Shown here: piece after piece, positions 1 through 64,000 of the stretch
Numbering within the stretch: position 1 is the first letter of the stretch
Layout: the number at the start of each line of letters is the position of its first letter
From: an uncultured virus (IMG/VR IMGVR_UViG_3300037418_002259)
Taxonomy: Duplodnaviria > Heunggongvirae > Uroviricota > Caudoviricetes
DNA: 64,000 nucleotides
Direction: 5' to 3' (one strand)
Virus record (IMG/VR): IMGVR_UViG_3300037418_002259
The notes under the pieces: generated by a model
Database searches by the model: none
The model's input: the letters and a program-made list of their open reading frames with translations, nothing else
What the model was told of the DNA's origin: nothing
Translations under genes and position numbers: made by a program

Positions 1-227
1 AATCAGCCCGCGTGGGCGTACCTGCGCGGCGGCGAGCGCCCGAGCATCGCAGCGTTCGGGTATCACGCCGGCGAGTCGCGGACTGCGGTGGTCGAGTACC
101 TGGTCGAAGAGGCGCTGCGGTGAGCCGTCTGCGCCTGCGTACCGTGGCGGCGTGGGTGGTGATCGTTGCCGCTGTCCTGCTCGGGCATTCCGCTGGCGTG
201 ACGCCGGGGGATCTGTGGCGCTACTTG

Positions 228-303
228 TTGCACTGAATGCTAAGCGGGTATACGCTGCTCTTGTTGGCTGGAAGAGCGCCCGGCCCCCAACCGAGGAGAC
301 ACA
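228..303 (+). promoter_or_regulatory. Class A promoter + leader hairpin + RBS
   Basis: TTGCAC-17nt-TACGCT; spacer contains GCTAAGCGGGTA; hairpin GGCTGG-AAGAGCGC-CCGGCC (266-285); AGGAGAC before ATG 304. Confidence 0.8.
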
Positions 304-546
304 ATGGACCACGCACAGACCCCCCGCCGCGAACTCCCCCTCCAGCTCCTGGCCATCACGCTCCTGCGGGGCACGGTCAAGCACCTGATCGACACCGAAG
401 AGGGAAACGGCGTGACCCTGTGCGGTCGGAGCACCGGCATCAACCCCCGGTACATCCGCGTCGGCAGCCACGTCACCTCGCTTGAGTCCACGGACAACGC
501 GAACTGCAAGAAGTGCATCGCCATCGCCGAGACGATGGAGGACTGA
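304..546 (+). CDS. Small hypothetical protein, possible Zn-binding (TLCG...CKKC)
   Basis: RBS AGGAGAC; first gene after a class A promoter. Confidence 0.75.
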   Translation: MDHAQTPRRELPLQLLAITLLRGTVKHLIDTEEGNGVTLCGRSTGINPRYIRVGSHVTSLESTDNANCKKCIAIAETMED

Positions 547-549
547 CCG

Positions 550-915
550 ATGCCCGCGCGAGCCGCGCGCCGCCCCCGGGTGGTGCGCTGCCCCGGCTGC
601 GAGAAGCCGCTGCACGACGGCCAGCCCCTCGACCACGTCACCGGCGACGTCGGCGGCTACGTCGAGACCAGCCCTGGCCACTTCCGCAAGACGCACCGTG
701 AGGGCCAGATCGGCTGGCACGAGTCGTGCCTCGCCGACTTCCGCGCTCTGAACGAGCGCTCGGCCGCCGCCGCGCTGCTGGCCCAGGACATCGACATGGT
801 GTCCTGCTTCCCTGGCCGCGAGGATGTCGCCGTACGCGCGATGCGGAACAACGGCCGCAGCGAGGACCACATCGCCGCTGTGCTGGCCGCCGTCGAGGAA
901 GGACGGAAGTCCTGA
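550..915 (+). CDS. Hypothetical protein (CxxC, HxxC)
   Basis: Follows previous gene by 3 nt; TGATG coupling to next. Confidence 0.7.
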   Translation: MPARAARRPRVVRCPGCEKPLHDGQPLDHVTGDVGGYVETSPGHFRKTHREGQIGWHESCLADFRALNERSAAAALLAQDIDMVSCFPGREDVAVRAMRNNGRSEDHIAAVLAAVEEGRKS

Positions 916-1160
916 TGGCGCGCGCAAAGCTGGTCGACGCGATCGCTGCGTCGCTCGTCGCGGACCAGGCTCTCGAAGACCTCGCGATCCGCGAGAAGGC
1001 GCAGGGCGTCGACTACGAGACGCCCGAGTGGAAGGCCGCGAACCGGGCACTGGCCGCCACCTACCGCCAGGTGCCCTGGTGGGCGCGCTGGTGGTCGGAG
1101 AAGCTGATCGACGCGGCCTGGCGTGCGCGTGGCTCGCGGTACGTCGGAGAAGCCCGATGA
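915..1160 (+). CDS. Hypothetical protein (MARAKLVDA...)
   Basis: TGATG overlap start; GC-rich third codon positions. Confidence 0.65.
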   Translation: MARAKLVDAIAASLVADQALEDLAIREKAQGVDYETPEWKAANRALAATYRQVPWWARWWSEKLIDAAWRARGSRYVGEAR

Positions 1161-1195
1161 GCCGCCCCAGACACCTACCTGATCGAGGACACGAA

Positions 1196-1501
1196 ATGAC
1201 CATCACCACGCACACCGCGACATGCCCCAACCCGACCTGCGGATCCGACCTGAAGTCGTTCCGCGCCGAGGTTGACGACAACGACACCCGCTGCGCCGAC
1301 CCGTGGCACGACACCCCATGGCCGGCGGACGCGACCCGGGACAAGATCTCGACCGTGCTGAACGAGCACCAGGTCGTCGGAGTGTCCGGCTACGGCGTGG
1401 AGCAGATCATGTGCGACTGCTCCCGCTACGTCTGGTACAGCACCGACCAGTACCGCGAGCACCTCGCCCTGAAGCTGGCCGCCGCGCTGGCCGAGGCCTG
1501 A
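1196..1501 (+). CDS. Hypothetical protein, Cys/His-rich
   Basis: GAGGA RBS before ATG 1196. Confidence 0.65.
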   Translation: MTITTHTATCPNPTCGSDLKSFRAEVDDNDTRCADPWHDTPWPADATRDKISTVLNEHQVVGVSGYGVEQIMCDCSRYVWYSTDQYREHLALKLAAALAEA

Positions 1502-1504
1502 CCG

Positions 1505-2008
1505 ATGACCACCAACACGAGCTACGGCACCTGCCTGCAGCACACCGGCGACCAGAGCGTGCGCGTCGCGATCGAGTACGCGCTCGCTGACCACGCCGGC
1601 GACTTCGACATGCCCGCGATCGAAGCGGAGTACCGCGCGGCCCTAGCTGAACTGCTGCCCGAGGGCGTGACCCTGAACGGCGACGAGTTCTACGGCCCGT
1701 ACCCGATGCCCGAGGACGCCGATGTCGCGATCCGTGCAGCGGTCGAGGAACTGAAGGGCGACCGGTTCTGGGCGCTCGTCGCCAGGCATGACGGCGTCAC
1801 TCGGTTCGTTCACGAACGCAACGGCGACCAGTTGGTCGTCCGCCGCTACTCGAACGGGGACGTGTACGTCAGCGTCACGTCACCGGTCGGGTCCGCGGCG
1901 CTGATTTTGCCTCCCGAAGCCGGGAACGGCCTGGTCGAGTACCTGCGGCCGGGAGCGATGAGCGGCCGTGTCCTGCCTGCTGAGGAAGAGCCCGAGGGGA
2001 TCCGGTGA
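1505..2008 (+). CDS. Hypothetical protein
   Basis: Operon continuity; GTGA overlap with next. Confidence 0.7.
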   Translation: MTTNTSYGTCLQHTGDQSVRVAIEYALADHAGDFDMPAIEAEYRAALAELLPEGVTLNGDEFYGPYPMPEDADVAIRAAVEELKGDRFWALVARHDGVTRFVHERNGDQLVVRRYSNGDVYVSVTSPVGSAALILPPEAGNGLVEYLRPGAMSGRVLPAEEEPEGIR

Positions 2009-2253
2009 GCACGACCACCTACCGCGCCACGGTCCCGCTCCCCCTGAACCCGGACAGCCGCCGCGAGGTCATCGAGACGCTGCGACAGTTCGGCACGGTT
2101 GTCCGTGTCCAGGAGGACGGCGCGCGGTGGGAACTCGACGCACCCGACCTGTACGCCCTCGCCGAGACCGTGTTCGAGGTCCGCGCCGAGATCGCGTTCG
2201 CCTACGGGTTCCCCCCGACCATCCCGCGCCCGAGAGAGGTCCGCGCGAAATGA
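2005..2253 (+). CDS. Hypothetical protein
   Basis: GTGA/ATGA coupling at both ends. Confidence 0.65.
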   Translation: MSTTTYRATVPLPLNPDSRREVIETLRQFGTVVRVQEDGARWELDAPDLYALAETVFEVRAEIAFAYGFPPTIPRPREVRAK

Positions 2254-2969
2254 CCACGTTCACCGAAGACTTCCAGCGCCGGCTGCGCGCCGTACTGGCG
2301 AAGCGCACCGGCCGGGAGATCCCTGCCGACGCCAAGATCACGATCAACGCCGACGGCGCGAGCTACGGCGAGGACTCGTCCCTCGGCATGGACCTGTCGC
2401 TCGACATCCGCGCATCCGGTCCGGTGCACGCCGAGTACACGTACGACGAGCCGGGCGCATGGCCGCGCCTGCTCGCCGACCTCGAAGCGGTCGACACCCC
2501 GCCTCCGCTCGACGTACTGGCGGCCGACATGCTGGTCCAGCTAAACGACCAGGGCGGCCGGATGCTGCCTGACAACGACGCGGCCAAGATCATCCTTGCC
2601 GGGCGTGACCTGATCGCCCGCCATGGCGACCACTGGTACATCACCCCGGGCGGCCGCGAGGTCGCCGCCGAGATCAAGGCAGCCGGCGCGCCGAAGACTC
2701 CCCCGCGCGCGTTCGTACGCGTCGAGCGGCACTCATCGATCCCTGGCGCAGCGTCGTCGGAGTGGTGGGCGTGGGACGAACTCGGGACCCGCTACCTCCT
2801 GCAGTTCGCGCACGGCATCGGCACCGTCCGCGCCGTTGTGCAGCCTGGTGGCGACTTGCATGAGGTACGCCGGTTCGAGCAGGGCACATCGAGTCACATC
2901 ACCCTCGACGCGTTCGCCCACCGCGCCGGTATCGACGTGTCACAGATCCCCGAGGAGCAGCGCCGATGA
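2250..2969 (+). CDS. Hypothetical protein
   Basis: ATGA coupling; GAGG RBS. Confidence 0.7.
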   Translation: MTTFTEDFQRRLRAVLAKRTGREIPADAKITINADGASYGEDSSLGMDLSLDIRASGPVHAEYTYDEPGAWPRLLADLEAVDTPPPLDVLAADMLVQLNDQGGRMLPDNDAAKIILAGRDLIARHGDHWYITPGGREVAAEIKAAGAPKTPPRAFVRVERHSSIPGAASSEWWAWDELGTRYLLQFAHGIGTVRAVVQPGGDLHEVRRFEQGTSSHITLDAFAHRAGIDVSQIPEEQRR

Positions 2970-3205
2970 CAGCGGACTTTGACGCGGCCCTGGCCAACCT
3001 CGCCGCGTACGACGCCGAGCGGGACGCGCGGGCCGAGAAAGCGCTCGTGTTCGCTCGGGACGTCCTCGGCGTGCAGCTCACCACCATGCAGGAGCAGACG
3101 ATCCGAGCGCTGTACCACGGCGGCCACGTCTACAACGCCCGGCCGCACGGCCTTCGCACCGTGGAACGCGTCATCACCGAGTTCGAGGCGGAGGCCGCAC
3201 GATGA
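2966..3205 (+). CDS. Hypothetical protein
   Basis: GAGGAG RBS; ATGA coupling. Confidence 0.65.
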   Translation: MTADFDAALANLAAYDAERDARAEKALVFARDVLGVQLTTMQEQTIRALYHGGHVYNARPHGLRTVERVITEFEAEAAR

Positions 3206-3633
3206 GCGTCACACTCGCGCAGTTCGTCGAGAACCGGCTCGACGAGATCGAGGAGGCCGCGCTCGCTGTCCTCGGCGTCAACCTGATCGTGGACCGCCGC
3301 CTCGGGAAGCCGCTGCCCCGCTGGGGACGGGACGGGTCCTCGATCCGCGACGGTGTCACCGAGCGCCGCGACGACCGGATCCTCCGGGTGAAGCACACCT
3401 GGGCCCGCGAGGCGGAGCACATCATCCGCCACGACCCGGCCCGGGTCCTCGACGAGGTCGACGCGAAGCGCCGCACCCTGACCCGGCACGCCAGTTGCGG
3501 CACCGGCACCGGGTACTGCGACGACGGCGGCCACGGCTGGGACGAGATCGGCGGCTGCGCGGACCTCGCTGACCTGGCCGCGCCGGACCACGAACACCCC
3601 GACTACAACCCCGCGTGGAAGGTATGGGCATGA
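3202..3633 (+). CDS. DUF6221-like actinophage protein
   Basis: RHDPARVLDEVDAKRR and C-terminal LAAPDHEHPDYNPAW motifs. Confidence 0.7.
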   Translation: MSVTLAQFVENRLDEIEEAALAVLGVNLIVDRRLGKPLPRWGRDGSSIRDGVTERRDDRILRVKHTWAREAEHIIRHDPARVLDEVDAKRRTLTRHASCGTGTGYCDDGGHGWDEIGGCADLADLAAPDHEHPDYNPAWKVWA

Positions 3634-4169
3634 GCGACGTACAGGACAAGCCGCCCACGAACACATACCAGGCCGCGGACTGGATCGTGAAGCGGCACCC
3701 GTGGGCTAGGGAGATGGTGGAGCGTGTCGTCGGCCCGCTGGGCGACGTCGACTCGAACCACATCTGGCTCAACGAACTCGCGCAAGCCGTCCTCGACCAC
3801 GCCGCGTACAGCGAAGAGTGGAAGCGGTACAGAGACCGGACCCCGCCACCGTCGTCGTACGACGACCCGGACGAGCGGAAGTACAACGCGTGGGAGGCGG
3901 CCGGCCCGCAGCCCACGCCGGGAGCCGCGGCCTACGGCCCGATGTCCAGCGGTGAGCGACGCATCGTCCGACTGATCGCGACACTGGCCCGCGCCGGTGT
4001 TCCCTGGTCGGTCGACGACATCAGTTTCGACCAGCGCGGGGCCCGGATCCTGCTCGACTGGATGGCTGTCTGCCGCGCCCAGCTGCCCGAGGAACTGTAC
4101 GACCCGAACTACGACCCCGAAGCGAAGTGGCGCGACTTCGCGGCCCGCAGGGAGGCTGGCGAACTATGA
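3630..4169 (+). CDS. Hypothetical protein
   Basis: ATGA coupling; last gene of the unit. Confidence 0.7.
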   Translation: MSDVQDKPPTNTYQAADWIVKRHPWAREMVERVVGPLGDVDSNHIWLNELAQAVLDHAAYSEEWKRYRDRTPPPSSYDDPDERKYNAWEAAGPQPTPGAAAYGPMSSGERRIVRLIATLARAGVPWSVDDISFDQRGARILLDWMAVCRAQLPEELYDPNYDPEAKWRDFAARREAGEL

Positions 4170-4187
4170 GCCTCTGGCGTCGGAAGA

Positions 4188-4264
4188 TCGCCAAGCGACA
4201 CTAAGCGGGTATACACTACCCGTGTCCGGGGAGAGCAGCCCGGCAGACAGGAGACCAAAGCAAC
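4188..4264 (+). promoter_or_regulatory. Class A promoter + leader hairpin + RBS
   Basis: TCGCCA-18nt-TACACT with CTAAGCGGGTA; hairpin CCGGG-GAGAGCAG-CCCGG (4226-4243); AGGAGACC. Confidence 0.8.
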
Positions 4265-4639
4265 ATGACTGACCGCTTCCCCGTCACGACCCTTCAGTAC
4301 GTGATCCTGGACGAGATGCCGCTACGGTTCGTCCCGCCCGTGGATCCCTACGACGTGCACCACCAGGAGATCGACCCGGAGTTCTACGCCGCGCTTCCCC
4401 AGCCGTTCCGGGACGCCGCCGCGCGCGCTGTCACCAGCGAGGAAAGCGACCTGAAGTGCGCCGACTGCCGCGAGACGATCGGGTGGGTCCTGATCGAGGA
4501 CGACGAGCGGCCGCACCAGAGCGGCATGCGCTGGCTCCAGGTCTGCATCGTTGCCACCGGCGAGGCTGTAGCCATGGTGTGCGAGGACTGCTCTCCCGAG
4601 GTATACGCCACCATCGGGGAGCCGTTCGATGGCGACTGA
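4265..4639 (+). CDS. Hypothetical Zn-ribbon protein (CADC...CEDC)
   Basis: RBS; first gene after promoter. Confidence 0.75.
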   Translation: MTDRFPVTTLQYVILDEMPLRFVPPVDPYDVHHQEIDPEFYAALPQPFRDAAARAVTSEESDLKCADCRETIGWVLIEDDERPHQSGMRWLQVCIVATGEAVAMVCEDCSPEVYATIGEPFDGD

Positions 4640-5129
4640 CCTGTTGCAGCAGCTCGAACTGTTCAGCGAAGTCGACTTCGAGACCGAACCCATGGTCTCG
4701 ATCTACGTCAGCTACCACACCCACTACCGGGTGCCCCGCGCCGAATACCGGTTCCCGACCGGACAGCACGACCGCGAGCGGTGGGACCTGTTCACGTCCA
4801 AGCCCCGGGAAGCCAAGCACCACACGGTGCGGCTGATCGACCACGGGCCGACGATGCTGAGCGTGGACGCATGCCAGTACGGCGTGCACACCGACTGCCG
4901 CAACGGCAACCACAAGGGCTGCCCGTTCAACCCCGGCCGCACGCACGGCGACGGCAGGAACCGGATCACCACCGGCACCATCATCGAGCACCGCGACGAG
5001 CACGGGTACTGGCGTCCCGTCGAGGACGAGAGCAAACCGGGCCGGCCGTACCTGTACCTCCTGCCGTTCCATGTGTGGCAGTGTGCCTGCGACTGCCACC
5101 ACGACCTCCTGACAGAAGGCAGCAAATGA
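4629..5129 (+). CDS. Hypothetical Cys/His-rich protein (WQCACDCH)
   Basis: Overlap coupling; GGAG RBS. Confidence 0.7.
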   Translation: MATDLLQQLELFSEVDFETEPMVSIYVSYHTHYRVPRAEYRFPTGQHDRERWDLFTSKPREAKHHTVRLIDHGPTMLSVDACQYGVHTDCRNGNHKGCPFNPGRTHGDGRNRITTGTIIEHRDEHGYWRPVEDESKPGRPYLYLLPFHVWQCACDCHHDLLTEGSK

Positions 5130-5383
5130 ACCTCCCGATCGACCTCGGCGAGACGCGGAACGCCACACCGATGCCCGCGGACACGATCGAATGGCGGCAC
5201 GTCTACCGTGCCGGATCGATGATCGGCACCCTCTACACCGTCGAACCCAACCCGGACCTCGACCTGCCCGCCGGCTACCGGTTCATCGAGCGGCTCTCGG
5301 TCGGCACCTGGTACGACGAGTGGAACACCCTCGACGAGGCGGTCGACGCGATCACCCACCACTACGCGGAGAAGGAAGCCTGA
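5126..5383 (+). CDS. Hypothetical protein
   Basis: ATGA coupling. Confidence 0.65.
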   Translation: MNLPIDLGETRNATPMPADTIEWRHVYRAGSMIGTLYTVEPNPDLDLPAGYRFIERLSVGTWYDEWNTLDEAVDAITHHYAEKEA

Positions 5384-5772
5384 TGGGCCAGTACGTCATC
5401 AAGGAAGCACCCGACACGGACTACTACGTCGTGTGGTCGACCTTCACCGACTCCCCCGTGTTCGGCGGACCCCGTGACGAGCTGCTGCCGTGGCTGTGGG
5501 ACGACGACGACCGGAAGCCGGACCGGATCGAGGACTGGGAACCGACCCACCCGGACAACATCGTCCAGCGCGCCGACAAGGTCGGTACGTCGGTACGGAC
5601 CAGGATCGGGCCGGGCCCGCTTGTCGGGTCGTGGGAGCACGACCACATCACCTACCGCGGGAACGGCGTACAGGGCGACGTGAAGCGCGCCGACCTGTTC
5701 ACGTTGACCCGCCGGCTCGGAGACGACGAGGCAGCTGACGTCGCTGACCTGGTCGAGCCATTCGATGGCTAG
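5383..5772 (+). CDS. Hypothetical protein
   Basis: TGATG coupling; AAGGA RBS. Confidence 0.7.
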   Translation: MGQYVIKEAPDTDYYVVWSTFTDSPVFGGPRDELLPWLWDDDDRKPDRIEDWEPTHPDNIVQRADKVGTSVRTRIGPGPLVGSWEHDHITYRGNGVQGDVKRADLFTLTRRLGDDEAADVADLVEPFDG

Positions 5773-6124
5773 CCGACCGACCGCGCAGGACCGCGCCGTC
5801 CTAGTCGAGTCCTGGGGCGGGCCGCTCGCGCCAGACGTGCAGTTCGTCGAGGTACGCGGTGGGCGGGTGCATGTCGCGGCCTACAATCCGGACTCCATCG
5901 ACGGATTCCCCGTGACCGCAGAGGGTGTCACTGATCTCCTGGTCGGCGTCGTCTGGACGTTCTGCGGTGCCGAGATCCGCAAGCACCTCGGCGGGCTGGA
6001 GGAGTCCGCCTGGCCGACCGCTGCTTTCGCCGACGAGAAACTCTGCCAGCGGTGCGTGGCCGCTGTACCCGAGAACGACCGATGGCGGCTGTTCGAGCAC
6101 GATCAGGAGAACCCGAGTGAGTAA
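5765..6124 (+). CDS. Hypothetical protein
   Basis: Overlap coupling. Confidence 0.65.
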   Translation: MASRPTAQDRAVLVESWGGPLAPDVQFVEVRGGRVHVAAYNPDSIDGFPVTAEGVTDLLVGVVWTFCGAEIRKHLGGLEESAWPTAAFADEKLCQRCVAAVPENDRWRLFEHDQENPSE

Positions 6125-6482
6125 GCGCATCAACGATGCTCGGCTGTGGGCGCTGATGCTCACCCCGCTCCAGGACGCCGGCCTCGACTACGCCACCGCA
6201 GACCGCACCAGCCGCCAGCTCGTCGCTCTCGTACGCCGCGAGCGTGACCCAGGGCGGCGTACGTTCGCTCCTGGCGACCCGTTGCCCTCGCCTCCTCCCG
6301 CGAGGGTGGCGGACGTGGACGGCGAGATCTGGGAGCACCAGGACGCCGGGAACGGCTGCTACCGCATGTGCGAGTCCGACCGGCGACGGCTCGCGGACAG
6401 CACCGAGGACGTCGAGGGCGTGCGCGTCTGGCCGTTCTTCCTCGACGAGTGGGGCCCGCTGACGGAGGTTGAGGGCGCATGA
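6117..6482 (+). CDS. Hypothetical protein
   Basis: AGGAG RBS before GTG 6117. Confidence 0.65.
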   Translation: MSKRINDARLWALMLTPLQDAGLDYATADRTSRQLVALVRRERDPGRRTFAPGDPLPSPPPARVADVDGEIWEHQDAGNGCYRMCESDRRRLADSTEDVEGVRVWPFFLDEWGPLTEVEGA

Positions 6483-6805
6483 CCGACGCGCCTACCATCA
6501 CGCTGCGCGTCACCGGCCCGCACGGCGATCGCGTGTGCGAGATCAAGGCAATCCCGGGCAAGCAGTTCGCGATCGCGGTCCCGTCATACGTCGAGCCTGG
6601 CCGGCTGAACGCCACCCGCCACAAGGACTCGGTCGCCGTCAACGCTCAACTGATCGCGATGGCCCGGCGTACCGGCAACGATCGAGTCTTCCGCGCGTAC
6701 GTGTTTCACCTGCCGTCTGGTGATCTGCTGTGGTCTGGTTTCCCCGCGGACGAGGGCGACCGGCTCGCGGCGGCACAGGCCGCCTACGACCGCGTCGGGT
6801 CATAG
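6479..6805 (+). CDS. Hypothetical protein
   Basis: ATGA coupling; GAGGG RBS. Confidence 0.65.
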   Translation: MTDAPTITLRVTGPHGDRVCEIKAIPGKQFAIAVPSYVEPGRLNATRHKDSVAVNAQLIAMARRTGNDRVFRAYVFHLPSGDLLWSGFPADEGDRLAAAQAAYDRVGS

Positions 6806-7084
6806 GCCGCCTGGCATCTTGGCCTCGCGCCGGATCTCGTCGGATGGCCACGTGTCAGCCGGCCGGAGATGCGACTGGTGGAACCAGTCCTCGACGGAGC
6901 GCGGTTGCCGGTGGTCGGGGATGTACACGACCCGGGCGGCCCAGTCGCCGCTGCCTTGCCGTCGCCATTCGAGGATGAGGCCGGGCCAGGGTCCGGTAGC
7001 GTCGCGGGTTCGGAGTACCCAGCAGTGTCGTTGTGTGGCGTCGGGGCCGTGGTGGTCACGGGGGTAGCGCTTGTTCGAGCCCAT
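6800..7084 (-). CDS. Small hypothetical protein (MGSNKRYP...GLILEWRR...WAARVVY), probably leaderless
   Basis: Fills the gap between + strand units; minus-strand TACCGT -10 lies 6 nt before the ATG. Confidence 0.65.
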   Translation of the reverse strand: MGSNKRYPRDHHGPDATQRHCWVLRTRDATGPWPGLILEWRRQGSGDWAARVVYIPDHRQPRSVEDWFHQSHLRPADTWPSDEIRREAKMPGGL

Positions 7085-7103
7085 GGCGGCACGGTACGAC
7101 CAC

Positions 7104-7177
7104 TTGCCGACATCACTAAGCGGGTATACGCTGCCGTTGTGCGGCTGAAGAGCAGCAGCCCAGACAAGGAGACCACC
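7104..7177 (+). promoter_or_regulatory. Class A promoter + leader hairpin + RBS
   Basis: TTGCCG-17nt-TACGCT; hairpin GGCTG-AAGAGCAG-CAGCC (7143-7160); AGGAGACC. Confidence 0.85.
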
Positions 7178-7858
7178 ATGAGCCACGCGCCCACCGTCGA
7201 CGTCGACTACTTCACCGCCTACAACGCCGACTCCGACCTGTACAACCGCGCACCCATCGAGTACATCTTTCGCCAGGTGGGCGACGGCCCCCTCGTCATG
7301 TGGTACCTCAACACGGTGGGCGACCTCGTCGAGGTGACCGACACGATCGACATGCCGTTCCTCGACCTCGTCTGGGAGCGGATGCGCGACGTCGAGGCCT
7401 CCGCGCGAGTCACCGGATCGGTCGGCTCCAATCACGTCGTGACCTTCGGCGCGTCGCCGATCGTCATCGAGTGGTACCGCGACCAGCCCGTGGCCGCACC
7501 GGACAACCCGGCCAACCGCCCGGTCAAGCCGTTCTCGCTGCGCCCGGTCGAGACGACGTTCCTGTTCGCGCCGCCGTCCTCGTTCCACGGGAACACGGTC
7601 GTCACCGCGACGTACGTCCCGGCCGGATACGGCGGACTCCCGCAGCACCTGGTGATCTTCTACACCGGCGGCGTCCACTGGACTCCCGCCGAGATCGGCG
7701 GCGACGCACCGGTGTTTGGCGTGGGGCGGGTCGAGTACGACGACGTCGACCAGAAGGAGATCACGACCCCGATCGGGTTCTCCCACCTGACCTACTCGGA
7801 GGCGCTCACCCTGCACGCCGCCGAGCTGCAGCGCGCGCTCGGCGCGCCTCAGGCGTAG
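7178..7858 (+). CDS. Hypothetical protein
   Basis: RBS; lies between promoter and terminator. Confidence 0.75.
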   Translation: MSHAPTVDVDYFTAYNADSDLYNRAPIEYIFRQVGDGPLVMWYLNTVGDLVEVTDTIDMPFLDLVWERMRDVEASARVTGSVGSNHVVTFGASPIVIEWYRDQPVAAPDNPANRPVKPFSLRPVETTFLFAPPSSFHGNTVVTATYVPAGYGGLPQHLVIFYTGGVHWTPAEIGGDAPVFGVGRVEYDDVDQKEITTPIGFSHLTYSEALTLHAAELQRALGAPQA

Positions 7859-7876
7859 CCTCAACACCGAACGAGG

Positions 7877-7908
7877 AAGGGCTCCCCGCGGACGGGCGGG
7901 GAGCCCTT
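7877..7908 (+). terminator. Intrinsic terminator hairpin
   Basis: AAGGGCTCCCCGC-ggacgg-GCGGGGAGCCCTT. Confidence 0.75.
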
Positions 7909-7915
7909 TCGCATG

Positions 7916-7950
7916 CTCGACGCGACGTAACCCGCACCGCGCCCTACCGT
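7916..7950 (+). promoter_or_regulatory. Class B promoter
   Basis: CTCGACGCGACGTAAC-13nt-TACCGT, 7 nt before ATG 7958. Confidence 0.7.
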
Positions 7951-7957
7951 CGCCAGC

Positions 7958-8182
7958 ATGAGACTTACAACCATCTGGACGATCCCGGCCATGAGCCTCG
8001 GCGAGCGGTTCCGTCGCACCGGTGAGGCCGCGCTGATCGCCATCGCCCACCGGCTCCCCCGCGCACTGGCGTACCGGTCGTTCATCGACACCGGAGCCCG
8101 CCACATCCACTCCGACGAGATCGTGACCGACGTCAGCTACCTCGACGTGCTCCGCCGCATGGGGGCGACCGTCGAGCGCTGA
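7958..8182 (+). CDS. Small hypothetical protein, probably leaderless
   Basis: No RBS; ATG at the predicted +1 of a class B promoter. Confidence 0.65.
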   Translation: MRLTTIWTIPAMSLGERFRRTGEAALIAIAHRLPRALAYRSFIDTGARHIHSDEIVTDVSYLDVLRRMGATVER

Positions 8183-8210
8183 GCCGCCGGCGGTTCCGGC
8201 CCGGTCCGTC

Positions 8211-8289
8211 TTGCCTTGCGATGCTAAGCGGGTATACGGTGGGGTTATCGCCGGATGAGCGCCCGGCACAACCAAGGAGACCAGCACCC
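8211..8289 (+). promoter_or_regulatory. Class A promoter + leader hairpin + RBS
   Basis: TTGCCT-18nt-TACGGT; GCCGG-ATGAGCGC-CCGGC (8250-8267); AAGGAGACC. Confidence 0.8.
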
Positions 8290-8712
8290 ATGAACAAGAC
8301 GCCGATCGAAATCCTCGCCGACTCCCTTCTCGCGACCGCCGGTGACGACGAAGCCCCCGACCTGCTCGACGCGTTCGTGGCAACGGAATCCCTGCTCGAC
8401 CGGAAGAACTTCCTTGCTCTTGCCGCCGCCCTCGACCTGTGCCCGTTCCACCACTGCGACCTTGAGATCTGCGACGACGACGAGCGCGACTGCCGCGACA
8501 AGATGGCAGAGACCCCCGAGACGACCGACGAGCCGATGTGGGTCGTCGTCACCGTCACGGATGGGGAGGTCGCCGACACGGAGATCCTCGACGCCGAGCC
8601 GGAGTGGGGAGCCGATGAGATCCCGGTCGGGACGTTCCAGATCGTGAGCGCCGGCTACGTCAACGGTGGCGACACGTCCCGAGAGCGCGTCATCGTGGGC
8701 GAGCAGGACTAA
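8290..8712 (+). CDS. Acidic hypothetical protein (CPFHHCDLEIC)
   Basis: RBS; followed by terminator. Confidence 0.75.
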   Translation: MNKTPIEILADSLLATAGDDEAPDLLDAFVATESLLDRKNFLALAAALDLCPFHHCDLEICDDDERDCRDKMAETPETTDEPMWVVVTVTDGEVADTEILDAEPEWGADEIPVGTFQIVSAGYVNGGDTSRERVIVGEQD

Positions 8713-8729
8713 CGCCAGGCCAAGACACA

Positions 8730-8761
8730 GAAGGGCTCCCCGAGTGTTCGGGGAGCCCTTC
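8730..8761 (+). terminator. Intrinsic terminator hairpin
   Basis: GAAGGGCTCCCCGA-gtgt-TCGGGGAGCCCTTC; same stem as 7877. Confidence 0.75.
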
Positions 8762-8766
8762 GCTTT

Positions 8767-8802
8767 GTCGACGCGACGTTAAGCACCCTGCCTAGCGACA
8801 GT
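8767..8802 (+). promoter_or_regulatory. Class B promoter (variant)
   Basis: GTCGACGCGACGTTAAG-13nt-GACAGT. Confidence 0.55.
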
Positions 8803-8832
8803 TGCCCAAGCTGTCCGCCCCCGCTCGCCAGC

Positions 8833-8908
8833 TTGAGGACGCCCACTAAGGGTGTGTACGCTGATAGCCCGGGTCGGAAGAGCAGCCGACCGGACCTAGG
8901 AGACCTCA
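8833..8908 (+). promoter_or_regulatory. Class A promoter + leader hairpin + RBS
   Basis: TTGAGG-18nt-TACGCT; GGTCGG-AAGAGCAG-CCGACC (8872-8891); AGGAGACC. Confidence 0.85.
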
Positions 8909-9502
8909 ATGCACGCATTCCGCGCCCTGACGCGTACCCTCTTCACCCGCCGCGTTGCGCTCTTCGCAGCTGCCGCCGCTGCGTTCCTCGGAACCATCCT
9001 CATCGCCAACTACGTCACCAGCCGGTACGGCATGGTCCCGGTCGGGTTCGGGCTGTACGCGACAGCCGGCACCTACCTCGCCGGGCTCGCGTTCGTCCTG
9101 CGCGACAGCCTCCAAGACATCGCAGGGCGCACGGCCGTCGTGGTGCTGATCTGCATCGGCGCTTCGTTGTCGTACGGGATCAGCGCGCCCGGGATCGCTA
9201 CCGCATCGGCCGTCGCGTTCCTCGCGTCCGAGGCCGCCGACTTCGCCATCTACTCTCCGCTGCGTGACCGCGGCTACATCCGCGCAGCGGTCGCCTCCAA
9301 TGTCGTCGGTTCCCTGGTCGACACCGCGCTGTTTCTGTGGCTCGCTGCGCCCGCGCTGCGTGCAGTCATCCCGGGGTTCCGCGCCCAGGACGCGTTCTTT
9401 GGCCAGGTCGTCGGCAAGCTGGCGATCACCGGCGTTGTGATCCTGGTCGTGACCGCAGTCCGCGTATCGATCCCGGCCCGCAGTACGACAGCCGAGGAGT
9501 GA
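8909..9502 (+). CDS. yhhQ: VUT/YhhQ-family membrane protein, putative preQ0/preQ1 transporter
   Basis: Multiple TM segments; AGTYLAGLAFVLRD, ASAVAFLASEAADFAIY, ASNVVGSLVDTALFLWLA, GQVVGK motifs. Confidence 0.8.
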   Translation: MHAFRALTRTLFTRRVALFAAAAAAFLGTILIANYVTSRYGMVPVGFGLYATAGTYLAGLAFVLRDSLQDIAGRTAVVVLICIGASLSYGISAPGIATASAVAFLASEAADFAIYSPLRDRGYIRAAVASNVVGSLVDTALFLWLAAPALRAVIPGFRAQDAFFGQVVGKLAITGVVILVVTAVRVSIPARSTTAEE

Positions 9503-10359
9503 CCACCTTCTACCTCGGCACGCACATGCCGCACTGGCTCGCGACTGCCGGGGTCCCGCTGTTCGTCTCGCGGCGACGTCTCTACAAGCGCAAGACGTTC
9601 CCGCGAGCAGTAGCCCCATGGGCCCTGGACTCCGGGGGGTTCACGCAACTGAAGGACTACGGCGGTTGGGATCTCTCGGCCGCCGAGTATGCCGCCGAGG
9701 TACGCCGCTACCGTGACGAGATCGGCATGCTCGACTGGGCCGCGCCGCAAGACTGGATGTGTGAGCCTTGGGTGATCACCGGAAAGAACCGGCACCTCAC
9801 GCCCGGCGCTGCGCCGTTCTTCCACGGCACCAGGGAAGCGCGCGGCGTACCGCTCGACGGGCCGGACGAAGACCTGGCCTCGGCGATCCGCAAGCACCAG
9901 CGATTCACGGTCGACAACCTGCTGGAGCTGCGCGCGATCGCGCCTGACCTGCCGTTCATCCCGGTACTGCAAGGCTGGCGGTTGGAGGACTACCGGCGCT
10001 GCGCGGACATGTACGCCGAGGCCGGCGTCGACCTCACAGCGGAGCCGGTGGTCGGGCTCGGGTCGGTGTGTCGTCGCCAGGCCACCGAGGAGATCGATCT
10101 CATCGTGTCCGAGTTCCACGCCCGCGGGATCAACCTTCACGGCTTCGGGGTGAAGACCGACGGGCTCGGGTCGTACGGGCCCAACCTCGCCTCGGCTGAC
10201 TCGCTCGCCTGGTCGTTCAATGGCCGCTACCACGCTTGCCGGCACGGAACCGCGAAGACCGAGGCGAACTGCCTCGCGCACGCGATGCAGTGGCGGGCGC
10301 GGGTGCTCGGCGTCCTCGACGGCCCTGTGCAACTCGGCCTGCCGATGCAGATCGCCTGA
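9499..10359 (+). CDS. Queuine tRNA-ribosyltransferase (TGT/DpdA)-like protein, candidate DNA deazaguanine transglycosylase
   Basis: WALDSGGF, APQDWMCEP, IPVLQG, VGLGSVC, LHGFGVK, SADSLAWS motifs; GTGA-coupled to the yhhQ-like gene. Confidence 0.75.
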   Translation: MTTFYLGTHMPHWLATAGVPLFVSRRRLYKRKTFPRAVAPWALDSGGFTQLKDYGGWDLSAAEYAAEVRRYRDEIGMLDWAAPQDWMCEPWVITGKNRHLTPGAAPFFHGTREARGVPLDGPDEDLASAIRKHQRFTVDNLLELRAIAPDLPFIPVLQGWRLEDYRRCADMYAEAGVDLTAEPVVGLGSVCRRQATEEIDLIVSEFHARGINLHGFGVKTDGLGSYGPNLASADSLAWSFNGRYHACRHGTAKTEANCLAHAMQWRARVLGVLDGPVQLGLPMQIA

Positions 10360-10363
10360 CTCG

Positions 10364-10399
10364 CTCGACGCGACACTAACTACCTGGCGGGTGTGTTGT
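10364..10399 (+). promoter_or_regulatory. Class B promoter
   Basis: CTCGACGCGACACTAAC-13nt-TGTTGT (atypical -10), 7 nt before ATG 10407. Confidence 0.6.
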
Positions 10400-10406
10400 G
10401 GCCCAC

Positions 10407-10601
10407 ATGGCTCCACCTCGACTCGCGAAACACCCTGACGGATCCCCCTGCTTCTGCCGCGGACGCGTCCTACCGCACCCGGACAACCGGTTCGTGCCCG
10501 GACCGATGTGCCCCACCAGCCGAGAGCGTGGCTGTGTCTGCGGCATCCCTGGCCGCGACCCGCAGCGCTGCGACACGCACCGGGTCGGGTCAGCGAAGTG
10601 A
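10407..10601 (+). CDS. Small Cys-rich hypothetical protein, probably leaderless
   Basis: ATG at predicted +1; fills gap between two promoters. Confidence 0.5.
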   Translation: MAPPRLAKHPDGSPCFCRGRVLPHPDNRFVPGPMCPTSRERGCVCGIPGRDPQRCDTHRVGSAK

Positions 10602-10615
10602 GCGGGCCCGGCGCA

Positions 10616-10689
10616 TTGAAACCAGCGCTAAGCGTGTGTACGCTAAAGGGGTGGTCGGAAGAGCAGCCGACCCTCGAACAGGAGACACG
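10616..10689 (+). promoter_or_regulatory. Class A promoter + leader hairpin + RBS
   Basis: TTGAAA-17nt-TACGCT; GGTCGG-AAGAGCAG-CCGACC (10653-10672); AGGAGAC. Confidence 0.85.
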
Positions 10690-11040
10690 ATGAGCATCTC
10701 GATCCCGTACCCCGACGACCCGCACGGCGTACCCACGTACGAAGGCTCCGCCGAGCACGCGTTCTACCGGCTGATGCCCGGCCTCTACGCGACCTCCGAG
10801 CCCGGCCAGACCCTCATCGTTGAGGCCGAGTCGAGCTACCTGGTGAAGACCGACGAGATCGAGCCCCGGAAGGTCACGGAGGCCGCGATCAATGAGGCCA
10901 CGCTGCACCTGTACGAGGCCATGTACGGCGAACGCGGCGCGATCGAGGACCTGACCGAGCCGCAGGTCGCATGGCTCAAGGAATACGTGCAGCACGGCCT
11001 GGAGGCCGTCGTCGCGTTCCAGACCGCGATCGAGGCCTAG
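10690..11040 (+). CDS. Acidic hypothetical protein
   Basis: RBS; first gene after promoter. Confidence 0.75.
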   Translation: MSISIPYPDDPHGVPTYEGSAEHAFYRLMPGLYATSEPGQTLIVEAESSYLVKTDEIEPRKVTEAAINEATLHLYEAMYGERGAIEDLTEPQVAWLKEYVQHGLEAVVAFQTAIEA

Positions 11041-11056
11041 TGACCCCCTCCCCCTC

Positions 11057-11094
11057 GCCCGGCCGTCGCCTACCCTCCTGGGCGGCGGCCGGGC
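11057..11094 (+). terminator. GC-rich hairpin, probable terminator
   Basis: GCCCGGCCGTCGCCT...GGGCGGCGGCCGGGC. Confidence 0.55.
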
Positions 11095-11125
11095 ACCTCT
11101 CGTTCACCTCTCCGAAGGGTGACTC

Positions 11126-11572
11126 ATGACCCCGCTACATGACCGGATCCCGCGGCTGCCGTACCGGTACCAGATGCACGCGAGTCTGAACGACTACCAG
11201 GTGACGATCGGCTGCCCTGCCGGGCGAGCGATCATCACCGAGATCGACGGCGGCGAGGACTACCACCTCGAAACCCTGTTCCTCTGGGAATCGCCCCGGA
11301 CGTATTCGATCCGCGAGTGGTACGGCGAAGCGACGCCGACCCTCGCGATCGACCGGTTGATGTTCAAGACGAACGTCTACCTCGGAGCCCGCGGCATGGA
11401 ACCGCCGCCGCTGGAAGCGCCGCGCCGCAAGACGTACGCCGTACTCCTCGCGCTCGTGCTCGGCGTACTCGCGACCGTTGCGCTCCTGCTGCTGTTCTCC
11501 GGCACCGACAACGACGGTGACGGGCCGCGCCCGTCCACCAGCTTCACCGTCGCCCCGGAGACAGCCCGGTGA
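11126..11572 (+). CDS. Hypothetical membrane protein
   Basis: C-terminal TM helix; GAAGGG RBS. Confidence 0.7.
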   Translation: MTPLHDRIPRLPYRYQMHASLNDYQVTIGCPAGRAIITEIDGGEDYHLETLFLWESPRTYSIREWYGEATPTLAIDRLMFKTNVYLGARGMEPPPLEAPRRKTYAVLLALVLGVLATVALLLLFSGTDNDGDGPRPSTSFTVAPETAR

Positions 11573-11721
11573 AGAACGCCTCGATCGGCTGCGCAATCGT
11601 CCTCGCCGCCACGCTCGCCGCGATCGGTCTCTGGTGGCTGATCGCGAACCTGGCCGGCACCGCCGACGGCGGGCCCCGACCTATGACCTACTCGACCCCG
11701 AACCACCGGAGCAGCACATGA
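11569..11721 (+). CDS. 50-aa membrane peptide (MKNASIGCAIVLAATLAAIGLWWLIA...)
   Basis: GTGA/ATGA coupling on both sides; below the ORF-track cutoff. Confidence 0.6.
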   Translation: MKNASIGCAIVLAATLAAIGLWWLIANLAGTADGGPRPMTYSTPNHRSST

Positions 11722-12206
11722 CCAACACTGAACAGCCGCCCGCCGCGACCCGCGAACAAGCAGTCACCGGACACCGCATGTCCCGGAACAAGCACGGCGA
11801 GCCCGTGCTCACGATCACCCTGGTCGGGCTGCACGTCATCAACCGGTTCACGGACAGGATGCGCAACGCACAGGTCGAGTTCGGGCGCATGGCCGACCGC
11901 ATCCGGAAAGCCCCCACCAAAGAAAGCCCGTGGCGGATCGACAACACCGTGGACAACTTCCAGCGGTACCACGTCGACGGCATCAACGACCCGGTCGTCA
12001 CGATCACCCTCGTCGGCTGGCACTCGATCCACCGGCTCGCCTACAACATGTGCGGCTGGCAGGTCGAGTTCGCTGCGATGGGCCGCAAGATCCTCAGGTC
12101 GCACCGGCGCGCTGTCGGCCGTGACCGGTGGCGAGCGCTGTGGGCGATGTACCACGGCGAGCACGAGAAGCCGATGACGTTCACATGGAAACGAGAGGCA
12201 GCCTGA
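11718..12206 (+). CDS. Hypothetical protein with internal two-fold repeat
   Basis: PVLTITLVG...QVEF occurs twice. Confidence 0.7.
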   Translation: MTNTEQPPAATREQAVTGHRMSRNKHGEPVLTITLVGLHVINRFTDRMRNAQVEFGRMADRIRKAPTKESPWRIDNTVDNFQRYHVDGINDPVVTITLVGWHSIHRLAYNMCGWQVEFAAMGRKILRSHRRAVGRDRWRALWAMYHGEHEKPMTFTWKREAA

Positions 12207-12595
12207 TGCTCGACGTACTCATGGGAGCGCTACTCGCCATCGAAGTTAACGGCGGATCGGTGCGCGTGCTGGCGTCGTACGGCATGTTTCGCTACCCCGG
12301 TCTCACCTGTGACTGCAAGGTTTTCGCCCACCGGCACGAGACCAGCTGGGTCATGCTCACCACCGGAGCATCGATGGCGCTGGTCTCTCTCCTCATCCTC
12401 TGGGGCCACGATGCATCGCCCGGCGAAGTGGGGGCGGCCGCAATCAACGGGGTCCTCGCTGCCTGGTGGCTGCGCGACTGGTGGAAGCACACCCGCAACA
12501 CCCGCAAGCGGCTGAAGGACCGTGTTCTCGGCGTCGTACGTGCAACCGCGGCCGGTCTCAAGATCGTCCCCGAACCAGTAGGAGTACAAGCATGA
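12206..12595 (+). CDS. Hypothetical membrane protein
   Basis: TGATG coupling; hydrophobic segments. Confidence 0.65.
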   Translation: MLDVLMGALLAIEVNGGSVRVLASYGMFRYPGLTCDCKVFAHRHETSWVMLTTGASMALVSLLILWGHDASPGEVGAAAINGVLAAWWLRDWWKHTRNTRKRLKDRVLGVVRATAAGLKIVPEPVGVQA

Positions 12596-13149
12596 CCCCG
12601 CGACCCGAAGTGCCAGCCAAGGCCGTCACCGCCGTACTGCGCGACATCCGCAACTGGGACGACGAATGCTCGCTGCCCTGGTTCCCAGACGAGGCTGACG
12701 GCGCTACGGCCGCGGTGGAGCACATCCTGCGCGTGGCCGCGCCGCACATGGCTGAGATGCCGCTGCTGGACCGGGGAGCAGTGATCTCGGTCCTGACCGA
12801 GGCCATGCAGGAAGCCAACCGTCGGGACATTCGAGCCCTCGCACAGCAGGGGTGGCCGGGGATCCCGGAGGTTCCGGCGAATGACATGCGGGCGCACTGC
12901 GCGAACCTGACCGACCTGGTCATGCCGCTGGTTCGGCCGATGCCGACCGCGGAGCAACTCGACGGATGGCTGTCCGACCACGACATCGTCTGGCGCGACA
13001 GCAATGTCGACCACTTCCGCCGCCGTGTGCAGCAGTGCGCCTGTGGCTGGAAGCCGGACTCGTGGGAGACCGACGACGAGTTCGACGAGTACTACCGCGA
13101 TCACCGGGCCACCGCCGTGCTGGCGCTGATGAACGGAGCGAAGTCTTGA
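12592..13149 (+). CDS. Hypothetical protein (C-terminal CACG...H)
   Basis: AGGAG RBS; ATGA coupling. Confidence 0.7.
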   Translation: MTPRPEVPAKAVTAVLRDIRNWDDECSLPWFPDEADGATAAVEHILRVAAPHMAEMPLLDRGAVISVLTEAMQEANRRDIRALAQQGWPGIPEVPANDMRAHCANLTDLVMPLVRPMPTAEQLDGWLSDHDIVWRDSNVDHFRRRVQQCACGWKPDSWETDDEFDEYYRDHRATAVLALMNGAKS

Positions 13150-13349
13150 GCAACCTGACCGCCAGCGGAGTACGCCGGATGCTCACCAAAGCGGGCGTCG
13201 ACCACAAGCGCGTCACGGTCACGACGTTCCCCGACCACGTCAAGATCTCCGGGCCGGAGGACGCGCGGCAGCAGATCACCAGCGCGCTACTGGACCGCCA
13301 CCTGGCATGCACCCCGACCCCTCAGGTCGACGAGTGGAGGCAGCGATGA
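13146..13349 (+). CDS. Hypothetical protein
   Basis: TTGA coupling; GGAG RBS. Confidence 0.55.
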   Translation: MSNLTASGVRRMLTKAGVDHKRVTVTTFPDHVKISGPEDARQQITSALLDRHLACTPTPQVDEWRQR

Positions 13350-13642
13350 GCGCCCTGGTGCACGCCGAGATAGAGACCATCGTCGGTGCCCAGCGGCACC
13401 CGACAGAACACTACGGACGCGCTGTCATGGCAGAGCAGACCGTCTACGTCCTGCACTCGCAACAGTGCAAGGACACCACGCCGGACCTGCGCGACTGCCC
13501 GTACTCGGTCGCCCTCGATCAGGGAATCGAGGACGCGTTCCCGTGGACGGCATGGGCGCGCGTACAGGGCCAGCCGGCCAGGCTGGAGATCCGGCGCGGG
13601 TACCTCGTGCCCGATCTAACTGCCGGGTGCGGCCAGCCATGA
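13346..13642 (+). CDS. Hypothetical protein
   Basis: GGAGG RBS; ATGA coupling. Confidence 0.65.
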   Translation: MSALVHAEIETIVGAQRHPTEHYGRAVMAEQTVYVLHSQQCKDTTPDLRDCPYSVALDQGIEDAFPWTAWARVQGQPARLEIRRGYLVPDLTAGCGQP

Positions 13643-13989
13643 CATTCCATCTGACGACGACTCAGACCGCGCGGAAGCTGCACCAGTGCGGCTCGTGCTG
13701 CCGAACGATCGAGGCCGGCGAGAAGTACGACAAGACGGTCACCTTCGACGGCGGCGCAGCGGCGTACAAGCAGTGCCGTCACTGCTGTGTGCTCGCGGAC
13801 CTGTGGAAGCTCTACGAGTGGACGAACTGGGAAGGCTACGGCCGCGAGGACTTCCAGGAGTACGGCCGCGACGCCGCCCGCGACACGATCCGCGACGCCC
13901 GCTGGTACGTGCAGTGGACGCGACAGTGGCGACGCCGAGACGGCACGCTCTACCCGATCCCTGCCGTACCGAGTGAGGAAGCCGCGTGA
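13639..13989 (+). CDS. Zn-finger hypothetical protein (ARKLHQCGSC...CRHC)
   Basis: Common phage ARKxHxCxxC motif; ATGA coupling. Confidence 0.7.
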   Translation: MTFHLTTTQTARKLHQCGSCCRTIEAGEKYDKTVTFDGGAAAYKQCRHCCVLADLWKLYEWTNWEGYGREDFQEYGRDAARDTIRDARWYVQWTRQWRRRDGTLYPIPAVPSEEAA

Positions 13990-14119
13990 CCAACTGCCCT
14001 ACCTGCCGCGTGGCCCCGCGGAAGACCCGCCGTCCCCTCCTGGTCGCCGGCGACCCGCCGCCGCCCGAGTGCCCGGACGAGTGGCACTACCCATCCCCGA
14101 ACGCCGAAAGGACCGCCGC

Positions 14120-14290
14120 ATGAGGCGTGCGTTACCGCACCGGTTGCCTCGCCCAACGGCTGGCGTGACCGCAGACCGGATCGCGTATGCGCTCGAACGG
14201 TGGCCGGAGCGGTTCACCGACGAAGAGAAGACCAACGCGCGGGCATTGATCGCCCGCCTGAACAAGATCGCTGAGGACTTCGAACGATGA
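14120..14290 (+). CDS. Small hypothetical protein
   Basis: AAGGA RBS; coupled to a preceding 45-aa ORF at 13986-14123. Confidence 0.5.
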   Translation: MRRALPHRLPRPTAGVTADRIAYALERWPERFTDEEKTNARALIARLNKIAEDFER

Positions 14291-14595
14291 GCATGAGCGA
14301 AGGGACACGTGTGATCAGGTCCGCCGGCCTTCCGGACGGCTACGAACCACCGTCGACGGCCGTGACCGCGTCCAAGCCGGACGCTCCGCGCATCCAGGGA
14401 CTCCCTGACGGAGATGCAGCAGGCCGCAACGTGAGCACGCCAGCACCGGAGGAAGCCCCGTCACCGTTTGATCCGCGGCGGTGCGTGTTCTGCGGTGCGC
14501 TGGCGATCCCCTCCGGGCCGGACGAGGTCGAGTGGGTCGTGTCGGCTGCCACGGACCCGACGTGCGAGCACGAAACGCTGACCGGGCAGACCTGA
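14287..14595 (+). CDS. Hypothetical protein
   Basis: ATGA coupling. Confidence 0.55.
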   Translation: MSMSEGTRVIRSAGLPDGYEPPSTAVTASKPDAPRIQGLPDGDAAGRNVSTPAPEEAPSPFDPRRCVFCGALAIPSGPDEVEWVVSAATDPTCEHETLTGQT

Positions 14596-14620
14596 AACTG
14601 TCCCTCAGCGTGTGTACGCT
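14592..14620 (+). promoter_or_regulatory. Class A promoter variant, no leader hairpin
   Basis: CTGAAA-17nt-TACGCT with CTCAGCGTGTG; GGAGAC RBS. Confidence 0.6.
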
Positions 14621-14653
14621 CCGAACCACCCTGAACCGTTGGAGACGCCTGCA

Positions 14654-14983
14654 ATGACGCCCGAGCAAGTGCAGTACATCCGTGACCGGCTCGCCGACTG
14701 GGAAGCCGTCCCCGACGCCATCGGGGACTACGTGCCGATGATCGGTGGTGTTCCGCAGCCGGTTCCCATCAAGATCAGCACACTGGATGGCCGCGAACTA
14801 TGGTCCACCGAGGACCTGACCCGCACTGCGCGTCATCTGCGAATCCTGGTCGACGCGTGCGAGGCCAGCCTCTCCCGCCCCGAAGGCTCCGCCGACTACG
14901 GGTGGGCGATCACGATCCTGGGCAGTCTCGCGCTGATCTGGTCCGACCGCCCCGACTACCCGAAGGCGAGCAGCGATGACTGA
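14654..14983 (+). CDS. Hypothetical protein (C-terminal LALIWSDRPDY, DUF6221-like tail)
   Basis: GGAGAC RBS. Confidence 0.65.
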   Translation: MTPEQVQYIRDRLADWEAVPDAIGDYVPMIGGVPQPVPIKISTLDGRELWSTEDLTRTARHLRILVDACEASLSRPEGSADYGWAITILGSLALIWSDRPDYPKASSDD

Positions 14984-15383
14984 CACCGACCAGATGGACG
15001 AACTGCAGGCCGCTGCGCACAAGCTGCGAGACCTGGCCGCCAGCATGCCAGCCGAGCGGATGCCGATCGAAGTGATCACCGAGAACTTCCGCAGCGCCCG
15101 CGTCGCAGTCGAGGCGTTCGGCGTACTGCTGACTGCACTCGGCACCCAGATCGGCGACCTGCTCAACGACAGCGAGGACTACGTCACGCGCGTGAAGAAC
15201 CCTGCCGACGCCGCGACACAGCTGACCGCGGTCCACGCCGTGACCGCGAACGTCGTGGGCGCTATGCCGGCCATCGCGGGCGCGCTCCAGGCCGCTGAGA
15301 CCGCGCTCGCACGCGTCGAGCCCGCACCGCCCGTCGACCTGTTCGATGAACTCGACAAGATGGCTGACGAGGACGATGACTGA
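14976..15383 (+). CDS. Helical hypothetical protein
   Basis: Overlap coupling. Confidence 0.7.
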   Translation: MTDTDQMDELQAAAHKLRDLAASMPAERMPIEVITENFRSARVAVEAFGVLLTALGTQIGDLLNDSEDYVTRVKNPADAATQLTAVHAVTANVVGAMPAIAGALQAAETALARVEPAPPVDLFDELDKMADEDDD

Positions 15384-15693
15384 TCACGACGCCGCACGGG
15401 CCCAGATGGCGGCGCTGCGACCCGAGCACTTGCTGTTCTTTGCCCGCCGCGCCTACGAGCAGATCCACGGGCTCCGTCCGCGCCGGTACGGCGTCTCGTC
15501 GGACGCGCTCACCGACTACGCGCTCGGAATGCGGCCCGAGCCTGGCGTCGCACTGTACCCGGCAGACCAGGCCGACCTCGACGCATGCGAACGCACCTAC
15601 GCCACCGCACCCGTTGATCTGCAGCAACGCATGCTGCCCGTGCTGGAGAAGTACCGCAGCGCCGTCCTGACGAAGGGAACCTCCAATGGCTGA
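15376..15693 (+). CDS. Hypothetical protein
   Basis: GAGGA RBS; overlap coupling. Confidence 0.65.
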   Translation: MTDHDAARAQMAALRPEHLLFFARRAYEQIHGLRPRRYGVSSDALTDYALGMRPEPGVALYPADQADLDACERTYATAPVDLQQRMLPVLEKYRSAVLTKGTSNG

Positions 15694-16138
15694 CACCGCT
15701 ACCCGCCAGATGACAGATGCCCGCTTCCTCGAAGTGCTGCGGACCGTCGCCGACCAGGTCGTCGACCAGACCGGCACGAGCGTCAACGGCGAGGTGTGGA
15801 ACGCGTACCGCCCGTACCCCGAGGACGCGCCGGACGGATACATCCCGGGGTACATCCCTCCGGATGTGTGGATCGCTGAGCAGGTCGAGGCAGCGCTCAC
15901 GCAGCCGGCCACGAACGCGGAGACGGTCAGTGCCATGCTCGCCGCCCGCGCCCGGCTCGGTGAGAACATCCGCCTGATCGAGGACATCAACCTGTATCGC
16001 GTCAGGGACAACCTGCGGCGGCTGATCCGGGATCAGGGGCGAGTCGGCGCGGAACTCCGCCCGGCTGACGAGTTGGACGAGTTCGAGGCACTACTCGACT
16101 TCGTTGCCGAGATCCGCCAGATCGCGAAAGACATCTGA
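15686..16138 (+). CDS. Hypothetical protein
   Basis: AAGGGA RBS; coupling. Confidence 0.7.
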   Translation: MADTATRQMTDARFLEVLRTVADQVVDQTGTSVNGEVWNAYRPYPEDAPDGYIPGYIPPDVWIAEQVEAALTQPATNAETVSAMLAARARLGENIRLIEDINLYRVRDNLRRLIRDQGRVGAELRPADELDEFEALLDFVAEIRQIAKDI

Positions 16139-16479
16139 TGGACGGCAGCTACTTCGTCGCGTTCGTCGGGGCACAGCTGGAGGCGCAGCGCGGCGACGCG
16201 CAGTACGCCCTGAACCTCATGGACGTCGAGCCTCGCCCGAGCATGTTCGGCACACACCGCGAGACGATCGAGCGGACGTGCCGGTGGACGCTCGAACAGG
16301 TCGAACTGCAGCGCAAACTGCTCGACCTGCACCAGCCGCTGTGGAACGACTCCCCGCACATCGACAACGACTTCTACGGCTGCCTAACGTGCTGGGAGTC
16401 CGATCTCTGCGACACCGCGAAGCTGCTCGCCGCACCATATGCCGACGTCGACGGCTACCGTGAGGAGTGGAAGCCGTGA
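16138..16479 (+). CDS. DUF6221-like protein
   Basis: C-terminal LLAAPYADVDGYREEWKP. Confidence 0.7.
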   Translation: MDGSYFVAFVGAQLEAQRGDAQYALNLMDVEPRPSMFGTHRETIERTCRWTLEQVELQRKLLDLHQPLWNDSPHIDNDFYGCLTCWESDLCDTAKLLAAPYADVDGYREEWKP

Positions 16480-16763
16480 TGGACGAACTCGTGCAGTGGC
16501 TGCGTGACATCCTCGGCCAGGACCAGGCACGGATCTCCGCGCCAGTGTTCTGCGGAGGACCGTGGCCGTCCGCGGCGCAGATGCTCGCTGTGATCGAGGC
16601 ACACCGCGCCATCGTGGACGGGTACGACAAACTCCGCACCAACCCGGCGCGGTACACAGATCCCTTGCTCCACTCCCACCACCACTTGCTGAGACGTGTC
16701 GTGCTGACGATCGCGAAGGCGTACGCCGACAGGCCAGGCTTTCGAGAGGAATGGCGACCGTGA
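16476..16763 (+). CDS. DUF6221-like protein
   Basis: MDELVQWLR start; IAKAYADRPGFREEWRP end. Confidence 0.7.
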   Translation: MMDELVQWLRDILGQDQARISAPVFCGGPWPSAAQMLAVIEAHRAIVDGYDKLRTNPARYTDPLLHSHHHLLRRVVLTIAKAYADRPGFREEWRP

Positions 16764-17008
16764 ACGAAGGACAGATTCGGGTCCCTGACGGCGCGGTCGT
16801 GATGACGCTGACGGCTGCGCCTGAGCCGCCGACGCATCGGCTCGACGTGCGTCCAAAGGGCCCGACGTTCGTCCATGACCAGGTGATCTCGATCCGGCTG
16901 GGGCAGGATGTCGACGCGGCGATGGCGGCCGCGATGCGGGACGGGTTGCGCGACGCCGGGTACGACGTGGCCCTGTACGAGATCCGCATGACCGAGCAGG
17001 CGTTGTAG
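16760..17008 (+). CDS. Hypothetical protein
   Basis: GTGA coupling. Confidence 0.6.
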   Translation: MNEGQIRVPDGAVVMTLTAAPEPPTHRLDVRPKGPTFVHDQVISIRLGQDVDAAMAAAMRDGLRDAGYDVALYEIRMTEQAL

Positions 17009-17196
17009 TGACGTCGTACACGCGCCGCTGGATCCTGGCCGGCCCGCTCACCCGCGCGGCCCGGCACCGACGCGGCGAGATCACACGGATCGCCGGGCGA
17101 GGCACCGGGCGCTGGCGGACGTCGGCTGGCCGCTCGAAGTTGTGGCGGGGCTGGGCGGCGAGTGTTCCGCCTGAGGTGAGGAGACGCCGCGCGTGA
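17008..17196 (+). CDS. Small basic hypothetical protein
   Basis: TAGTG coupling. Confidence 0.45.
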   Translation: MTSYTRRWILAGPLTRAARHRRGEITRIAGRGTGRWRTSAGRSKLWRGWAASVPPEVRRRRA

Positions 17197-17204
17197 ACTG
17201 CCGC

Positions 17205-17278
17205 TAGTTCAGCATGCTAAGCGGGTGTACAGTGGCGTTGTGTCGGGAGAGCAGCCGGCACAGATCCGGAGGAGACCA
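17205..17278 (+). promoter_or_regulatory. Class A promoter + leader hairpin + RBS
   Basis: GCTAAGCGGGTG-TACAGT; TGTGTCGG-GAGAGCAG-CCGGCACA (17239-17262); AGGAGACC. Confidence 0.8.
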
Positions 17279-17566
17279 GTGGAAAAGAACGAGACCAAGG
17301 ACTACGACGACAACGCCAGTGTGTTCCGCTCTGCCGTCGACGAGCGCGTATGGATGTGCAACATCCCCGATACGGATGTCGCGACGGGGTTGCAGGCGTC
17401 GACCTCGCTGCGGCGGATGAAGGCGTACGTCGAGGAGGAGTGCGGGACCGGTGGGTGGTGGGTCAGAGTCGGCGACGAGTGGGAGTACCGCTGGAAGAAC
17501 ACCGCGCACATCGGCTCGGCCCGAGTGGTCGGCATCCCTTCGATGAGAGCACCGGAGGGAGCATGA
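17279..17566 (+). CDS. Hypothetical protein
   Basis: GGAGGAG RBS; GTG start. Confidence 0.7.
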   Translation: MEKNETKDYDDNASVFRSAVDERVWMCNIPDTDVATGLQASTSLRRMKAYVEEECGTGGWWVRVGDEWEYRWKNTAHIGSARVVGIPSMRAPEGA

Positions 17567-18039
17567 CCAGCTTCAATCCTGGCGCTCGCATCATGCGGGT
17601 GACCGACACCGGTGACAAGCGCGACGGTACGGCGAACGTGATCCGGATCAGGCCGCGCGGCATGGTCGAGGTGATGCTCGACCGCGAGGTCGGGGCCGAC
17701 CGTCGTCCGCAGATCGTCGTCGTCCCGGCCACCGAACTGGTACCCGTCGTACCGGATCTCTCACACCTGCCCGCGCACAAGCGAAACGATCCGAGTGTGG
17801 TCTCGAACTACGGCGCGTGGTACGACCTCCCCTATCCCGCCGTACCGTGGAACACCTCGCCGGGCCGCGTGCACAAGGTCGTCGCGATCCACGGCACGAT
17901 GTTCACCGGCTACGGCAGCGGAGCGGTCCGGGTCGTCGGCGTGACCGCGTGCGGCAAGGGCCGCGAGGGAAACCTCGAACTCGACCGCGACTCGACCAGC
18001 ATGTTCCCGAAGTGCAAGCGCTGCTGGGGGCCCGAATGA
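17563..18039 (+). CDS. Hypothetical protein (C-terminal TACG...CKRC)
   Basis: GGAGG RBS; ATGA coupling. Confidence 0.7.
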   Translation: MTSFNPGARIMRVTDTGDKRDGTANVIRIRPRGMVEVMLDREVGADRRPQIVVVPATELVPVVPDLSHLPAHKRNDPSVVSNYGAWYDLPYPAVPWNTSPGRVHKVVAIHGTMFTGYGSGAVRVVGVTACGKGREGNLELDRDSTSMFPKCKRCWGPE

Positions 18040-18419
18040 GCAGGATCACCGCTGAGCGCGCCGCGGCGATGCTGCTCGCGCTCGCCGACGAGTGGCTGTA
18101 CGCCCGCCAACTGGACGAGGTCGAGCCCAACCCTGTGCCTGCGCTGAAGTGGCTCCGCCGCCACGGTCTCGCCGCGTACCGGCCACCGGACCACGACATC
18201 CACCCGGTCGGCGAGTGGGCCGCATCTGACATCGGAATCGCCTGGGGCGACTCGGTACGCGACAAGGTTCGTACCAGCGCCGAGCTGGTCGCGCTGCTCG
18301 ACCGCGTCGCACGCGGCGAGAAGGCCGAGACGCTGCTCACCGACACGGACCGGACGGCAGTGAAGCAGATCGAGCAGGACCTGTCGTCGCTGTCACAGAT
18401 CATCAACCGGAGGATCTGA
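18036..18419 (+). CDS. Hypothetical protein
   Basis: ATGA coupling. Confidence 0.65.
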   Translation: MSRITAERAAAMLLALADEWLYARQLDEVEPNPVPALKWLRRHGLAAYRPPDHDIHPVGEWAASDIGIAWGDSVRDKVRTSAELVALLDRVARGEKAETLLTDTDRTAVKQIEQDLSSLSQIINRRI

Positions 18420-18904
18420 TGAGCGGACAGTACGAGGCGATCGCGTGGGAGCGTCGGCTCAACGGCGCGCGGATGTTCGTGCCGACTCGGCGGCACTACC
18501 GTGCACCCGGCGCGGAGCGGACGCTCTGCGGTGTCACGATCCCGCAGAAGATCCTCAACCCGCCGTCCAGCCGGCACGTCGGCCCGCTGACGCTGGACAC
18601 CATGACCGACCGGGAAATCGCCGAACAGCCGCTGTGCTCAAGCTGCGGGACCACTCTGCGGCGCGTCATGTCGCAGCCCACCTTCCTGCACCTGCACACC
18701 CTGGACCCCGACTGGCAGCCCGGCCCGGGCCAGAAGTGGCGCGACGCCCCGAAGGCGAGAATGCGGGTCACGAAGATGACCCGGCTCGCGGTCTACTACA
18801 CGTACGCCAACGCGGAGCCTGGTGCACGTGGCGCGTTCTCGATGACGCGTGAGACCTGGGACCGCGACTACGCGCCGAACCTCGACGCGACACTAACGCC
18901 GTAG
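18419..18904 (+). CDS. Hypothetical protein (TLCG...CSSC)
   Basis: GGAGG RBS; TGATG coupling. Confidence 0.7.
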   Translation: MSGQYEAIAWERRLNGARMFVPTRRHYRAPGAERTLCGVTIPQKILNPPSSRHVGPLTLDTMTDREIAEQPLCSSCGTTLRRVMSQPTFLHLHTLDPDWQPGPGQKWRDAPKARMRVTKMTRLAVYYTYANAEPGARGAFSMTRETWDRDYAPNLDATLTP

Positions 18905-18916
18905 CGGTGCCAGCGT
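18881..18916 (+). promoter_or_regulatory. Class B promoter
   Basis: CTCGACGCGACACTAAC-13nt-CAGCGT, 7 nt before ATG 18924. Confidence 0.75.
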
Positions 18917-18923
18917 GCCGGGC

Positions 18924-19151
18924 ATGACCCGCTCGCGAGTGATCGACCACCCTGGACATCCCGGCCTCACGCCGCCCGGTGAACCCCTGCCTGAGATCCC
19001 GCCCGAGCCGCGCGGCTGGGCCGGGTTCAAGGCACGCCGCGCCTGTCGGAAGGCCGGCGGCCACTACTGGCACCCGGTCAACCCAATGATCGGCTGGGGC
19101 TGCTGCGGCTGCGGTGCCCGCGACGACGGCATGCCCTGGGACGGGAACTGA
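18924..19151 (+). CDS. Small hypothetical protein (GGHYW...CCGCG), probably leaderless
   Basis: ATG at predicted +1. Confidence 0.6.
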   Translation: MTRSRVIDHPGHPGLTPPGEPLPEIPPEPRGWAGFKARRACRKAGGHYWHPVNPMIGWGCCGCGARDDGMPWDGN

Positions 19152-19152
19152 C

Positions 19153-19491
19153 ATGGACCCCGAGACCACACCCCGCTGGGGGTACCACTTCGTGATGCCG
19201 GCCGGGATGTACGACGACGTGCCGTTCCGGGACAGCACGCTCGAACACAACCTGGTCAGTGCGCGGGAGATGGCCGCCGCGGACGGGTACACGCTGCTGG
19301 GCGACCCCGAGAGCCGGATCGAGCCCCTGGTGTTCCTGCCCGACTGGGGCGAGGACGGCGGCATCATCGGGCTCGATCTCGCGCGGGCTGTCGGCTACGA
19401 GGGCGACGCGACCGCCTACGGGTACCTGCTGGAGTGGCGTGCAGAGCGCGCCCCTGCGGAGGGAACAGACGCGCATGGCGCGCATCGGTGA
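19153..19491 (+). CDS. Hypothetical protein
   Basis: Follows previous stop by 1 nt. Confidence 0.6.
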   Translation: MDPETTPRWGYHFVMPAGMYDDVPFRDSTLEHNLVSAREMAAADGYTLLGDPESRIEPLVFLPDWGEDGGIIGLDLARAVGYEGDATAYGYLLEWRAERAPAEGTDAHGAHR

Positions 19492-19756
19492 TAGCAGGAG
19501 GCGGCTGATGGACGAGGAACGATGCGAGTGCTGCGACGTACCGCTGTACTCGTGCGGGAAGGCCGCACAGGCTGCGCAGGCCGCCGAGCTGCGCGCCCAG
19601 ATCCAACGCGCGCTACAGGAGCCCGGCGTGTACGCCGCGAAGATCCTGATCCGCGCGTGCCCCGGCTGCAAGTCCGCCGTACCGGTCGGCCACCCGATCC
19701 GGAAGACGCGGGACGGTTGGGTCGGCGTGCTGTGCTGCGACGGAACCGACACCTGA
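19475..19756 (+). CDS. Cys-rich hypothetical protein
   Basis: GGAGG RBS; CECC, CPGC. Confidence 0.6.
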   Translation: MARIGDSRRRLMDEERCECCDVPLYSCGKAAQAAQAAELRAQIQRALQEPGVYAAKILIRACPGCKSAVPVGHPIRKTRDGWVGVLCCDGTDT

Positions 19757-19769
19757 CGAAAGGACCCCA

Positions 19770-19985
19770 ATGGCTGGCCACGCGACGATCGGTGCACTGG
19801 TCGTCAATCTCCGGCGGCGCGAGGAACTGAAAGACGAACTGATCGAGCTGTTCGCCGAGCGCGCTGACCTGATCGCGCAAGCGAAGGCCGCCGGTGTCCC
19901 CCTCTCCGAGATCGAGGGTGCAGCCGGACCGCTGTGGCGTGAGGTCGACGCGGCGCTCGCCCGCGCTGTCCACGAGAAGAGCTGA
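19770..19985 (+). CDS. Small protein, possible HTH (AKAAGVPLSEIEGAAG)
   Basis: AAGGA RBS. Confidence 0.6.
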   Translation: MAGHATIGALVVNLRRREELKDELIELFAERADLIAQAKAAGVPLSEIEGAAGPLWREVDAALARAVHEKS

Positions 19986-19988
19986 GCG

Positions 19989-20024
19989 CTCGACGCGACA
20001 CTAACGGCCTCTCCGTCACAGGCT
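19989..20024 (+). promoter_or_regulatory. Class B promoter of the lysis unit
   Basis: CTCGACGCGACACTAAC-13nt-CAGGCT. Confidence 0.75.
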
Positions 20025-20060
20025 CTCTGGTGGACATGCCACCGACCCAGTGAGGGCGAC

Positions 20061-20366
20061 ATGAGCGATCTGACCCCAGATCCGAGCGAGGCCGACGCGA
20101 CCGACCTGACGCCGGACCCGGTCGACCTCTTCGTGATCGACGAGTCCCGCGTCGAGACCGAGGAGACGACCAACATCGTCGACGAGCACGACGACGTCGA
20201 GGTGGACGAGAACCAGTCCACCGAGGCCAACCCCGGGCTGTACCCCGACGACGAGGACGAGCAGAGCGCGCTCCAGGTGCTCCACCAGGAAGGCGACACG
20301 ACGCTCATCGGGCACCCGGACGGCGTACGGCTATACGGCTACGACCAATCGGACGGTGCCGAGTGA
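20061..20366 (+). CDS. Highly acidic small protein upstream of the endolysin
   Basis: D/E-rich; DLTPDP twice; GTGA-coupled to the lysin. Confidence 0.7.
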   Translation: MSDLTPDPSEADATDLTPDPVDLFVIDESRVETEETTNIVDEHDDVEVDENQSTEANPGLYPDDEDEQSALQVLHQEGDTTLIGHPDGVRLYGYDQSDGAE

Positions 20367-21280
20367 CTAAGCCCGTGCAGAAGGTCCCCGCGGTCTACGT
20401 CCCGCGGTCTGTGCAGCAGGCTGTCGACCTGATCCTCATCATCGCCGCGTCGCAGAACGGCTACCGCGAGGGCAAGAGCAAGTCCGGCGACTGGAACAAC
20501 GACACCATGTTCGGTGTCTGGTACGGGATGAACTTCGCGTCCTGGTGCGCGATCTTCATCTCGTGGTGCGCCAGCGTTGCCGGGTTCTCCAAGATCATCC
20601 CGAAGCACGCCTACACCCCGGACGGCTTCAACTGGTTCGCGTCGCGTGGGCTCAATGACGGTCGCCGGCCACCGAACCGGAAGGGCGTCAACGCGACCGG
20701 CCGAGGCAAGCCGCGCCCCGGCGACATCATGTACGTGTACAGCGCGTCGCAGGGCCGCATTCACCATGTCGGCATCGTCGAGGAAGTGCTCTCGAACGGC
20801 TCGATCAAGACCATCGAGGGCAACACGGACCCCGGGGGAAGCGCACAGGGGATCGGCGTTTTCCGCCTCACCCGGCAGGTCTCCTCGCGCCTGTACTTCT
20901 GCCACCCGCAGTACTCCCTGGTCGTCGGCAAGACCACCACTCCCGCGAAGCCGGGCAACACCACCACCCCACCGAAGGAAGAGGAACACCCCATGGCTGG
21001 ACTGACCGACGCCGACAAGACCGTTCTGACGGCCGCCATGACTGACGCGCTGAAGGCGGTCGTCCCGGCGACCGAGAAGCTGTACGTCAACGCCGACAAC
21101 CGGTACGAGGCGCAGGCCGAGACGTACTTCGCCGTCGCGCAGGCGTACGCCGCGATCTCGCTGCCGAAGCACCTCGCCGAGGGCAAGACCCCCCGTGAGG
21201 CGATGGACGCGGTCCGGCTCGAAATCGGGCCGTTCCTGTCGGTGCTGTGGGCCACTCCCGCGCCCGCGAAGAAGGCCTGA
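20363..21280 (+). CDS. CHAP-domain endolysin
   Basis: WCAIFISW (catalytic Cys), PRPGDI, HHVGIV, TIEGNT. Confidence 0.85.
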   Translation: MTKPVQKVPAVYVPRSVQQAVDLILIIAASQNGYREGKSKSGDWNNDTMFGVWYGMNFASWCAIFISWCASVAGFSKIIPKHAYTPDGFNWFASRGLNDGRRPPNRKGVNATGRGKPRPGDIMYVYSASQGRIHHVGIVEEVLSNGSIKTIEGNTDPGGSAQGIGVFRLTRQVSSRLYFCHPQYSLVVGKTTTPAKPGNTTTPPKEEEHPMAGLTDADKTVLTAAMTDALKAVVPATEKLYVNADNRYEAQAETYFAVAQAYAAISLPKHLAEGKTPREAMDAVRLEIGPFLSVLWATPAPAKKA

Positions 21281-21313
21281 CCCCCAACCGGCACGAGGCG
21301 AGGTAACGAGAGC

Positions 21314-22264
21314 ATGCGGGCACTACCGTTCTTCAGGCGGCGATCCGTGCGGCGGGCCGCCACGGTTCTAGTCGTCGTGATCCTGGTGGTGTCCGCATGG
21401 CTCGGCGGCCGGCAGACCGACACGATCCGCGCCGAGCGCGACACGGCGACCGGCGCGGCCGAGACCAACGCCAGCTCGGTTGACACGGTCGGCAACAAGA
21501 TCCTCCCGGACGTGTGCAAGGCCGCGACCGCGAAGCGGCTACAGGCGATCGGCCGGCTCGACGAGTGCGAGCTGGCGACGCAGGGCAAGATCGACGAGGT
21601 CGTGCCCGTCGTCACCCCGTCCCCGGCCCAGGTCGAGCAGGTGTCGGAGAAGGACATCGAGCGGGTCGTCGACGCGTACCTCGCCGACTACCTGACCGAT
21701 CTGCCGGCCAAGTACCGGGCCGATCTGCGGGCGGAGGTCGTCAGCTACCTGACGCGCAACCCGCCGAAGGCTGGCCAGGACGGGAAGCCGGGGCCGCCCC
21801 CGTCTCCGGCAGCGATCGCGGCCGCGGTGGCGTCGTACCTGACTGCCCATCCTCCGGTGCCCGGGAAGGACGGTACGGCGGGCGCTGATGGCGTCTCTGT
21901 GACCGGTGCAGCGCTCGACGGCTGTGACCTGGTGTTCTCGCTGTCCGACGACACCAGCGTCCGTGTGGGCCCGATCTGCGGGCCGAAGGGCGAGAAGGGC
22001 GACGGCCCGACCGCGGCCGAGCTGCGGGCCGCGTTCGACGCGTACTGCGCCGACCAGCCGGGCGGCACCTGCAAGGGAACCGAGGGCACGCCTGGGTACC
22101 CGACCGGTTGGCGGCAAGCCGACGGGAGTGTCTGCACCGACCCGGACGGCGACCGGTTCTACACCTGCGAGGCTCCCCCTCCGCCGTCGACTCCGCCGCC
22201 GTCCGACCCGCCCGCGAGCATCCCCGCGACGCCTGACGGGAAGCTGAAGACCGGGCTGCGATGA
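21314..22264 (+). CDS. Membrane-anchored collagen-like protein in the lysis cassette
   Basis: N-terminal TM helix; G-x-y repeats; Pro-rich tail. Confidence 0.75.
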   Translation: MRALPFFRRRSVRRAATVLVVVILVVSAWLGGRQTDTIRAERDTATGAAETNASSVDTVGNKILPDVCKAATAKRLQAIGRLDECELATQGKIDEVVPVVTPSPAQVEQVSEKDIERVVDAYLADYLTDLPAKYRADLRAEVVSYLTRNPPKAGQDGKPGPPPSPAAIAAAVASYLTAHPPVPGKDGTAGADGVSVTGAALDGCDLVFSLSDDTSVRVGPICGPKGEKGDGPTAAELRAAFDAYCADQPGGTCKGTEGTPGYPTGWRQADGSVCTDPDGDRFYTCEAPPPPSTPPPSDPPASIPATPDGKLKTGLR

Positions 22265-22290
22265 GGGTCGTGGGCACCCCGGAATCCGGC

Positions 22291-22400
22291 GCTTAGGGTG
22301 TGTACACTTCAGGGCACGGGACCCCGGCTGGTAAGGTCCCCGCCGCCTGGGGGAAGAGCAACCCGAGACGGTGCATCCCCGAGGACTAGGAGACCCGCCC
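22291..22400 (+). promoter_or_regulatory. Class A-like promoter with weak leader hairpin
   Basis: GCTTAGGGTGTG-TACACT; GGG-AAGAGCAA-CCC; TAGGAGACCC. Confidence 0.6.
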
Positions 22401-22955
22401 ATGGCAGGCGAACCCCCCATCACGCTGATCGGCAACCTCACCGGCGACCCTGAACTGCGGTTCACTCCCTCGGGTGCCGCCGTCGCGAACTTCACCGTCG
22501 CCTCGACCCCGCGGACGCTGGACCGGCAGAGCAACGAGTGGAAGGACGGCGAGACGCTGTTCATCTCGTGCTCGGTGTGGCGGCAGGTCGCGGAGAACGT
22601 GGCCGAGTCGCTGACCCGCGGTTCCCGCGTCGTCGTCACGGGCCGGCTGAAGGCGCGCTCGTACGACGACCGCGACGGGAACAAGCGGACCGTGTTCGAG
22701 TGTGACGTCGAGGAGATCGGCGCGAGCATGCGGTACGCGACGCTGAAGATTTCCAAGACTGCCCGGTCCGATGGCGGCGGGTTTGGCGGCGGGGGCAACA
22801 ACAGCGGTGGCGGCGCGCCGCAGAACGACCCGTGGGCGAGCCCGCAGGGCGGCCAGTCCGGGCAGCAGCAGAACGACCCCTGGGCCAACTCGAACTCGGG
22901 TGCCGGGGGCAACACCGGCTGGGGCGGTTCCGCTCCTGAAGAGCCGCCGTTCTGA
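22401..22955 (+). CDS. ssb: Single-stranded DNA-binding protein
   Basis: [38 protein letters not shown]; actinobacterial EEPPF C-terminus. Confidence 0.97.
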
Positions 22956-23136
22956 TGCACTAGGCAATGAAATACGGCCGCAACCGAAAAACAGGTAACC
23001 CCGTAACTTTGCTGCGATCTGATCGTTCCAATCGTTACGGGGAACTGTTCGACCACGACTCTTGGGCACCCCCTCCCCCTGCGTCCGGTGGCGGCCAAAT
23101 GAGTCCGCTGGTGAAGACCTGCGCGGAAGGACGCCC

Positions 23137-23559
23137 GTGACTGCCCCACGCCTCACCCTTCACGTCGGTTTCGATCTGACCAGTCGAACCCGGCACATGA
23201 TGCCCATGCCCGAATCAGACAAAGGCCCTGTCCCTCTCGAAGTCCTGAGCGCTGTCGAGCGCGAGTCCGACGAGATCTCGATGCGGTACATCGACGAACT
23301 CATGGCCCAGGCAGACGACCCGTACGCCCAGCTCGCGCTGATCAGAGTCGCGCTCGAAGCCGTCGACCGGCACGCCGAGCGGCTGAAGGCGCTCCGTCTC
23401 GGAATCGTGGTGCAGCAGCGAGACGCCGGCGACCCGATGACCGAGATCGCCGCGGCTGCCGGTGTCGGCGACTCCTACCTGTCCCGTCTCGTCATCCGTG
23501 CGGGCGGAGCGCGCCGCTCCGACCGGACCCGGCGGCGAAGGAGACGCCGCGCTGGCTAG
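23137..23559 (+). CDS. Putative HTH DNA-binding protein
   Basis: C-terminal MTEIAAAAGVGDSYLSRLV; start codon uncertain. Confidence 0.65.
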   Translation: MTAPRLTLHVGFDLTSRTRHMMPMPESDKGPVPLEVLSAVERESDEISMRYIDELMAQADDPYAQLALIRVALEAVDRHAERLKALRLGIVVQQRDAGDPMTEIAAAAGVGDSYLSRLVIRAGGARRSDRTRRRRRRRAG

Positions 23560-23576
23560 TAGGCGACACTGACCGC

Positions 23577-24161
23577 ATGGCTACGATCTTGCGCGTCGAC
23601 GCCCCGGCCGAGTACCGCACCCTGGACGCGACCCTCGACAACCCGACGACGCTCGGGTTGATCGTGGTGTCGGTGATCATGGCTCTCGCGTCCCCGGTCG
23701 TCCTGGTGATGGCGCTGTTCGCGCACAACCTGATGGGCGTGTTCGCCTCGATCGTCTGGTTTCTGCTGTGGACCGGGTGGCTGTTCCCGCTGTACCGCAA
23801 GGCGAAGGCGTCTCGCGCGTACCGGGTGAGGATCGTCGCCGGCCAGGACGAGATCCGGGAGGCGCACAGGATCTACTACCGGCTCAACCCGGAGTCGTCC
23901 TCGCGGGACTACGCGTTGCCGCTGATCAAGGCCATGTACCAGATCTCCGTCATCGACGTGCAGGGCGAGTACGGCGAACGTCGCCTGGCCGGCCTGATGC
24001 GCGAGCGGGTCGCGGCGCTGCGTGGGCTGCTGGCCGCTGAGGACGAGATCGCGTTGGCGTCCGCGAACGGCTGGGTGAATGATCGTGACGACCTCGGCGC
24101 GGTGAAGGCGTATCAAGATGCGCTCAACGAGGTCGCCGCGAAGCTGGACTACACAGTCTGA
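23577..24161 (+). CDS. Membrane protein (2 TM + helical C-terminal region)
   Basis: Hydrophobic N-terminal half. Confidence 0.75.
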   Translation: MATILRVDAPAEYRTLDATLDNPTTLGLIVVSVIMALASPVVLVMALFAHNLMGVFASIVWFLLWTGWLFPLYRKAKASRAYRVRIVAGQDEIREAHRIYYRLNPESSSRDYALPLIKAMYQISVIDVQGEYGERRLAGLMRERVAALRGLLAAEDEIALASANGWVNDRDDLGAVKAYQDALNEVAAKLDYTV

Positions 24162-24188
24162 CGCTGGCGTACACCTGCTGAGCGTCTG

Positions 24189-24224
24189 CTCGACGCGACA
24201 CTAACCATCTCCTCCCGCCAGGGT
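24189..24224 (+). promoter_or_regulatory. Class B promoter
   Basis: CTCGACGCGACACTAAC-13nt-CAGGGT. Confidence 0.7.
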
Positions 24225-24238
24225 GTCGACACTGGTGC

Positions 24239-24310
24239 TCGCCAACCGCGCTAAGGGTGTGTACGCTAAACGCGTAGGCGGAAGAGCACCCGCCCTGAAT
24301 GGAGACTCTC
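24239..24310 (+). promoter_or_regulatory. Class A promoter + leader hairpin + RBS
   Basis: TCGCCA-17nt-TACGCT; GGCGG-AAGAGCAC-CCGCC (24277-24294); GGAGAC. Confidence 0.8.
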
Positions 24311-24595
24311 ATGCAGATGATCGGAACAGCCCTGCTCGACGGCGTCGAAGCCGCCATCAAGACCAGCCCCTGGTGGATCCCGAACGCGCCCGTACTGCAG
24401 ATCGAAGGCCGCCGCGAGATCCTCGGCCAGTACGGCACCAGGTGGCACGGCCCGACCGTCGAGGGCGACGAGCACGCCCCCATGGTCGAACCCGCCACAC
24501 ACCCCGGTCAGACCTTCAGCTTCACCCGCCGCCAGTGCAAGGCGATGCGGGCGACGCTGCGCGCGCAAGCGAAGCGCCTCACCTCCCCGCGCTGA
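24311..24595 (+). CDS. Hypothetical protein
   Basis: RBS; first gene after promoter. Confidence 0.7.
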   Translation: MQMIGTALLDGVEAAIKTSPWWIPNAPVLQIEGRREILGQYGTRWHGPTVEGDEHAPMVEPATHPGQTFSFTRRQCKAMRATLRAQAKRLTSPR

Positions 24596-25044
24596 TGGAC
24601 CCGGTCAAGATCCCCGGCTGCGCAGAGATGCGCATGCCGGACGTCACCTGGGCCGAGGTGCTCGCCTGGTTCGCCGAGAACGGCGTCGACCTCGACCTGT
24701 GCCCGCCGAGTCACGACATCACGGTCACCAACACGATCGACCGGTGGCAGACCCGCAGCGAGCACGCTGCGGGCCCGGCCCGGTTCGTGTCCACCCCCGT
24801 CACGGTCCCGCTGCCCGAGCACCTGCGCGCCGCGATCGTGCGGGCCGTCACCGGCCAGCAGGCGGGCGCACTGCGCACACCCGACGAGTGGTGCGCCCAG
24901 TACGGCGTACGCGTGCTGGACCCGCGCGGCTGGCGCGACCAGTCGTGGCACATCCCGCTGACCGAGGACGAGTTCGTGCACCGCACATCGCTGTCCAGGC
25001 TCGCGCAGACCCCGAGCACATCCCTTCTGGAGTCAATCGCATGA
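24595..25044 (+). CDS. Hypothetical protein (C-terminal VLDPRGW...LTEDEFVHR)
   Basis: TGATG coupling. Confidence 0.65.
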   Translation: MDPVKIPGCAEMRMPDVTWAEVLAWFAENGVDLDLCPPSHDITVTNTIDRWQTRSEHAAGPARFVSTPVTVPLPEHLRAAIVRAVTGQQAGALRTPDEWCAQYGVRVLDPRGWRDQSWHIPLTEDEFVHRTSLSRLAQTPSTSLLESIA

Positions 25045-26009
25045 TCACACGCTTCAATGAGCCCTGCTTCGTGCTCGTGATGAACGACCGCGAATTCCAC
25101 TACGAGACAGCTGAGCGCGCCGCTGCAGTGCTGCGCTCCAAGATCGACGAGGCCCGCCAGTACGGCGACGCAGACGAGCTGAAGCGCGCCGAGCGGCTCG
25201 TCGTCGAGCAGAACCGGCAGACCTGCGGCGTGCTCACCTGCGACGGCTGCGGCACCGAGTACGAGGACGATGAGGACGGCGGTCACCTGACCGACGTCGC
25301 CGAGGACCAGGCAGCGATCGCGGCCGCGGTCGCCTCCGGTTGGACCCGCGACAACGGCGACACCGTCCACTGCCCTGCCTGCCCGAAGCTGACGCGCAGC
25401 GAACCCGGCCCGGACGACGTACCGCTCCCGATCCTCGCGCCAGCCACGGGCCCGATGCCGAAGCCGCCGCCGCTGGAACGCCGTACGAAGCGCCGCTACG
25501 CCCACGATCTGTACCCGCACCCCGACGAGTGGCAGACCCGCAAACTCGACGTCGAGATGCCGTACCTGTACGCGCAGGCCATCGGCCACGAGGTGCACGG
25601 CACCGGCTGGTTCGAACTGCGTGGAAGTGCCGACGAACTGCGGCAGTCGGTGGAGCGGACGATGGACATGGTCCGCTGCCGCCAGATCGCCCGTCTCGCC
25701 GACGCGCTGCACCAGGGCATGACGGGCGACGCGGCGTGGGAGTACGCCGACGCAGCTTCATGGGACTACGAGGGCGAACTGACGTACGACCGCGCGAAGC
25801 ACTACGGCGTCGAGATCGAGAAGATCAAGCCGTACCCGTGCGGTCCGGAGCCCGACAAGCACGACCACTACGGGGAACCGGACGCGGAAGGCTTCCGACG
25901 CGTCACCACGATCAGGTGCAAGGAATCCGAGTGCCCCGACTGCATGGAGGAGATCCCGGCTCCGGGCCCGGGCGAGGAGCCGCTGCCCATCGCCGGGTTG
26001 GCCGGGTGA
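25041..26009 (+). CDS. Hypothetical protein with CxxC pairs
   Basis: GGAG RBS; ATGA coupling. Confidence 0.7.
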   Translation: MITRFNEPCFVLVMNDREFHYETAERAAAVLRSKIDEARQYGDADELKRAERLVVEQNRQTCGVLTCDGCGTEYEDDEDGGHLTDVAEDQAAIAAAVASGWTRDNGDTVHCPACPKLTRSEPGPDDVPLPILAPATGPMPKPPPLERRTKRRYAHDLYPHPDEWQTRKLDVEMPYLYAQAIGHEVHGTGWFELRGSADELRQSVERTMDMVRCRQIARLADALHQGMTGDAAWEYADAASWDYEGELTYDRAKHYGVEIEKIKPYPCGPEPDKHDHYGEPDAEGFRRVTTIRCKESECPDCMEEIPAPGPGEEPLPIAGLAG

Positions 26010-26899
26010 AGTGGACCGAGGCCGCGGTCATCGAGCGGCTGCGTGAGGCCTACCTCCTGCCTGAAGGCTCGCAGGCGATGGACGAGTGGGCGATGCTCAC
26101 ACACGTCCCGCTGCGCATGCCGGACGGCAGGAACGAACGCATCATCGACGCGCTCGCCGTGCGCTGCTGGGGAGGCGGGAAAGGGCACGTGCGGCTGGCG
26201 TTCGAGGTCAAGGTGTCCCGCCCGGACTACCGCAACGAGACCCCGGAGAAGCGGGCCCCGGCCGAGGCGAGCGCACACCAGTGCGCGTACGTCGTACCGG
26301 CCGGGCTCATCCGCCCCGACGAGTTACCGGACGGATGGGGACTGATCGAGGTGTTCGAGAACGGCTCCGACCGGCCACCGACCAGCCGGCCACTCGGCAG
26401 CCGTGCCTTGTGGCGGAAGTACGCCGCGAAGCGGGAACCGGTCTGCGATCTCGACTACCTGGTGTCCGCGGGGTTTCGCCGCGCCTCCCGGGCAGAGGAG
26501 GCGATCCGACACGGCGTACTGCCGGAGGCCGAGGTGGCGCGGATGCGGCGCGAGAACGACTCCCTGCACGGCATCGTGTCCCGCGCGAAAGACGCGCAGC
26601 GTCGCGCCGAGCAGCGGGTGAAGGACATGCGGAACGAGATCCTGGCGCTCGCCGGCGACCAGGAGTGCGCTGACTGCAGTAGCAAGGTCACGTGGCGGCT
26701 CGGGGCCGTCTCTGGCTGGTCGCACGTAGACAAGACACAGGACGGCCCGTGCCGAAAGATCCGCGCCGAGGCTGACCGGCTCCGCAAGGAAGCCGAGACC
26801 GGGTCCAAGTACTCGTGGGGGTTCGCTCCCCCGGTCGAACCGAAGGCGATCCGCGAGATGCGGCTCGCCGACCAGAAGGAGATGGGCGAAGCATCATGA
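26006..26899 (+). CDS. PD-(D/E)xK nuclease-like protein (MmcB-like) with coiled coil and CxxC
   Basis: RIIDALAV...AFEVKVSRPDY...ELPDGWGLI. Confidence 0.7.
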   Translation: MKWTEAAVIERLREAYLLPEGSQAMDEWAMLTHVPLRMPDGRNERIIDALAVRCWGGGKGHVRLAFEVKVSRPDYRNETPEKRAPAEASAHQCAYVVPAGLIRPDELPDGWGLIEVFENGSDRPPTSRPLGSRALWRKYAAKREPVCDLDYLVSAGFRRASRAEEAIRHGVLPEAEVARMRRENDSLHGIVSRAKDAQRRAEQRVKDMRNEILALAGDQECADCSSKVTWRLGAVSGWSHVDKTQDGPCRKIRAEADRLRKEAETGSKYSWGFAPPVEPKAIREMRLADQKEMGEAS

Positions 26900-27243
26900 C
26901 CGACATCGACCAGGAGACCGCACAGCGGGTGCTGGCGCTGCCCGTAAAGCGCGAAGGGGGCCAGACGATCCGGGACTACCTGTTCGACCTGCTCGCCGCG
27001 TTCTGGGCCGGTGAAGCCGACCCGAAGTACGGCATGACCGGCGAGTCCGACTGGCAGTACGAGCTGTACGAGCCGCTCCGCGATGCAGGGCTCATCCCCG
27101 AGTGGGCCGACGGGTACGGCATCGGGTACCGCACAACGCCGACGACGGTCGAGGTCGTGAGCGGCGCGGCCCGGTACGACGAAGACCAGAAGCTCGCCGA
27201 CGACCTGATCGCTGCGGCGATCAAGGAACTGAGGGCATCGTGA
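26896..27243 (+). CDS. Hypothetical protein
   Basis: ATGA coupling; TIRDYL...GESDWQYELYEPL. Confidence 0.7.
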   Translation: MTDIDQETAQRVLALPVKREGGQTIRDYLFDLLAAFWAGEADPKYGMTGESDWQYELYEPLRDAGLIPEWADGYGIGYRTTPTTVEVVSGAARYDEDQKLADDLIAAAIKELRAS

Positions 27244-27872
27244 CCGAGGACCTGGTCCTGCCCGAGCGAATGCGGAAGCTGCCCGTCGACAAGCACGGCC
27301 GGCCAGTGCCGTGGTTTGTCGCGTACATCGACGGCGTGCCGGACTTCCGCGTCATCCGCGCCCGAGGCATCGACGAAGCGCTCATGTTCAAGACGTGCTG
27401 GTTGTGCGGTACGCCGCTCGGCAAGTACGCCGCGTTCGTCATCGGCCCGATGTGCGCCGTCAACCACGTGTCGTCCGAGCCGCCGTCGCATCGCGACTGC
27501 GCGCAGTACGCCGCGCGGGCGTGCCCGTTCCTGGCGAACCCGAACATGAAGCGCCGCGAGAACAACCTGCCCGAGGAGACCGTCGACCCGGCCGGTGTCT
27601 CGATCCGCCGCAACCCCGGCGTCGCGCTGGTGTGGGTCACCCGGAAGTGGTTCATGTTCCGCGACCCGAAGGGGATGCCGCTGTTCGACATCGGGGCCCC
27701 GGACCAGACGTACTGGTACGCGCACGGCCGCGACGCGACGCATGACGAGGTCGTGGAATCGATCGAGACCGGTATGCCCACACTGCGGCAGGCAGCCGCC
27801 AGTGACGGCGCGCTCGCCGCGGTCGAGCTGGAACTGAACCTCCGCGAAGCACTGAAACTGGTGCCGGCATGA
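27240..27872 (+). CDS. Zn-binding hypothetical protein (CWLCG...HRDCAQYAARACPFL)
   Basis: GTGA coupling; Cys/His motif pattern. Confidence 0.75.
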   Translation: MTEDLVLPERMRKLPVDKHGRPVPWFVAYIDGVPDFRVIRARGIDEALMFKTCWLCGTPLGKYAAFVIGPMCAVNHVSSEPPSHRDCAQYAARACPFLANPNMKRRENNLPEETVDPAGVSIRRNPGVALVWVTRKWFMFRDPKGMPLFDIGAPDQTYWYAHGRDATHDEVVESIETGMPTLRQAAASDGALAAVELELNLREALKLVPA

Positions 27873-28121
27873 TGCGGACCCGTGCCCACCGGGACCGGAT
27901 GCGAAAGCGCGTCAACCCGTACGTCATCAGGCCCGGCCACCCGCACTTCTGGACGCCGCTGCTAGGCATGACGCAGGAGGAGATACTCGCTCGTGTCCGA
28001 GGGATTGTGGCTGACAGCGGCGTACAGCCGGGCTGCACCGTCGAACTCGCTGTGCTCGAAGACCAGGATCTGTGGTCGGCTCCTCCGAGCAGGGGGACCG
28101 TCATTCGGATCTCCGCCGTCC

Positions 28122-28157
28122 CTCGACGCGACACTAACTCGCTGGCCGTAGCACGGT
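28122..28157 (+). promoter_or_regulatory. Class B promoter
   Basis: CTCGACGCGACACTAAC-13nt-CACGGT. Confidence 0.75.
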
Positions 28158-28188
28158 GGCTCTCTGACCCCGCAGAGAGGACCCCGAA

Positions 28189-28713
28189 GTGAGCGACCCT
28201 GAGAAGACAGCCGCCGAGGAGAGAGCCAAGACGCAGGCCGCTGGCGGCTATCTGCCGCGACTTCCTGACGGGTGGACCTACCAGATTGCCGTCGTGCCGA
28301 CGGCGAGCCTCAGTGTTCCGTACGGCCTCGTGCTGGAGCCGAAGCAACCGTTCGACACCGATCCGGGCGACTGGCGGGCGAAGGTGGTTCAACCCAAGCA
28401 CGCGTATGACCCGCGCCCGTACGACGGCGCGACTGTGGTCAAGAGGTTGCCGGCCGAAAGTCTGGCCGACGCGGCGCGGCAGGCGGCGGCAGCGGCGCGC
28501 TCACTCACTCGGATCAGCATCAAAGAGCAGGAGATCCGCGCCGAGCGCAGCAACCTCATCGACCAGCTCGGCGAGATCCCTGCTGTGGGTGACGACGCCG
28601 CCGGCGTGAGCGGCGGGCAGATCACCGTCTCCGCACCGTCGGCCGTGGACCCCGCCGAGGTAGTTTCCGCGGTCAAGGCGGCCGACCGGGCGAAGTCGGC
28701 CGAGCGCTTGTGA
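28189..28713 (+). CDS. Hypothetical protein
   Basis: GAGGA RBS; downstream of a class B promoter. Confidence 0.7.
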   Translation: MSDPEKTAAEERAKTQAAGGYLPRLPDGWTYQIAVVPTASLSVPYGLVLEPKQPFDTDPGDWRAKVVQPKHAYDPRPYDGATVVKRLPAESLADAARQAAAAARSLTRISIKEQEIRAERSNLIDQLGEIPAVGDDAAGVSGGQITVSAPSAVDPAEVVSAVKAADRAKSAERL

Positions 28714-28775
28714 CGAGCGCTAAGGGTGTGTACGCTCGGAGTGTGCCGGACGAGCAACCCGGCAAACAGGAGACC
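28708..28775 (+). promoter_or_regulatory. Class A promoter + leader hairpin + RBS-like box
   Basis: TTGTGA-17nt-TACGCT; TGCCGG-ACGAGCAAC-CCGGCA (28744-28764); AGGAGACC with no canonical start codon following. Confidence 0.75.
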
Positions 28776-28815
28776 GATCTTCACCACGCACTGAATGCGT
28801 AGCAACCCCTATGCA

Positions 28816-28859
28816 CGGTGGGGTGACCGGCTGGCAAGCGGGCCCCGGTCACCCCGCCG
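28816..28859 (+). terminator. Strong leader hairpin (terminator or attenuator)
   Basis: CGGTGGGGTGACCGG...CCGGTCACCCCGCCG, 15-bp stem. Confidence 0.55.
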
Positions 28860-28920
28860 CACCAACACACAAGGGGAAGCGTCCGCCTCGTGGTGGTGGG
28901 GAAACCCCGGAGGACATGCT

Positions 28921-30126
28921 ATGCCCGACACAACCCCAGACCCGCGATTAGTGCCGCAAGCAACCTGCCACAGGGACGGACGCACCCCCGGTCGACCAAC
29001 CGAACGCGTGTACGCCGAACCGGTCCGCGAACACGTCGAGGCGCTCATAACTGGCCAACAGGTCTCCGCGGCCGATATCGCCCGTGCCGCCGGCCTGAGT
29101 TCAGGGACCGTCCGCGGTCTACGGAAACTGCGCACGATGACACGGTTCAGCGCTGAAGCGCTTCTGAGAGTCACCCCCGAGTCGGCCAATGCTGCCCGCG
29201 TCCTGCTCGATGTAACTCCCGCCCGGGAGCACCTGCTGCAACTCCTCGAACAGGAGGACTGCAGCGCGGCAGCTATCACCGCGGCTTCAGGAATGGATGA
29301 CAAGCAGATCGCTGAGGTGCTCTCCGGCGTACGGTCCAAGATCCACCCCGACACGGAGAGAATCCTGCTGGGCTTGAACGCGTACGTCGTACGACGGAAC
29401 GCAGCGCTGGTGAGCCCGCGGCGAGCGATCACCCGACTCCGAGCGCTACAAGCCAACGGCCATGGCGTTTTCGCGCTTGGCGAGCGACTCGGCTTCGTCC
29501 GGAGGTCGCCGTACTACCTGACCTGGTCCGGGACCGGAAGGCGAATCACGCAGGACCAGGACCGGAAGGCCGAGGCTCTGTATCACGAGATCGGCGACCG
29601 GCCCGGCCCGTCACGCCGTGCAGCCGCGATCGCGCGGGACCTGGGCTACTACCCGCCGATTCATTACGACGAAGACATGCGTCTGATCCGGGAAAGCATC
29701 CCGGACCAGCGCTGGACCCCGCTCTCCTCTCCTGAGGACCGGGCCCGAACCAACCTGCGGATCCTGGGGTTGACGCTTCGGGAGTACACCGGCGCACAGA
29801 TCGCCGCACGAGTCGGCTACTCAGCGAAGAAGGTTGAGCGAATCCGGCGCGAGATTGGATTGCGGCTGGATTCCAATGCGTGCGACTCGCTCCTGCTGGA
29901 CTACATCAAGCCGGGCCAGGACGCGCTGGTCGAGCAGATCCGCCGCCACGTCGAGGATATCGACCTGAACGAGTCGCTGCCGATGGTCGACAAGCCCCAC
30001 CTGGACTACGTCGCACTATGGGACAGCCTGCGGCTGTCGGCCGAGCGTCTCCGCGCCGAGGTCGAGGCCTGGGAAGAGCACGCCGCCCGCGAGCACCAGG
30101 CGGCCGATCTTGCCAGCGTCGCGTAG
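28921..30126 (+). CDS. Multi-HTH DNA-binding protein, putative regulator
   Basis: GGAGG RBS; HTH-like SAADIARAAGLSSGTVRGL, SAAAITAASGMDDKQIAEV, TGAQIAARVGYSAKKVERIR. Confidence 0.75.
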   Translation: MPDTTPDPRLVPQATCHRDGRTPGRPTERVYAEPVREHVEALITGQQVSAADIARAAGLSSGTVRGLRKLRTMTRFSAEALLRVTPESANAARVLLDVTPAREHLLQLLEQEDCSAAAITAASGMDDKQIAEVLSGVRSKIHPDTERILLGLNAYVVRRNAALVSPRRAITRLRALQANGHGVFALGERLGFVRRSPYYLTWSGTGRRITQDQDRKAEALYHEIGDRPGPSRRAAAIARDLGYYPPIHYDEDMRLIRESIPDQRWTPLSSPEDRARTNLRILGLTLREYTGAQIAARVGYSAKKVERIRREIGLRLDSNACDSLLLDYIKPGQDALVEQIRRHVEDIDLNESLPMVDKPHLDYVALWDSLRLSAERLRAEVEAWEEHAAREHQAADLASVA

Positions 30127-30159
30127 GACAGGACGCTAAGCAGATGTACTCCGTACGGT
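30124..30159 (+). promoter_or_regulatory. Degenerate class B promoter
   Basis: TAGGACAGGACGCTAAG-13nt-TACGGT, 6 nt before ATG 30166. Confidence 0.55.
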
Positions 30160-30165
30160 GTGCCC

Positions 30166-30552
30166 ATGATCGCGATGGCAGCGTTCTGGCAGTCCTGGCT
30201 GACCGGGGAACCCTTCGGCGGCGAACGAGTCCTGGACAACACCGTCCGCCTGGTCACCATGCTCGTCGGAATACCGATCGCGCTGGTGTCGGTGAAGTTC
30301 GGCCTCCTGGCGCTGCGGAAGGGGCAACCGGACCGGGCGTGGGGAACGCTCGCGTACGCGCTGATGCTGCTCGTCCCGGCCGTCGGCCGAGCGATGTCGT
30401 TCGGGCAGCCCATCAACTGGGTCACGACCGGGATCTACGTCGCTGGCCTGGTTGCCTCCGGCATCGCCTTGTACTACCGCGCGCGGTGGGAGGCGTGGTG
30501 GACCCGCTCCCCCAAGCCGAAGCAGGAGAACACCGATGACACCGCTGAGTGA
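30166..30552 (+). CDS. 3-TM membrane protein (holin candidate)
   Basis: Three hydrophobic helices; apparently leaderless. Confidence 0.65.
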   Translation: MIAMAAFWQSWLTGEPFGGERVLDNTVRLVTMLVGIPIALVSVKFGLLALRKGQPDRAWGTLAYALMLLVPAVGRAMSFGQPINWVTTGIYVAGLVASGIALYYRARWEAWWTRSPKPKQENTDDTAE

Positions 30553-30877
30553 GCCGTTCCACCAGTACCTCGTGCTGGACATCATTCGCTGCCTGGTCGC
30601 GCCGGCTGCCTGGATCCTGTCGCTGGTGGTGGCCCGGCTCGCGATCTTGCGGTGGCGGAACCGTCGCGATGACGAGACCTGGGAGAAGCGCACCCACCCG
30701 ATTGCGATGCTGTCGTACACGATCGCCGTGTGCTTCATCGGCATCAGACGCGCCGACCAGCTCGGCGGGCCATTCGATCCGTACCTGCTGCCCGCCCTCG
30801 CGATCCTGACCACCGGCTACATCGGAGTGTTCATGCGGATCCGCGTGAAGTCGCCTCTGCGTAGGCGTCGCCGATGA
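30536..30877 (+). CDS. 3-TM membrane protein with basic C-terminus (holin candidate)
   Basis: AGGAG RBS; three TMs; RRRRR tail. Confidence 0.65.
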   Translation: MTPLSEPFHQYLVLDIIRCLVAPAAWILSLVVARLAILRWRNRRDDETWEKRTHPIAMLSYTIAVCFIGIRRADQLGGPFDPYLLPALAILTTGYIGVFMRIRVKSPLRRRRR

Positions 30878-31332
30878 AGTGCCTCACCTGCCACAGCGAG
30901 ATCGAGCACATCGCTGTGACGGTCGACCCGCGCACCGCCGAACTGGCGTTCCGCGCGAACTGCTCGCACGAACTCTCCTCCGACGCGGCGCACACGGCAT
31001 GGCGCGGCGGCAAGATTGCCATCAGCCCCGTGCCGTTCCCGAAGATCACCGGAGCCTCGCTCATCGCGGCAGAGCGCGCCCGGCAGATCACCGAGGAAGG
31101 CCACACCCCCGAAGCAGACGCCGAACTGCCCAGCGGCGTGCTCGCGTGGGCGGCATGGTCGCTCATCGACAGCGCCGGGGCAGACCATCCCGTCGAGCAA
31201 GCCCCTGCCGTGTGGCCGCTCCCCCGAGACCGGTGGCCCGCCACTACCAGCCCCCTACGTCGGCTGACCATCGCCGGCGCGCTCATCGCTGCAGAGATCG
31301 ACAGACGCCGAGCATCTGGAGAGACCCCATGA
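30874..31332 (+). CDS. Phage hypothetical protein (IAAERARQITEEG...LTIAGALIAAEIDR)
   Basis: Recurrent phage motif; ATGA coupling. Confidence 0.75.
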   Translation: MKCLTCHSEIEHIAVTVDPRTAELAFRANCSHELSSDAAHTAWRGGKIAISPVPFPKITGASLIAAERARQITEEGHTPEADAELPSGVLAWAAWSLIDSAGADHPVEQAPAVWPLPRDRWPATTSPLRRLTIAGALIAAEIDRRRASGETP

Positions 31333-31811
31333 CCATGCCCGACCCCATCTCCGTCGCCGACCTTGGGCTGCTGGACCGTGTGCGCGAGGCGGCAACGTCC
31401 GACAAGACGCTGTCCGCGGCGATCCACGATGCCGCTGGAGCCCTGGGCATCGACCTGCCGTGGCATGAGGCGGACGTGCTCGCGGAGGCGATCCGGGGCC
31501 ATTGGGAGTGTGAACGGCTTGCCTTCGAGATCGTCAGCCCAAGCCTCGCCCTGGACGACGTGCGGCCGGGGGTCCGCCGCCGCGTGCTGCACAACCTCCT
31601 TGAGCAGGCGGCCGAGACCGGCCTTGGGTTGGTAGCCGAACCGGTCGAAACGCTGCACCTCACGAGCCCCTTCCACTGTGGCCCTTTGACCGACCGGTCG
31701 TCATGGTCTCCTGCAATGACAGACGAGGAAGCAGACCAGGCGTCAGGGGCCGGCCAATTCCGGGTCCTCGTGCTGACGGGCCGGTTCCGCAAACTGGCAA
31801 AGGCCACCTGA
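31329..31811 (+). CDS. Hypothetical protein
   Basis: GGAG RBS; coupling. Confidence 0.65.
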   Translation: MTMPDPISVADLGLLDRVREAATSDKTLSAAIHDAAGALGIDLPWHEADVLAEAIRGHWECERLAFEIVSPSLALDDVRPGVRRRVLHNLLEQAAETGLGLVAEPVETLHLTSPFHCGPLTDRSSWSPAMTDEEADQASGAGQFRVLVLTGRFRKLAKAT

Positions 31812-32635
31812 TGTACCTTCTCGCTTCGATTCTTTGCCTCATCGGCGCGGTGGTGGTCGCCGCCGGTGGACGGTGGGCCGGCGGCTGGCTGGCGGACCAC
31901 CGCCGCGCGGCTGACGTGTCCGCGCCGGAACCGCGCCGAGAGATCGACATGGAGCGGCTGCATGAGATCGCCGCCGTACCAATCGAGGACATCATCAAGG
32001 CCGCCGAGTGGCGCGCCGAACACCCCGACGAGCCGCAACCGGAGATCCTCGCCAACCTCGACCCGGCCACCTGGGCGACCGAGCCGCCGCAGGTCCCGGC
32101 TCGGTCGCACAGCCTGCCTCCGCCGCCGAAACCGAGCGCGGGCGGCCCTACGTCAGCGCGAGCCGAGCTGAGCCCCGGCTACATCATGGTCGCGCCCCCT
32201 TCCGTCGAGCGTTTCGGTAGCGAACTCCTGAAGGCGATGAACCGCGGCGGGAAGGCCGTTGTCCTCTCTGCTGGCATGGAAGTCAAGCCGCTACCGGTCC
32301 GGCCGAACCCGTACGCCAGGTGCCGGCACGAAGACGCCGAACGCGAGGAGATCCGGTCACTCGACTCGGCAGAGCCGGTGAAGGTGATCGTGACGGAATG
32401 CCGGGACTGCGACCGGATCGCTGAACTGAGAACCGCGCTCGCAGCGCAGGCCGAGCGGATCAAGGCGATGGCCGCAGATTGGGCGATCGACGCGACCGGC
32501 CACTGCACCGTCACGTCGGCCCAACGCGACGCCTACCAAAGGGCCGTGGCCGACGCTCAGGAGATCAAGAAGCTGATCCTCGACATGGAATCCCGCGGGC
32601 AGACGAAGACGACCGGGCTTGGCTGGATGCTCTAG
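31811..32635 (+). CDS. Membrane-anchored hypothetical protein
   Basis: TGATG coupling; N-terminal TM; Pro-rich linker. Confidence 0.65.
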   Translation: MYLLASILCLIGAVVVAAGGRWAGGWLADHRRAADVSAPEPRREIDMERLHEIAAVPIEDIIKAAEWRAEHPDEPQPEILANLDPATWATEPPQVPARSHSLPPPPKPSAGGPTSARAELSPGYIMVAPPSVERFGSELLKAMNRGGKAVVLSAGMEVKPLPVRPNPYARCRHEDAEREEIRSLDSAEPVKVIVTECRDCDRIAELRTALAAQAERIKAMAADWAIDATGHCTVTSAQRDAYQRAVADAQEIKKLILDMESRGQTKTTGLGWML

Positions 32636-32664
32636 CCCTCGCCCCCCACAGAAAGGCATAGGCC

Positions 32665-32886
32665 ATGAATGACTGGAAGAAGGACGACCGCGCAGCGGTG
32701 ACCGAACGGCCCGAGCTGGTCGGAACCGTGACGAAGACTCCGCGCGGCGGCGACGTCGTCGAGGTCGCGCTCGACGGTGGCGGCACGGGCCGGTTCAAGG
32801 CCGGCGACCTCACCCCGGAGAAGGACGCGCCGTTGACGAACAAGACGTGGCCGCCGTCCGGCATCGAAACGAAGATCGCGACGTGA
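32665..32886 (+). CDS. Small SH3/KOW-like beta protein
   Basis: WKKDDRA...VGTV...VEVALD...F...DL pattern. Confidence 0.6.
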   Translation: MNDWKKDDRAAVTERPELVGTVTKTPRGGDVVEVALDGGGTGRFKAGDLTPEKDAPLTNKTWPPSGIETKIAT

Positions 32887-33203
32887 CGTACTACGACCAC
32901 CCGGCGATCGAGTACATCGAGCCCGGGGAGACGAAACGCGAGTGCTCGAAGTGCGGTGTCGAGGTGACGGGCGTGAAGGGCGTCAACCTCATGCACTTCG
33001 ACGAGCAGGTGCCGCTGATCACGGTCCCCCGTGAGTACATGGCCGCTGTCCGGCAGGCCACTGCGGCGATCGGGCAGGCGCAGTCGCAGATCACCAAGCG
33101 GGCGAGCGATGAGGAGCGTGCGCGGGCGGCTGCGGTCGCGCTGTATTCGGCTGGTCTGCTGCGGGTGAAGCCGGTGAAGCCGCGGGTGAAGACGACCCGC
33201 TAA
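32883..33203 (+). CDS. Hypothetical protein (CSKC)
   Basis: GTGA coupling. Confidence 0.6.
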   Translation: MTYYDHPAIEYIEPGETKRECSKCGVEVTGVKGVNLMHFDEQVPLITVPREYMAAVRQATAAIGQAQSQITKRASDEERARAAAVALYSAGLLRVKPVKPRVKTTR

Positions 33204-33313
33204 GGGTGTGTACTTCTGCGCTAAGGGTGTGTACGCTAATGCTCGACGCGACATTAACTACATGCCTGTAGCACCGTGAGGCCGGATGAGCGCCCGGCCG
33301 ACAGGAGACCGCC
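33199..33313 (+). promoter_or_regulatory. Composite element: two tandem class A cores + class B promoter + leader hairpin + RBS
   Basis: GCTAAGGGTGTGTAC twice (33199, 33220); CTCGACGCGACATTAAC-13nt-CACCGT; GGCCGG-ATGAGCGC-CCGGCC (33280-33299); AGGAGACC. Confidence 0.8.
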
Positions 33314-33742
33314 TTGAGCACCCCGAAGCACACCTTTGATCCGGACAGCAGCGGGCTCAGCTGTGACACCTGCTTGCTGCCGAAGAAGCACCCGAACCAC
33401 GACGTCGCCCGGACCCCGGTTGACGCGCCGTCCACGGTCGTCACCGTGAACCAGTCCCCGACCGCACAGGCCGCCGGCGAGGCCGCCGCGCTGCGGTCCG
33501 GGACCCTCCGCGCGAAGATCTACCACTGGATCGTCACCCGCCCACAGGGCGCGACCACCGACGAGGTCGAGGTCCACCTGGACCGGTCACACCAGTCGGT
33601 GTCGTCCGCGATGAACACCCTCGCCGGGAACGGGCACATCGTGCCGCTGGTCCAGGATGGTCGAGAGGTTCGCCGCGACACCCGCACCGGAAACCCTGCG
33701 ACCGTGTACGTGGCTGCCTCGGCACGAGTCGGTGTCGCATGA
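33314..33742 (+). CDS. Winged-HTH DNA-binding protein
   Basis: GATTDEVEVHLDRSHQSVSSAMNTLAGNG...RRDTRTGNPATVY. Confidence 0.75.
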   Translation: MSTPKHTFDPDSSGLSCDTCLLPKKHPNHDVARTPVDAPSTVVTVNQSPTAQAAGEAAALRSGTLRAKIYHWIVTRPQGATTDEVEVHLDRSHQSVSSAMNTLAGNGHIVPLVQDGREVRRDTRTGNPATVYVAASARVGVA

Positions 33743-34014
33743 CCCGCGACCAACTGCTAGCCCAACTGCTGATCGAGGGATCTATGCCGGGCCCGCTGCC
33801 TGGTGTCCCGTACGACTCGCCGGCTGACCAGAAGGCGCGGCGTGACGCGCTGCTCGCCGACCTGCGCGCCGTCGACAAGTACAACCCGCGTCGCGGTCCG
33901 CGTCCGCCCCGCAGAACGACACCGATCGGCGTAGCGGCCCCGGCTACAGCCGCCCGGTGCGCCAACTGCGGGTCACACAAGATCGAGACGACCCGACCGG
34001 TAGTGGCCGCATGA
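33739..34014 (+). CDS. Hypothetical protein
   Basis: ATGA coupling. Confidence 0.6.
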   Translation: MTRDQLLAQLLIEGSMPGPLPGVPYDSPADQKARRDALLADLRAVDKYNPRRGPRPPRRTTPIGVAAPATAARCANCGSHKIETTRPVVAA

Positions 34015-34352
34015 CGCGCAACTGCCGCTGCGCCCTCGCCGCAATCCCCGCCGATCCGGTCGAGGTCCTGGACACGACCGCGATCGAGCACCTCGACGAC
34101 GACTGGGCGATCCAGTGCGACGCCGTGAAGGACCTCCCCCAGTCCTGTGAACGCCGAAACCGCGCCGAGTACGTCGTCCAGCTGATCGCGTGCTGCCCGA
34201 AGACAGTAGGCGTCACCCGGCTGTGGTGCCAGACGTGCCTGGACGGGCTGCGGGCGCAGGTGTCCTGCAGATGCAACCACTGTGGCCGCAACTTTGCCCC
34301 GGCATCGTCCGTGATCCGCGCAGTCGAACCCCTGAACAGGAGGCCGCAATGA
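34011..34352 (+). CDS. Cys-rich hypothetical protein
   Basis: ATGA coupling. Confidence 0.6.
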   Translation: MTRNCRCALAAIPADPVEVLDTTAIEHLDDDWAIQCDAVKDLPQSCERRNRAEYVVQLIACCPKTVGVTRLWCQTCLDGLRAQVSCRCNHCGRNFAPASSVIRAVEPLNRRPQ

Positions 34353-35044
34353 ACGACCTCACCATCCCAGAGCGTGCGCTGACGATCCGTCAGCCCTGGG
34401 CGTCGCTGATCATGTCGGGCAACAAGCTGGTCGAGAACCGTGTCTGGGATACGCGCTGGCGTGGCACGTTCGCCGTCCACGCCGGCAAGAAGACTGACCA
34501 GCGCGGTCTAGACGCTGGCGCTGACCTGGGCATCGAGTTCGACGAACCGATGCCACGCGGCTACCTCGGAACGGTCGACCTCGTCGACGTCCACTTCGCC
34601 GCTGACGAGTGCTGCGGGTTCTGGGCAGAGCCGGGCGTCTACCACCTCCGGCTGGAGAACCCGCGCCCGTTCCCGAAGCCGATCCCGGGACGTGGCCGGC
34701 TCGGGCTGTACGTCGTACCGGACGAGATCCTGGCAGCGATCGAAGGCCGCGACTCTGAGTTCGTGTCGTACGACGACATGCTCGACACCGGGGCCACTGC
34801 ACGCCAGGTCGACTACTGGGCCCGGAAGCACTACCTCCGCCCCGTACAGGTCGATACAGGCCACGGCGTACCCCGTCAATGGCCGGCTGTGGAGCGCGAC
34901 GTCGCCCGCGTGATGGTGCGGCTGATCAAGGCCGGGCTCGCTGTCGACGTCGCCGCTCCGTCCGCGCGGCTCGCGGTCGAGCAGGACATGGCCGTCATCT
35001 CGATCGGCGACGGCATCTCCCTTTCCCTGCGCGAGGTGTGCTGA
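34349..35044 (+). CDS. ASCH-domain protein fused to a MerR-like HTH
   Basis: ALTIRQPWASLIMSGNKLVENRVW...RG...VHAG; C-terminal TGATARQVDYWAR. Confidence 0.8.
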   Translation: MNDLTIPERALTIRQPWASLIMSGNKLVENRVWDTRWRGTFAVHAGKKTDQRGLDAGADLGIEFDEPMPRGYLGTVDLVDVHFAADECCGFWAEPGVYHLRLENPRPFPKPIPGRGRLGLYVVPDEILAAIEGRDSEFVSYDDMLDTGATARQVDYWARKHYLRPVQVDTGHGVPRQWPAVERDVARVMVRLIKAGLAVDVAAPSARLAVEQDMAVISIGDGISLSLREVC

Positions 35045-35607
35045 TGGACGGCCTGTTCCCGCTCGCTGACGTCGCTGGCGAGCACCTGTCCGGCGCTGTG
35101 CTGTCGCAGTGCGAGCAGTACCGGTACACGCTCGATCGTGTCTGGGACGCGGGCCGCCCGGCCGCGTTGTTCGTCATGCTGAACCCTTCGGTTGCAGATG
35201 CGTCGGTGGACGACCCGACGATCGGCCGCTGCAAAGCGTTCGCCGAGCGTGAGGGCTGCGGCGCGTTGACCGTTGTCAACCTGTTCGCGCTCCGCTCGAC
35301 GAAGCCGGGCGGGCTCGCTCTGCACCCCGACCCTGTCGGCCCGGACAACGACGCGTGGGTGACTGTCGCGCTCGCCAACCGGCCATCTGTGGTCGTGGCC
35401 GCGTGGGGTGCCTACCCGGCTGCGGCCGGCCGCAAGATCCAAGCCATCGCGGACGACCGCGCCGCCACGATCCTGCGGATCCTCGCCGCGCACGACGTAC
35501 CGGTGAAGTGCCTCGGCACCACCAAAGACGGCTACCCGCGACACCCGCTGTACGTGCCCGGAACTCAACCCCTGATCGCATTCGACCCACGGAAGGCCGC
35601 CGCATGA
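35044..35607 (+). CDS. DUF1643-family protein
   Basis: YRYTLDRVW, FVMLNPSVADASVDDPT, VNLFALRST, VVAAWG, GYPRHPLY. Confidence 0.85.
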   Translation: MDGLFPLADVAGEHLSGAVLSQCEQYRYTLDRVWDAGRPAALFVMLNPSVADASVDDPTIGRCKAFAEREGCGALTVVNLFALRSTKPGGLALHPDPVGPDNDAWVTVALANRPSVVVAAWGAYPAAAGRKIQAIADDRAATILRILAAHDVPVKCLGTTKDGYPRHPLYVPGTQPLIAFDPRKAAA

Positions 35608-36290
35608 GACGACGCCGTTTCCCGAGCCTGATCCTGCTGGCCATCCTCGCCGTCTTCGCCGGCGCGGTCGCCTGGTCGCGCAGCGCACCGGACCTCGACC
35701 TCAACTACACCGCCCACACCGACGAGACCATCCTGCAGATGCTCGACCACGTCCAGGTCCTCGCCGACCGCCCGAACCCGCCCGGCTACGACCGCGACTG
35801 CGGGCCAAGCGACGGATGCGTATTCGGCACCGCGTGGAAGGACGTCGACCACAACGGCTGCGACACCCGAAACGACATCCTCGGCAAGCAACTGACCGAT
35901 GTCGTGTTCAAGCCCGGCACCCGGCAGTGCAAGGTGAAGTCCGGGAAGCTGCGCGACCCGTACACCGGGGGCAACCTGCTGTACCCGCAGGACCCGATCG
36001 AGATCGACCACGTGTTCCCGCTCGCGTACGCCTGGGACATGGGTGCCGCCGGCTGGCCGATCGAGCAGCGCACCAAGTTCGCGAACGACCCGGTGAACCT
36101 GCTCGCGACCAGCCGGACCAACAACCGCGCGAAGAGTGACAAGTCGCCCGCCGAGTGGACTGACCATGTCGCACCGACCGAGCGCTGCGGCTACGCCGAC
36201 CACTTCCTCACGGTCGCGCTCGCCTACCACCTGCCGATCACGAGAGCCGACGCGGACGCACTCCGCAAGGCCGCCAACAACTGCGTCTAA
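35604..36290 (+). CDS. Secreted or membrane-anchored HNH nuclease (DUF1524-type)
   Basis: N-terminal signal/TM; NGCDTRNDIL, DPYTG, IDHVFPLAYAW, FANDPVNL, NRAKSDK. Confidence 0.85.
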   Translation: MRRRRFPSLILLAILAVFAGAVAWSRSAPDLDLNYTAHTDETILQMLDHVQVLADRPNPPGYDRDCGPSDGCVFGTAWKDVDHNGCDTRNDILGKQLTDVVFKPGTRQCKVKSGKLRDPYTGGNLLYPQDPIEIDHVFPLAYAWDMGAAGWPIEQRTKFANDPVNLLATSRTNNRAKSDKSPAEWTDHVAPTERCGYADHFLTVALAYHLPITRADADALRKAANNCV

Positions 36291-36303
36291 CAGGAGATAA
36301 CTG

Positions 36304-36927
36304 ATGATGATTCGCCACCTCGCGGGCGTCGCCGCGATCGTCGTGATCGGCGGTGTCGCGTTCGTTGCCTGCAGCGACGACCAGCAGGCATGCGCTGCCA
36401 CGATCCCCGCCAGCCAGGCTGCCGAGCCGATGGCTCCGACCAGCCAGGCGTCTTCCAAGCCGGGCGGCACCAGGCCCGGCAGTACCCGTACGACGTCGAA
36501 GATCCAGGACAAGCCGGGTGGCACCTCGACCACGAGGACCACTACTGGCAGCGGCACGACGAGGACGACCACGACGATCAAACCGAACTGGAAGTCGTCC
36601 ACCAAGCCCACCACGTGGGACGGGTACAAGCAGGACCGCAACTGGTCGCAGCCGTACGCGAAGAACAAGCCGGTCCCGCAGCAGCCGGTCATCGTGCACG
36701 TCTACAACCACGACTACCGCACCTACCCCGGCTATGTCGGGTACTACCCGGTCGGTGTGTGGCCGATCGGGTACGGCGAGAGGTACGGCTGTGTCGCTGA
36801 GAGCGAGTCGACACCGCAACCGACCGAGAACCCGTCAGCTGCGCCGGCAACGGTGACCGTCACGGCCCCGCCGCCCGTCACCGTGACCGTGCCCCCGTCA
36901 GCGACACCGAGCGAGACACCGCGATGA
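36304..36927 (+). CDS. Putative lipoprotein, Thr/Pro-rich
   Basis: AGGAG RBS; signal peptide ending FVAC. Confidence 0.7.
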   Translation: MMIRHLAGVAAIVVIGGVAFVACSDDQQACAATIPASQAAEPMAPTSQASSKPGGTRPGSTRTTSKIQDKPGGTSTTRTTTGSGTTRTTTTIKPNWKSSTKPTTWDGYKQDRNWSQPYAKNKPVPQQPVIVHVYNHDYRTYPGYVGYYPVGVWPIGYGERYGCVAESESTPQPTENPSAAPATVTVTAPPPVTVTVPPSATPSETPR

Positions 36928-37169
36928 GCTACGCAAAACCGAAGGCACTCCCAGCCGACTTCGACCGGACGTACGAACTCACCGAAGAGCAGCGTGTCGC
37001 TCTCCCCGCGGAGTACCACCAGCCCGTCTGGATGGACCTGTCCACACCGAAGGGCTGGATCTGCGCGCAGTGCTGGGGCGACGGCTGGTGCAGTGATTGG
37101 CCGTGCGCTGTGGCGGCCACGGGCGGCAAGGCCGTAGCCCGCGCGGGTGGCCTGCAGGTGGCCGAATGA
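36924..37169 (+). CDS. Small Zn-binding hypothetical protein (CAQC...WPC)
   Basis: ATGA coupling. Confidence 0.65.
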   Translation: MSYAKPKALPADFDRTYELTEEQRVALPAEYHQPVWMDLSTPKGWICAQCWGDGWCSDWPCAVAATGGKAVARAGGLQVAE

Positions 37170-37207
37170 GCCGCGGCAGCAAGATCGAGTGGACCGACGG
37201 TGGGTAG
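37166..37207 (+). pseudogene. Orphan 5' fragment of a DUF5131 gene (MSRGSKIEWTDGG*)
   Basis: Matches the typical DUF5131 N-terminus (S-K-I-E-W-T-D); ATGA-coupled; stop overlaps the HNH start. Confidence 0.65.
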
Positions 37208-37907
37208 CCGAATCGGCGCGCTCAAGGCCGCGGCGACGCGCGTCGGTGTTTCCTTCGAGGTTTACTCCGCGCTGGTCGACAGCGGGCTCAAGTGGTGCCA
37301 CGGTTGCCAGGACTGGCATCTGCTCGATGACTTCGGGAACGACGCCAACCGCACCAGCGGGGTCGCCGCCCGGTGTCTCCCGAGCCGTCGCGTGCCGGCT
37401 CGGGAGAACTCCCCGGGTATCGCGGAACGTCGCACACAGGGCGCGCTCGGGCTCGCCTGGTGCCGTGGCTGCAAGGCATGGCTCCCCGTCTCCAAGGTAA
37501 CGGACCAGGGTGCGTGCAGACCGTGCACGAACGCGGAGGACCGCCAACGGTACGCGGCTAACCCCGAGCCCTACAGGGCACGCACCAACGCTAGAAAGCG
37601 TGGGCTCGAACCGATACCCACCTGGTGGGCGTACGACCGGCTGGAGAGGTTCGGCGGGCTGTGCGCCTACGGGTGCGGCCGGCCCGCCGATACCTGGGAC
37701 CACATCTGGCCGGTGAGCCGTGGTGGCCTCTCGACACCAGGCAACCTCGTCCCCGCCGATCGGTCATGCAACAGCAGGAAGAAGGCGAAGGACCCCGCTC
37801 CGTGGATCGACAAGGGCGCAGCGGCGTTCCCCATGGAGTGGCTTGACATCGCAGATCTCGCAATCCAGCACAACACCGATGAATGGCTCGAAGGGGCGGC
37901 GATTTAG
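37200..37907 (+). CDS. HNH homing-endonuclease-like protein with tandem Zn fingers
   Basis: KWCHGC and AWCRGC repeats; CAYGCG...TWDHIWPVSRGG...NLVPADRSCNSRK. Confidence 0.85.
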   Translation: MGSRIGALKAAATRVGVSFEVYSALVDSGLKWCHGCQDWHLLDDFGNDANRTSGVAARCLPSRRVPARENSPGIAERRTQGALGLAWCRGCKAWLPVSKVTDQGACRPCTNAEDRQRYAANPEPYRARTNARKRGLEPIPTWWAYDRLERFGGLCAYGCGRPADTWDHIWPVSRGGLSTPGNLVPADRSCNSRKKAKDPAPWIDKGAAAFPMEWLDIADLAIQHNTDEWLEGAAI

Positions 37908-38915
37908 ATGGGCGACAGGACAACTATCGAGTGGACGCGCGGAGAGGACGGCAGCGCCGGTGCGACCTGGAATCCTGTTACCGGCTGCACGCAGGTTTCG
38001 CCCGGATGTGACCACTGCTACGCGCTCACCCTCGCTGAGCGGTTCCGTGGTACGCCGGGCCACTACTTCGAGAACGGGTTCGACGTACAACTCCGGCCGG
38101 ACAAGCTTGGCTTGCCGCTGCGCTGGAAGAAGGCGCGCAAGGTGTTCGTCAACTCGATGAGCGACCTGTTCCACGACCAGGTCCCGACGGACTACATCGA
38201 GGACGTGTTCGCCGTGATGGCAGCTGCGCGGCAGCACACTTTCCAACTCCTCACCAAGCGCCACGCGCGCATGCGCAACCTCCTGAATCAGGGAGCGTTC
38301 TGGGCGAACGTGTACGACAAGTGGCGGCTCCAGTACGGCGGAGCCCGCGCCGACAACTGGGCCAAGCCGCTCCCGAACGTGTGGCTCGGCGTCTCCGTCG
38401 AAAACCAGCACTGGGCCGACATCCGCATCCCCGCGCTGCTCGATACCCCGGCCGCCGTGCGATGGCTGTCCTGCGAGCCGCTGCTCGGCCCGGTCGATCT
38501 GAAGCTGCTCGACTACTACGAGCCCGACCACGACAGCTGCTCCGGGATCCTGTCGCCCGCACATGAGCCGTCCTGCGGTGTCGAGCCCGGTGAGCACTGG
38601 GGGATCAACTGGGTCGTCGCCGGCGGCGAGTCCGGACGGAATGCCCGACCCATGCACCCCGACTGGGCACGGACTCTCCGCGACCAGTGTCAGCAGGCCG
38701 GCGTGCCATTCCTGTTCAAGCAGTGGGGTGAATGGGCGCCCGACGGCTACGTCGGCATGGGGCTACGGCAACCGGGTCAGGTGTACGTCCCGGACTCCAC
38801 CGTGAACTGCCACCCCGGCGAGGGCGCTGGCATGGCTCGCCTCGGAAAGAAGGCCGCCGGCCGCGAACTCGACGGCCGCGTCTGGGACGAGTACCCCGAG
38901 GCGGTACCGGCATGA
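37908..38915 (+). CDS. DUF5131 (phage Gp37/Gp68-like) protein
   Basis: TWNPVTGCTQVSPGCDHCYA, VFVNSMSDLFH, NVWLGVSVENQ, SCEPLLG, GGESG, FKQWG. Confidence 0.9.
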   Translation: MGDRTTIEWTRGEDGSAGATWNPVTGCTQVSPGCDHCYALTLAERFRGTPGHYFENGFDVQLRPDKLGLPLRWKKARKVFVNSMSDLFHDQVPTDYIEDVFAVMAAARQHTFQLLTKRHARMRNLLNQGAFWANVYDKWRLQYGGARADNWAKPLPNVWLGVSVENQHWADIRIPALLDTPAAVRWLSCEPLLGPVDLKLLDYYEPDHDSCSGILSPAHEPSCGVEPGEHWGINWVVAGGESGRNARPMHPDWARTLRDQCQQAGVPFLFKQWGEWAPDGYVGMGLRQPGQVYVPDSTVNCHPGEGAGMARLGKKAAGRELDGRVWDEYPEAVPA

Positions 38916-39232
38916 CCGCGCCGAAGCCGCCCCGACTCCTCGACGTCGAGGAGTGGCTCTACGTCGCGGGCACGCATGATGTGCACATCGCGGTCCGGAT
39001 CGCTGCCAGCGAGCACTCCTGGTTCAGCGACGCTGACCGGGACTTGCCGCTGGAGCACGTGCCCAGTCTCGCCGAGAAGCTGAGCGAGATGCTGACCACC
39101 GCCCACACGGACTGGATGCGGTGGATCCCGGCGAACCACGGCAACTGCATGTGCGGCTACGGCCATCGCCGCGATCTGTACCCCGCCGAGGCAGGAAGCC
39201 CCGGAGCCTTTCGAGTCGTTTGGTGGAACTGA
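38912..39232 (+). CDS. Hypothetical protein
   Basis: ATGA coupling. Confidence 0.65.
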   Translation: MTAPKPPRLLDVEEWLYVAGTHDVHIAVRIAASEHSWFSDADRDLPLEHVPSLAEKLSEMLTTAHTDWMRWIPANHGNCMCGYGHRRDLYPAEAGSPGAFRVVWWN

Positions 39233-39462
39233 TGACCCTTGGAGAACTGACCGCGCACCACATCGGCCGCGCGGTCCGCGTGAAGCCTGGCGTCGACGCG
39301 CAGGTGGTCGACAGCGTCAGGCACTACCCGATCCCGGACCCCGACATAAAGAACGGCGTACTGCGGCGTACTTCCGTCATGCTCCGCTCGAACGTGAAGG
39401 CCGGCGAGCTGAACGAGCACATCGGCGGCTCGACAGACCAGGTGGTGCTGGTCAATGGCTGA
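39232..39462 (+). CDS. Hypothetical protein
   Basis: TGATG coupling. Confidence 0.6.
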   Translation: MTLGELTAHHIGRAVRVKPGVDAQVVDSVRHYPIPDPDIKNGVLRRTSVMLRSNVKAGELNEHIGGSTDQVVLVNG

Positions 39463-39961
39463 GACACCGATCCGGCTTGGTCTGCCGCTGCCCCTGGACG
39501 TCGTCATCAGCCTGACGAACGCGATCGGCGCGATGTACCCGTCGGCGAAGATCAAGACCAACTCCGGCTACGAGGAGATGGTCATCGTGATCGACGATGA
39601 CCAGCGGCGGCCGCGGGTTGGGAAGAAGAAACTCGCGGCCGCGAAGAACACCAGCGAGGACCCGGCCAACGAGCAGGACGTGCTCGCCTGGGATGACGAT
39701 CACCTCGTGACCTCGACCCCCGAAGAGTTGTCGCTGTACCTCGGAGGTGCGTGCGCGCACCTGCTCGCATCGAACGAGTCGGCAGTGAACTACATGGAGA
39801 TGCAGGTGACCTACAAGGGCAAGCCGTACGTCGTCGCGGCATGCCGATCGAAGGGGCAGACGCCGCACGCGTTGCGGATGAAGGCCGAGCAAGAGCGTGA
39901 CGCCGCGCTGGCCGAGGTCGAGCGGCTCCGCGCCGAACTGGTGGAGATGCGCGGTGCCTAG
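39455..39961 (+). CDS. Hypothetical protein
   Basis: Overlap coupling; NYMEMQ...GQTPHALR motif. Confidence 0.7.
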   Translation: MAETPIRLGLPLPLDVVISLTNAIGAMYPSAKIKTNSGYEEMVIVIDDDQRRPRVGKKKLAAAKNTSEDPANEQDVLAWDDDHLVTSTPEELSLYLGGACAHLLASNESAVNYMEMQVTYKGKPYVVAACRSKGQTPHALRMKAEQERDAALAEVERLRAELVEMRGA

Positions 39962-40484
39962 ACCGCTGAAGGAGATCCTCATGGAGCATCCTGACGTGCA
40001 GGTCCGGTTCTGGGTCTGCCCGATCAAGTCACACAGCAGCGGGCCGTTGCGGGTGACCGTCGAATGGGACGCGGACGGCGTCGCGCATTGCACCAAACCA
40101 GGCTGCACGTTCACGTCCCTGACCCCTCCCCCGATCGAAGACATGCCGCCGCTGTTCCACTGGTCGCCGACCGACCGTCGGCCACGGATCAACCGGCACG
40201 GGCTCCGCGTCGGACAGAAACCAGTCACCCATACGGAGAAGTTCCGTGCGCCGTACCTGTGCTTCGCTGAGACGCCCTCGTGGGCGTGGGCGCTGTCCGG
40301 CATGCGCGACGAGCGGACACCCCGTCAGCCGGGCTCGTGGGACCTGTGGCAGGTCAACGTGAACGGGAAGCGCGGCGAGGTCGTCCAGACGTACGACGAC
40401 GACCACCGGTGGCATGAGGTGCGGATCCACGAAACGCTGCGGTCGAAGCGGCTTCTGTACCTCGCGACGAGAGTGATCGCCTGA
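39954..40484 (+). CDS. Hypothetical protein (LFHWSP...INRHGLR; possible ART-like fold)
   Basis: GGAG RBS; fold assignment is a weak inference from the H-W-S...I...GL pattern. Confidence 0.6.
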   Translation: MPRPLKEILMEHPDVQVRFWVCPIKSHSSGPLRVTVEWDADGVAHCTKPGCTFTSLTPPPIEDMPPLFHWSPTDRRPRINRHGLRVGQKPVTHTEKFRAPYLCFAETPSWAWALSGMRDERTPRQPGSWDLWQVNVNGKRGEVVQTYDDDHRWHEVRIHETLRSKRLLYLATRVIA

Positions 40485-40774
40485 TGGCCGAGCGGATCCA
40501 GCGGAAGCGGGCGAAGGGCTGGCGGATGCCCGCTGGCGCGGTCTACGTCGGACGCCCGACCGTTTGGGGGAACCCGTTCGCGGTCCACCAGCGCATGCTG
40601 TGGACTCCCGCCGTAGTGGTCGAACTGTATGAGGGTTTCCTCGCCGAGCACCCCGAGATCGCGGAAGCAGCACGAGCGGAGCTAGCCGGCCGCGATCTCG
40701 CGTGCTGGTGTCGGCTGGATCAGCCGTGCCACGCTGACACCCTGTTGCGCGTGGCTGCCGGAAAGAAGGTCTGA
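40484..40774 (+). CDS. DUF4326-family protein
   Basis: VYVGRPTVWGNPF; ELAGRDLACWC...CHADTL. Confidence 0.85.
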   Translation: MAERIQRKRAKGWRMPAGAVYVGRPTVWGNPFAVHQRMLWTPAVVVELYEGFLAEHPEIAEAARAELAGRDLACWCRLDQPCHADTLLRVAAGKKV

Positions 40775-41043
40775 TGAAGCGGCGATGGATCACGCGGTTC
40801 GATGTCGCGATCGGCGCAGACAACGAGGACAACCTCGCCCATGCGCTCGACCTCGCAACATCGAAGCCGCTCGATGAGATCATCGGACGGCCCCGAACCA
40901 CGCTGTGCGGGATAGCTGTACCGCACGGACAAGCCTCGTGGTACTACGCGACACCCGCGCAGCTCGCACACCGTGACCTGTGCGGCACCTGCTCGTACCT
41001 CTCGGGGCGTACGACCGTCGAGGACATCAAAGCCGCCGGCTAG
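40774..41043 (+). CDS. Small Zn-binding hypothetical protein (TLCG...CGTC)
   Basis: TGATG coupling. Confidence 0.65.
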   Translation: MKRRWITRFDVAIGADNEDNLAHALDLATSKPLDEIIGRPRTTLCGIAVPHGQASWYYATPAQLAHRDLCGTCSYLSGRTTVEDIKAAG

Positions 41044-41079
41044 CTCGACGCGACACTAAGCAGGTGGGCGGGGCAACGT
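41044..41079 (+). promoter_or_regulatory. Class B promoter
   Basis: CTCGACGCGACACTAAG-13nt-CAACGT, 7 nt before ATG 41087. Confidence 0.75.
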
Positions 41080-41086
41080 CAGCCCC

Positions 41087-41734
41087 ATGACCGACTCTGA
41101 CCCCGGAACCACGCCTAGCTCCCAGCGCAACTGGGGCTCGTTCCTTCAGCGCATCGCCTTCCTCGACACCAGCCCTGAGGGGCCGGGCTCGCCGCCGATC
41201 CACGTCGCGCAATCGCTGCTGCTGGACGGTGTCGAACACCCCGAACTCCTCGACCCGCGGTACGGCTGGCAGGTGTTCACCACGGGGACCAGCGAGACCC
41301 GGGTTTCTTTCGTCGCCAACGCCGAGTACGTCGAAATGGGCACGGACCACCGCGCGCTGTGCGGCATTCCTGTTCTGTGCCCGCGCCAGGAGGACGCTCC
41401 CTGGGAGTACGTCTCCGAGGACGAGATCCGGGCCGTCGAGGCGGACTGGCGGCGCTATGTCAATCGGAGCGACTTGGACGAGGACCCGCTGTACGAGGTG
41501 CGCGGCTACAGGCTTTACCCGTACGCGAGAGTGCAGGAACCGCCGAAGCTGATCCGTGTCTGCGTGCAGGTCCGAGAGGTTCTGATCGTCGCCGCGCAGC
41601 CGAAGGCCGGCGACCGGGTCACCGATGGCGGGTTCGTCGGGACGCTGGTCAAGTGCGAGCAGTGCAGTGGCGACGGCCTGCTGCACCAGCCGGACCCGGA
41701 CCAGATGCCCTCTGCGCAGGAGCCGTCCGCATGA
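41087..41734 (+). CDS. Hypothetical protein, probably leaderless
   Basis: No RBS; ATG at predicted +1. Confidence 0.7.
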   Translation: MTDSDPGTTPSSQRNWGSFLQRIAFLDTSPEGPGSPPIHVAQSLLLDGVEHPELLDPRYGWQVFTTGTSETRVSFVANAEYVEMGTDHRALCGIPVLCPRQEDAPWEYVSEDEIRAVEADWRRYVNRSDLDEDPLYEVRGYRLYPYARVQEPPKLIRVCVQVREVLIVAAQPKAGDRVTDGGFVGTLVKCEQCSGDGLLHQPDPDQMPSAQEPSA

Positions 41735-42138
41735 TCAGCGCGCGGGTCGACACCGGCGACCAGATGATGATCCGGGACCGTATCCGCGTCGTGGCCTGGT
41801 ACGAAGACGGCCGCGACCGGGTCGTCCTCGGGCGGGGTGCGTCCGGCGGCGAGTACCCCTTCCGGGCCCGCGCCGATGGGACCGAGGCTGAGCCGCTGCC
41901 CGAAGGCGCGTCGCTGTACATGCTCGACGCTCGCCGCGACGTCGCGTACGCCGCCTATCTGGCGCTTAAGGAGCACTTCGAGCCGAAGACGCCGGTGCCG
42001 ACCGCGGCCGATCAGGCGTACCACGATGCGCGTGCCGACCTGCAGCGCGCTCACGCCCTGGTCGACAAGCTGATCGACGTAGTCGCGCGGCCACCCTTGG
42101 CGATCAGCGGAACCGTCCTGACAACTGAGCCGACATGA
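41731..42138 (+). CDS. Hypothetical protein
   Basis: AGGAG RBS; ATGA coupling. Confidence 0.7.
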   Translation: MISARVDTGDQMMIRDRIRVVAWYEDGRDRVVLGRGASGGEYPFRARADGTEAEPLPEGASLYMLDARRDVAYAAYLALKEHFEPKTPVPTAADQAYHDARADLQRAHALVDKLIDVVARPPLAISGTVLTTEPT

Positions 42139-42152
42139 CCGGCGTTGGATCG

Positions 42153-42227
42153 TTGCCCCAGCCTGCTAAGGGTGTGTACGCTCGGGGGGAGGTGGAAGAG
42201 CAGCCACCCGGACTAGGAGACCCGATC
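42153..42227 (+). promoter_or_regulatory. Class A promoter + leader hairpin + RBS
   Basis: TTGCCC-18nt-TACGCT; GGTGG-AAGAGCAG-CCACC (42191-42208); AGGAGACC. Confidence 0.85.
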
Positions 42228-42734
42228 ATGCAGTTCGTCGTAGAGCACAACGAGAACATCACCTACGAGCGGGCCCGCGGAACCGCGTGGTCCGTCAGGG
42301 ATCTCGACGGCACCCTCCTCGGGACCATCTCGCACGGTGACGCAGGCTGGCGGGTGTTCTCCGCCGGCTGGGGCGTGAAGGTCGACCACAACCAGGTCCA
42401 CCGCGCGAAGGATCTCGCGATCGCGGCTCTCGTCGCGGCCCGCGAAGAGGCCTCCAAGCCGGGCGGCGCGCTCGCCGTCGAGCACGGTCTCACCGGGCTT
42501 GAGCGGGCAATGATCGACATGCAGCGCAAGTACGCCATGGTCACCGATGCGGCAAAGATCAGCCGCGTGATCTGGGAACAATTCGGCATGTTGCCGACAC
42601 AGTTCTACGTCCGCTGGAACGCGCTCATCGACGCCCCCGCAGCGCTTGAGTACGACCCGCACGTCATCACCCGGCACCAGCGGCTCCGCGATGACCGCAA
42701 GGCCAAGCGCACCCGCACCGCGGTGCCTGCGTAA
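42228..42734 (+). CDS. Protein with C-terminal DUF3263-like domain
   Basis: IWEQFGMLPTQFYVRWNALIDAPAALEYDPHVITRHQRLR. Confidence 0.7.
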   Translation: MQFVVEHNENITYERARGTAWSVRDLDGTLLGTISHGDAGWRVFSAGWGVKVDHNQVHRAKDLAIAALVAAREEASKPGGALAVEHGLTGLERAMIDMQRKYAMVTDAAKISRVIWEQFGMLPTQFYVRWNALIDAPAALEYDPHVITRHQRLRDDRKAKRTRTAVPA

Positions 42735-42756
42735 TCCCCTGAGAGGACCATCCCCT

Positions 42757-43311
42757 GTGTCCAAGATTTCGATCAGCCAGTACCTGGCGGCCGACGTCGA
42801 CGAGGTAGACGTCGACACGATCGGCCGATCCGTGCTCAACGAGTACGCCCGCGCCCATGGACTGCACATCACCGGCGACGTCGAGCGCGTGTCTGACGCG
42901 TTCGTCGTCGGTGTGCGACTGCCTGACGTCGACGGCACCATGTCCGTCAAGCACGTCCCAATCGACTCGCCGCTCGCCGAAGGCCACACCACCCCCGATG
43001 CTCGCATGGTCACGTGGGCCGTCGAGACCGAGGCCACGACTGCCGACCCCGCGCCGCACCTCATCGGCACGATCGGCAATGACGGGGCCACGCATGTGCT
43101 GGTGCCCGCAGAGATCGTCGAGCAGGGCGGCATGATCGCGTTCGTTCACAACCTCGGCAACAGCGACGTGCTGATCACCGCGTACGCCGCTGACGGCTCG
43201 CCGGTCGGCTACGAGTTCGCGACCGAGATCAGCGACAACGAGCACCAGATGCTGCTGCCGCCCGGCGTGAGCCACCTCCAAGCCGTCATCGACACCGAGG
43301 AGAACCAGTGA
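42757..43311 (+). CDS. Acidic hypothetical protein
   Basis: GAGGA RBS. Confidence 0.65.
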   Translation: MSKISISQYLAADVDEVDVDTIGRSVLNEYARAHGLHITGDVERVSDAFVVGVRLPDVDGTMSVKHVPIDSPLAEGHTTPDARMVTWAVETEATTADPAPHLIGTIGNDGATHVLVPAEIVEQGGMIAFVHNLGNSDVLITAYAADGSPVGYEFATEISDNEHQMLLPPGVSHLQAVIDTEENQ

Positions 43312-44006
43312 CACGCCGCCCTTGGACACCTGACCGGATCGTGCTCGCCCAGGGCGAGAGGCTCGTGGAGTCGTCCCCCAAGCGGGCATGTAACCGCTGC
43401 TTCGCCGTGCTGGGCGATCTCACCGACACGGAGCTGGCGACTGCGACGCTCGGCCGGCGACTGCCGCCCGTCCACGGCGAGTGCCCGCACTGCCTCGGCT
43501 ACCACACCGTGCTGGTCGAGCCGGCGCAGCCGACCGAGCCCGGCGCGGCTGAGACCCCTCTCCTCCCCGCCGTGCTGCGGTGTCCTGGCACACCGGCTGG
43601 AAAGCTGGCCCGAGGAGTCCTGGCGATCGCGAGCTGCTGCACGTGGCAGCGGTGCGGCTGCGTGTTCGGTAAGGATATCGAGTACCCGTCTGCGGAATGG
43701 GTCGAGTTCCTGGACGCGCACTGCCCGACCTCGCCGACCGGCGAGCACAGGCACCTGATCGAGCGCGACGTCGACGGTACGCCGTACGTCGGCGCTCCGG
43801 TCGCCGGCACCTGCCGCTACGTCGACGCGCTGGCACGGCTGAGGGGCCAGTCCGAGGACGGGGCCGTCCTGGACCGGCTGGTCGCGGACTTCGCCACCGG
43901 TCCCGGGCTGTACGCGGTCGAGATCGAGGAGTTCGACCCGGACACGCTCGTGTTCGAGCCGCTCGACATCACGTCCCACGTGCCCGCGGAGGTGGCCCCG
44001 CTGTGA
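43308..44006 (+). CDS. Cys-rich hypothetical protein
   Basis: GAGGAG RBS; GTGA coupling. Confidence 0.7.
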   Translation: MTRRPWTPDRIVLAQGERLVESSPKRACNRCFAVLGDLTDTELATATLGRRLPPVHGECPHCLGYHTVLVEPAQPTEPGAAETPLLPAVLRCPGTPAGKLARGVLAIASCCTWQRCGCVFGKDIEYPSAEWVEFLDAHCPTSPTGEHRHLIERDVDGTPYVGAPVAGTCRYVDALARLRGQSEDGAVLDRLVADFATGPGLYAVEIEEFDPDTLVFEPLDITSHVPAEVAPL

Positions 44007-44452
44007 CGTTCCTACGCGCGATCGTTGACCAGCAGTTGCAGGAGGCGTTCGGCGAGGTCGGCACGATGGAACCGCCGCTGTTCCCAGCGGATGCCGTCGA
44101 CCAGCCGTACGAGTGGAACAACAACACCATCGCGATTCCCCGAGGCATGGCCGTCGATTTCGGCTTGGTCGAGCCGACGCCGCAGGAGGCAGCAGACATG
44201 GCTGCCACCCGGGCGTGGGCCCGCCAGTGGCATGCCGACCGCCATCAGCGCCGCGCGGAGTGGTTCTCCGCTGTGCGGGACGCGTGCTACCCGGATGCGG
44301 TGGCCATGCTGGACCTACACGTCCCCGACGACGACATAGGCGACTGCGAGGCATGCACGATCGACCCGTACGACGCACGCGTCCCGTGGCCCTGCGCGAC
44401 CCTGCTGGCGGCAGCTGAGTTCGTCGGCATCCCCGAACCGGAGGGCATCTGA
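44003..44452 (+). CDS. Hypothetical protein (LDLHVP...CEAC...WPCAT)
   Basis: GGAGG RBS; GTGA coupling. Confidence 0.7.
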   Translation: MTFLRAIVDQQLQEAFGEVGTMEPPLFPADAVDQPYEWNNNTIAIPRGMAVDFGLVEPTPQEAADMAATRAWARQWHADRHQRRAEWFSAVRDACYPDAVAMLDLHVPDDDIGDCEACTIDPYDARVPWPCATLLAAAEFVGIPEPEGI

Positions 44453-44664
44453 TGGCGCTCGAACCCGTGTTCCTCGACGTCATCGACGGCGCGCAGTGGA
44501 TCCAGGTCGACCGGCGCACCGTCCGCATGTTCGTGTGGAAGGGCGGCGACACGGTCGGCGTGTATTCGATCGAGAACGGCGAGAGCCTCGACGACTGGCC
44601 GTGTCAGGCGTCGGAGGAGTCGGCTGCGCAGGTTGTCGCCGAGCGCTGTAACAGCGGCTACTAG
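44452..44664 (+). CDS. Small hypothetical protein
   Basis: GGAGG RBS; TGATG coupling. Confidence 0.65.
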   Translation: MALEPVFLDVIDGAQWIQVDRRTVRMFVWKGGDTVGVYSIENGESLDDWPCQASEESAAQVVAERCNSGY

Positions 44665-44680
44665 ACCGGCAAACCATCGC

Positions 44681-44755
44681 TTGCATGATCACGCTAAGCG
44701 GGTGTACGGTCTGGGGTGTTGGGGAAGAGCAGCCCCACAGAACAGGAGACCAACC
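44681..44755 (+). promoter_or_regulatory. Class A promoter + leader hairpin + RBS
   Basis: TTGCAT-18nt-TACGGT; TGGGG-AAGAGCAG-CCCCA (44720-44737); AGGAGACC. Confidence 0.85.
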
Positions 44756-45055
44756 GTGACCACACTCGCCACGATCCCGATCGTTGCCCGCGAGGCCGAG
44801 AAGCTCATCAGCGCGTTCACGCTCACCGCGATCCACGCCCGCGACATCATGGTCGACCGGCACGGCGTACTCAGCTTCTTCTACGGCCCTGGCCTCCGAC
44901 GCCCCCGCCGCGTCGAGATCGCCCAGACCGCGCCCGATGTCTACTCGGTCCAGATCGGGCACGTCGACACCGTGACACACGACCTGGTCATCGACCACGT
45001 CGAGCACGACGTACCGGCCGCGCGTCTGCGCGAAACGGTCCGCGAACTTACCTGA
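44756..45055 (+). CDS. Hypothetical protein
   Basis: RBS; first gene after promoter. Confidence 0.7.
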   Translation: MTTLATIPIVAREAEKLISAFTLTAIHARDIMVDRHGVLSFFYGPGLRRPRRVEIAQTAPDVYSVQIGHVDTVTHDLVIDHVEHDVPAARLRETVRELT

Positions 45056-45190
45056 CAGATCTGGTCTAGCCTGCGTCACTCAGCGTACGTACAGTGGCGC
45101 AGGCGGCGGTACGGATGGCTCATCCAGGGTTCAAGACCCGGCGTACCACCATCGCTCCAATGGGGGGCGATTTCAGAAGGGGATTTCTCT

Positions 45191-46156
45191 ATGTTCCAAA
45201 GCATCAAGGGCCGGCGGCTCGCCGGCGGAGTGTCGGCGCTCGCGCTGGCTGCGTCCGTCGTCGCGATCTCGGCAGTCGGCGGCTCGTCCGCAGACGCCAG
45301 CATCACCGCGCGCTGCACCATCAACGGTCAGGCGACAGTCTGCTACCCGCTCGACCGGAACTCGGTCGCCAGTGACCAGATCGTCAACTACTCGATCGGC
45401 GCGAACGACCTGAACAAGAACCTGTACGCCGCCCTGCTCGGCGTACCGGCGAACGGCATCAACAGCACGACGCAGGTGAAGGACGGCACCATCACCGAGC
45501 CCGACCTTGCGAAGGCCGTCCAGGACAAGCTGAACGACAAGGGCCCGGCGTACCTGAAGCACTGGGGCACGATCTCCCGGAACGTGATCGGGAACGCTGA
45601 CGCCGAGCTGGCGACGACGTCGACCGCGGCCCCGGCGGGCGACGGCGCACTGCACATTCACGCCGCGTCGGCCGCGGACGCGGTCTCGTGGGGTAACGAG
45701 GTCGACTTCAAGGACATGGCAGTGAAGGATCTGCTGCCGATCGGGTTCTCCGTCTACACCACGGGCGAGAACAGCGCCCTGGGCAACAACATGCCGAAGA
45801 TCGTGTTCGAGATCGACCCGAACGTGGCTGCGGTCAACTCGAACTACGCGTCGCTGGTCTACCTGCCGGAGAACGGTACGGCGAACACCTGGACGAACTT
45901 CAACGCGACGGCTGACACGGGCAAGCACTGGGGCCTGTCCGGGTCGCTCTTCAACGGCACGCCGTGCTCGCTCAACGGAGCCCGGTGCACCTGGAACGAG
46001 ATGATGGAGTACCTGAACGACGGCGGCGACCCGGCCACCGTGCTCACCGCTGGCGTCGGCCACGGCCGCGACTACGCCGGTTCGTGGGACGTTGACCTGC
46101 TGAAGTTCGGCGGGAAGACGTACGACTTCGAGCCGGGCGGCGTACTCGTCAAGTAG
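45191..46156 (+). CDS. Secreted protein with Sec signal peptide
   Basis: KGRR + hydrophobic core + SADA cleavage site; Asn/Gly-rich mature region. Confidence 0.8.
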   Translation: MFQSIKGRRLAGGVSALALAASVVAISAVGGSSADASITARCTINGQATVCYPLDRNSVASDQIVNYSIGANDLNKNLYAALLGVPANGINSTTQVKDGTITEPDLAKAVQDKLNDKGPAYLKHWGTISRNVIGNADAELATTSTAAPAGDGALHIHAASAADAVSWGNEVDFKDMAVKDLLPIGFSVYTTGENSALGNNMPKIVFEIDPNVAAVNSNYASLVYLPENGTANTWTNFNATADTGKHWGLSGSLFNGTPCSLNGARCTWNEMMEYLNDGGDPATVLTAGVGHGRDYAGSWDVDLLKFGGKTYDFEPGGVLVK

Positions 46157-46170
46157 CTCGACCGCAGTAC

Positions 46171-46207
46171 GGCGGGGCGTCTCTCATCGGGTGGGAGACG
46201 CCCCGTT
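46171..46207 (+). terminator. Intrinsic terminator hairpin
   Basis: GGCGGGGCGTCTCTCA...TGGGAGACGCCCCGTT. Confidence 0.7.
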
Positions 46208-46232
46208 CTCATGCCCGCTCAACGCCGGGTCC

Positions 46233-46305
46233 TCGCCCATGTGGCTAAGCGGGTGTACGCTATAGCGGATGGTCGGGAAGAGCGCCCCGGCCCACATCGA
46301 AGGAG
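46233..46305 (+). promoter_or_regulatory. Class A promoter + leader hairpin + RBS
   Basis: TCGCCC-17nt-TACGCT; GGTCGGG-AAGAGCGC-CCCGGCC (46271-46292); AAGGAGA. Confidence 0.8.
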
Positions 46306-46383
46306 ATGAGACACCGCCTGCCCCCGCTGTCCGGACCCACTCCCCTGCCCACGGGGGGCACCCCCACCACCACAGGAGACCCC

Positions 46384-47073
46384 ATGACTACCACCATTCA
46401 AGACACCGGCCGTGCCTCGGCCGGCATCCGCACCCCGCTCGGAACCCTCCGCGTCGAGGACCTGGCCGGCATCGAAGACCTCGAAGAGCGAGGCGCGAAG
46501 GCCGCCGCACTCACCCGCGTCGCCGAGGAGCGCGCCAACGTCGAGCGCAGCACCCGCGACATGGCCGGGCTCGTCCTGATCCAGCCCTACCTCGAAGCGC
46601 AGCGCCCGTTCGACGACGAGATGGCCCGCATCAAAGACGAACTCGAAGCCGGCAAGATCGACTCGGCCGAGGCGTGGAACCTGCGGATGGAGGCGGCCGA
46701 GAAGCACCGCGCAGACCTGCAGTCCGTCCGGTTCAAGCCGGTACACATCTACCGCGACACGATCGGTGTGTCCCGTGGCTTGTTCGTCCGGATGCAGCAG
46801 CGTGCCACCGAGAAGCTTCCGGAGTTCCGTGACGACCACGGCAAACTGCTCACCCCGGACCAGCTCCAGCGGCTCGCGATCCACGCCCGCGAGGAGTGCA
46901 AGCGGTACGACGCCATCGCGAAGCGAGCCCGCGCTATCCGCGACGAGGTCGGGCTGATGCTCCTGAACGGCAACCCGAAGATCGGCCGGCCAGCGATGAG
47001 CAACGCCGACGTCGCCCGGCTGTTCAAGCTCACCACGGCCCGCGTCGCGCAGATGCGGTACGGCACCCGGTGA
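46384..47073 (+). CDS. Helical protein with C-terminal sigma-region-4-like HTH
   Basis: AGGAGACC RBS (alternative in-frame start at 46306); MSNADVARLFKLTTARVAQMR. Confidence 0.7.
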   Translation: MTTTIQDTGRASAGIRTPLGTLRVEDLAGIEDLEERGAKAAALTRVAEERANVERSTRDMAGLVLIQPYLEAQRPFDDEMARIKDELEAGKIDSAEAWNLRMEAAEKHRADLQSVRFKPVHIYRDTIGVSRGLFVRMQQRATEKLPEFRDDHGKLLTPDQLQRLAIHAREECKRYDAIAKRARAIRDEVGLMLLNGNPKIGRPAMSNADVARLFKLTTARVAQMRYGTR

Positions 47074-47402
47074 TCCGGCGACTCGGTGCGCGTCTCGTCC
47101 TGCTCAGGGCCCGGCTGGACGACATCCTGACCGAGATGGACCGGGCAATGTGGCGGGCGCTCTTTGCACCGGCACGTGGCCTGGTGTGGCTGTGGAACGC
47201 GATCAAGGCGGTACCTGGCGTGCAGCAAGTCGGGCACGGACTCGCCACCGTGCTCGGCCTGTACCGCCTCGACCGGTGGCTGGTCGAACGCGGCATCAAG
47301 GCAGATCTGAAACTTGCCGACGACCTGGCGGCTGCCGGACTCAACAAGCAAGCCGACATGCTGCGCACCGCCGCCGCAGAACGGAAACTCGCTAATGACT
47401 GA
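47070..47402 (+). CDS. Hypothetical protein
   Basis: GTGA coupling. Confidence 0.6.
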   Translation: MIRRLGARLVLLRARLDDILTEMDRAMWRALFAPARGLVWLWNAIKAVPGVQQVGHGLATVLGLYRLDRWLVERGIKADLKLADDLAAAGLNKQADMLRTAAAERKLAND

Positions 47403-48060
47403 CCGCACCATCCAGATGGCGCTACCCGATGGGGCCGTCCTGCTGCTACCTGACGGAACCACGTACGCCCTGACCGGCGATCTGAAGATCGATACCGACA
47501 TCGAGCGGATCCGTACCGACCGGGCACGGATCCCAGACGAGACCTGGTCGCACACCGATTCAAACGGCCACACTCACGCCTACGTCCGAGATGAGGACGA
47601 CGTCCCCCGGCTCCCGTCACTGGAGCGCCGGACACGAGCCGTGCCCTGCGATGGGTCGTGCTACTCGATCACAGGTGGAGATTGCGACGGCTACACGGTC
47701 GAGGAGTGGTTCTGCCGCGAGTGCGGCGACCAGGTCGAGCCCGGCTTCAAGCCCGACTACGAGGCGAGTGATCCAGGTATCCCGATCACCCAGACCAGCA
47801 ACTACCAGCTGGTCGCTGCACTTCCCCTGCCTTCAGCACCCAGCGGGGTGATCACGCTGAGCGCCGGCGAGTCCCTGTTTCCACCGATCGAGAACGCCGA
47901 GATCGCCTGGGAGGACCCAGAGGGCAACCAGCATCGCTTCCCGTTGCCGACGCTGAACGCCGGCGACGACATGGGTTTCACGGCAGGATCGTCGCTGGTG
48001 CAGGTCGACCTGTACGGCTACGAGATGAAGGACATCAAGCGCAAGCCAACAGGACCGTAG
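47395..48060 (+). CDS. Hypothetical protein (CRECG)
   Basis: Overlap coupling. Confidence 0.7.
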   Translation: MTDRTIQMALPDGAVLLLPDGTTYALTGDLKIDTDIERIRTDRARIPDETWSHTDSNGHTHAYVRDEDDVPRLPSLERRTRAVPCDGSCYSITGGDCDGYTVEEWFCRECGDQVEPGFKPDYEASDPGIPITQTSNYQLVAALPLPSAPSGVITLSAGESLFPPIENAEIAWEDPEGNQHRFPLPTLNAGDDMGFTAGSSLVQVDLYGYEMKDIKRKPTGP

Positions 48061-48074
48061 CGGTCCACCCGTTG

Positions 48075-48116
48075 CACCGTAGGCCGGATGAGCAGCCGGC
48101 CGAACAGGAGACCAGG
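48075..48116 (+). promoter_or_regulatory. -10 hexamer (CACCGT) + leader hairpin + RBS
   Basis: GGCCGG-ATGAGCAG-CCGGCC (48082-48101); AGGAGACC. Confidence 0.7.
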
Positions 48117-48479
48117 ATGAAAGTCGCCGACTTCCGGCAACAGCAGGCCAAGGCCATGCTTGAGGACGAACTCGCGGTGCTGATCCGCGGGCTCGCGAAG
48201 CGCCTCGGCATGTTGAGGTACCACTCCTACGACTCGCGGAAGTCCGAACCGGGCTTCCCTGATGAGGTACTCCTCGGGTCGCGGGCACTGTTCCGCGAGT
48301 TGAAACAGCAGGGGAAGAACCCGACCGTGGCCCAGCAGAAGTGGCTCGACAAGCTGACCGCGGCCGGGTACGACGCCGCGGTGTGGCGGCCAGAGGACTG
48401 GTTCTCGGGTCGGATCGAGCGCGAGATGCGCGACGCTATCCGCCCTCTCGGCGCGACACTAGCGGGCTCGGCTCCGTAG
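48117..48479 (+). CDS. VRR-NUC-type nuclease
   Basis: YHSYDSRKSEPGFPD...LFRELK...QQKWLDKL...AVWRPEDW. Confidence 0.85.
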   Translation: MKVADFRQQQAKAMLEDELAVLIRGLAKRLGMLRYHSYDSRKSEPGFPDEVLLGSRALFRELKQQGKNPTVAQQKWLDKLTAAGYDAAVWRPEDWFSGRIEREMRDAIRPLGATLAGSAP

Positions 48480-48482
48480 CCT
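48447..48482 (+). promoter_or_regulatory. Class B promoter variant
   Basis: CTCGGCGCGACACTAGC-13nt-TAGCCT. Confidence 0.6.
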
Positions 48483-48564
48483 CTGCCGCGTTGGTGTGTG
48501 GGCTGTGGTGCCGTTGGAGATCTCCGGCCGCCTGTCGAGAGGGTCATGAATCACCCGCACCCGT

Positions 48565-48634
48565 GGTGTGGTCCCGCCGAGGCTGGGGACTGCACCCGTG
48601 AGGGGCGGTCCCGCCGAGGCACGGGACCGCCCCT
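48565..48634 (+). repeat. Twin hairpins sharing the direct repeat GGTCCCGCCGAGGC
   Basis: Repeat at 48570 and 48607; both copies sit in stem-loops, the second a perfect 13-bp stem. Confidence 0.7.
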
Positions 48635-48643
48635 CCTCTCATT

Positions 48644-48679
48644 CTCGACGCGACGCTAACCATGCGGCCGGGTCACGAT
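48644..48679 (+). promoter_or_regulatory. Class B promoter of the terminase unit
   Basis: CTCGACGCGACGCTAAC-13nt-CACGAT. Confidence 0.75.
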
Positions 48680-48688
48680 CGTCGAGCT

Positions 48689-48916
48689 ATGGGAACCGTC
48701 ACTGATCTCGGCTCGCACCGGGCAGCCCGCGACATCCGCATCGAGGAGGCCGCTGCCCGGCATCCCGCATGCCGGTGGGTCGCCGGCGAGGTGTTCTACA
48801 TCGCGCACCGTCGTACCGAAGCCGGGGCTGCCTGCGGGGCACCCGGCAAGCTGGTCCTCGCGCCGCCTGGCGTGCCGCTGTGTGAGGCGTGCTACCCGGG
48901 CCGCGGAGGCAACTGA
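48689..48916 (+). CDS. Small Cys-containing hypothetical protein
   Basis: Directly after a class B promoter; TGATG coupling. Confidence 0.6.
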   Translation: MGTVTDLGSHRAARDIRIEEAAARHPACRWVAGEVFYIAHRRTEAGAACGAPGKLVLAPPGVPLCEACYPGRGGN

Positions 48917-49095
48917 TGGCGTCGTCGGTGGTCGTGACGCAGCCGTTCTCGTACGTCGACTGCCCGATGTGCCCACAGGCCATCCGCTTCACCAACAAGG
49001 TCACCCCCGACGGACTGGTGGAGCACAACGAGGACGCCATCCGAGACGGCATCCGGATCCACCTGCTGTTCGGGTGTGAGGCGGTAGAGCGTTGA
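48916..49095 (+). CDS. Small Zn-binding hypothetical protein (CPMC...H...C)
   Basis: GGAGG RBS; TTGA-coupled to terL. Confidence 0.6.
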   Translation: MASSVVVTQPFSYVDCPMCPQAIRFTNKVTPDGLVEHNEDAIRDGIRIHLLFGCEAVER

Positions 49096-50849
49096 CCGCG
49101 GTCGCCGACGCGATCCGCGCGACGGCCGGCCGTTCGCCCGGCGTGAAGTCCCTGATCGCGAAGCAGTTGTTCGAGGACATGATGGGCGTCGAGCCGCTGA
49201 TCCGGCGCGAGTTCATGCGCGGGCTCACCCCGAGGGACACGCTCGAATTGCTGCGGTACGCGCAGAAGGAAGCCGGTACGCCGTACCACCTGTACGTCGA
49301 CGACCCGGTGGGGTTCACCGAGGACGTGCTCGGTGAGGCGACCTGGTCCAAGCAGCGGCGCGTGCTGGAGGCGCTCGCCGGCGACAAGAAACGCGTCGCC
49401 GTACCGTCCGCGTTCGGTACCGGCAAGACCCACATCGCGGCCCGTGCGGCTCTCTGGCGGTCGGTGATCTTCCCGCCCGGCACCTCCCTCACCGTCACCA
49501 CCGCGACCCGTATGCGGCAGGTGCAGCGGCAGTTGTGGCCGCACATCCGGACCGCCGTGAAGCGCGCTGACCTGCCGCTCGAAGCGGACATGGTCCAGAT
49601 GTGGGGTTTCAACTCAGACGGCGTACGGGTCCCGGTCGCGTACGGTTTCTCGGCACCGGATCACGACGAGGCGGCCGTGCAGGGTATCCACGCGCCGCGG
49701 CTGTTCATCGTGGTCGACGAGGCCGGCGGTATCTCCCGGGTCATCGGTAAAGCGATGCGTGGTCTGCTCACCGGTGACGACACCCGCATGCTCGCGATCG
49801 GGAACCCGCCCACCGACGACGAGGGGTCCTGGTTCGAGGGGCTGTGCGATCACCCGAAGGCCGAGATGATCCGGATCTCCGCCTGGGACTCCCCGCAGAT
49901 GACCGACGAGGTGACGGACTGGTGCCGCACCTGTCCCCGGGAGGCAGGCCGGCACCGGCTCGCGATCCACATCACCGACCGGGAGTGGATCGAGGAGACG
50001 ATCGAGGAGTACGGGCGGGACGCACCGTTCGTCATCGCGAAGGTCGACGCGAAGTTCCCCAAGGGTGGAGTCACCCGCACGATCCCCGCGGACTGGGTCG
50101 AGATGGCCGTCGAGCAGCCCGAACCGAAGGACGAGGGGTACATGCGGCTGGACCAGCTCGGGATCGAGGAAGAGACCGAGGACTGGTTGGTCAAGCCAGG
50201 CGCGTGGGTGCGGCTCGGTGTCGACGTCGCGGCCGATGGCGGCGACGAACTGGTCATCACGCTGGTGATCGGCGACCTGGTCCTGGTGCGGCACATCTCG
50301 TCTGGGGCGTCGAACGCCAACGCGATGGACGTCGCCGGGAAGGTGCTGCGCGAGATCATTCGGGCGCAGCAGATCCGGGCTGCGCTGGGCACCACTGCCC
50401 CGGTGCGGGTGAAGATCGACGGTATCGGCGTCGGGTGGGGTGTCGCCGGCGTGCTGCAGGCGTGGGCGTCGGAGGGGATTCACGACGCGCAGGTGGTCGC
50501 GGTGGTCGTGTCGGAGGGCACGGGGCGAGACGACGTCGGGGAGGCGTGGCGGCCGGCGCGCAAGCGTGACGAGATGTGGCTGGCGATGAGGCAGCACCTG
50601 CAGCCGCGGAAGGGCCCCAACCCGCTGCAGCTGGTGCCGGGCAAGCTGCGGTTGCGGGTGGACCGGAAAACGCAGGCGCAGTTGTCGGCTCCGACGTACG
50701 GGACGAATTCGCAGGGGCAGACCGTGGTGGAGGGTAAGCCGTCGATGAAGGCGCGCGGATTGTCGTCGCCTGACCGTGCTGAGGCTGTTCTACTTGCTGT
50801 TTATGAGCCGCTGATCGATGAGGGTGCACCGTTCCGCGTGATCGCCTGA
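49092..50849 (+). CDS. terL: Terminase large subunit
   Basis: Walker A SAFGTGKT; Walker B FIVVDEAGG; IGNP; nuclease RLGVDVAADGGD; SPDRAEA. Confidence 0.92.
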   Translation: MTAVADAIRATAGRSPGVKSLIAKQLFEDMMGVEPLIRREFMRGLTPRDTLELLRYAQKEAGTPYHLYVDDPVGFTEDVLGEATWSKQRRVLEALAGDKKRVAVPSAFGTGKTHIAARAALWRSVIFPPGTSLTVTTATRMRQVQRQLWPHIRTAVKRADLPLEADMVQMWGFNSDGVRVPVAYGFSAPDHDEAAVQGIHAPRLFIVVDEAGGISRVIGKAMRGLLTGDDTRMLAIGNPPTDDEGSWFEGLCDHPKAEMIRISAWDSPQMTDEVTDWCRTCPREAGRHRLAIHITDREWIEETIEEYGRDAPFVIAKVDAKFPKGGVTRTIPADWVEMAVEQPEPKDEGYMRLDQLGIEEETEDWLVKPGAWVRLGVDVAADGGDELVITLVIGDLVLVRHISSGASNANAMDVAGKVLREIIRAQQIRAALGTTAPVRVKIDGIGVGWGVAGVLQAWASEGIHDAQVVAVVVSEGTGRDDVGEAWRPARKRDEMWLAMRQHLQPRKGPNPLQLVPGKLRLRVDRKTQAQLSAPTYGTNSQGQTVVEGKPSMKARGLSSPDRAEAVLLAVYEPLIDEGAPFRVIA

Positions 50850-51186
50850 GGGTGCGTTACACAACGTTCCGGTAATAGTTGATAGTTGCCCGATCGTTCC
50901 TCTCGGCCGACTTCGGGTGTTACAGCGAGTTGCCGAATCGTTAGCAAGTGAAAGCGTTTACAGCGTGCTCGTACCGGGGTCCGAACTCGACCACCAGTGC
51001 GACTACTGTCAGTACATGCAGAGGTGTGGCAACGAACCCCTCAGAGGGTCTACGGTGACGCCAAGAAGCTAAGACCACACGGCCAGTGGGGGGCGTGTGA
51101 TCGTTACAACGGGACATCTTGACGACTGGGGAACGGTGCCTGACACGGCGTGCCCCGGACGGGACACGTGGGGAGAAAACCGGGCA

Positions 51187-51663
51187 ATGCAGAAGTCGCA
51201 GGAGAATTCGGCTCACCACCACTTCGTAATTGCAGCGACTATTGATGTCACCGAACAACTCGCCCGGAAAGGGCACCAACGGGGAGTGGTAAGGCTTCCG
51301 GCACAGACACGCGTCGACGTCATGGAGGCGTACTGCGCGAACTGCCGCAAATCGTACGAAGATGTCGCCGACCAGCCGTGCAGTGTGGCTGTCGAAGGGA
51401 ATGAGCACCTGCGCGGCGGACCCATCGGCGTCCGCGCCAAGCGCAACGGAGCCGCCGCCATCGCAGACGTGTCGATCGTCCAGCCTGTCATCCGGCCCCG
51501 GCCCACCCTGCGCCCGGTGCCGCAACCGCAGCCGCCCGCCCGGCCGGCACGACCCCGGCAGGTCCCGGCACGACGGCGACGCCCGGCCGCGATCCCGGTC
51601 GGAGTGGGACAAGCCGTCGCGCTGATGTTGCCTTTCGACCTGGACGCGACGCTAACGGGGTAG
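51187..51663 (+). CDS. Hypothetical protein (YCANC; Pro/Arg-rich tail)
   Basis: GGAG RBS; lies between terL and portal. Confidence 0.6.
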   Translation: MQKSQENSAHHHFVIAATIDVTEQLARKGHQRGVVRLPAQTRVDVMEAYCANCRKSYEDVADQPCSVAVEGNEHLRGGPIGVRAKRNGAAAIADVSIVQPVIRPRPTLRPVPQPQPPARPARPRQVPARRRRPAAIPVGVGQAVALMLPFDLDATLTG

Positions 51664-51675
51664 GCGGCATACCTT
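51640..51675 (+). promoter_or_regulatory. Class B promoter of the portal gene
   Basis: CTGGACGCGACGCTAAC-13nt-TACCTT. Confidence 0.7.
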
Positions 51676-51738
51676 CCGAGCGTTCCTGTATCTCGCCGGC
51701 GCTGTTGCCGTCGGCATGGACCGCGAGGGAGGCCGTAG

Positions 51739-54159
51739 GTGGCCCGGTTCCTGCCTGTACTGCGCCGATCGCCGTCACGCAAAGAGTTGATGCAGCAGGC
51801 GACAGAGGCCAAGTTCGTCCTCGCCGACTACTACTCGACTCTGCACCGCTTCGAGTCCGGCCGCCGTGCCCGGCACTGGCCGATCGAGCGAGCCGTTGTC
51901 GAGGGCTACGAACGCGTGATCTGGGTTTTCAAGGCGGTCAACACGATCGGTGCCGATCACGCGCGGCTGCCGTTCCGGCTGCGGTGCGGCGACGAGATCC
52001 TCGACGACCACCCGTTGTACCGGGTGCTGAACAAGCGCGCGAACAAGATGGAGACCGGGCAGGTCTTCCGCAAGCGGCTGTCCGCGCAGGTGTCGCTGTC
52101 GAAGCCTGGCGCGTTCGTCGAGAAGGTGTACAGCAACGGCGGCACGATCAAGGAACTGCACCTGCTGCCGCCGGACCGGGTCGACATCATCCCCGGCGAG
52201 CCCGGCAGCGGCGTACTGATCGAGTGCTTCCGGCTGTGGCGTCGCGACGGCGGATACCGCGACATCCCCCCGGAGAAGGTGCTGTGGTTCCGGGAGCCGC
52301 ACCCGATCGACCCGTACAGCGGCGTGACGCCGTTGGAGGCCGCGGGGCTGTCGGTCGAGCTGGACTACTTCGCGCGGCTGTACAACGTGACGTTCATGCG
52401 GAACGACGGGCGGCCGGGCGGCGTGCTCGCGGTCCGGGCACCGCAAGGGTCGACACGGGCCAGTGTCAAAGACGCGGAACTGGACCGGCTCGAATCGAAG
52501 TTCGCGCGGGGCCCGCAGGAGGCCGGCAAGTTGTCGGTGGTCGAGGGCGAACTCGACTATGTCGACCTCGCCCGCAACCCGCGCGACATGCAGTACGGGG
52601 CGGTCTCCAAGACGAGCAAGATCGAACTGTTGTCCGCGTACGGCGTACCCGAGTCGGTGCTCGGCTACTCGGCCGAGCGGACGTTCGACAACGCCGACAA
52701 CGAGCTGTACGTGTACTGGACGCGGACGATGACCGCGCACAACGAGATCATCGTGTCCGGGTTCGACGAGGACTCCGAAGACGACCTCGAAGGGTTCCTC
52801 GACACCTCCGGTGTAGAGGTGCTGGAGCGGCACGAACGCGCGAAGCGGGAAGAGGCGCGTGCCGAGTTCACTGCCGGGCTGCGCTCGATCAAGTCGTACG
52901 CCGACCTCGCCGGGTACGGCGAGCAGGTCGACGACACCCCGCACACCCGGGCGCTGTACATCCCGACCGGGAAGACGCCGCTGCCGTCCAGGAAGGACGA
53001 CGCGGTCGCGCTCGGTCTGGAAGAGGACCCGAACGCCAAGCAGCCCGAACCGCAGCAGTTGCCGCCGGGCGCGGACCCGATGGCGTTGCCGGCCGGGCCG
53101 GACCAGGACCAGACCACCGGCCCGCAGGCGATCGAGCCCCCTCCCCCCGCTCCGGACGCAGCAGGGCAGAGCGCTGGTCTTCCGCCCGGCTACGCCCCGC
53201 CCGCAGCCGCCGCGCCCGCCGCGATCGGTGCCGCGCCCGCGACGAAGGCGATCCCGATCGGTGCCCGCCCGGTCCTGCGCGTCCAGCGGACCGACCCGAC
53301 GCCGGTAGTGGCGGTCCGCGAGTCGCAACTCGACGAACGAGCCAGAGACCGGCTGGAAGACGTCCTCGCTGCCGCGCTGACCGCGTTGGCGACCAGGTGG
53401 GTCGCGCGGACCAAGGTGCGGCTGGAGTCGCCGAAGTCCCGCAAGGGCACCCGCCACTGGCAGGCCGCGTCGCACCTGCCGGACGACACCCGCGGCGGCA
53501 ACAAGGCGCTCGACGCGGCCAAGGCCGTCGACGACGAACGGTGGAGCCGCGAAGCCGAGACCGGGTCCAAACCGATCATTGAGGAAGCCGCCACCATCGC
53601 GGCCGCGGCCATGATCGCAGACCTGGCCGGCGACGAAGACACCTCGATCGCGCCCGGTGTGATCGTGTCCGGCATCGTCGCCGCCGTTGTACGGCTGATC
53701 TCCGACTCCGCGGCCCGGCAGGCGATGCGGCTCGCGCGACTCATCAACGAGGCCGACCAGAACGGTGAGCCGTTCGCTGACATCGTCGCCATGGTCGAGG
53801 CGCAGACCGCGAGCCTGGCGTCGTGGGCGAACGGGGTCGCAACCACCGCGTCCACCGCGACCCTGAACGGTGCCCGCGAAGCGGCGGCCGAGGAGATCGC
53901 CGACACCACCGGTGACCGCATCGAGCGGACGTGGCTCTCCCGCCGCGACGAGAAGGTACGGGACAGTCACCACGAAGCCGACGGGCAGACACAGCCGCTC
54001 GGCAAGCCGTTCCTGGTCGGTGATTCGCTGCTGCGGTTCCCGTGCGACCCGCTCGCGCCGGTGCACGAGACCGCGAACTGCAGGTGCCGCCTGCTGCACA
54101 GATCCACCCGTACCGGAATGTTCGTTCGGCCGCCGGCCGAACTCGCCACAGCAGTCTGA
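51739..54159 (+). CDS. Portal protein fused to a MuF-like minor head domain
   Basis: Portal motifs (HPLYRVLNKRAN, FREPHPIDPYSGVTPL, NDGRPGG, AYGVPESVLG); C-terminal TWLSRRDEKVRDSH...FPCDP...NCRC. Confidence 0.88.
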   Translation: MARFLPVLRRSPSRKELMQQATEAKFVLADYYSTLHRFESGRRARHWPIERAVVEGYERVIWVFKAVNTIGADHARLPFRLRCGDEILDDHPLYRVLNKRANKMETGQVFRKRLSAQVSLSKPGAFVEKVYSNGGTIKELHLLPPDRVDIIPGEPGSGVLIECFRLWRRDGGYRDIPPEKVLWFREPHPIDPYSGVTPLEAAGLSVELDYFARLYNVTFMRNDGRPGGVLAVRAPQGSTRASVKDAELDRLESKFARGPQEAGKLSVVEGELDYVDLARNPRDMQYGAVSKTSKIELLSAYGVPESVLGYSAERTFDNADNELYVYWTRTMTAHNEIIVSGFDEDSEDDLEGFLDTSGVEVLERHERAKREEARAEFTAGLRSIKSYADLAGYGEQVDDTPHTRALYIPTGKTPLPSRKDDAVALGLEEDPNAKQPEPQQLPPGADPMALPAGPDQDQTTGPQAIEPPPPAPDAAGQSAGLPPGYAPPAAAAPAAIGAAPATKAIPIGARPVLRVQRTDPTPVVAVRESQLDERARDRLEDVLAAALTALATRWVARTKVRLESPKSRKGTRHWQAASHLPDDTRGGNKALDAAKAVDDERWSREAETGSKPIIEEAATIAAAAMIADLAGDEDTSIAPGVIVSGIVAAVVRLISDSAARQAMRLARLINEADQNGEPFADIVAMVEAQTASLASWANGVATTASTATLNGAREAAAEEIADTTGDRIERTWLSRRDEKVRDSHHEADGQTQPLGKPFLVGDSLLRFPCDPLAPVHETANCRCRLLHRSTRTGMFVRPPAELATAV

Positions 54160-54171
54160 TCCACCAAAACC

Positions 54172-54207
54172 GCCGACGCGACGCTAACGCCTACCCCGGG
54201 GCAACGT
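54172..54207 (+). promoter_or_regulatory. Class B promoter of the giant ORF
   Basis: GCCGACGCGACGCTAAC-13nt-CAACGT. Confidence 0.7.
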
Positions 54208-54241
54208 AGGCGCGTCACCACCACAGTCGGAAGGGCCAACC

Positions 54242-57200
54242 GTGAGCATTGTCGACCCGACCCGTTCGTTCACCCGCAACGGCCTTCAGGTCAACGTCGT
54301 GGTCGACCAGGAGCGGAAAGCGCCCACGGTCAAGTGGGAAGAGAACGAGCACCCGCGTGACCGCGAGGGCAAGTTCATCGAGACGTTCGCCCGCGTCCGC
54401 GTGTGGGGTGGGAAGCTCGCGACGGTGCTGCGCAACGTCGGCGGCGGCCGGATCGAGATCGAGTACGACGACAAGACGCACGCGACGATCCACCGCAACT
54501 ACCTGACCGTGGTGAAGCGCCCGGACGGCACCGCGCCGACCTCGAAGCGCGGCGCGGACATTCGCGCGCTCCCCCAGAAGCAGCCCGGCCCCGACGCGGT
54601 CGCGATCCCGCATCCCACCACGGCCCCTGACGCTGACATGGGCGATGTGCATGAAGGGCTTGACCACTTCCTGCGCAAACTGGACCCCGACCTCGCCGGC
54701 CGTGTCGAGTCCGCCTCCAACGACTACCAGGCCGCGCTCGGGAACGGGATCCCCGATGACGAGGCTGACGAGCGTGCCCGGCTGATCGAAGCCCTGGACG
54801 AGGTCGACCAGAAGCACGGCACCGACCGCCGCGTCGCCATGATGTCCAGCGCGCTCCGCACGGAGGCCCTGAAGGAACCGGACGGCCAGCCGGCCGACGT
54901 CGACACGATCGCGCGTCAGCAGGCCAACGACGAGCCCGTCACCGTACGCCCCGCAGGCACGCCCGACCCCGGCGTGCCGATCCCCCCGCCGCCTGCCGCC
55001 GAGAAGCCCGAGACGGAGTCCATTGCGGCGCGTCAGGTCAACAAGGGCGACGTACTCCACACCCGGCTTGGTCGTGTCACCGTGGTCGAGCAGCCGAAGC
55101 GGCAGCCGAACCAGGAGTACGTGCTCGTCGTCGACCGTGGCAACGGCAAGCGGACCGAGCGGTTGACGCTGGGGAGCCGCGATCGGGTGGACCGCGAGGT
55201 CGCGCCTGCCGCAGATCAGACGCCGTCCCCTGAGTCGCCGGCTACCCCTACCCCTCCGGCGGGTGTCCCGGGCTCACCGAACGCTCAGCGGATCACGCCC
55301 GACGCTCCCCTCACCGACACCCCGGCAGCGCCGGACGCAAACAAGCCGGCCGAGCCTGACGCGCCTCGCACGCGCAAGTACCGCACGACCAAGCTGGGAG
55401 CACGCGAGGCCGCGTACGCTGCGGAGGTCCAGGACACCGACGGCTACCAGTCCGGGCTCACGGTCAACGGTCAGATCGTCACCGTCACCGACCCGGAATC
55501 GGCGCTGTGGTCCCTCGTCGGGATCCGCGACATTCACAGCGACAACCTGTCCGAATCGGCCCGCGACTACCTCGACGCAGCGGAGCGTCGGAACGCTCGC
55601 GCAAGCGCGACCGCGCTCACGAACCTGATGAACGCGATCCGCCGTGACTACGGCATCGAGGGCGACGGCAAGCCGTCTCCGAGGATCGACGACGGCGACA
55701 CGTCCACCCCCGATGCGCCGAACGCCCCTGACGTGCCAGCCGCGCCCGAGGCCGCCAAGCCGGACGCCCCGCAGCCCCCGGTGAAGCCGGAGCGCCGCCA
55801 GCTCGACGGGTTCAGCGCGGCCGAGTCTGCGCGGATCCACAATGCGGTCGAGGACCACGCCACCCTGTACGCCGGCAGGCCCGGAGCCAACGCTAACCGC
55901 GACGACGTCGCCCGGTACGTGTCCGAAGGCCACCTGAACGACCTGGTCGCCGACCACGGGCTGCCCAAGGTGTGGCGCGCGGCGCGGTCGGTCATCGACG
56001 ACGACCCGTCGGTCATGGCCATGTCGCGGGAAGACCTCGACCGGGTCAAGGGCGAGCGCGAGACGAAGCTGGACGAACTCAACCGCGCTGCTGGTGCTGC
56101 TGCGCAGGCCGGCAACTGGGACGAGGCGTTGCGTGGCCTCGACGAGATGGAAACCATCGACCCGATGTACCGGCCGGGCGGTCTCGCGATCGACGATCTC
56201 CGTGGCCGTCTGACCCGGATGCGCGACGCCGAGCCGCAGCACCAGGACGCGCCCGACAACGCACCTGGTAACGCGCCTGACGTCACCCCTGACACGGCGC
56301 CCGACGCCGCAGCCCCGGAGGTTCCTGGCGGCGCTGGACCGGTCGCCGTCGAAGACCTCAAGGTCGGCGACGTGATCGACTTCGGTGGAACCCACTACAC
56401 GGTGACCACCAGCCAGCCCGACCAGCGGGACCCCCGCGACTGGCACTTCGCGGCGTCCGACGAAAACGGACGCCAGATCACCCGGCGCGTCCCGCGGGGG
56501 CAGACCTGGCAGCGGGTCTCCAGCAGCGAAGCACCTGACCAGCAGAACGGCACCGAGGCTCCGAACGCCGCCGCCCCGGCCGAACCGGCGACCCCAGACG
56601 TGCCCCCGCAGGCAGCCTCCCAGCCCAACGATTCCGCGCCCAGGTTCCCGGACGTCGAAGCTGTCCGGGAACGGCTGCGTAGCCGGGACGCGATCCCGCA
56701 GAGCATCCGCGACACCCCGGACCGCGCTAACGCGGTCTACGAGAACAACGTGAGGATCGCGGACGACCCCGGGCTGACGCTGTCGGCGCAGGGCCGCTTG
56801 ATCGTTCACCGCAACGCCACGCAGAACGGCGACAAGGAATGGCGGATCGCCGCGCCAGGGTCCGCGATGTGGCTTGGTCCTGCAGTCGGAACGGCCAAGA
56901 CGAAGGACGAAGCGCTCCAACTGGCGAACCTGTACGAGGCGCACGTCGATAAGGACGGCAAGCCGTTCCCGTTCGACCAGGACGACGCTCAGCAGCAGGT
57001 CCGTACCTGGAAGGCAGACAACGGCAGCAAGATCGGGCCACTCCTCCAGGCCGACCGGAACCGTGTGCCGAAGGGTACCCGAGCAAAGCGGGGCGACTGG
57101 AGCGACCCGTGGTGGCGCGGCGAGACACCGCAGAGCAACGCGCCCGAGGCCACGAACGTACCCACCCCGCCCCCGACACCGGACACCGCTGCGCCGAACG

Positions 57201-60200
57201 CCCCCGAGACTGGACGCTTGACATACCGGCTCGGGAACCGCGATCGGGAGTACCCGGAGCCGCCCCGCGACCGCGAGGTCCAGGAACTCGGCGACGGCGC
57301 TGGTATCGCCGTGCGCGGAATCGGATCCGGTTGGGACGTCTACCAGCCGATCGACGAGAGCGACGTCGAGGGCGGTCTCGGCCCGCGCGGCGAGATGGTC
57401 TACCAGCACAACGGCCGGCTGTACGTCGACCGAGGCGACCAGGCTTCCAGCCTTTCCCAGGCACAGAGCCGATTCGGTCGCGGTGAAGCGAACACGCCCG
57501 AAGCGACAGCTCCGGCGGCCGACACGGTCCCCGACAACACGCCGCCTGGACCGGATCCCCGGACCGATCAGGAGTGGGAGGAGATCGGGCGGCAGGCGCA
57601 CCGCGATGGTGGTCTGGCGTCCCCCGCAGCCAACGGGCAGGTCCAGGAGGCTCTCGCTGACCGCCGCGTCGGTGATCCCGAGAACGTCCGGATCATGAGC
57701 GCCTTCAGCCGTGGCTGGGACGCGGACAACGACCCTGCGAACATCAACCTGCCGGACAGCCCGAACGACACGGCAACGCCGGACAACGCCGTCACCGTCG
57801 ACAGCCTGGACGACTCCCGCGGCGGTATCGGCCGGGACCGCAGCCAGTGGTACCGGATCGACTGGGACAACGACCGGGACAACGCGGAGGGCTTGTACGC
57901 CGACAACCCGGCCCGCAACCGGCCGATCCAGGTCAGGGCTACCCACGCCGCGAGCGACCTCAACTCCGAGGCCCCGCAGCCGGGCGACAGGCGGGTGCTG
58001 TTCACCAATGATCAGGGCGCGAGTGGCGACCTGGTCCTGCCCTCCGGCACCCGGCTCATCCCCGTCGACGCGCCAGACAACGCGCCCGAGGCCCCGAACG
58101 TGTCGACGCCGCCTCCGGCCCCGGACGCCGACGCGCCCGATGCGGATGTCGACGTCCCGGCCGTGCCGCCAGCGGATGCGGAGCCGTCTGCGCCTGCCGC
58201 GCCGCGCGCGCCTGGAGACGGTGGACGGTGGAACATCGCGCCGGTTGAGACGACCGGTGACGAGGAGACCGACAAGCGCGCGCTCGCAGCGAACCTGCGC
58301 GCGGCGGCGCGCTCGGCGACGTCCGCAGAAGACCGTGCTGCGCTGAACTGGGCCGCGCGTCAGCTCGACCCGCCGAAGCCGCGCCCGCGCCCGGCCACGG
58401 ATGGCAGCGCGCCGGCTCCGCGTCGGCGCGCGTCGTCGCCGCGCGCTCAGGCGCGCGCGCAGGCGGACAGCGACGTCGCTACCGCGCGCCGTACCCGGAA
58501 GCCTCCGGTGTCGGCGGAGGCGCGCATGGCCGCGCTCGCTGACCTCGCGGACGAGCTGGACCGTCTCGGTCTCGGGTCGGTCGCGGTCACCCCGTCGGAC
58601 GACGGCGGCGACGGGGGCCAGACTGGTGGCCGTAAGTCGCTGGTGACGGTGCTGCGGCAGTACGTCGCGGAGTACAAGCAGCGGCGCGCCGAGGTAGCGT
58701 CAGGCGGCGGCGCTGAAGGAGCCACTACCGAAGGAGGAGGAGATGGGTCGGATAGCGGCTCTGGCGGAGGAGCACTACAAGAAGTACCTGCCGCAGACGT
58801 ACCAGGGGTTGGAGGACCCGGAGGAGTTCTTCCGGAATCTGGAGACGGAGGCGCAGGACCAGATCGACGACCTGACGGATCGGTTCGCGGGGCCGGACCT
58901 GCCGGAGGAGACGTTCGAGGACCGGGCGGGGAGGCTGAACAACGCCCGGCAGCGAGCGGAGGAACTGGTGATGCGGGAGACCGTCCTGCTGGACCCGGCG
59001 ACGGTAGCGACCGAGGACCAGGAGAAGGAGACCGGGTACCCGCCGAGCCTCGATCCGCTGATGCCACCGGAGCCGGAGACACCGGAGGACCGGCAGTTGG
59101 CGCAGGCGATGAGCGACTGGCAGGACGCGACAGCGGAACTGGCGGAGACCAGGCCGCAGCCGACGAGCCCCCCGCCCGGTCAGACGACGCCGGAGAACCC
59201 GCCGACGGCGTAACCGAGGCCGACCAGCCCGCGCCCGAGCCGACCGCTGTCCCGGTCGCTGCTGGAGGCAACGACTTCCGGCCGTCCGGAGTTGAGGACT
59301 TCGCGCCGGCCGGGAAGATGGGCAAGCTGAACGCCAACCTCGCCGCGTTGCGCCTGCTGCGGCAGTTGCAGCGGGAGAAGCGGCCAACCGCTACGCCCGA
59401 CGAGCAGGCCGTACTGGCGAAGTGGGCCGGTTGGGGCGGACTCCCGGAGGTATTCGACCCGACCCGCGCCGACTACGCCGCGCAGCGCGAGGAGCTGCGC
59501 GGGCTCATGTCGGAGAAGGAATGGTACGAGGCGCGGCGGAACACGCTGAACGCGCACTACACCGACGCGCGCGTGGTGTCGTCGGTGTGGGACGCGGTCC
59601 GGCAGCTCGGCTTCGACGGCGGCCGAGTCCTCGAACCCGGCTCGGGCTCAGGCACGTTCATCGGGCTCGCGCCGGACAACGCCAACATGGTCGGAGTCGA
59701 GCTGGACTCGACCACCGCGGCGCTGTCGCAGTACCTCTACCCGAACGCGACGATCCGCAACGAGTCGTTCGCGCGGACGAACCTGCCTGACGGGTCGTTC
59801 GACATGACGATCGGCAACGTGCCGTTTGGGGACTTCCCGCTCACCGACCGTCGGCACAACCCTGACGGCGAGTCGATCCACAACCACTTCATCCTGAAGT
59901 CGATGGACCTCACCCGGCCGGGCGGCCTGGTGGCGGTTCTGACGTCCCGGTACACCCTGGACACCCAGAGTTCCCGCGCACGCCGGAAGATGGCGGAGAA
60001 GGCCGATCTCGTCGGCGCTGTGCGGCTTCCGACCGGATCACACCAGCGCGCCTCCGGCACGGACGTGATCGAGGACCTGCTGATCTTCCGTGTCCGCGGC
60101 GAGGGCGAAACCCCGCAGGCGGATCAGTCGTGGGTGACGTCGAGCAAGCGGGACGTCAACGGCTTCGAGATCTCGGTGAACAACTACTGGGCCGAGCACC

Positions 60201-63200
60201 CGGAGAACGTGCTCGGCGAGTTCACCGCGGACAAGGGCCAGTACGGCACCGGTGACCTGCGCGTCCGCGGCGACAAGGACATGACCGACCTGCCGGCAGT
60301 GCTGTCCGGGATCGTGGACTCTGCCCGCGAGGAAGGTCTCACCGCGACCGCGTCCACCGGTGACCGGCCGGACCTGGTCGAAGCAGACGAGTCGCGGCAC
60401 GACGGGCACATCCGCCAGGAAGAGGACGGGTCGTTCACCCAGGCAGTCAACGGTGCCTCCGTGCCGTTCGAAGCGCCGGCGTCGCAGCGTGAAGAACTCG
60501 CGTCCCTGATCGGGCTGCGCGACACGTTGGGTCGTCTGCTCGACGCGGAATCGGCGAACCAGAAGGACACCCCGGAGATCCTTAGCCTCCGGCAGCGGTT
60601 GAACACCCAGTACGACGAGTACGTGGCGAAGAACGGGCCGATCAACCGGTACAAGCTGGGCAAGACCGGCAACCGGATCCGGCCCGGGCAGGGCAACTTC
60701 CGCCGCGACCCGATGTCGGCTGTCGTCCGCGCGTTGGAGACGTACGACCCGTCCACGGGCACAGCCGAGAAGGCGAGCATCTTCACCAAGCGCGCGATCG
60801 CGCCGCGTGAGTTGCGCACCACCACGGACTCGCCGGCCGATGCGATCTCGCTGTCGATGGACGCGCACGGCGAGGTCAACCTCCCTGCCATCGCGGCCAT
60901 GCTCGGCACCGACGAGGCGACCGCGCGGGAACGGCTCGGCACTCTCGTGTTCGAGGAGCCGCCGACGACGGCGAACCTCGCCGACCTGGCGACGCGGGAC
61001 GTGCTCGGCATTGCCGGGATGGACCCGAGCCTCGCCGGTACGCCGAAGGTCGAGATCGACCACGACCGGATCGGTGAACTGCAGCGGTTGGAGCCTGCTG
61101 CGGCGTACCTGTCCGGGAACGTGCGGAAGAAGCTAGCCGTCGCGGAGGCTGCGGCGGCAGTGGATCCGCGGTTCCAGGCGAACGTGGACGCGCTGAAGGC
61201 CGTTATCCCGGAGGACCTGACGCCGCTGGAGATCGACGGTCGACTCGGCGCGGCGTGGATCCCGCCGGAGACGATCCAGCAGTTCCTGTCGGAACTGGTC
61301 GAGGACCGCCACGGCCAGGTCAAGGTCGTCAACCACGGCGGCTCGATCTGGACCGTCGAGGGCCCGAGCTACGGCAACCTCTCGACCGAGGTGTGGGGCA
61401 CTGAGAAGAGGTCCGCGGCGGAACTGGTGCAGTCGTTGCTGGAGCAGCGGTCGATCAAGGTCACCCGCAGCGTCATCGACATCGACGGCAACAAGAAGAA
61501 CATTCCGGATCCCGAGGCGACGTTGGCCGCGCAGGAGAAGGCCGAGGCGATCCAGGAACGCTTCAGTGAGTGGCTGTGGGAGGACGCCACCCGCGCGGAC
61601 GACCTGCAGAAGCGGTACAACGACCAGTTCAACGCGATCGTGCTCCGCAAGTACGACGGCTCCGGTCGCTCGTTCCAGGGCATGGCGGCGTCGTGGGTCA
61701 ACAGGCCGCGCGAGCACCAGCGCAACGCGGTCGAGCGGATCGTCAACGAACCGACCGCGCTGCTCGGTCACGTAGTCGGCGCAGGCAAGACCGCCGAGAT
61801 GGTCATGGGCACAGCCGAACTGAAGCGGCTCGGCATGGCGCGCAAGCCCGCGATCGTCGTACCGAACCACATGTTGGAACAGTTCACCCGCGAGTACCTG
61901 GAGATCTACCCGCAGGCGCGGATCCTCGCGGCCGGCACGGACGACCTGCAGGGCGACAAGCGGCGCGAGTTCGTCGGCCGGGCCGCCACGGGCGACTGGG
62001 ACGCCGTCATCCTGACGCAGGGCGCGTTCGAGAAGATCCCGCTGTCGCAGGAAGAGCAAGAGTCGTACATCGATCGCGAACTGGCGACGATGCGCGCCCA
62101 GTTCGCCCAGGCGGAGGCCGCCGCGGCGGCCGATGCCGGGCCGTACGGTGCCCCGTCGCAGGCGCACAAGAAGACCGTCAAGAAGATGGAGAACGCCCTC
62201 CTCCGCGCCGAGGAGGCGATGCGGAAGAAACTCGACAAGCAGAAGGACGTCGGGGTCTCGTGGGAGCAGACCGGCATCGACTACCTGATGGTCGACGAGG
62301 CGCACGGCTACTCCAACCTGCGGGTGCTGTCGAACATTCAGGGGGCCGGCAACGTCGGCTCCGACCGGGCGACCGACCTGCACATGAAGCTGGAGTACCT
62401 GCGGAAGACGTCGCGGTCCGGCCGGGTCGCGACGTTCGCGACCGGTACGCCGATCCGGAACACGGTCACGCAGGCATACGTGATGCAGCGGTTCCTGCGC
62501 CCGGACCTGCTCGAAGAGGCCGGGATCACCAGTTTCGACCAGTGGGCGGCGACGTTCGGCCAGGTTGTCGACGAGATGGAGCTGAAGCCGGAGGGCACCG
62601 GGTTCCGGCAGACGCAGCGGTTCGCGAAGTTCCGCAACGTGCCCGAGCTGCTGAAGCAGTTCCACACGTTCGCCGACATCAAGTTGGCCGAGGACCTCGA
62701 CCTGCCGACACCCAACCTCGAAGGCGGCAAGGCGCAAGCCGTCGTCGTACCGGGGTCGGACGCGCTGGCGGAGTACATCGCGGAACTCGGCGAGCGGGCC
62801 GAGGCCGTGCGCAGCGGCGCGGTCGAGCCCGAGGAAGACAACATGCTGAAGATCAGCGGCGACGGGCGCAAGGCCGCTCTGTCGATGCAGCTGGTCGGCG
62901 GCGACCACGAGCCCGGCAAGATCGAGGCCGCAGCGGACCGGATCGCGTCGATCTGGACCCAGAACAAAGACAGGGTCTACACCGACCCGGACACCGGCGA
63001 GGACGACCCGGTCAAGGGCGCGCTGCAGATCGTGTTCATGGACCTCGGCACCCCCGGCGGCGAAGACCGGTGGAACGGGTACGACGCGCTGAAGGGCGAA
63101 CTCGTCGCGCGCGGCATGGACCCGTCGAGCATCCGCTACATCCACGAGGCGAAGAACGACGCCCAGAAGGCAGAACTGTTCGCCATGGCCCGGTCGGGCC

Positions 63201-64000
63201 GGATCGCGGTGCTGCTCGGGTCGAGCGAGAAGATGGGTGTCGGCACGAACATCCAGAAGCGGGCGCTCGCGATGCACCACCTGGACGCGCCGTGGCGGCC
63301 GGCCGACGTCGACCAGCGCGACGGCCGGATCATGCGACAGGGCAACCTGAACCCTGACGTGCAGATCTTCCGGTACGTCACCGAGAAGTCGTTCGACACC
63401 TACATGTGGCAGACGCTGGAGCGCAAGGCGAAGTTCATCAACCAGATCATGAAGGGGTCGCTCGACGTCCGCGAGATCGAGGACATCGGCGACACCGCGA
63501 TGAACGCCCAGGAGATCAAGGCGCTGTCGTCGGGTAACCCGGACATCCTGGAGAAGGCGAAGACCGACACCCTGTTGGCGAAGCTGACTCGGTTGGAGCG
63601 CACCCACAACCAGACGCAGCGGAACCTGAAGACGAGCATTCAGACCTCGACCGCGAACGCGCAGACGTGGGAGTCGTTCGCCGCGCAGTACGACGCGGCG
63701 ATCCCGCAGCGGATCGACACCCGCGGCGACAAGTTCACGATGAACGTGAGCGGTTCCCGCTACAACAAGCGGCAGGACGCGGCCGACGCGCTACGGGCCC
63801 GGGTGTACTCGATCAGGAACCAGGACCGGTGGGGTGACGCACCGGCGCGAGACATCGGCACTGTCGGCGGGTTCACCGTCACCGGGCAGGTCGTGCACGC
63901 CCCGGGCGGCGCTCGCGACGTGATCATCCGTTTCGACGGCGTCCCCGGCGAGATCACGCGGCTGACGGCTGATGACCTCGACCAGTCCGGCTACGGCATC
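54242..64000 (+). CDS. Giant DarB-like protein (>3,200 aa, 3' end beyond the window): N-terminal multi-domain region, N6-adenine methyltransferase, SNF2-type helicase
   Basis: Frame appears open from GTG 54242 to the window end (the ORF track shows no terminated ORF in this frame; segments read by eye are stop-free); VLEPGSGSGTF (~59630), GNVPFG (~59813), HVVGAGKT (~61770), VDEAH (~62291), ATGTP, QRDGRIMRQGN (~63314). Confidence 0.88.
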   Translation, partial: MSIVDPTRSFTRNGLQVNVVVDQERKAPTVKWEENEHPRDREGKFIETFARVRVWGGKLATVLRNVGGGRIEIEYDDKTHATIHRNYLTVVKRPDGTAPTSKRGADIRALPQKQPGPDAVAIPHPTTAPDADMGDVHEGLDHFLRKLDPDLAGRVESASNDYQAALGNGIPDDEADERARLIEALDEVDQKHGTDRRVAMMSSALRTEALKEPDGQPADVDTIARQQANDEPVTVRPAGTPDPGVPIPPPPAAEKPETESIAARQVNKGDVLHTRLGRVTVVEQPKRQPNQEYVLVVDRGNGKRTERLTLGSRDRVDREVAPAADQTPSPESPATPTPPAGVPGSPNAQRITPDAPLTDTPAAPDANKPAEPDAPRTRKYRTTKLGAREAAYAAEVQDTDGYQSGLTVNGQIVTVTDPESALWSLVGIRDIHSDNLSESARDYLDAAERRNARASATALTNLMNAIRRDYGIEGDGKPSPRIDDGDTSTPDAPNAPDVPAAPEAAKPDAPQPPVKPERRQLDGFSAAESARIHNAVEDHATLYAGRPGANANRDDVARYVSEGHLNDLVADHGLPKVWRAARSVIDDDPSVMAMSREDLDRVKGERETKLDELNRAAGAAAQAGNWDEALRGLDEMETIDPMYRPGGLAIDDLRGRLTRMRDAEPQHQDAPDNAPGNAPDVTPDTAPDAAAPEVPGGAGPVAVEDLKVGDVIDFGGTHYTVTTSQPDQRDPRDWHFAASDENGRQITRRVPRGQTWQRVSSSEAPDQQNGTEAPNAAAPAEPATPDVPPQAASQPNDSAPRFPDVEAVRERLRSRDAIPQSIRDTPDRANAVYENNVRIADDPGLTLSAQGRLIVHRNATQNGDKEWRIAAPGSAMWLGPAVGTAKTKDEALQLANLYEAHVDKDGKPFPFDQDDAQQQVRTWKADNGSKIGPLLQADRNRVPKGTRAKRGDWSDPWWRGETPQSNAPEATNVPTPPPTPDTAAPNAPETGRLTYRLGNRDREYPEPPRDREVQELGDGAGIAVRGIGSGWDVYQPIDESDVEGGLGPRGEMVYQHNGRLYVDRGDQASSLSQAQSRFGRGEANTPEATAPAADTVPDNTPPGPDPRTDQEWEEIGRQAHRDGGLASPAANGQVQEALADRRVGDPENVRIMSAFSRGWDADNDPANINLPDSPNDTATPDNAVTVDSLDDSRGGIGRDRSQWYRIDWDNDRDNAEGLYADNPARNRPIQVRATHAASDLNSEAPQPGDRRVLFTNDQGASGDLVLPSGTRLIPVDAPDNAPEAPNVSTPPPAPDADAPDADVDVPAVPPADAEPSAPAAPRAPGDGGRWNIAPVETTGDEETDKRALAANLRAAARSATSAEDRAALNWAARQLDPPKPRPRPATDGSAPAPRRRASSPRAQARAQADSDVATARRTRKPPVSAEARMAALADLADELDRLGLGSVAVTPSDDGGDGGQTGGRKSLVTVLRQYVAEYKQRRAEVASGGGAEGATTEGGGDGSDSGSGGGALQEVPAADVPGVGGPGGVLPESGDGGAGPDRRPDGSVRGAGPAGGDVRGPGGEAEQRPAASGGTGDAGDRPAGPGDGSDRGPGEGDRVPAEPRSADATGAGDTGGPAVGAGDERLAGRDSGTGGDQAAADEPPARSDDAGEPADGVTEADQPAPEPTAVPVAAGGNDFRPSGVEDFAPAGKMGKLNANLAALRLLRQLQREKRPTATPDEQAVLAKWAGWGGLPEVFDPTRADYAAQREELRGLMSEKEWYEARRNTLNAHYTDARVVSSVWDAVRQLGFDGGRVLEPGSGSGTFIGLAPDNANMVGVELDSTTAALSQYLYPNATIRNESFARTNLPDGSFDMTIGNVPFGDFPLTDRRHNPDGESIHNHFILKSMDLTRPGGLVAVLTSRYTLDTQSSRARRKMAEKADLVGAVRLPTGSHQRASGTDVIEDLLIFRVRGEGETPQADQSWVTSSKRDVNGFEISVNNYWAEHPENVLGEFTADKGQYGTGDLRVRGDKDMTDLPAVLSGIVDSAREEGLTATASTGDRPDLVEADESRHDGHIRQEEDGSFTQAVNGASVPFEAPASQREELASLIGLRDTLGRLLDAESANQKDTPEILSLRQRLNTQYDEYVAKNGPINRYKLGKTGNRIRPGQGNFRRDPMSAVVRALETYDPSTGTAEKASIFTKRAIAPRELRTTTDSPADAISLSMDAHGEVNLPAIAAMLGTDEATARERLGTLVFEEPPTTANLADLATRDVLGIAGMDPSLAGTPKVEIDHDRIGELQRLEPAAAYLSGNVRKKLAVAEAAAAVDPRFQANVDALKAVIPEDLTPLEIDGRLGAAWIPPETIQQFLSELVEDRHGQVKVVNHGGSIWTVEGPSYGNLSTEVWGTEKRSAAELVQSLLEQRSIKVTRSVIDIDGNKKNIPDPEATLAAQEKAEAIQERFSEWLWEDATRADDLQKRYNDQFNAIVLRKYDGSGRSFQGMAASWVNRPREHQRNAVERIVNEPTALLGHVVGAGKTAEMVMGTAELKRLGMARKPAIVVPNHMLEQFTREYLEIYPQARILAAGTDDLQGDKRREFVGRAATGDWDAVILTQGAFEKIPLSQEEQESYIDRELATMRAQFAQAEAAAAADAGPYGAPSQAHKKTVKKMENALLRAEEAMRKKLDKQKDVGVSWEQTGIDYLMVDEAHGYSNLRVLSNIQGAGNVGSDRATDLHMKLEYLRKTSRSGRVATFATGTPIRNTVTQAYVMQRFLRPDLLEEAGITSFDQWAATFGQVVDEMELKPEGTGFRQTQRFAKFRNVPELLKQFHTFADIKLAEDLDLPTPNLEGGKAQAVVVPGSDALAEYIAELGERAEAVRSGAVEPEEDNMLKISGDGRKAALSMQLVGGDHEPGKIEAAADRIASIWTQNKDRVYTDPDTGEDDPVKGALQIVFMDLGTPGGEDRWNGYDALKGELVARGMDPSSIRYIHEAKNDAQKAELFAMARSGRIAVLLGSSEKMGVGTNIQKRALAMHHLDAPWRPADVDQRDGRIMRQGNLNPDVQIFRYVTEKSFDTYMWQTLERKAKFINQIMKGSLDVREIEDIGDTAMNAQEIKALSSGNPDILEKAKTDTLLAKLTRLERTHNQTQRNLKTSIQTSTANAQTWESFAAQYDAAIPQRIDTRGDKFTMNVSGSRYNKRQDAADALRARVYSIRNQDRWGDAPARDIGTVGGFTVTGQVVHAPGGARDVIIRFDGVPGEITRLTADDLDQSGYGI
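58743..59213 (+). CDS. TnpV-like 156-aa protein nested out of frame inside the giant ORF
   Basis: Strong RBS AAGGAGGAGG immediately upstream; RAGRLNNARQRAEELVMRE resembles the TnpV C-terminal motif; codon bias follows this frame. Confidence 0.75.
   Translation: MGRIAALAEEHYKKYLPQTYQGLEDPEEFFRNLETEAQDQIDDLTDRFAGPDLPEETFEDRAGRLNNARQRAEELVMRETVLLDPATVATEDQEKETGYPPSLDPLMPPEPETPEDRQLAQAMSDWQDATAELAETRPQPTSPPPGQTTPENPPTA

What the first reader, a model, noticed from the sequence alone, without database searches (positions are those of the whole stretch)
266..48101. Genome-wide 5'-leader hairpin family with co-varying stems and a conserved AAGAGCAG-type loop
Seen: 15 copies, at 266, 4226, 7143, 8250, 8872, 10653, 17239, 22351 (weak), 24277, 28744, 33280, 42191, 44720, 46271 and 48082. 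Stem sequences differ (GGCTG/CAGCC, GGTCGG/CCGACC, GGTGG/CCACC, TGGGG/CCCCA, GGCGG/CCGCC, TGTGTCGG/CCGGCACA, GGCCGG/CCGGCC) but always pair, sometimes with G-U pairs, which suggests the structure acts as RNA. The 8-nt loop is conserved: A(A/T)GAGC(A/G)(G/C) or GAGAGCAG (9 nt at 28744). Nearly every copy lies within about 10 nt after a -10 hexamer, so at the mRNA 5' end, and is followed by (A)GGAGAC(C) and the first gene of a unit. Inference: a protein-recognised RNA element. Options are a boxB/nut-like antitermination site for long operons, a tag for selective translation or protection during host shut-off, or a translational operator. I do not recognise it as a known RNA family.
Basis: partly seen in the sequence, partly recalled or inferred. 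Interest (0 to 1): 0.88.

Follow-up and report, generated by a model that had tools for sequence, protein, structure and literature searches.

The report
Repeated leader hairpin of actinobacterial phages
A large soil-bacterium virus, and its relatives that also live as plasmids, start many of their early messenger RNAs with the same small folded hairpin placed right behind a repeated DNA box; this looks like an undescribed two-layer (DNA plus RNA) switch for a whole gene set, but what reads it is not yet shown.

Summary
All 15 hairpins are present (15 on +, 1 on -; shuffles 0.57, max 3) and the stems co-vary (0 of 500 shuffles). Rfam has no match. The window is part of a ~136-kb phage related to Streptomyces phage Gilgamesh and to Streptomyces phage-plasmids. 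Related hairpins with loop core (G)AGC(A/G) occur in 19 of 20 clade records scanned; each phage has its own loop and box dialect. Copies also sit between genes inside operons. They mark early, recombination and accessory genes, rarely virion genes. Best reading (0.45): an Aca1/Aca2-like layout, a DNA operator plus an RNA operator read by a phage (winged-)HTH protein, spread over a whole regulon. A hairpin-led winged-helix gene exists in 11 of 12 Streptomyces records, and an unrelated one at window 33314. Rivals: a positive tag for antitermination or stability (0.22), and a C4-like antisense RNA (0.2), for which a conserved cloverleaf RNA is a candidate. No binding or expression data exist.

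The parts
240..256 (+). promoter box CTAAGCGGGTATAC fused to -10 TACGCT (first of 14 hairpin-linked boxes; others start at 4201, 7116, 8224, 8846, 10628, 17217, 22292, 24251, 28720, 33221, 42166, 44694, 46245)
   Evidence: TTG-type -35 at 17-18 nt spacing in 8 of 14
266..285 (+). leader hairpin, loop AAGAGCGC; gene at 304
4226..4243 (+). leader hairpin, loop GAGAGCAG; gene at 4265
7143..7160 (+). leader hairpin, loop AAGAGCAG; ORF at 7178 (weakest predicted fold, loop unpaired 0.64)
8250..8267 (+). leader hairpin, loop ATGAGCGC; gene at 8290
8872..8891 (+). leader hairpin, loop AAGAGCAG; Vut_1 transporter and DpdA genes follow
10653..10672 (+). leader hairpin, loop AAGAGCAG; gene at 10690
17238..17263 (+). 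leader hairpin, 9-bp stem with G-U pairs, loop GAGAGCAG; gene at 17279
22351..22364 (+). weak copy (3-bp stem, loop AAGAGCAA) in a longer folded leader of the SSB gene (22401)
24277..24294 (+). leader hairpin, loop AAGAGCAC; gene at 24311
28744..28764 (+). leader hairpin, 9-nt loop ACGAGCAAC; AGGAGACC follows but no start codon at SD spacing
33200..33237 (+). two boxes in tandem, 21 bp apart; the first lacks a good -10, which points to a protein site rather than only a promoter
33245..33258 (+). second promoter-like motif GACGCGAC(A/G)CTAAC class (11 copies on +), directly upstream of the 33280 hairpin
   Evidence: promoter role inferred
33280..33299 (+). leader hairpin, loop ATGAGCGC
33314..33742 (+). 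hairpin-led gene with a C-terminal winged-helix-like stretch: candidate self-regulated reader in this phage
   Evidence: MarR_2 E 0.0025, below cut-off; not detectably related to the Gilgamesh gp93 family
42191..42208 (+). leader hairpin, loop AAGAGCAG; gene at 42228 (DUF3263)
44720..44737 (+). leader hairpin, loop AAGAGCAG; gene at 44756
46271..46292 (+). leader hairpin, loop AAGAGCGC; GGAGA overlaps the ATG at 46306
48082..48101 (+). hairpin without the box, 30 nt (stop to loop) after an upstream ORF; endonuclease-like gene at 48117

Best explanation
Each cassette is a host-sigma promoter with an asymmetric DNA box in its spacer, then an RNA hairpin that begins at or just after the predicted +1, then a short A/C-rich linker and a strong RBS. 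The stem only has to pair; the loop (core (G)AGC(A/G)) is the signal. A phage regulator, most likely a small (winged-)HTH protein made from one of these same cassettes, binds the loop and lowers output of the downstream gene (blocked ribosome loading or faster decay), while the box gives transcriptional repression. This would hold some 15-25 early, recombination and accessory units down together during plasmid-prophage life or after the early phase. Shown: cassette anatomy, covariation, clade spread, gene classes, existence of hairpin-led winged-helix genes. Inferred: start sites, that the box is an operator, that a protein binds the loop, which protein, and the sign of the effect.
For: Stem covariation with fixed loop; loop predicted open in 13 of 15 leaders (0.98-1.0). 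177 copies in 19 of 20 records scanned, 100 of 177 behind a TAnnnT hexamer; found without a prior pattern as an AGC-containing loop word among the six most enriched in 16 of 22 records. The box differs between phages and occurs in tandem or without a good -10, as operators do. Copies lie between genes inside operons and in two cases over a start codon (G004, G005). The same layout (DNA motif on the promoter, RNA motif directly after the start site, several operons, motifs between genes) is described for Aca1/2/10/12 (PMC13551039, passages). The Gilgamesh gp93 family (66-88 aa) is found in 11 of 12 Streptomyces records (9 at E below 1e-24, W04 4e-4, W02 0.012) and all 11 leaders carry the hairpin in the genome's own dialect; its model (pLDDT 82) matches winged-helix folds, including SelB C-terminal domains (TM about 0.6, best E 4e-3).
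Against: No binding, expression or start-site data. No single candidate covers the clade: gp93 was not found in W05, W01, G003, G004, G005/G014, G006 or the window; Aca2_YdiL scored 0 of 5 records and the weakly Aca2-like Gilgamesh gp87 is in that phage only. gp93 may carry the hairpin simply as one early gene among many. The stem leaves the SD free (2-27 nt downstream, 5th-95th percentile), and in 8 replication-operon leaders it is about 100 nt from the start codon, too far for steric blocking. A loop core kept across distant phages while the boxes diverge fits a host reader or an RNA partner as well as one phage protein. Aca1 binding to its single hairpin gave no translational silencing (PMC13551039).
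Confidence: 0.45

Rival explanations
1. Positive tag: a factor loaded at the loop makes the transcript resistant to termination (nut/boxB-like) or protects it and favours its translation during host take-over; the 5'-terminal stem itself slows decay.
For: One copy per promoter, starting at the predicted +1. In replication leaders the hairpin is either at +1 far from the RBS (8 records) or next to the RBS (W04, G010), so its place is flexible. SD left accessible. Copies precede protein genes inside a 37-tRNA cluster in G005. 5'-stem protection and lambda N/boxB are recalled, no call.
Against: Several copies per operon, each directly before an RBS; two copies overlap start codons; only 16 strong hairpins in the 64-kb window; no N- or NusG-like gene seen among the families shared by the records.
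Confidence: 0.22
2. Antisense target, as in P1 C4: the loop is a seed for a phage small RNA. A conserved cloverleaf RNA in the parB/terS leader carries a single-stranded GCUCGC(A/U) that can pair either with its own loop (pseudoknot) or with the leader loops.
For: The RNA is in 12 of 12 Streptomyces records, covaries (93.5% paired, 0 of 500 shuffles), and its core recurs in distant G003. In the 13 records that have it, the own GCUCGC segment pairs with the own loops at least as well as foreign ones (W02/W04 6 vs 4 bp; G003 5.1 vs 4.2-4.8). C4 has three stem-loops and two seed loops (PMC5320573, passages). The idea came from earlier AI notes e1-5912584 and e1-6472393.
Against: Only 4 bp are possible in Gilgamesh, W05 and W06. 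The segment's variation is explained by the internal pseudoknot (A-U 6, U-A 3 at one pair). Not found in the window (partial genome), G004 (95% complete), G005/G014 or W01. No separate antisense unit turned up. No Rfam C4 match at that locus.
Confidence: 0.2
3. Copied cassette: promoter-leader modules spread by recombination (PeSL-like); the hairpin is a generic 5' stabiliser and the loop is shared by descent or is just a stable loop.
For: Each phage has one dialect for box, loop and linker, as concerted copying would give; PeSLs are such cassettes (PMC2839356, passages).
Against: Stems are freely exchanged while the loop is kept; the core survives across phages with about 46-55% terminase identity; contigs of the one run that holds this DNA gave no convincing cassette-to-cassette joint.
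Confidence: 0.1
4. DNA hairpin in the non-template strand or on single-stranded DNA (ops/RfaH- or N4-promoter-like; both recalled).
For: It lies where the non-template strand is open during promoter escape; some G003 loops read GGTAGC.
Against: Copies far from promoters; G-U pairs tolerated; the T of GGTAGC is not kept (4 of 158 at that position).
Confidence: 0.03

Closest known systems
Aca1/Aca2 (and predicted Aca10/Aca12) paired DNA and RNA motifs of acr-aca operons (PMC13551039; passages read)
   Same: DNA motif over the promoter, RNA hairpin starting just after the start site, fixed distance to the first gene, further motifs at neighbouring operons and between genes; single-hairpin form as for Aca1.
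   Different: The box is asymmetric, not an inverted repeat; up to 22 sites per genome rather than up to three operons; no Aca2_YdiL match in 5 records; reader unproven; no acr genes identified.
SAS/ESAS of cluster K mycobacteriophages (PMC3203893) and of Microbacterium clusters EF/EC (PMC7302621; passages only, figure S10 not seen)
   Same: Repeated, unusually conserved RBS-region motif (here AGGAGACC) with an upstream conserved element before non-structural genes of actinobacterial phages; function unknown.
   Different: K ESAS are 17-bp inverted repeats with a variable spacer; the EF and EC motifs look like -10 boxes without a fixed-loop hairpin when fetched. Here the stem varies and the loop is fixed.
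PeSL cassettes of RB49/phi1 (PMC2839356; passages)
   Same: Repeated promoter + stem-loop + SD cassette in front of accessory ORFans.
   Different: PeSL stem-loops mostly overlap the promoter and act as terminators; no conserved loop reported in the passages read. Here the hairpin is in the transcript.
ANTAR-target RNAs of actinobacteria (PMC8164766; passages)
   Same: Leader hairpins read through a purine-rich loop; the AGAGCA hexaloop of Gilgamesh has A1 and G4.
   Different: No second hairpin (18 of 158 vs 14% in shuffles); A1 not kept; loops 6-10 nt.
C4 antisense RNA of P1/P7 (described in PMC5320573; passages)
   Same: A cloverleaf RNA exists in this phage-plasmid clade with a segment complementary to part of the leader loops.
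   Different: No Rfam C4 match; pairing only 4-6 bp with the loop; the segment is used in an internal pseudoknot; not found in all members.

Membership tests
Any Rfam 15 family | covariance-model score at gathering threshold | tested here: not met
   0 matches in the window; only sub-threshold noise at the Gilgamesh cloverleaf locus
Aca-type DNA+RNA operator | DNA motif overlapping the promoter with an RNA motif directly after the start site | tested here: met
   12 of 15 window copies; start sites are predicted, not mapped
Aca-type DNA+RNA operator | DNA motif is an inverted repeat | tested here: not met
   box is asymmetric; repeated head to tail at 33200/33221
Aca-type DNA+RNA operator | co-encoded Aca-family HTH protein | tested here: not met
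   PF08965 0 of 5 records, control rang; gp87 weak hit in Gilgamesh only; other Aca families not searched
Aca-type DNA+RNA operator | the regulator binds the RNA motif | not testable with these tools
   needs EMSA or pull-down
SAS/ESAS | over-conserved RBS-position motif before non-structural genes | tested here: met
   GGAGA invariant in 14 aligned copies, GGAGAC in 13
SAS/ESAS | SAS consensus GGGATAGGAGCCC or GGGAAAGGACCCC; ESAS 17-bp inverted repeats with variable spacer | tested here: not met
   consensus differs; fetched EF and EC motifs lack the fixed-loop hairpin; cluster K sequences judged from the paper only
ANTAR-target RNA | two tandem hairpins 2-25 nt apart | tested here: not met
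   18 of 158 vs 14% shuffled; 2 of 13 in the window
ANTAR-target RNA | hexaloop with A1 and G4 | tested here: inconclusive
   G4 fixed by the search itself; A1 in 79 of 158; ANTAR protein search rang nowhere, controls included
PeSL | stem-loop within the promoter acting as terminator; recombination between cassettes | tested here: inconclusive
   hairpin lies downstream of the -10; one run's contigs give no usable joint
lambda nut (boxA-boxB; recalled) | one site per operon with boxA and an N-like protein | tested here: not met
   several copies per operon; no conserved boxA-like word in the alignment; no N-like gene recognised, which a short diverged protein could escape
C4-type antisense system | cloverleaf RNA whose loops are complementary to, and vary with, the targets | tested here: inconclusive
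   own pairing never worse than foreign, but 4 bp only in 3 of 13 records; RNA not found in the window, G004, G005, W01

The most novel reading that the evidence does not exclude
Gilgamesh-like phage-plasmids run a genome-wide, two-layer regulon in which 10-22 transcription units and internal cistrons share one RNA hairpin code, (G)AGC(A/G), read by a small winged-helix protein made from the same cassette, and a pseudoknotted cloverleaf RNA that shows the same loop word and hides its complement acts as decoy or antisense switch between plasmid and lytic life.
Probability: 0.2. Interest if true: 0.85.

Novelty: new variant of a known kind. Interest (0 to 1): 0.66.

Why it matters
Repeated start-associated motifs of actinobacterial phages have been listed since 2011 without a mechanism. 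This family has real covariation, a cultured representative on a laboratory host (Gilgamesh on Streptomyces lividans), natural dialect pairs for swap tests, a named candidate protein (gp93) and a named candidate RNA, so the question becomes directly testable. If the protein model holds, Aca-like DNA+RNA control scales up to a whole early regulon of a temperate phage-plasmid, and the loop-protein pairs would be orthogonal RNA parts for Streptomyces.

Tried and rejected
No whole genome is held for the window, so half of the ~136-kb phage (contig length) was not seen. blastn of window 1-8000 against phages: no match. Exact box+hairpin patterns: 0 in viral contigs, 1 unrelated hit in genome contigs. 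Outgroup phages Laroye, ValentiniPuff, Ottawa, AnnaSerena, Quhwah: a loop pattern was near its reversed control (8/13, 39/25, 20/24, 26/21, 39/33; pattern only, no stems). Window 51187-51663 (Gilgamesh gp44 family) is in 19 of 19 records and was my first candidate reader; it has no family or fold match, its leaders mostly lack the hairpin (read by eye), so it stays only a clade marker. gp83, first gene of the replication operon, shows no HTH (judged by eye). The G004 gene whose start is covered by a hairpin has no usable Atlas hit and one weak homolog. Cis pseudoknot of the leader loop: 0 of 13 window copies; present only in the W03/G007/G008/G009/G011/G012 group (27 of 32 with at least 4 bp) and not compensated in W03. 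Sequencing runs: no RNA holder listed; one DNA run that may be the source. Stem length does not differ between promoter and internal copies (p 0.23). The ARAGORN tRNA-Asp at 10042 lies inside the DpdA gene and is probably false. Relaxed ARAGORN was pure noise.


Full report
What the window is. It is part of a GC-rich (68%) tailed phage. The terminase at 49092 is 52% identical to that of Streptomyces phage Gilgamesh, the best of 178 matching phage records, and about 49-52% to eight 125-145 kb Streptomyces and Thermobispora plasmid records. A portal-MuF fusion follows. The protein database lists the source contig as 136,199 nt; the only listed run is a rhizosphere metagenome that may be the source. 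Positions 1-48,500 hold mostly small unknown genes on +, with SSB, DpdA, a Vut_1 transporter, an endolysin and nucleases (57 ORFs were scanned, not all). That the window's phage itself lives as a plasmid is inferred from its relatives.

The observation. All 15 hairpins are there. The loop-stem-GGAGA pattern occurs 15 times on + and once on -, against 0.57 in shuffles. On 14 aligned copies 89% of cells pair, 5 of 6 pairs change on both sides and no shuffle of 500 reaches the score. Folding leaves the GAGC core open in 13 of 15 leaders. Rfam finds nothing.

The full cassette. Upstream of 14 of 15 hairpins lies CTAAG(C/G)G(G/T)GT(A/G)TAC, whose last three letters begin the -10 hexamer; in 12 the loop starts 13-16 nt after the hexamer, so the stem starts at about the predicted +1. 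The box occurs 16 times at one mismatch and never in 30 shuffles; it is doubled at 33200/33221 and appears without a hairpin or with a broken -10 at 14604, 30136 and 24182(-). That is how an operator behaves, but this is inference. A second motif, GACGCGAC(A/G)CTAAC, has 11 copies on + and precedes the 33280 hairpin. No hairpin copy lies in the virion genes from 49092 on.

Relatives. I fetched Gilgamesh, six plasmid records and thirteen IMG/VR records. An unguided count of loop words before SD-bearing starts put an AGC-containing 5-mer among the six most enriched in 16 of 22 records (uncorrected P 2e-19 to 2e-3); it did not in W01, G001, G002, G003, G006, G011. With per-genome patterns, which are circular, 177 copies were found in 19 of 20 records scanned (G006 none; W01 and G001 not scanned; G005 and G014 are near duplicates), 100 behind a TAnnnT hexamer. 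That search required an SD and an ORF downstream, so it cannot show that copies are always near an RBS. Dialects: AGAGCA(A) in Gilgamesh, W05, W06; TGAGCGA in G004; AGAGCGA in G005; ACGAGC(G/A)A in six Streptomyces records; ACAGCGA in W02, W04; loose NNAGCNN in G003; W01 has a few GGTTGGA loops instead. Over 158 copies the base before AGC is G in 140 and the base after it a purine in 156. Each phage has its own box; the window, G003, G004 and G005 share the spacing CTAA-N6-NTAC (read by eye). Of 112 hairpin-led proteins scanned (108 from relatives), 13 matched Pfam: YqaJ, RecT and ERF recombinases, DpdA, a DNA methylase, PAPS reductase, GNAT, TROVE and a helicase among them. Five outgroup phages showed no clear excess of a loop pattern.

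Where copies sit. Thirteen copies without a -10 hexamer lie within 45 nt of an upstream stop codon and just before an RBS, six of them in G004. In eight replication-operon leaders the hairpin is at +1 and about 100 nt from the start codon, with a second, ECF-like promoter motif between; in W04 and G010 it sits next to the RBS instead. In G004 and G005 one copy covers a start codon. So the element is neither strictly one per operon, as a nut site, nor strictly on the RBS, as a classical operator.

Candidate readers. Gilgamesh gp93, a 66-88 aa basic protein, has homologs in 11 of 12 Streptomyces records, and all 11 leaders carry the hairpin. Its model (4 sequences, pLDDT 82) has a winged-helix fold; Foldseek lists ArsR, MarR, Fur, SelB, eS25 and Z-alpha domains at TM about 0.55-0.64 with no E below 0.001. 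That SelB winged-helix domains bind the SECIS hairpin is recalled. The family was not found in W05 or the distant records. The window has its own hairpin-led, weakly MarR-like gene at 33314 behind the doubled box, and G004 has one too (both E 0.0025, below cut-off); the window's is not detectably related to gp93. The only unknown protein in all 19 records, gp44 (window 51187), has no match. Aca2_YdiL is not clade-wide.

A candidate RNA partner. Prompted by earlier AI notes, I found a cloverleaf RNA in the leader of the parB/terS operon, divergent from the replication promoter, in 12 of 12 Streptomyces records. It covaries (93.5% paired, 0 of 500; two rows were misaligned at the loop) and can form a pseudoknot between a (U/A)GCGAG loop and CUCGC(A/U). 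Its core recurs in G003 at E 0.5, recognised by the two motifs, and was not found in the window, G004, G005/G014, G006 or W01. Its GCUCGC segment can pair with leader loops by 4 to 6 bp and the own pairing is never worse than a foreign one, but Gilgamesh, W05 and W06 reach only 4 bp. It may be an antisense partner, a decoy showing the same loop word, or an unrelated leader.

Comparison with what is known. The layout matches what PMC13551039 describes for Aca1, Aca2, Aca10 and Aca12 (passages), but the box is no inverted repeat and no Aca protein is shared, so it works like, and is not, an Aca operator. It shares the over-conserved RBS of SAS/ESAS (PMC3203893, PMC7302621; passages), whose EF and EC motifs lack such a hairpin. 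It resembles PeSLs in design (PMC2839356; passages) and fails the ANTAR two-hairpin test (PMC8164766; passages). PMC10023795 (passages) notes actinobacterial phage-plasmids but does not name Gilgamesh. Two searches for Gilgamesh gave 0 papers; six other searches listed nothing describing this element (listings only). Subscription journals are not covered, and I saw no supplements; figure S10 of PMC7302621 could bear on the ESAS comparison.

Verdict. A real, uncatalogued, clade-wide cis RNA element paired with a DNA box. Most likely a repressive protein-binding site in an Aca-like two-layer regulon (0.45); positive tag 0.22; antisense target 0.2; copied cassette 0.1; DNA hairpin 0.03. New variant of a known kind; interest 0.66.

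Noticed in passing
window 8770, 10367, 18884, 19992, 24192, 28125, 33245, 41047, 48647, 51643, 54175 (+): Second repeated motif GACGCGAC(A/G)CTAAC, probably a second promoter class; it shares CTAA with the main box, reaches into the virion region, and at 51643 encodes the DATLTG end kept in close homologs of the gp44-like protein.
   Followed up: partly
L001 722-820 (Gilgamesh) and 11 other Streptomyces records; L034 203-309 (-): Uncatalogued cloverleaf RNA with a pseudoknot in the parB/terS leader; worth its own study.
   Followed up: yes
window 51187-51663: Small protein with CxxC, C, H and a basic GGP..R.KR motif, before the portal gene in 19 of 19 records; 255 representatives at 50% identity; no family or fold match.
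   Followed up: yes
L241, L243, L252, L275, L276 (G007, G009, G012 leaders): A conserved CGCTCC after the hairpin is complementary to the loop and could form an H-type pseudoknot in this subgroup only.
   Followed up: partly
window about 54240-64000: Very long gene after the portal with methyltransferase- and helicase-like motifs (DarB-like by eye), interrupted by a 156-aa ORF at 58743 also seen in Streptomyces relatives.
   Followed up: no
window 8909-10359: Vut_1 transporter plus DpdA under one cassette: likely 7-deazaguanine DNA modification.
   Followed up: no
L230 1947-15395 (G005): 37 tRNA genes with hairpin-led protein genes among them.
   Followed up: no
L001 531 and other Streptomyces records: GGTGTAAC...CGT motif, an ECF-type promoter candidate matching the phage sigma factor gp92.
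   Followed up: no
W01 (L018-L019 vs L023-L024): The Thermobispora record repeats a long stretch 108,210 nt apart, possibly an assembly artefact.
   Followed up: no
L001 2247-3049 (Gilgamesh gp86-87): gp87 is weakly Aca2/YdiL-like and its promoter has a palindrome: a possible separate acr-aca-type operon.
   Followed up: partly
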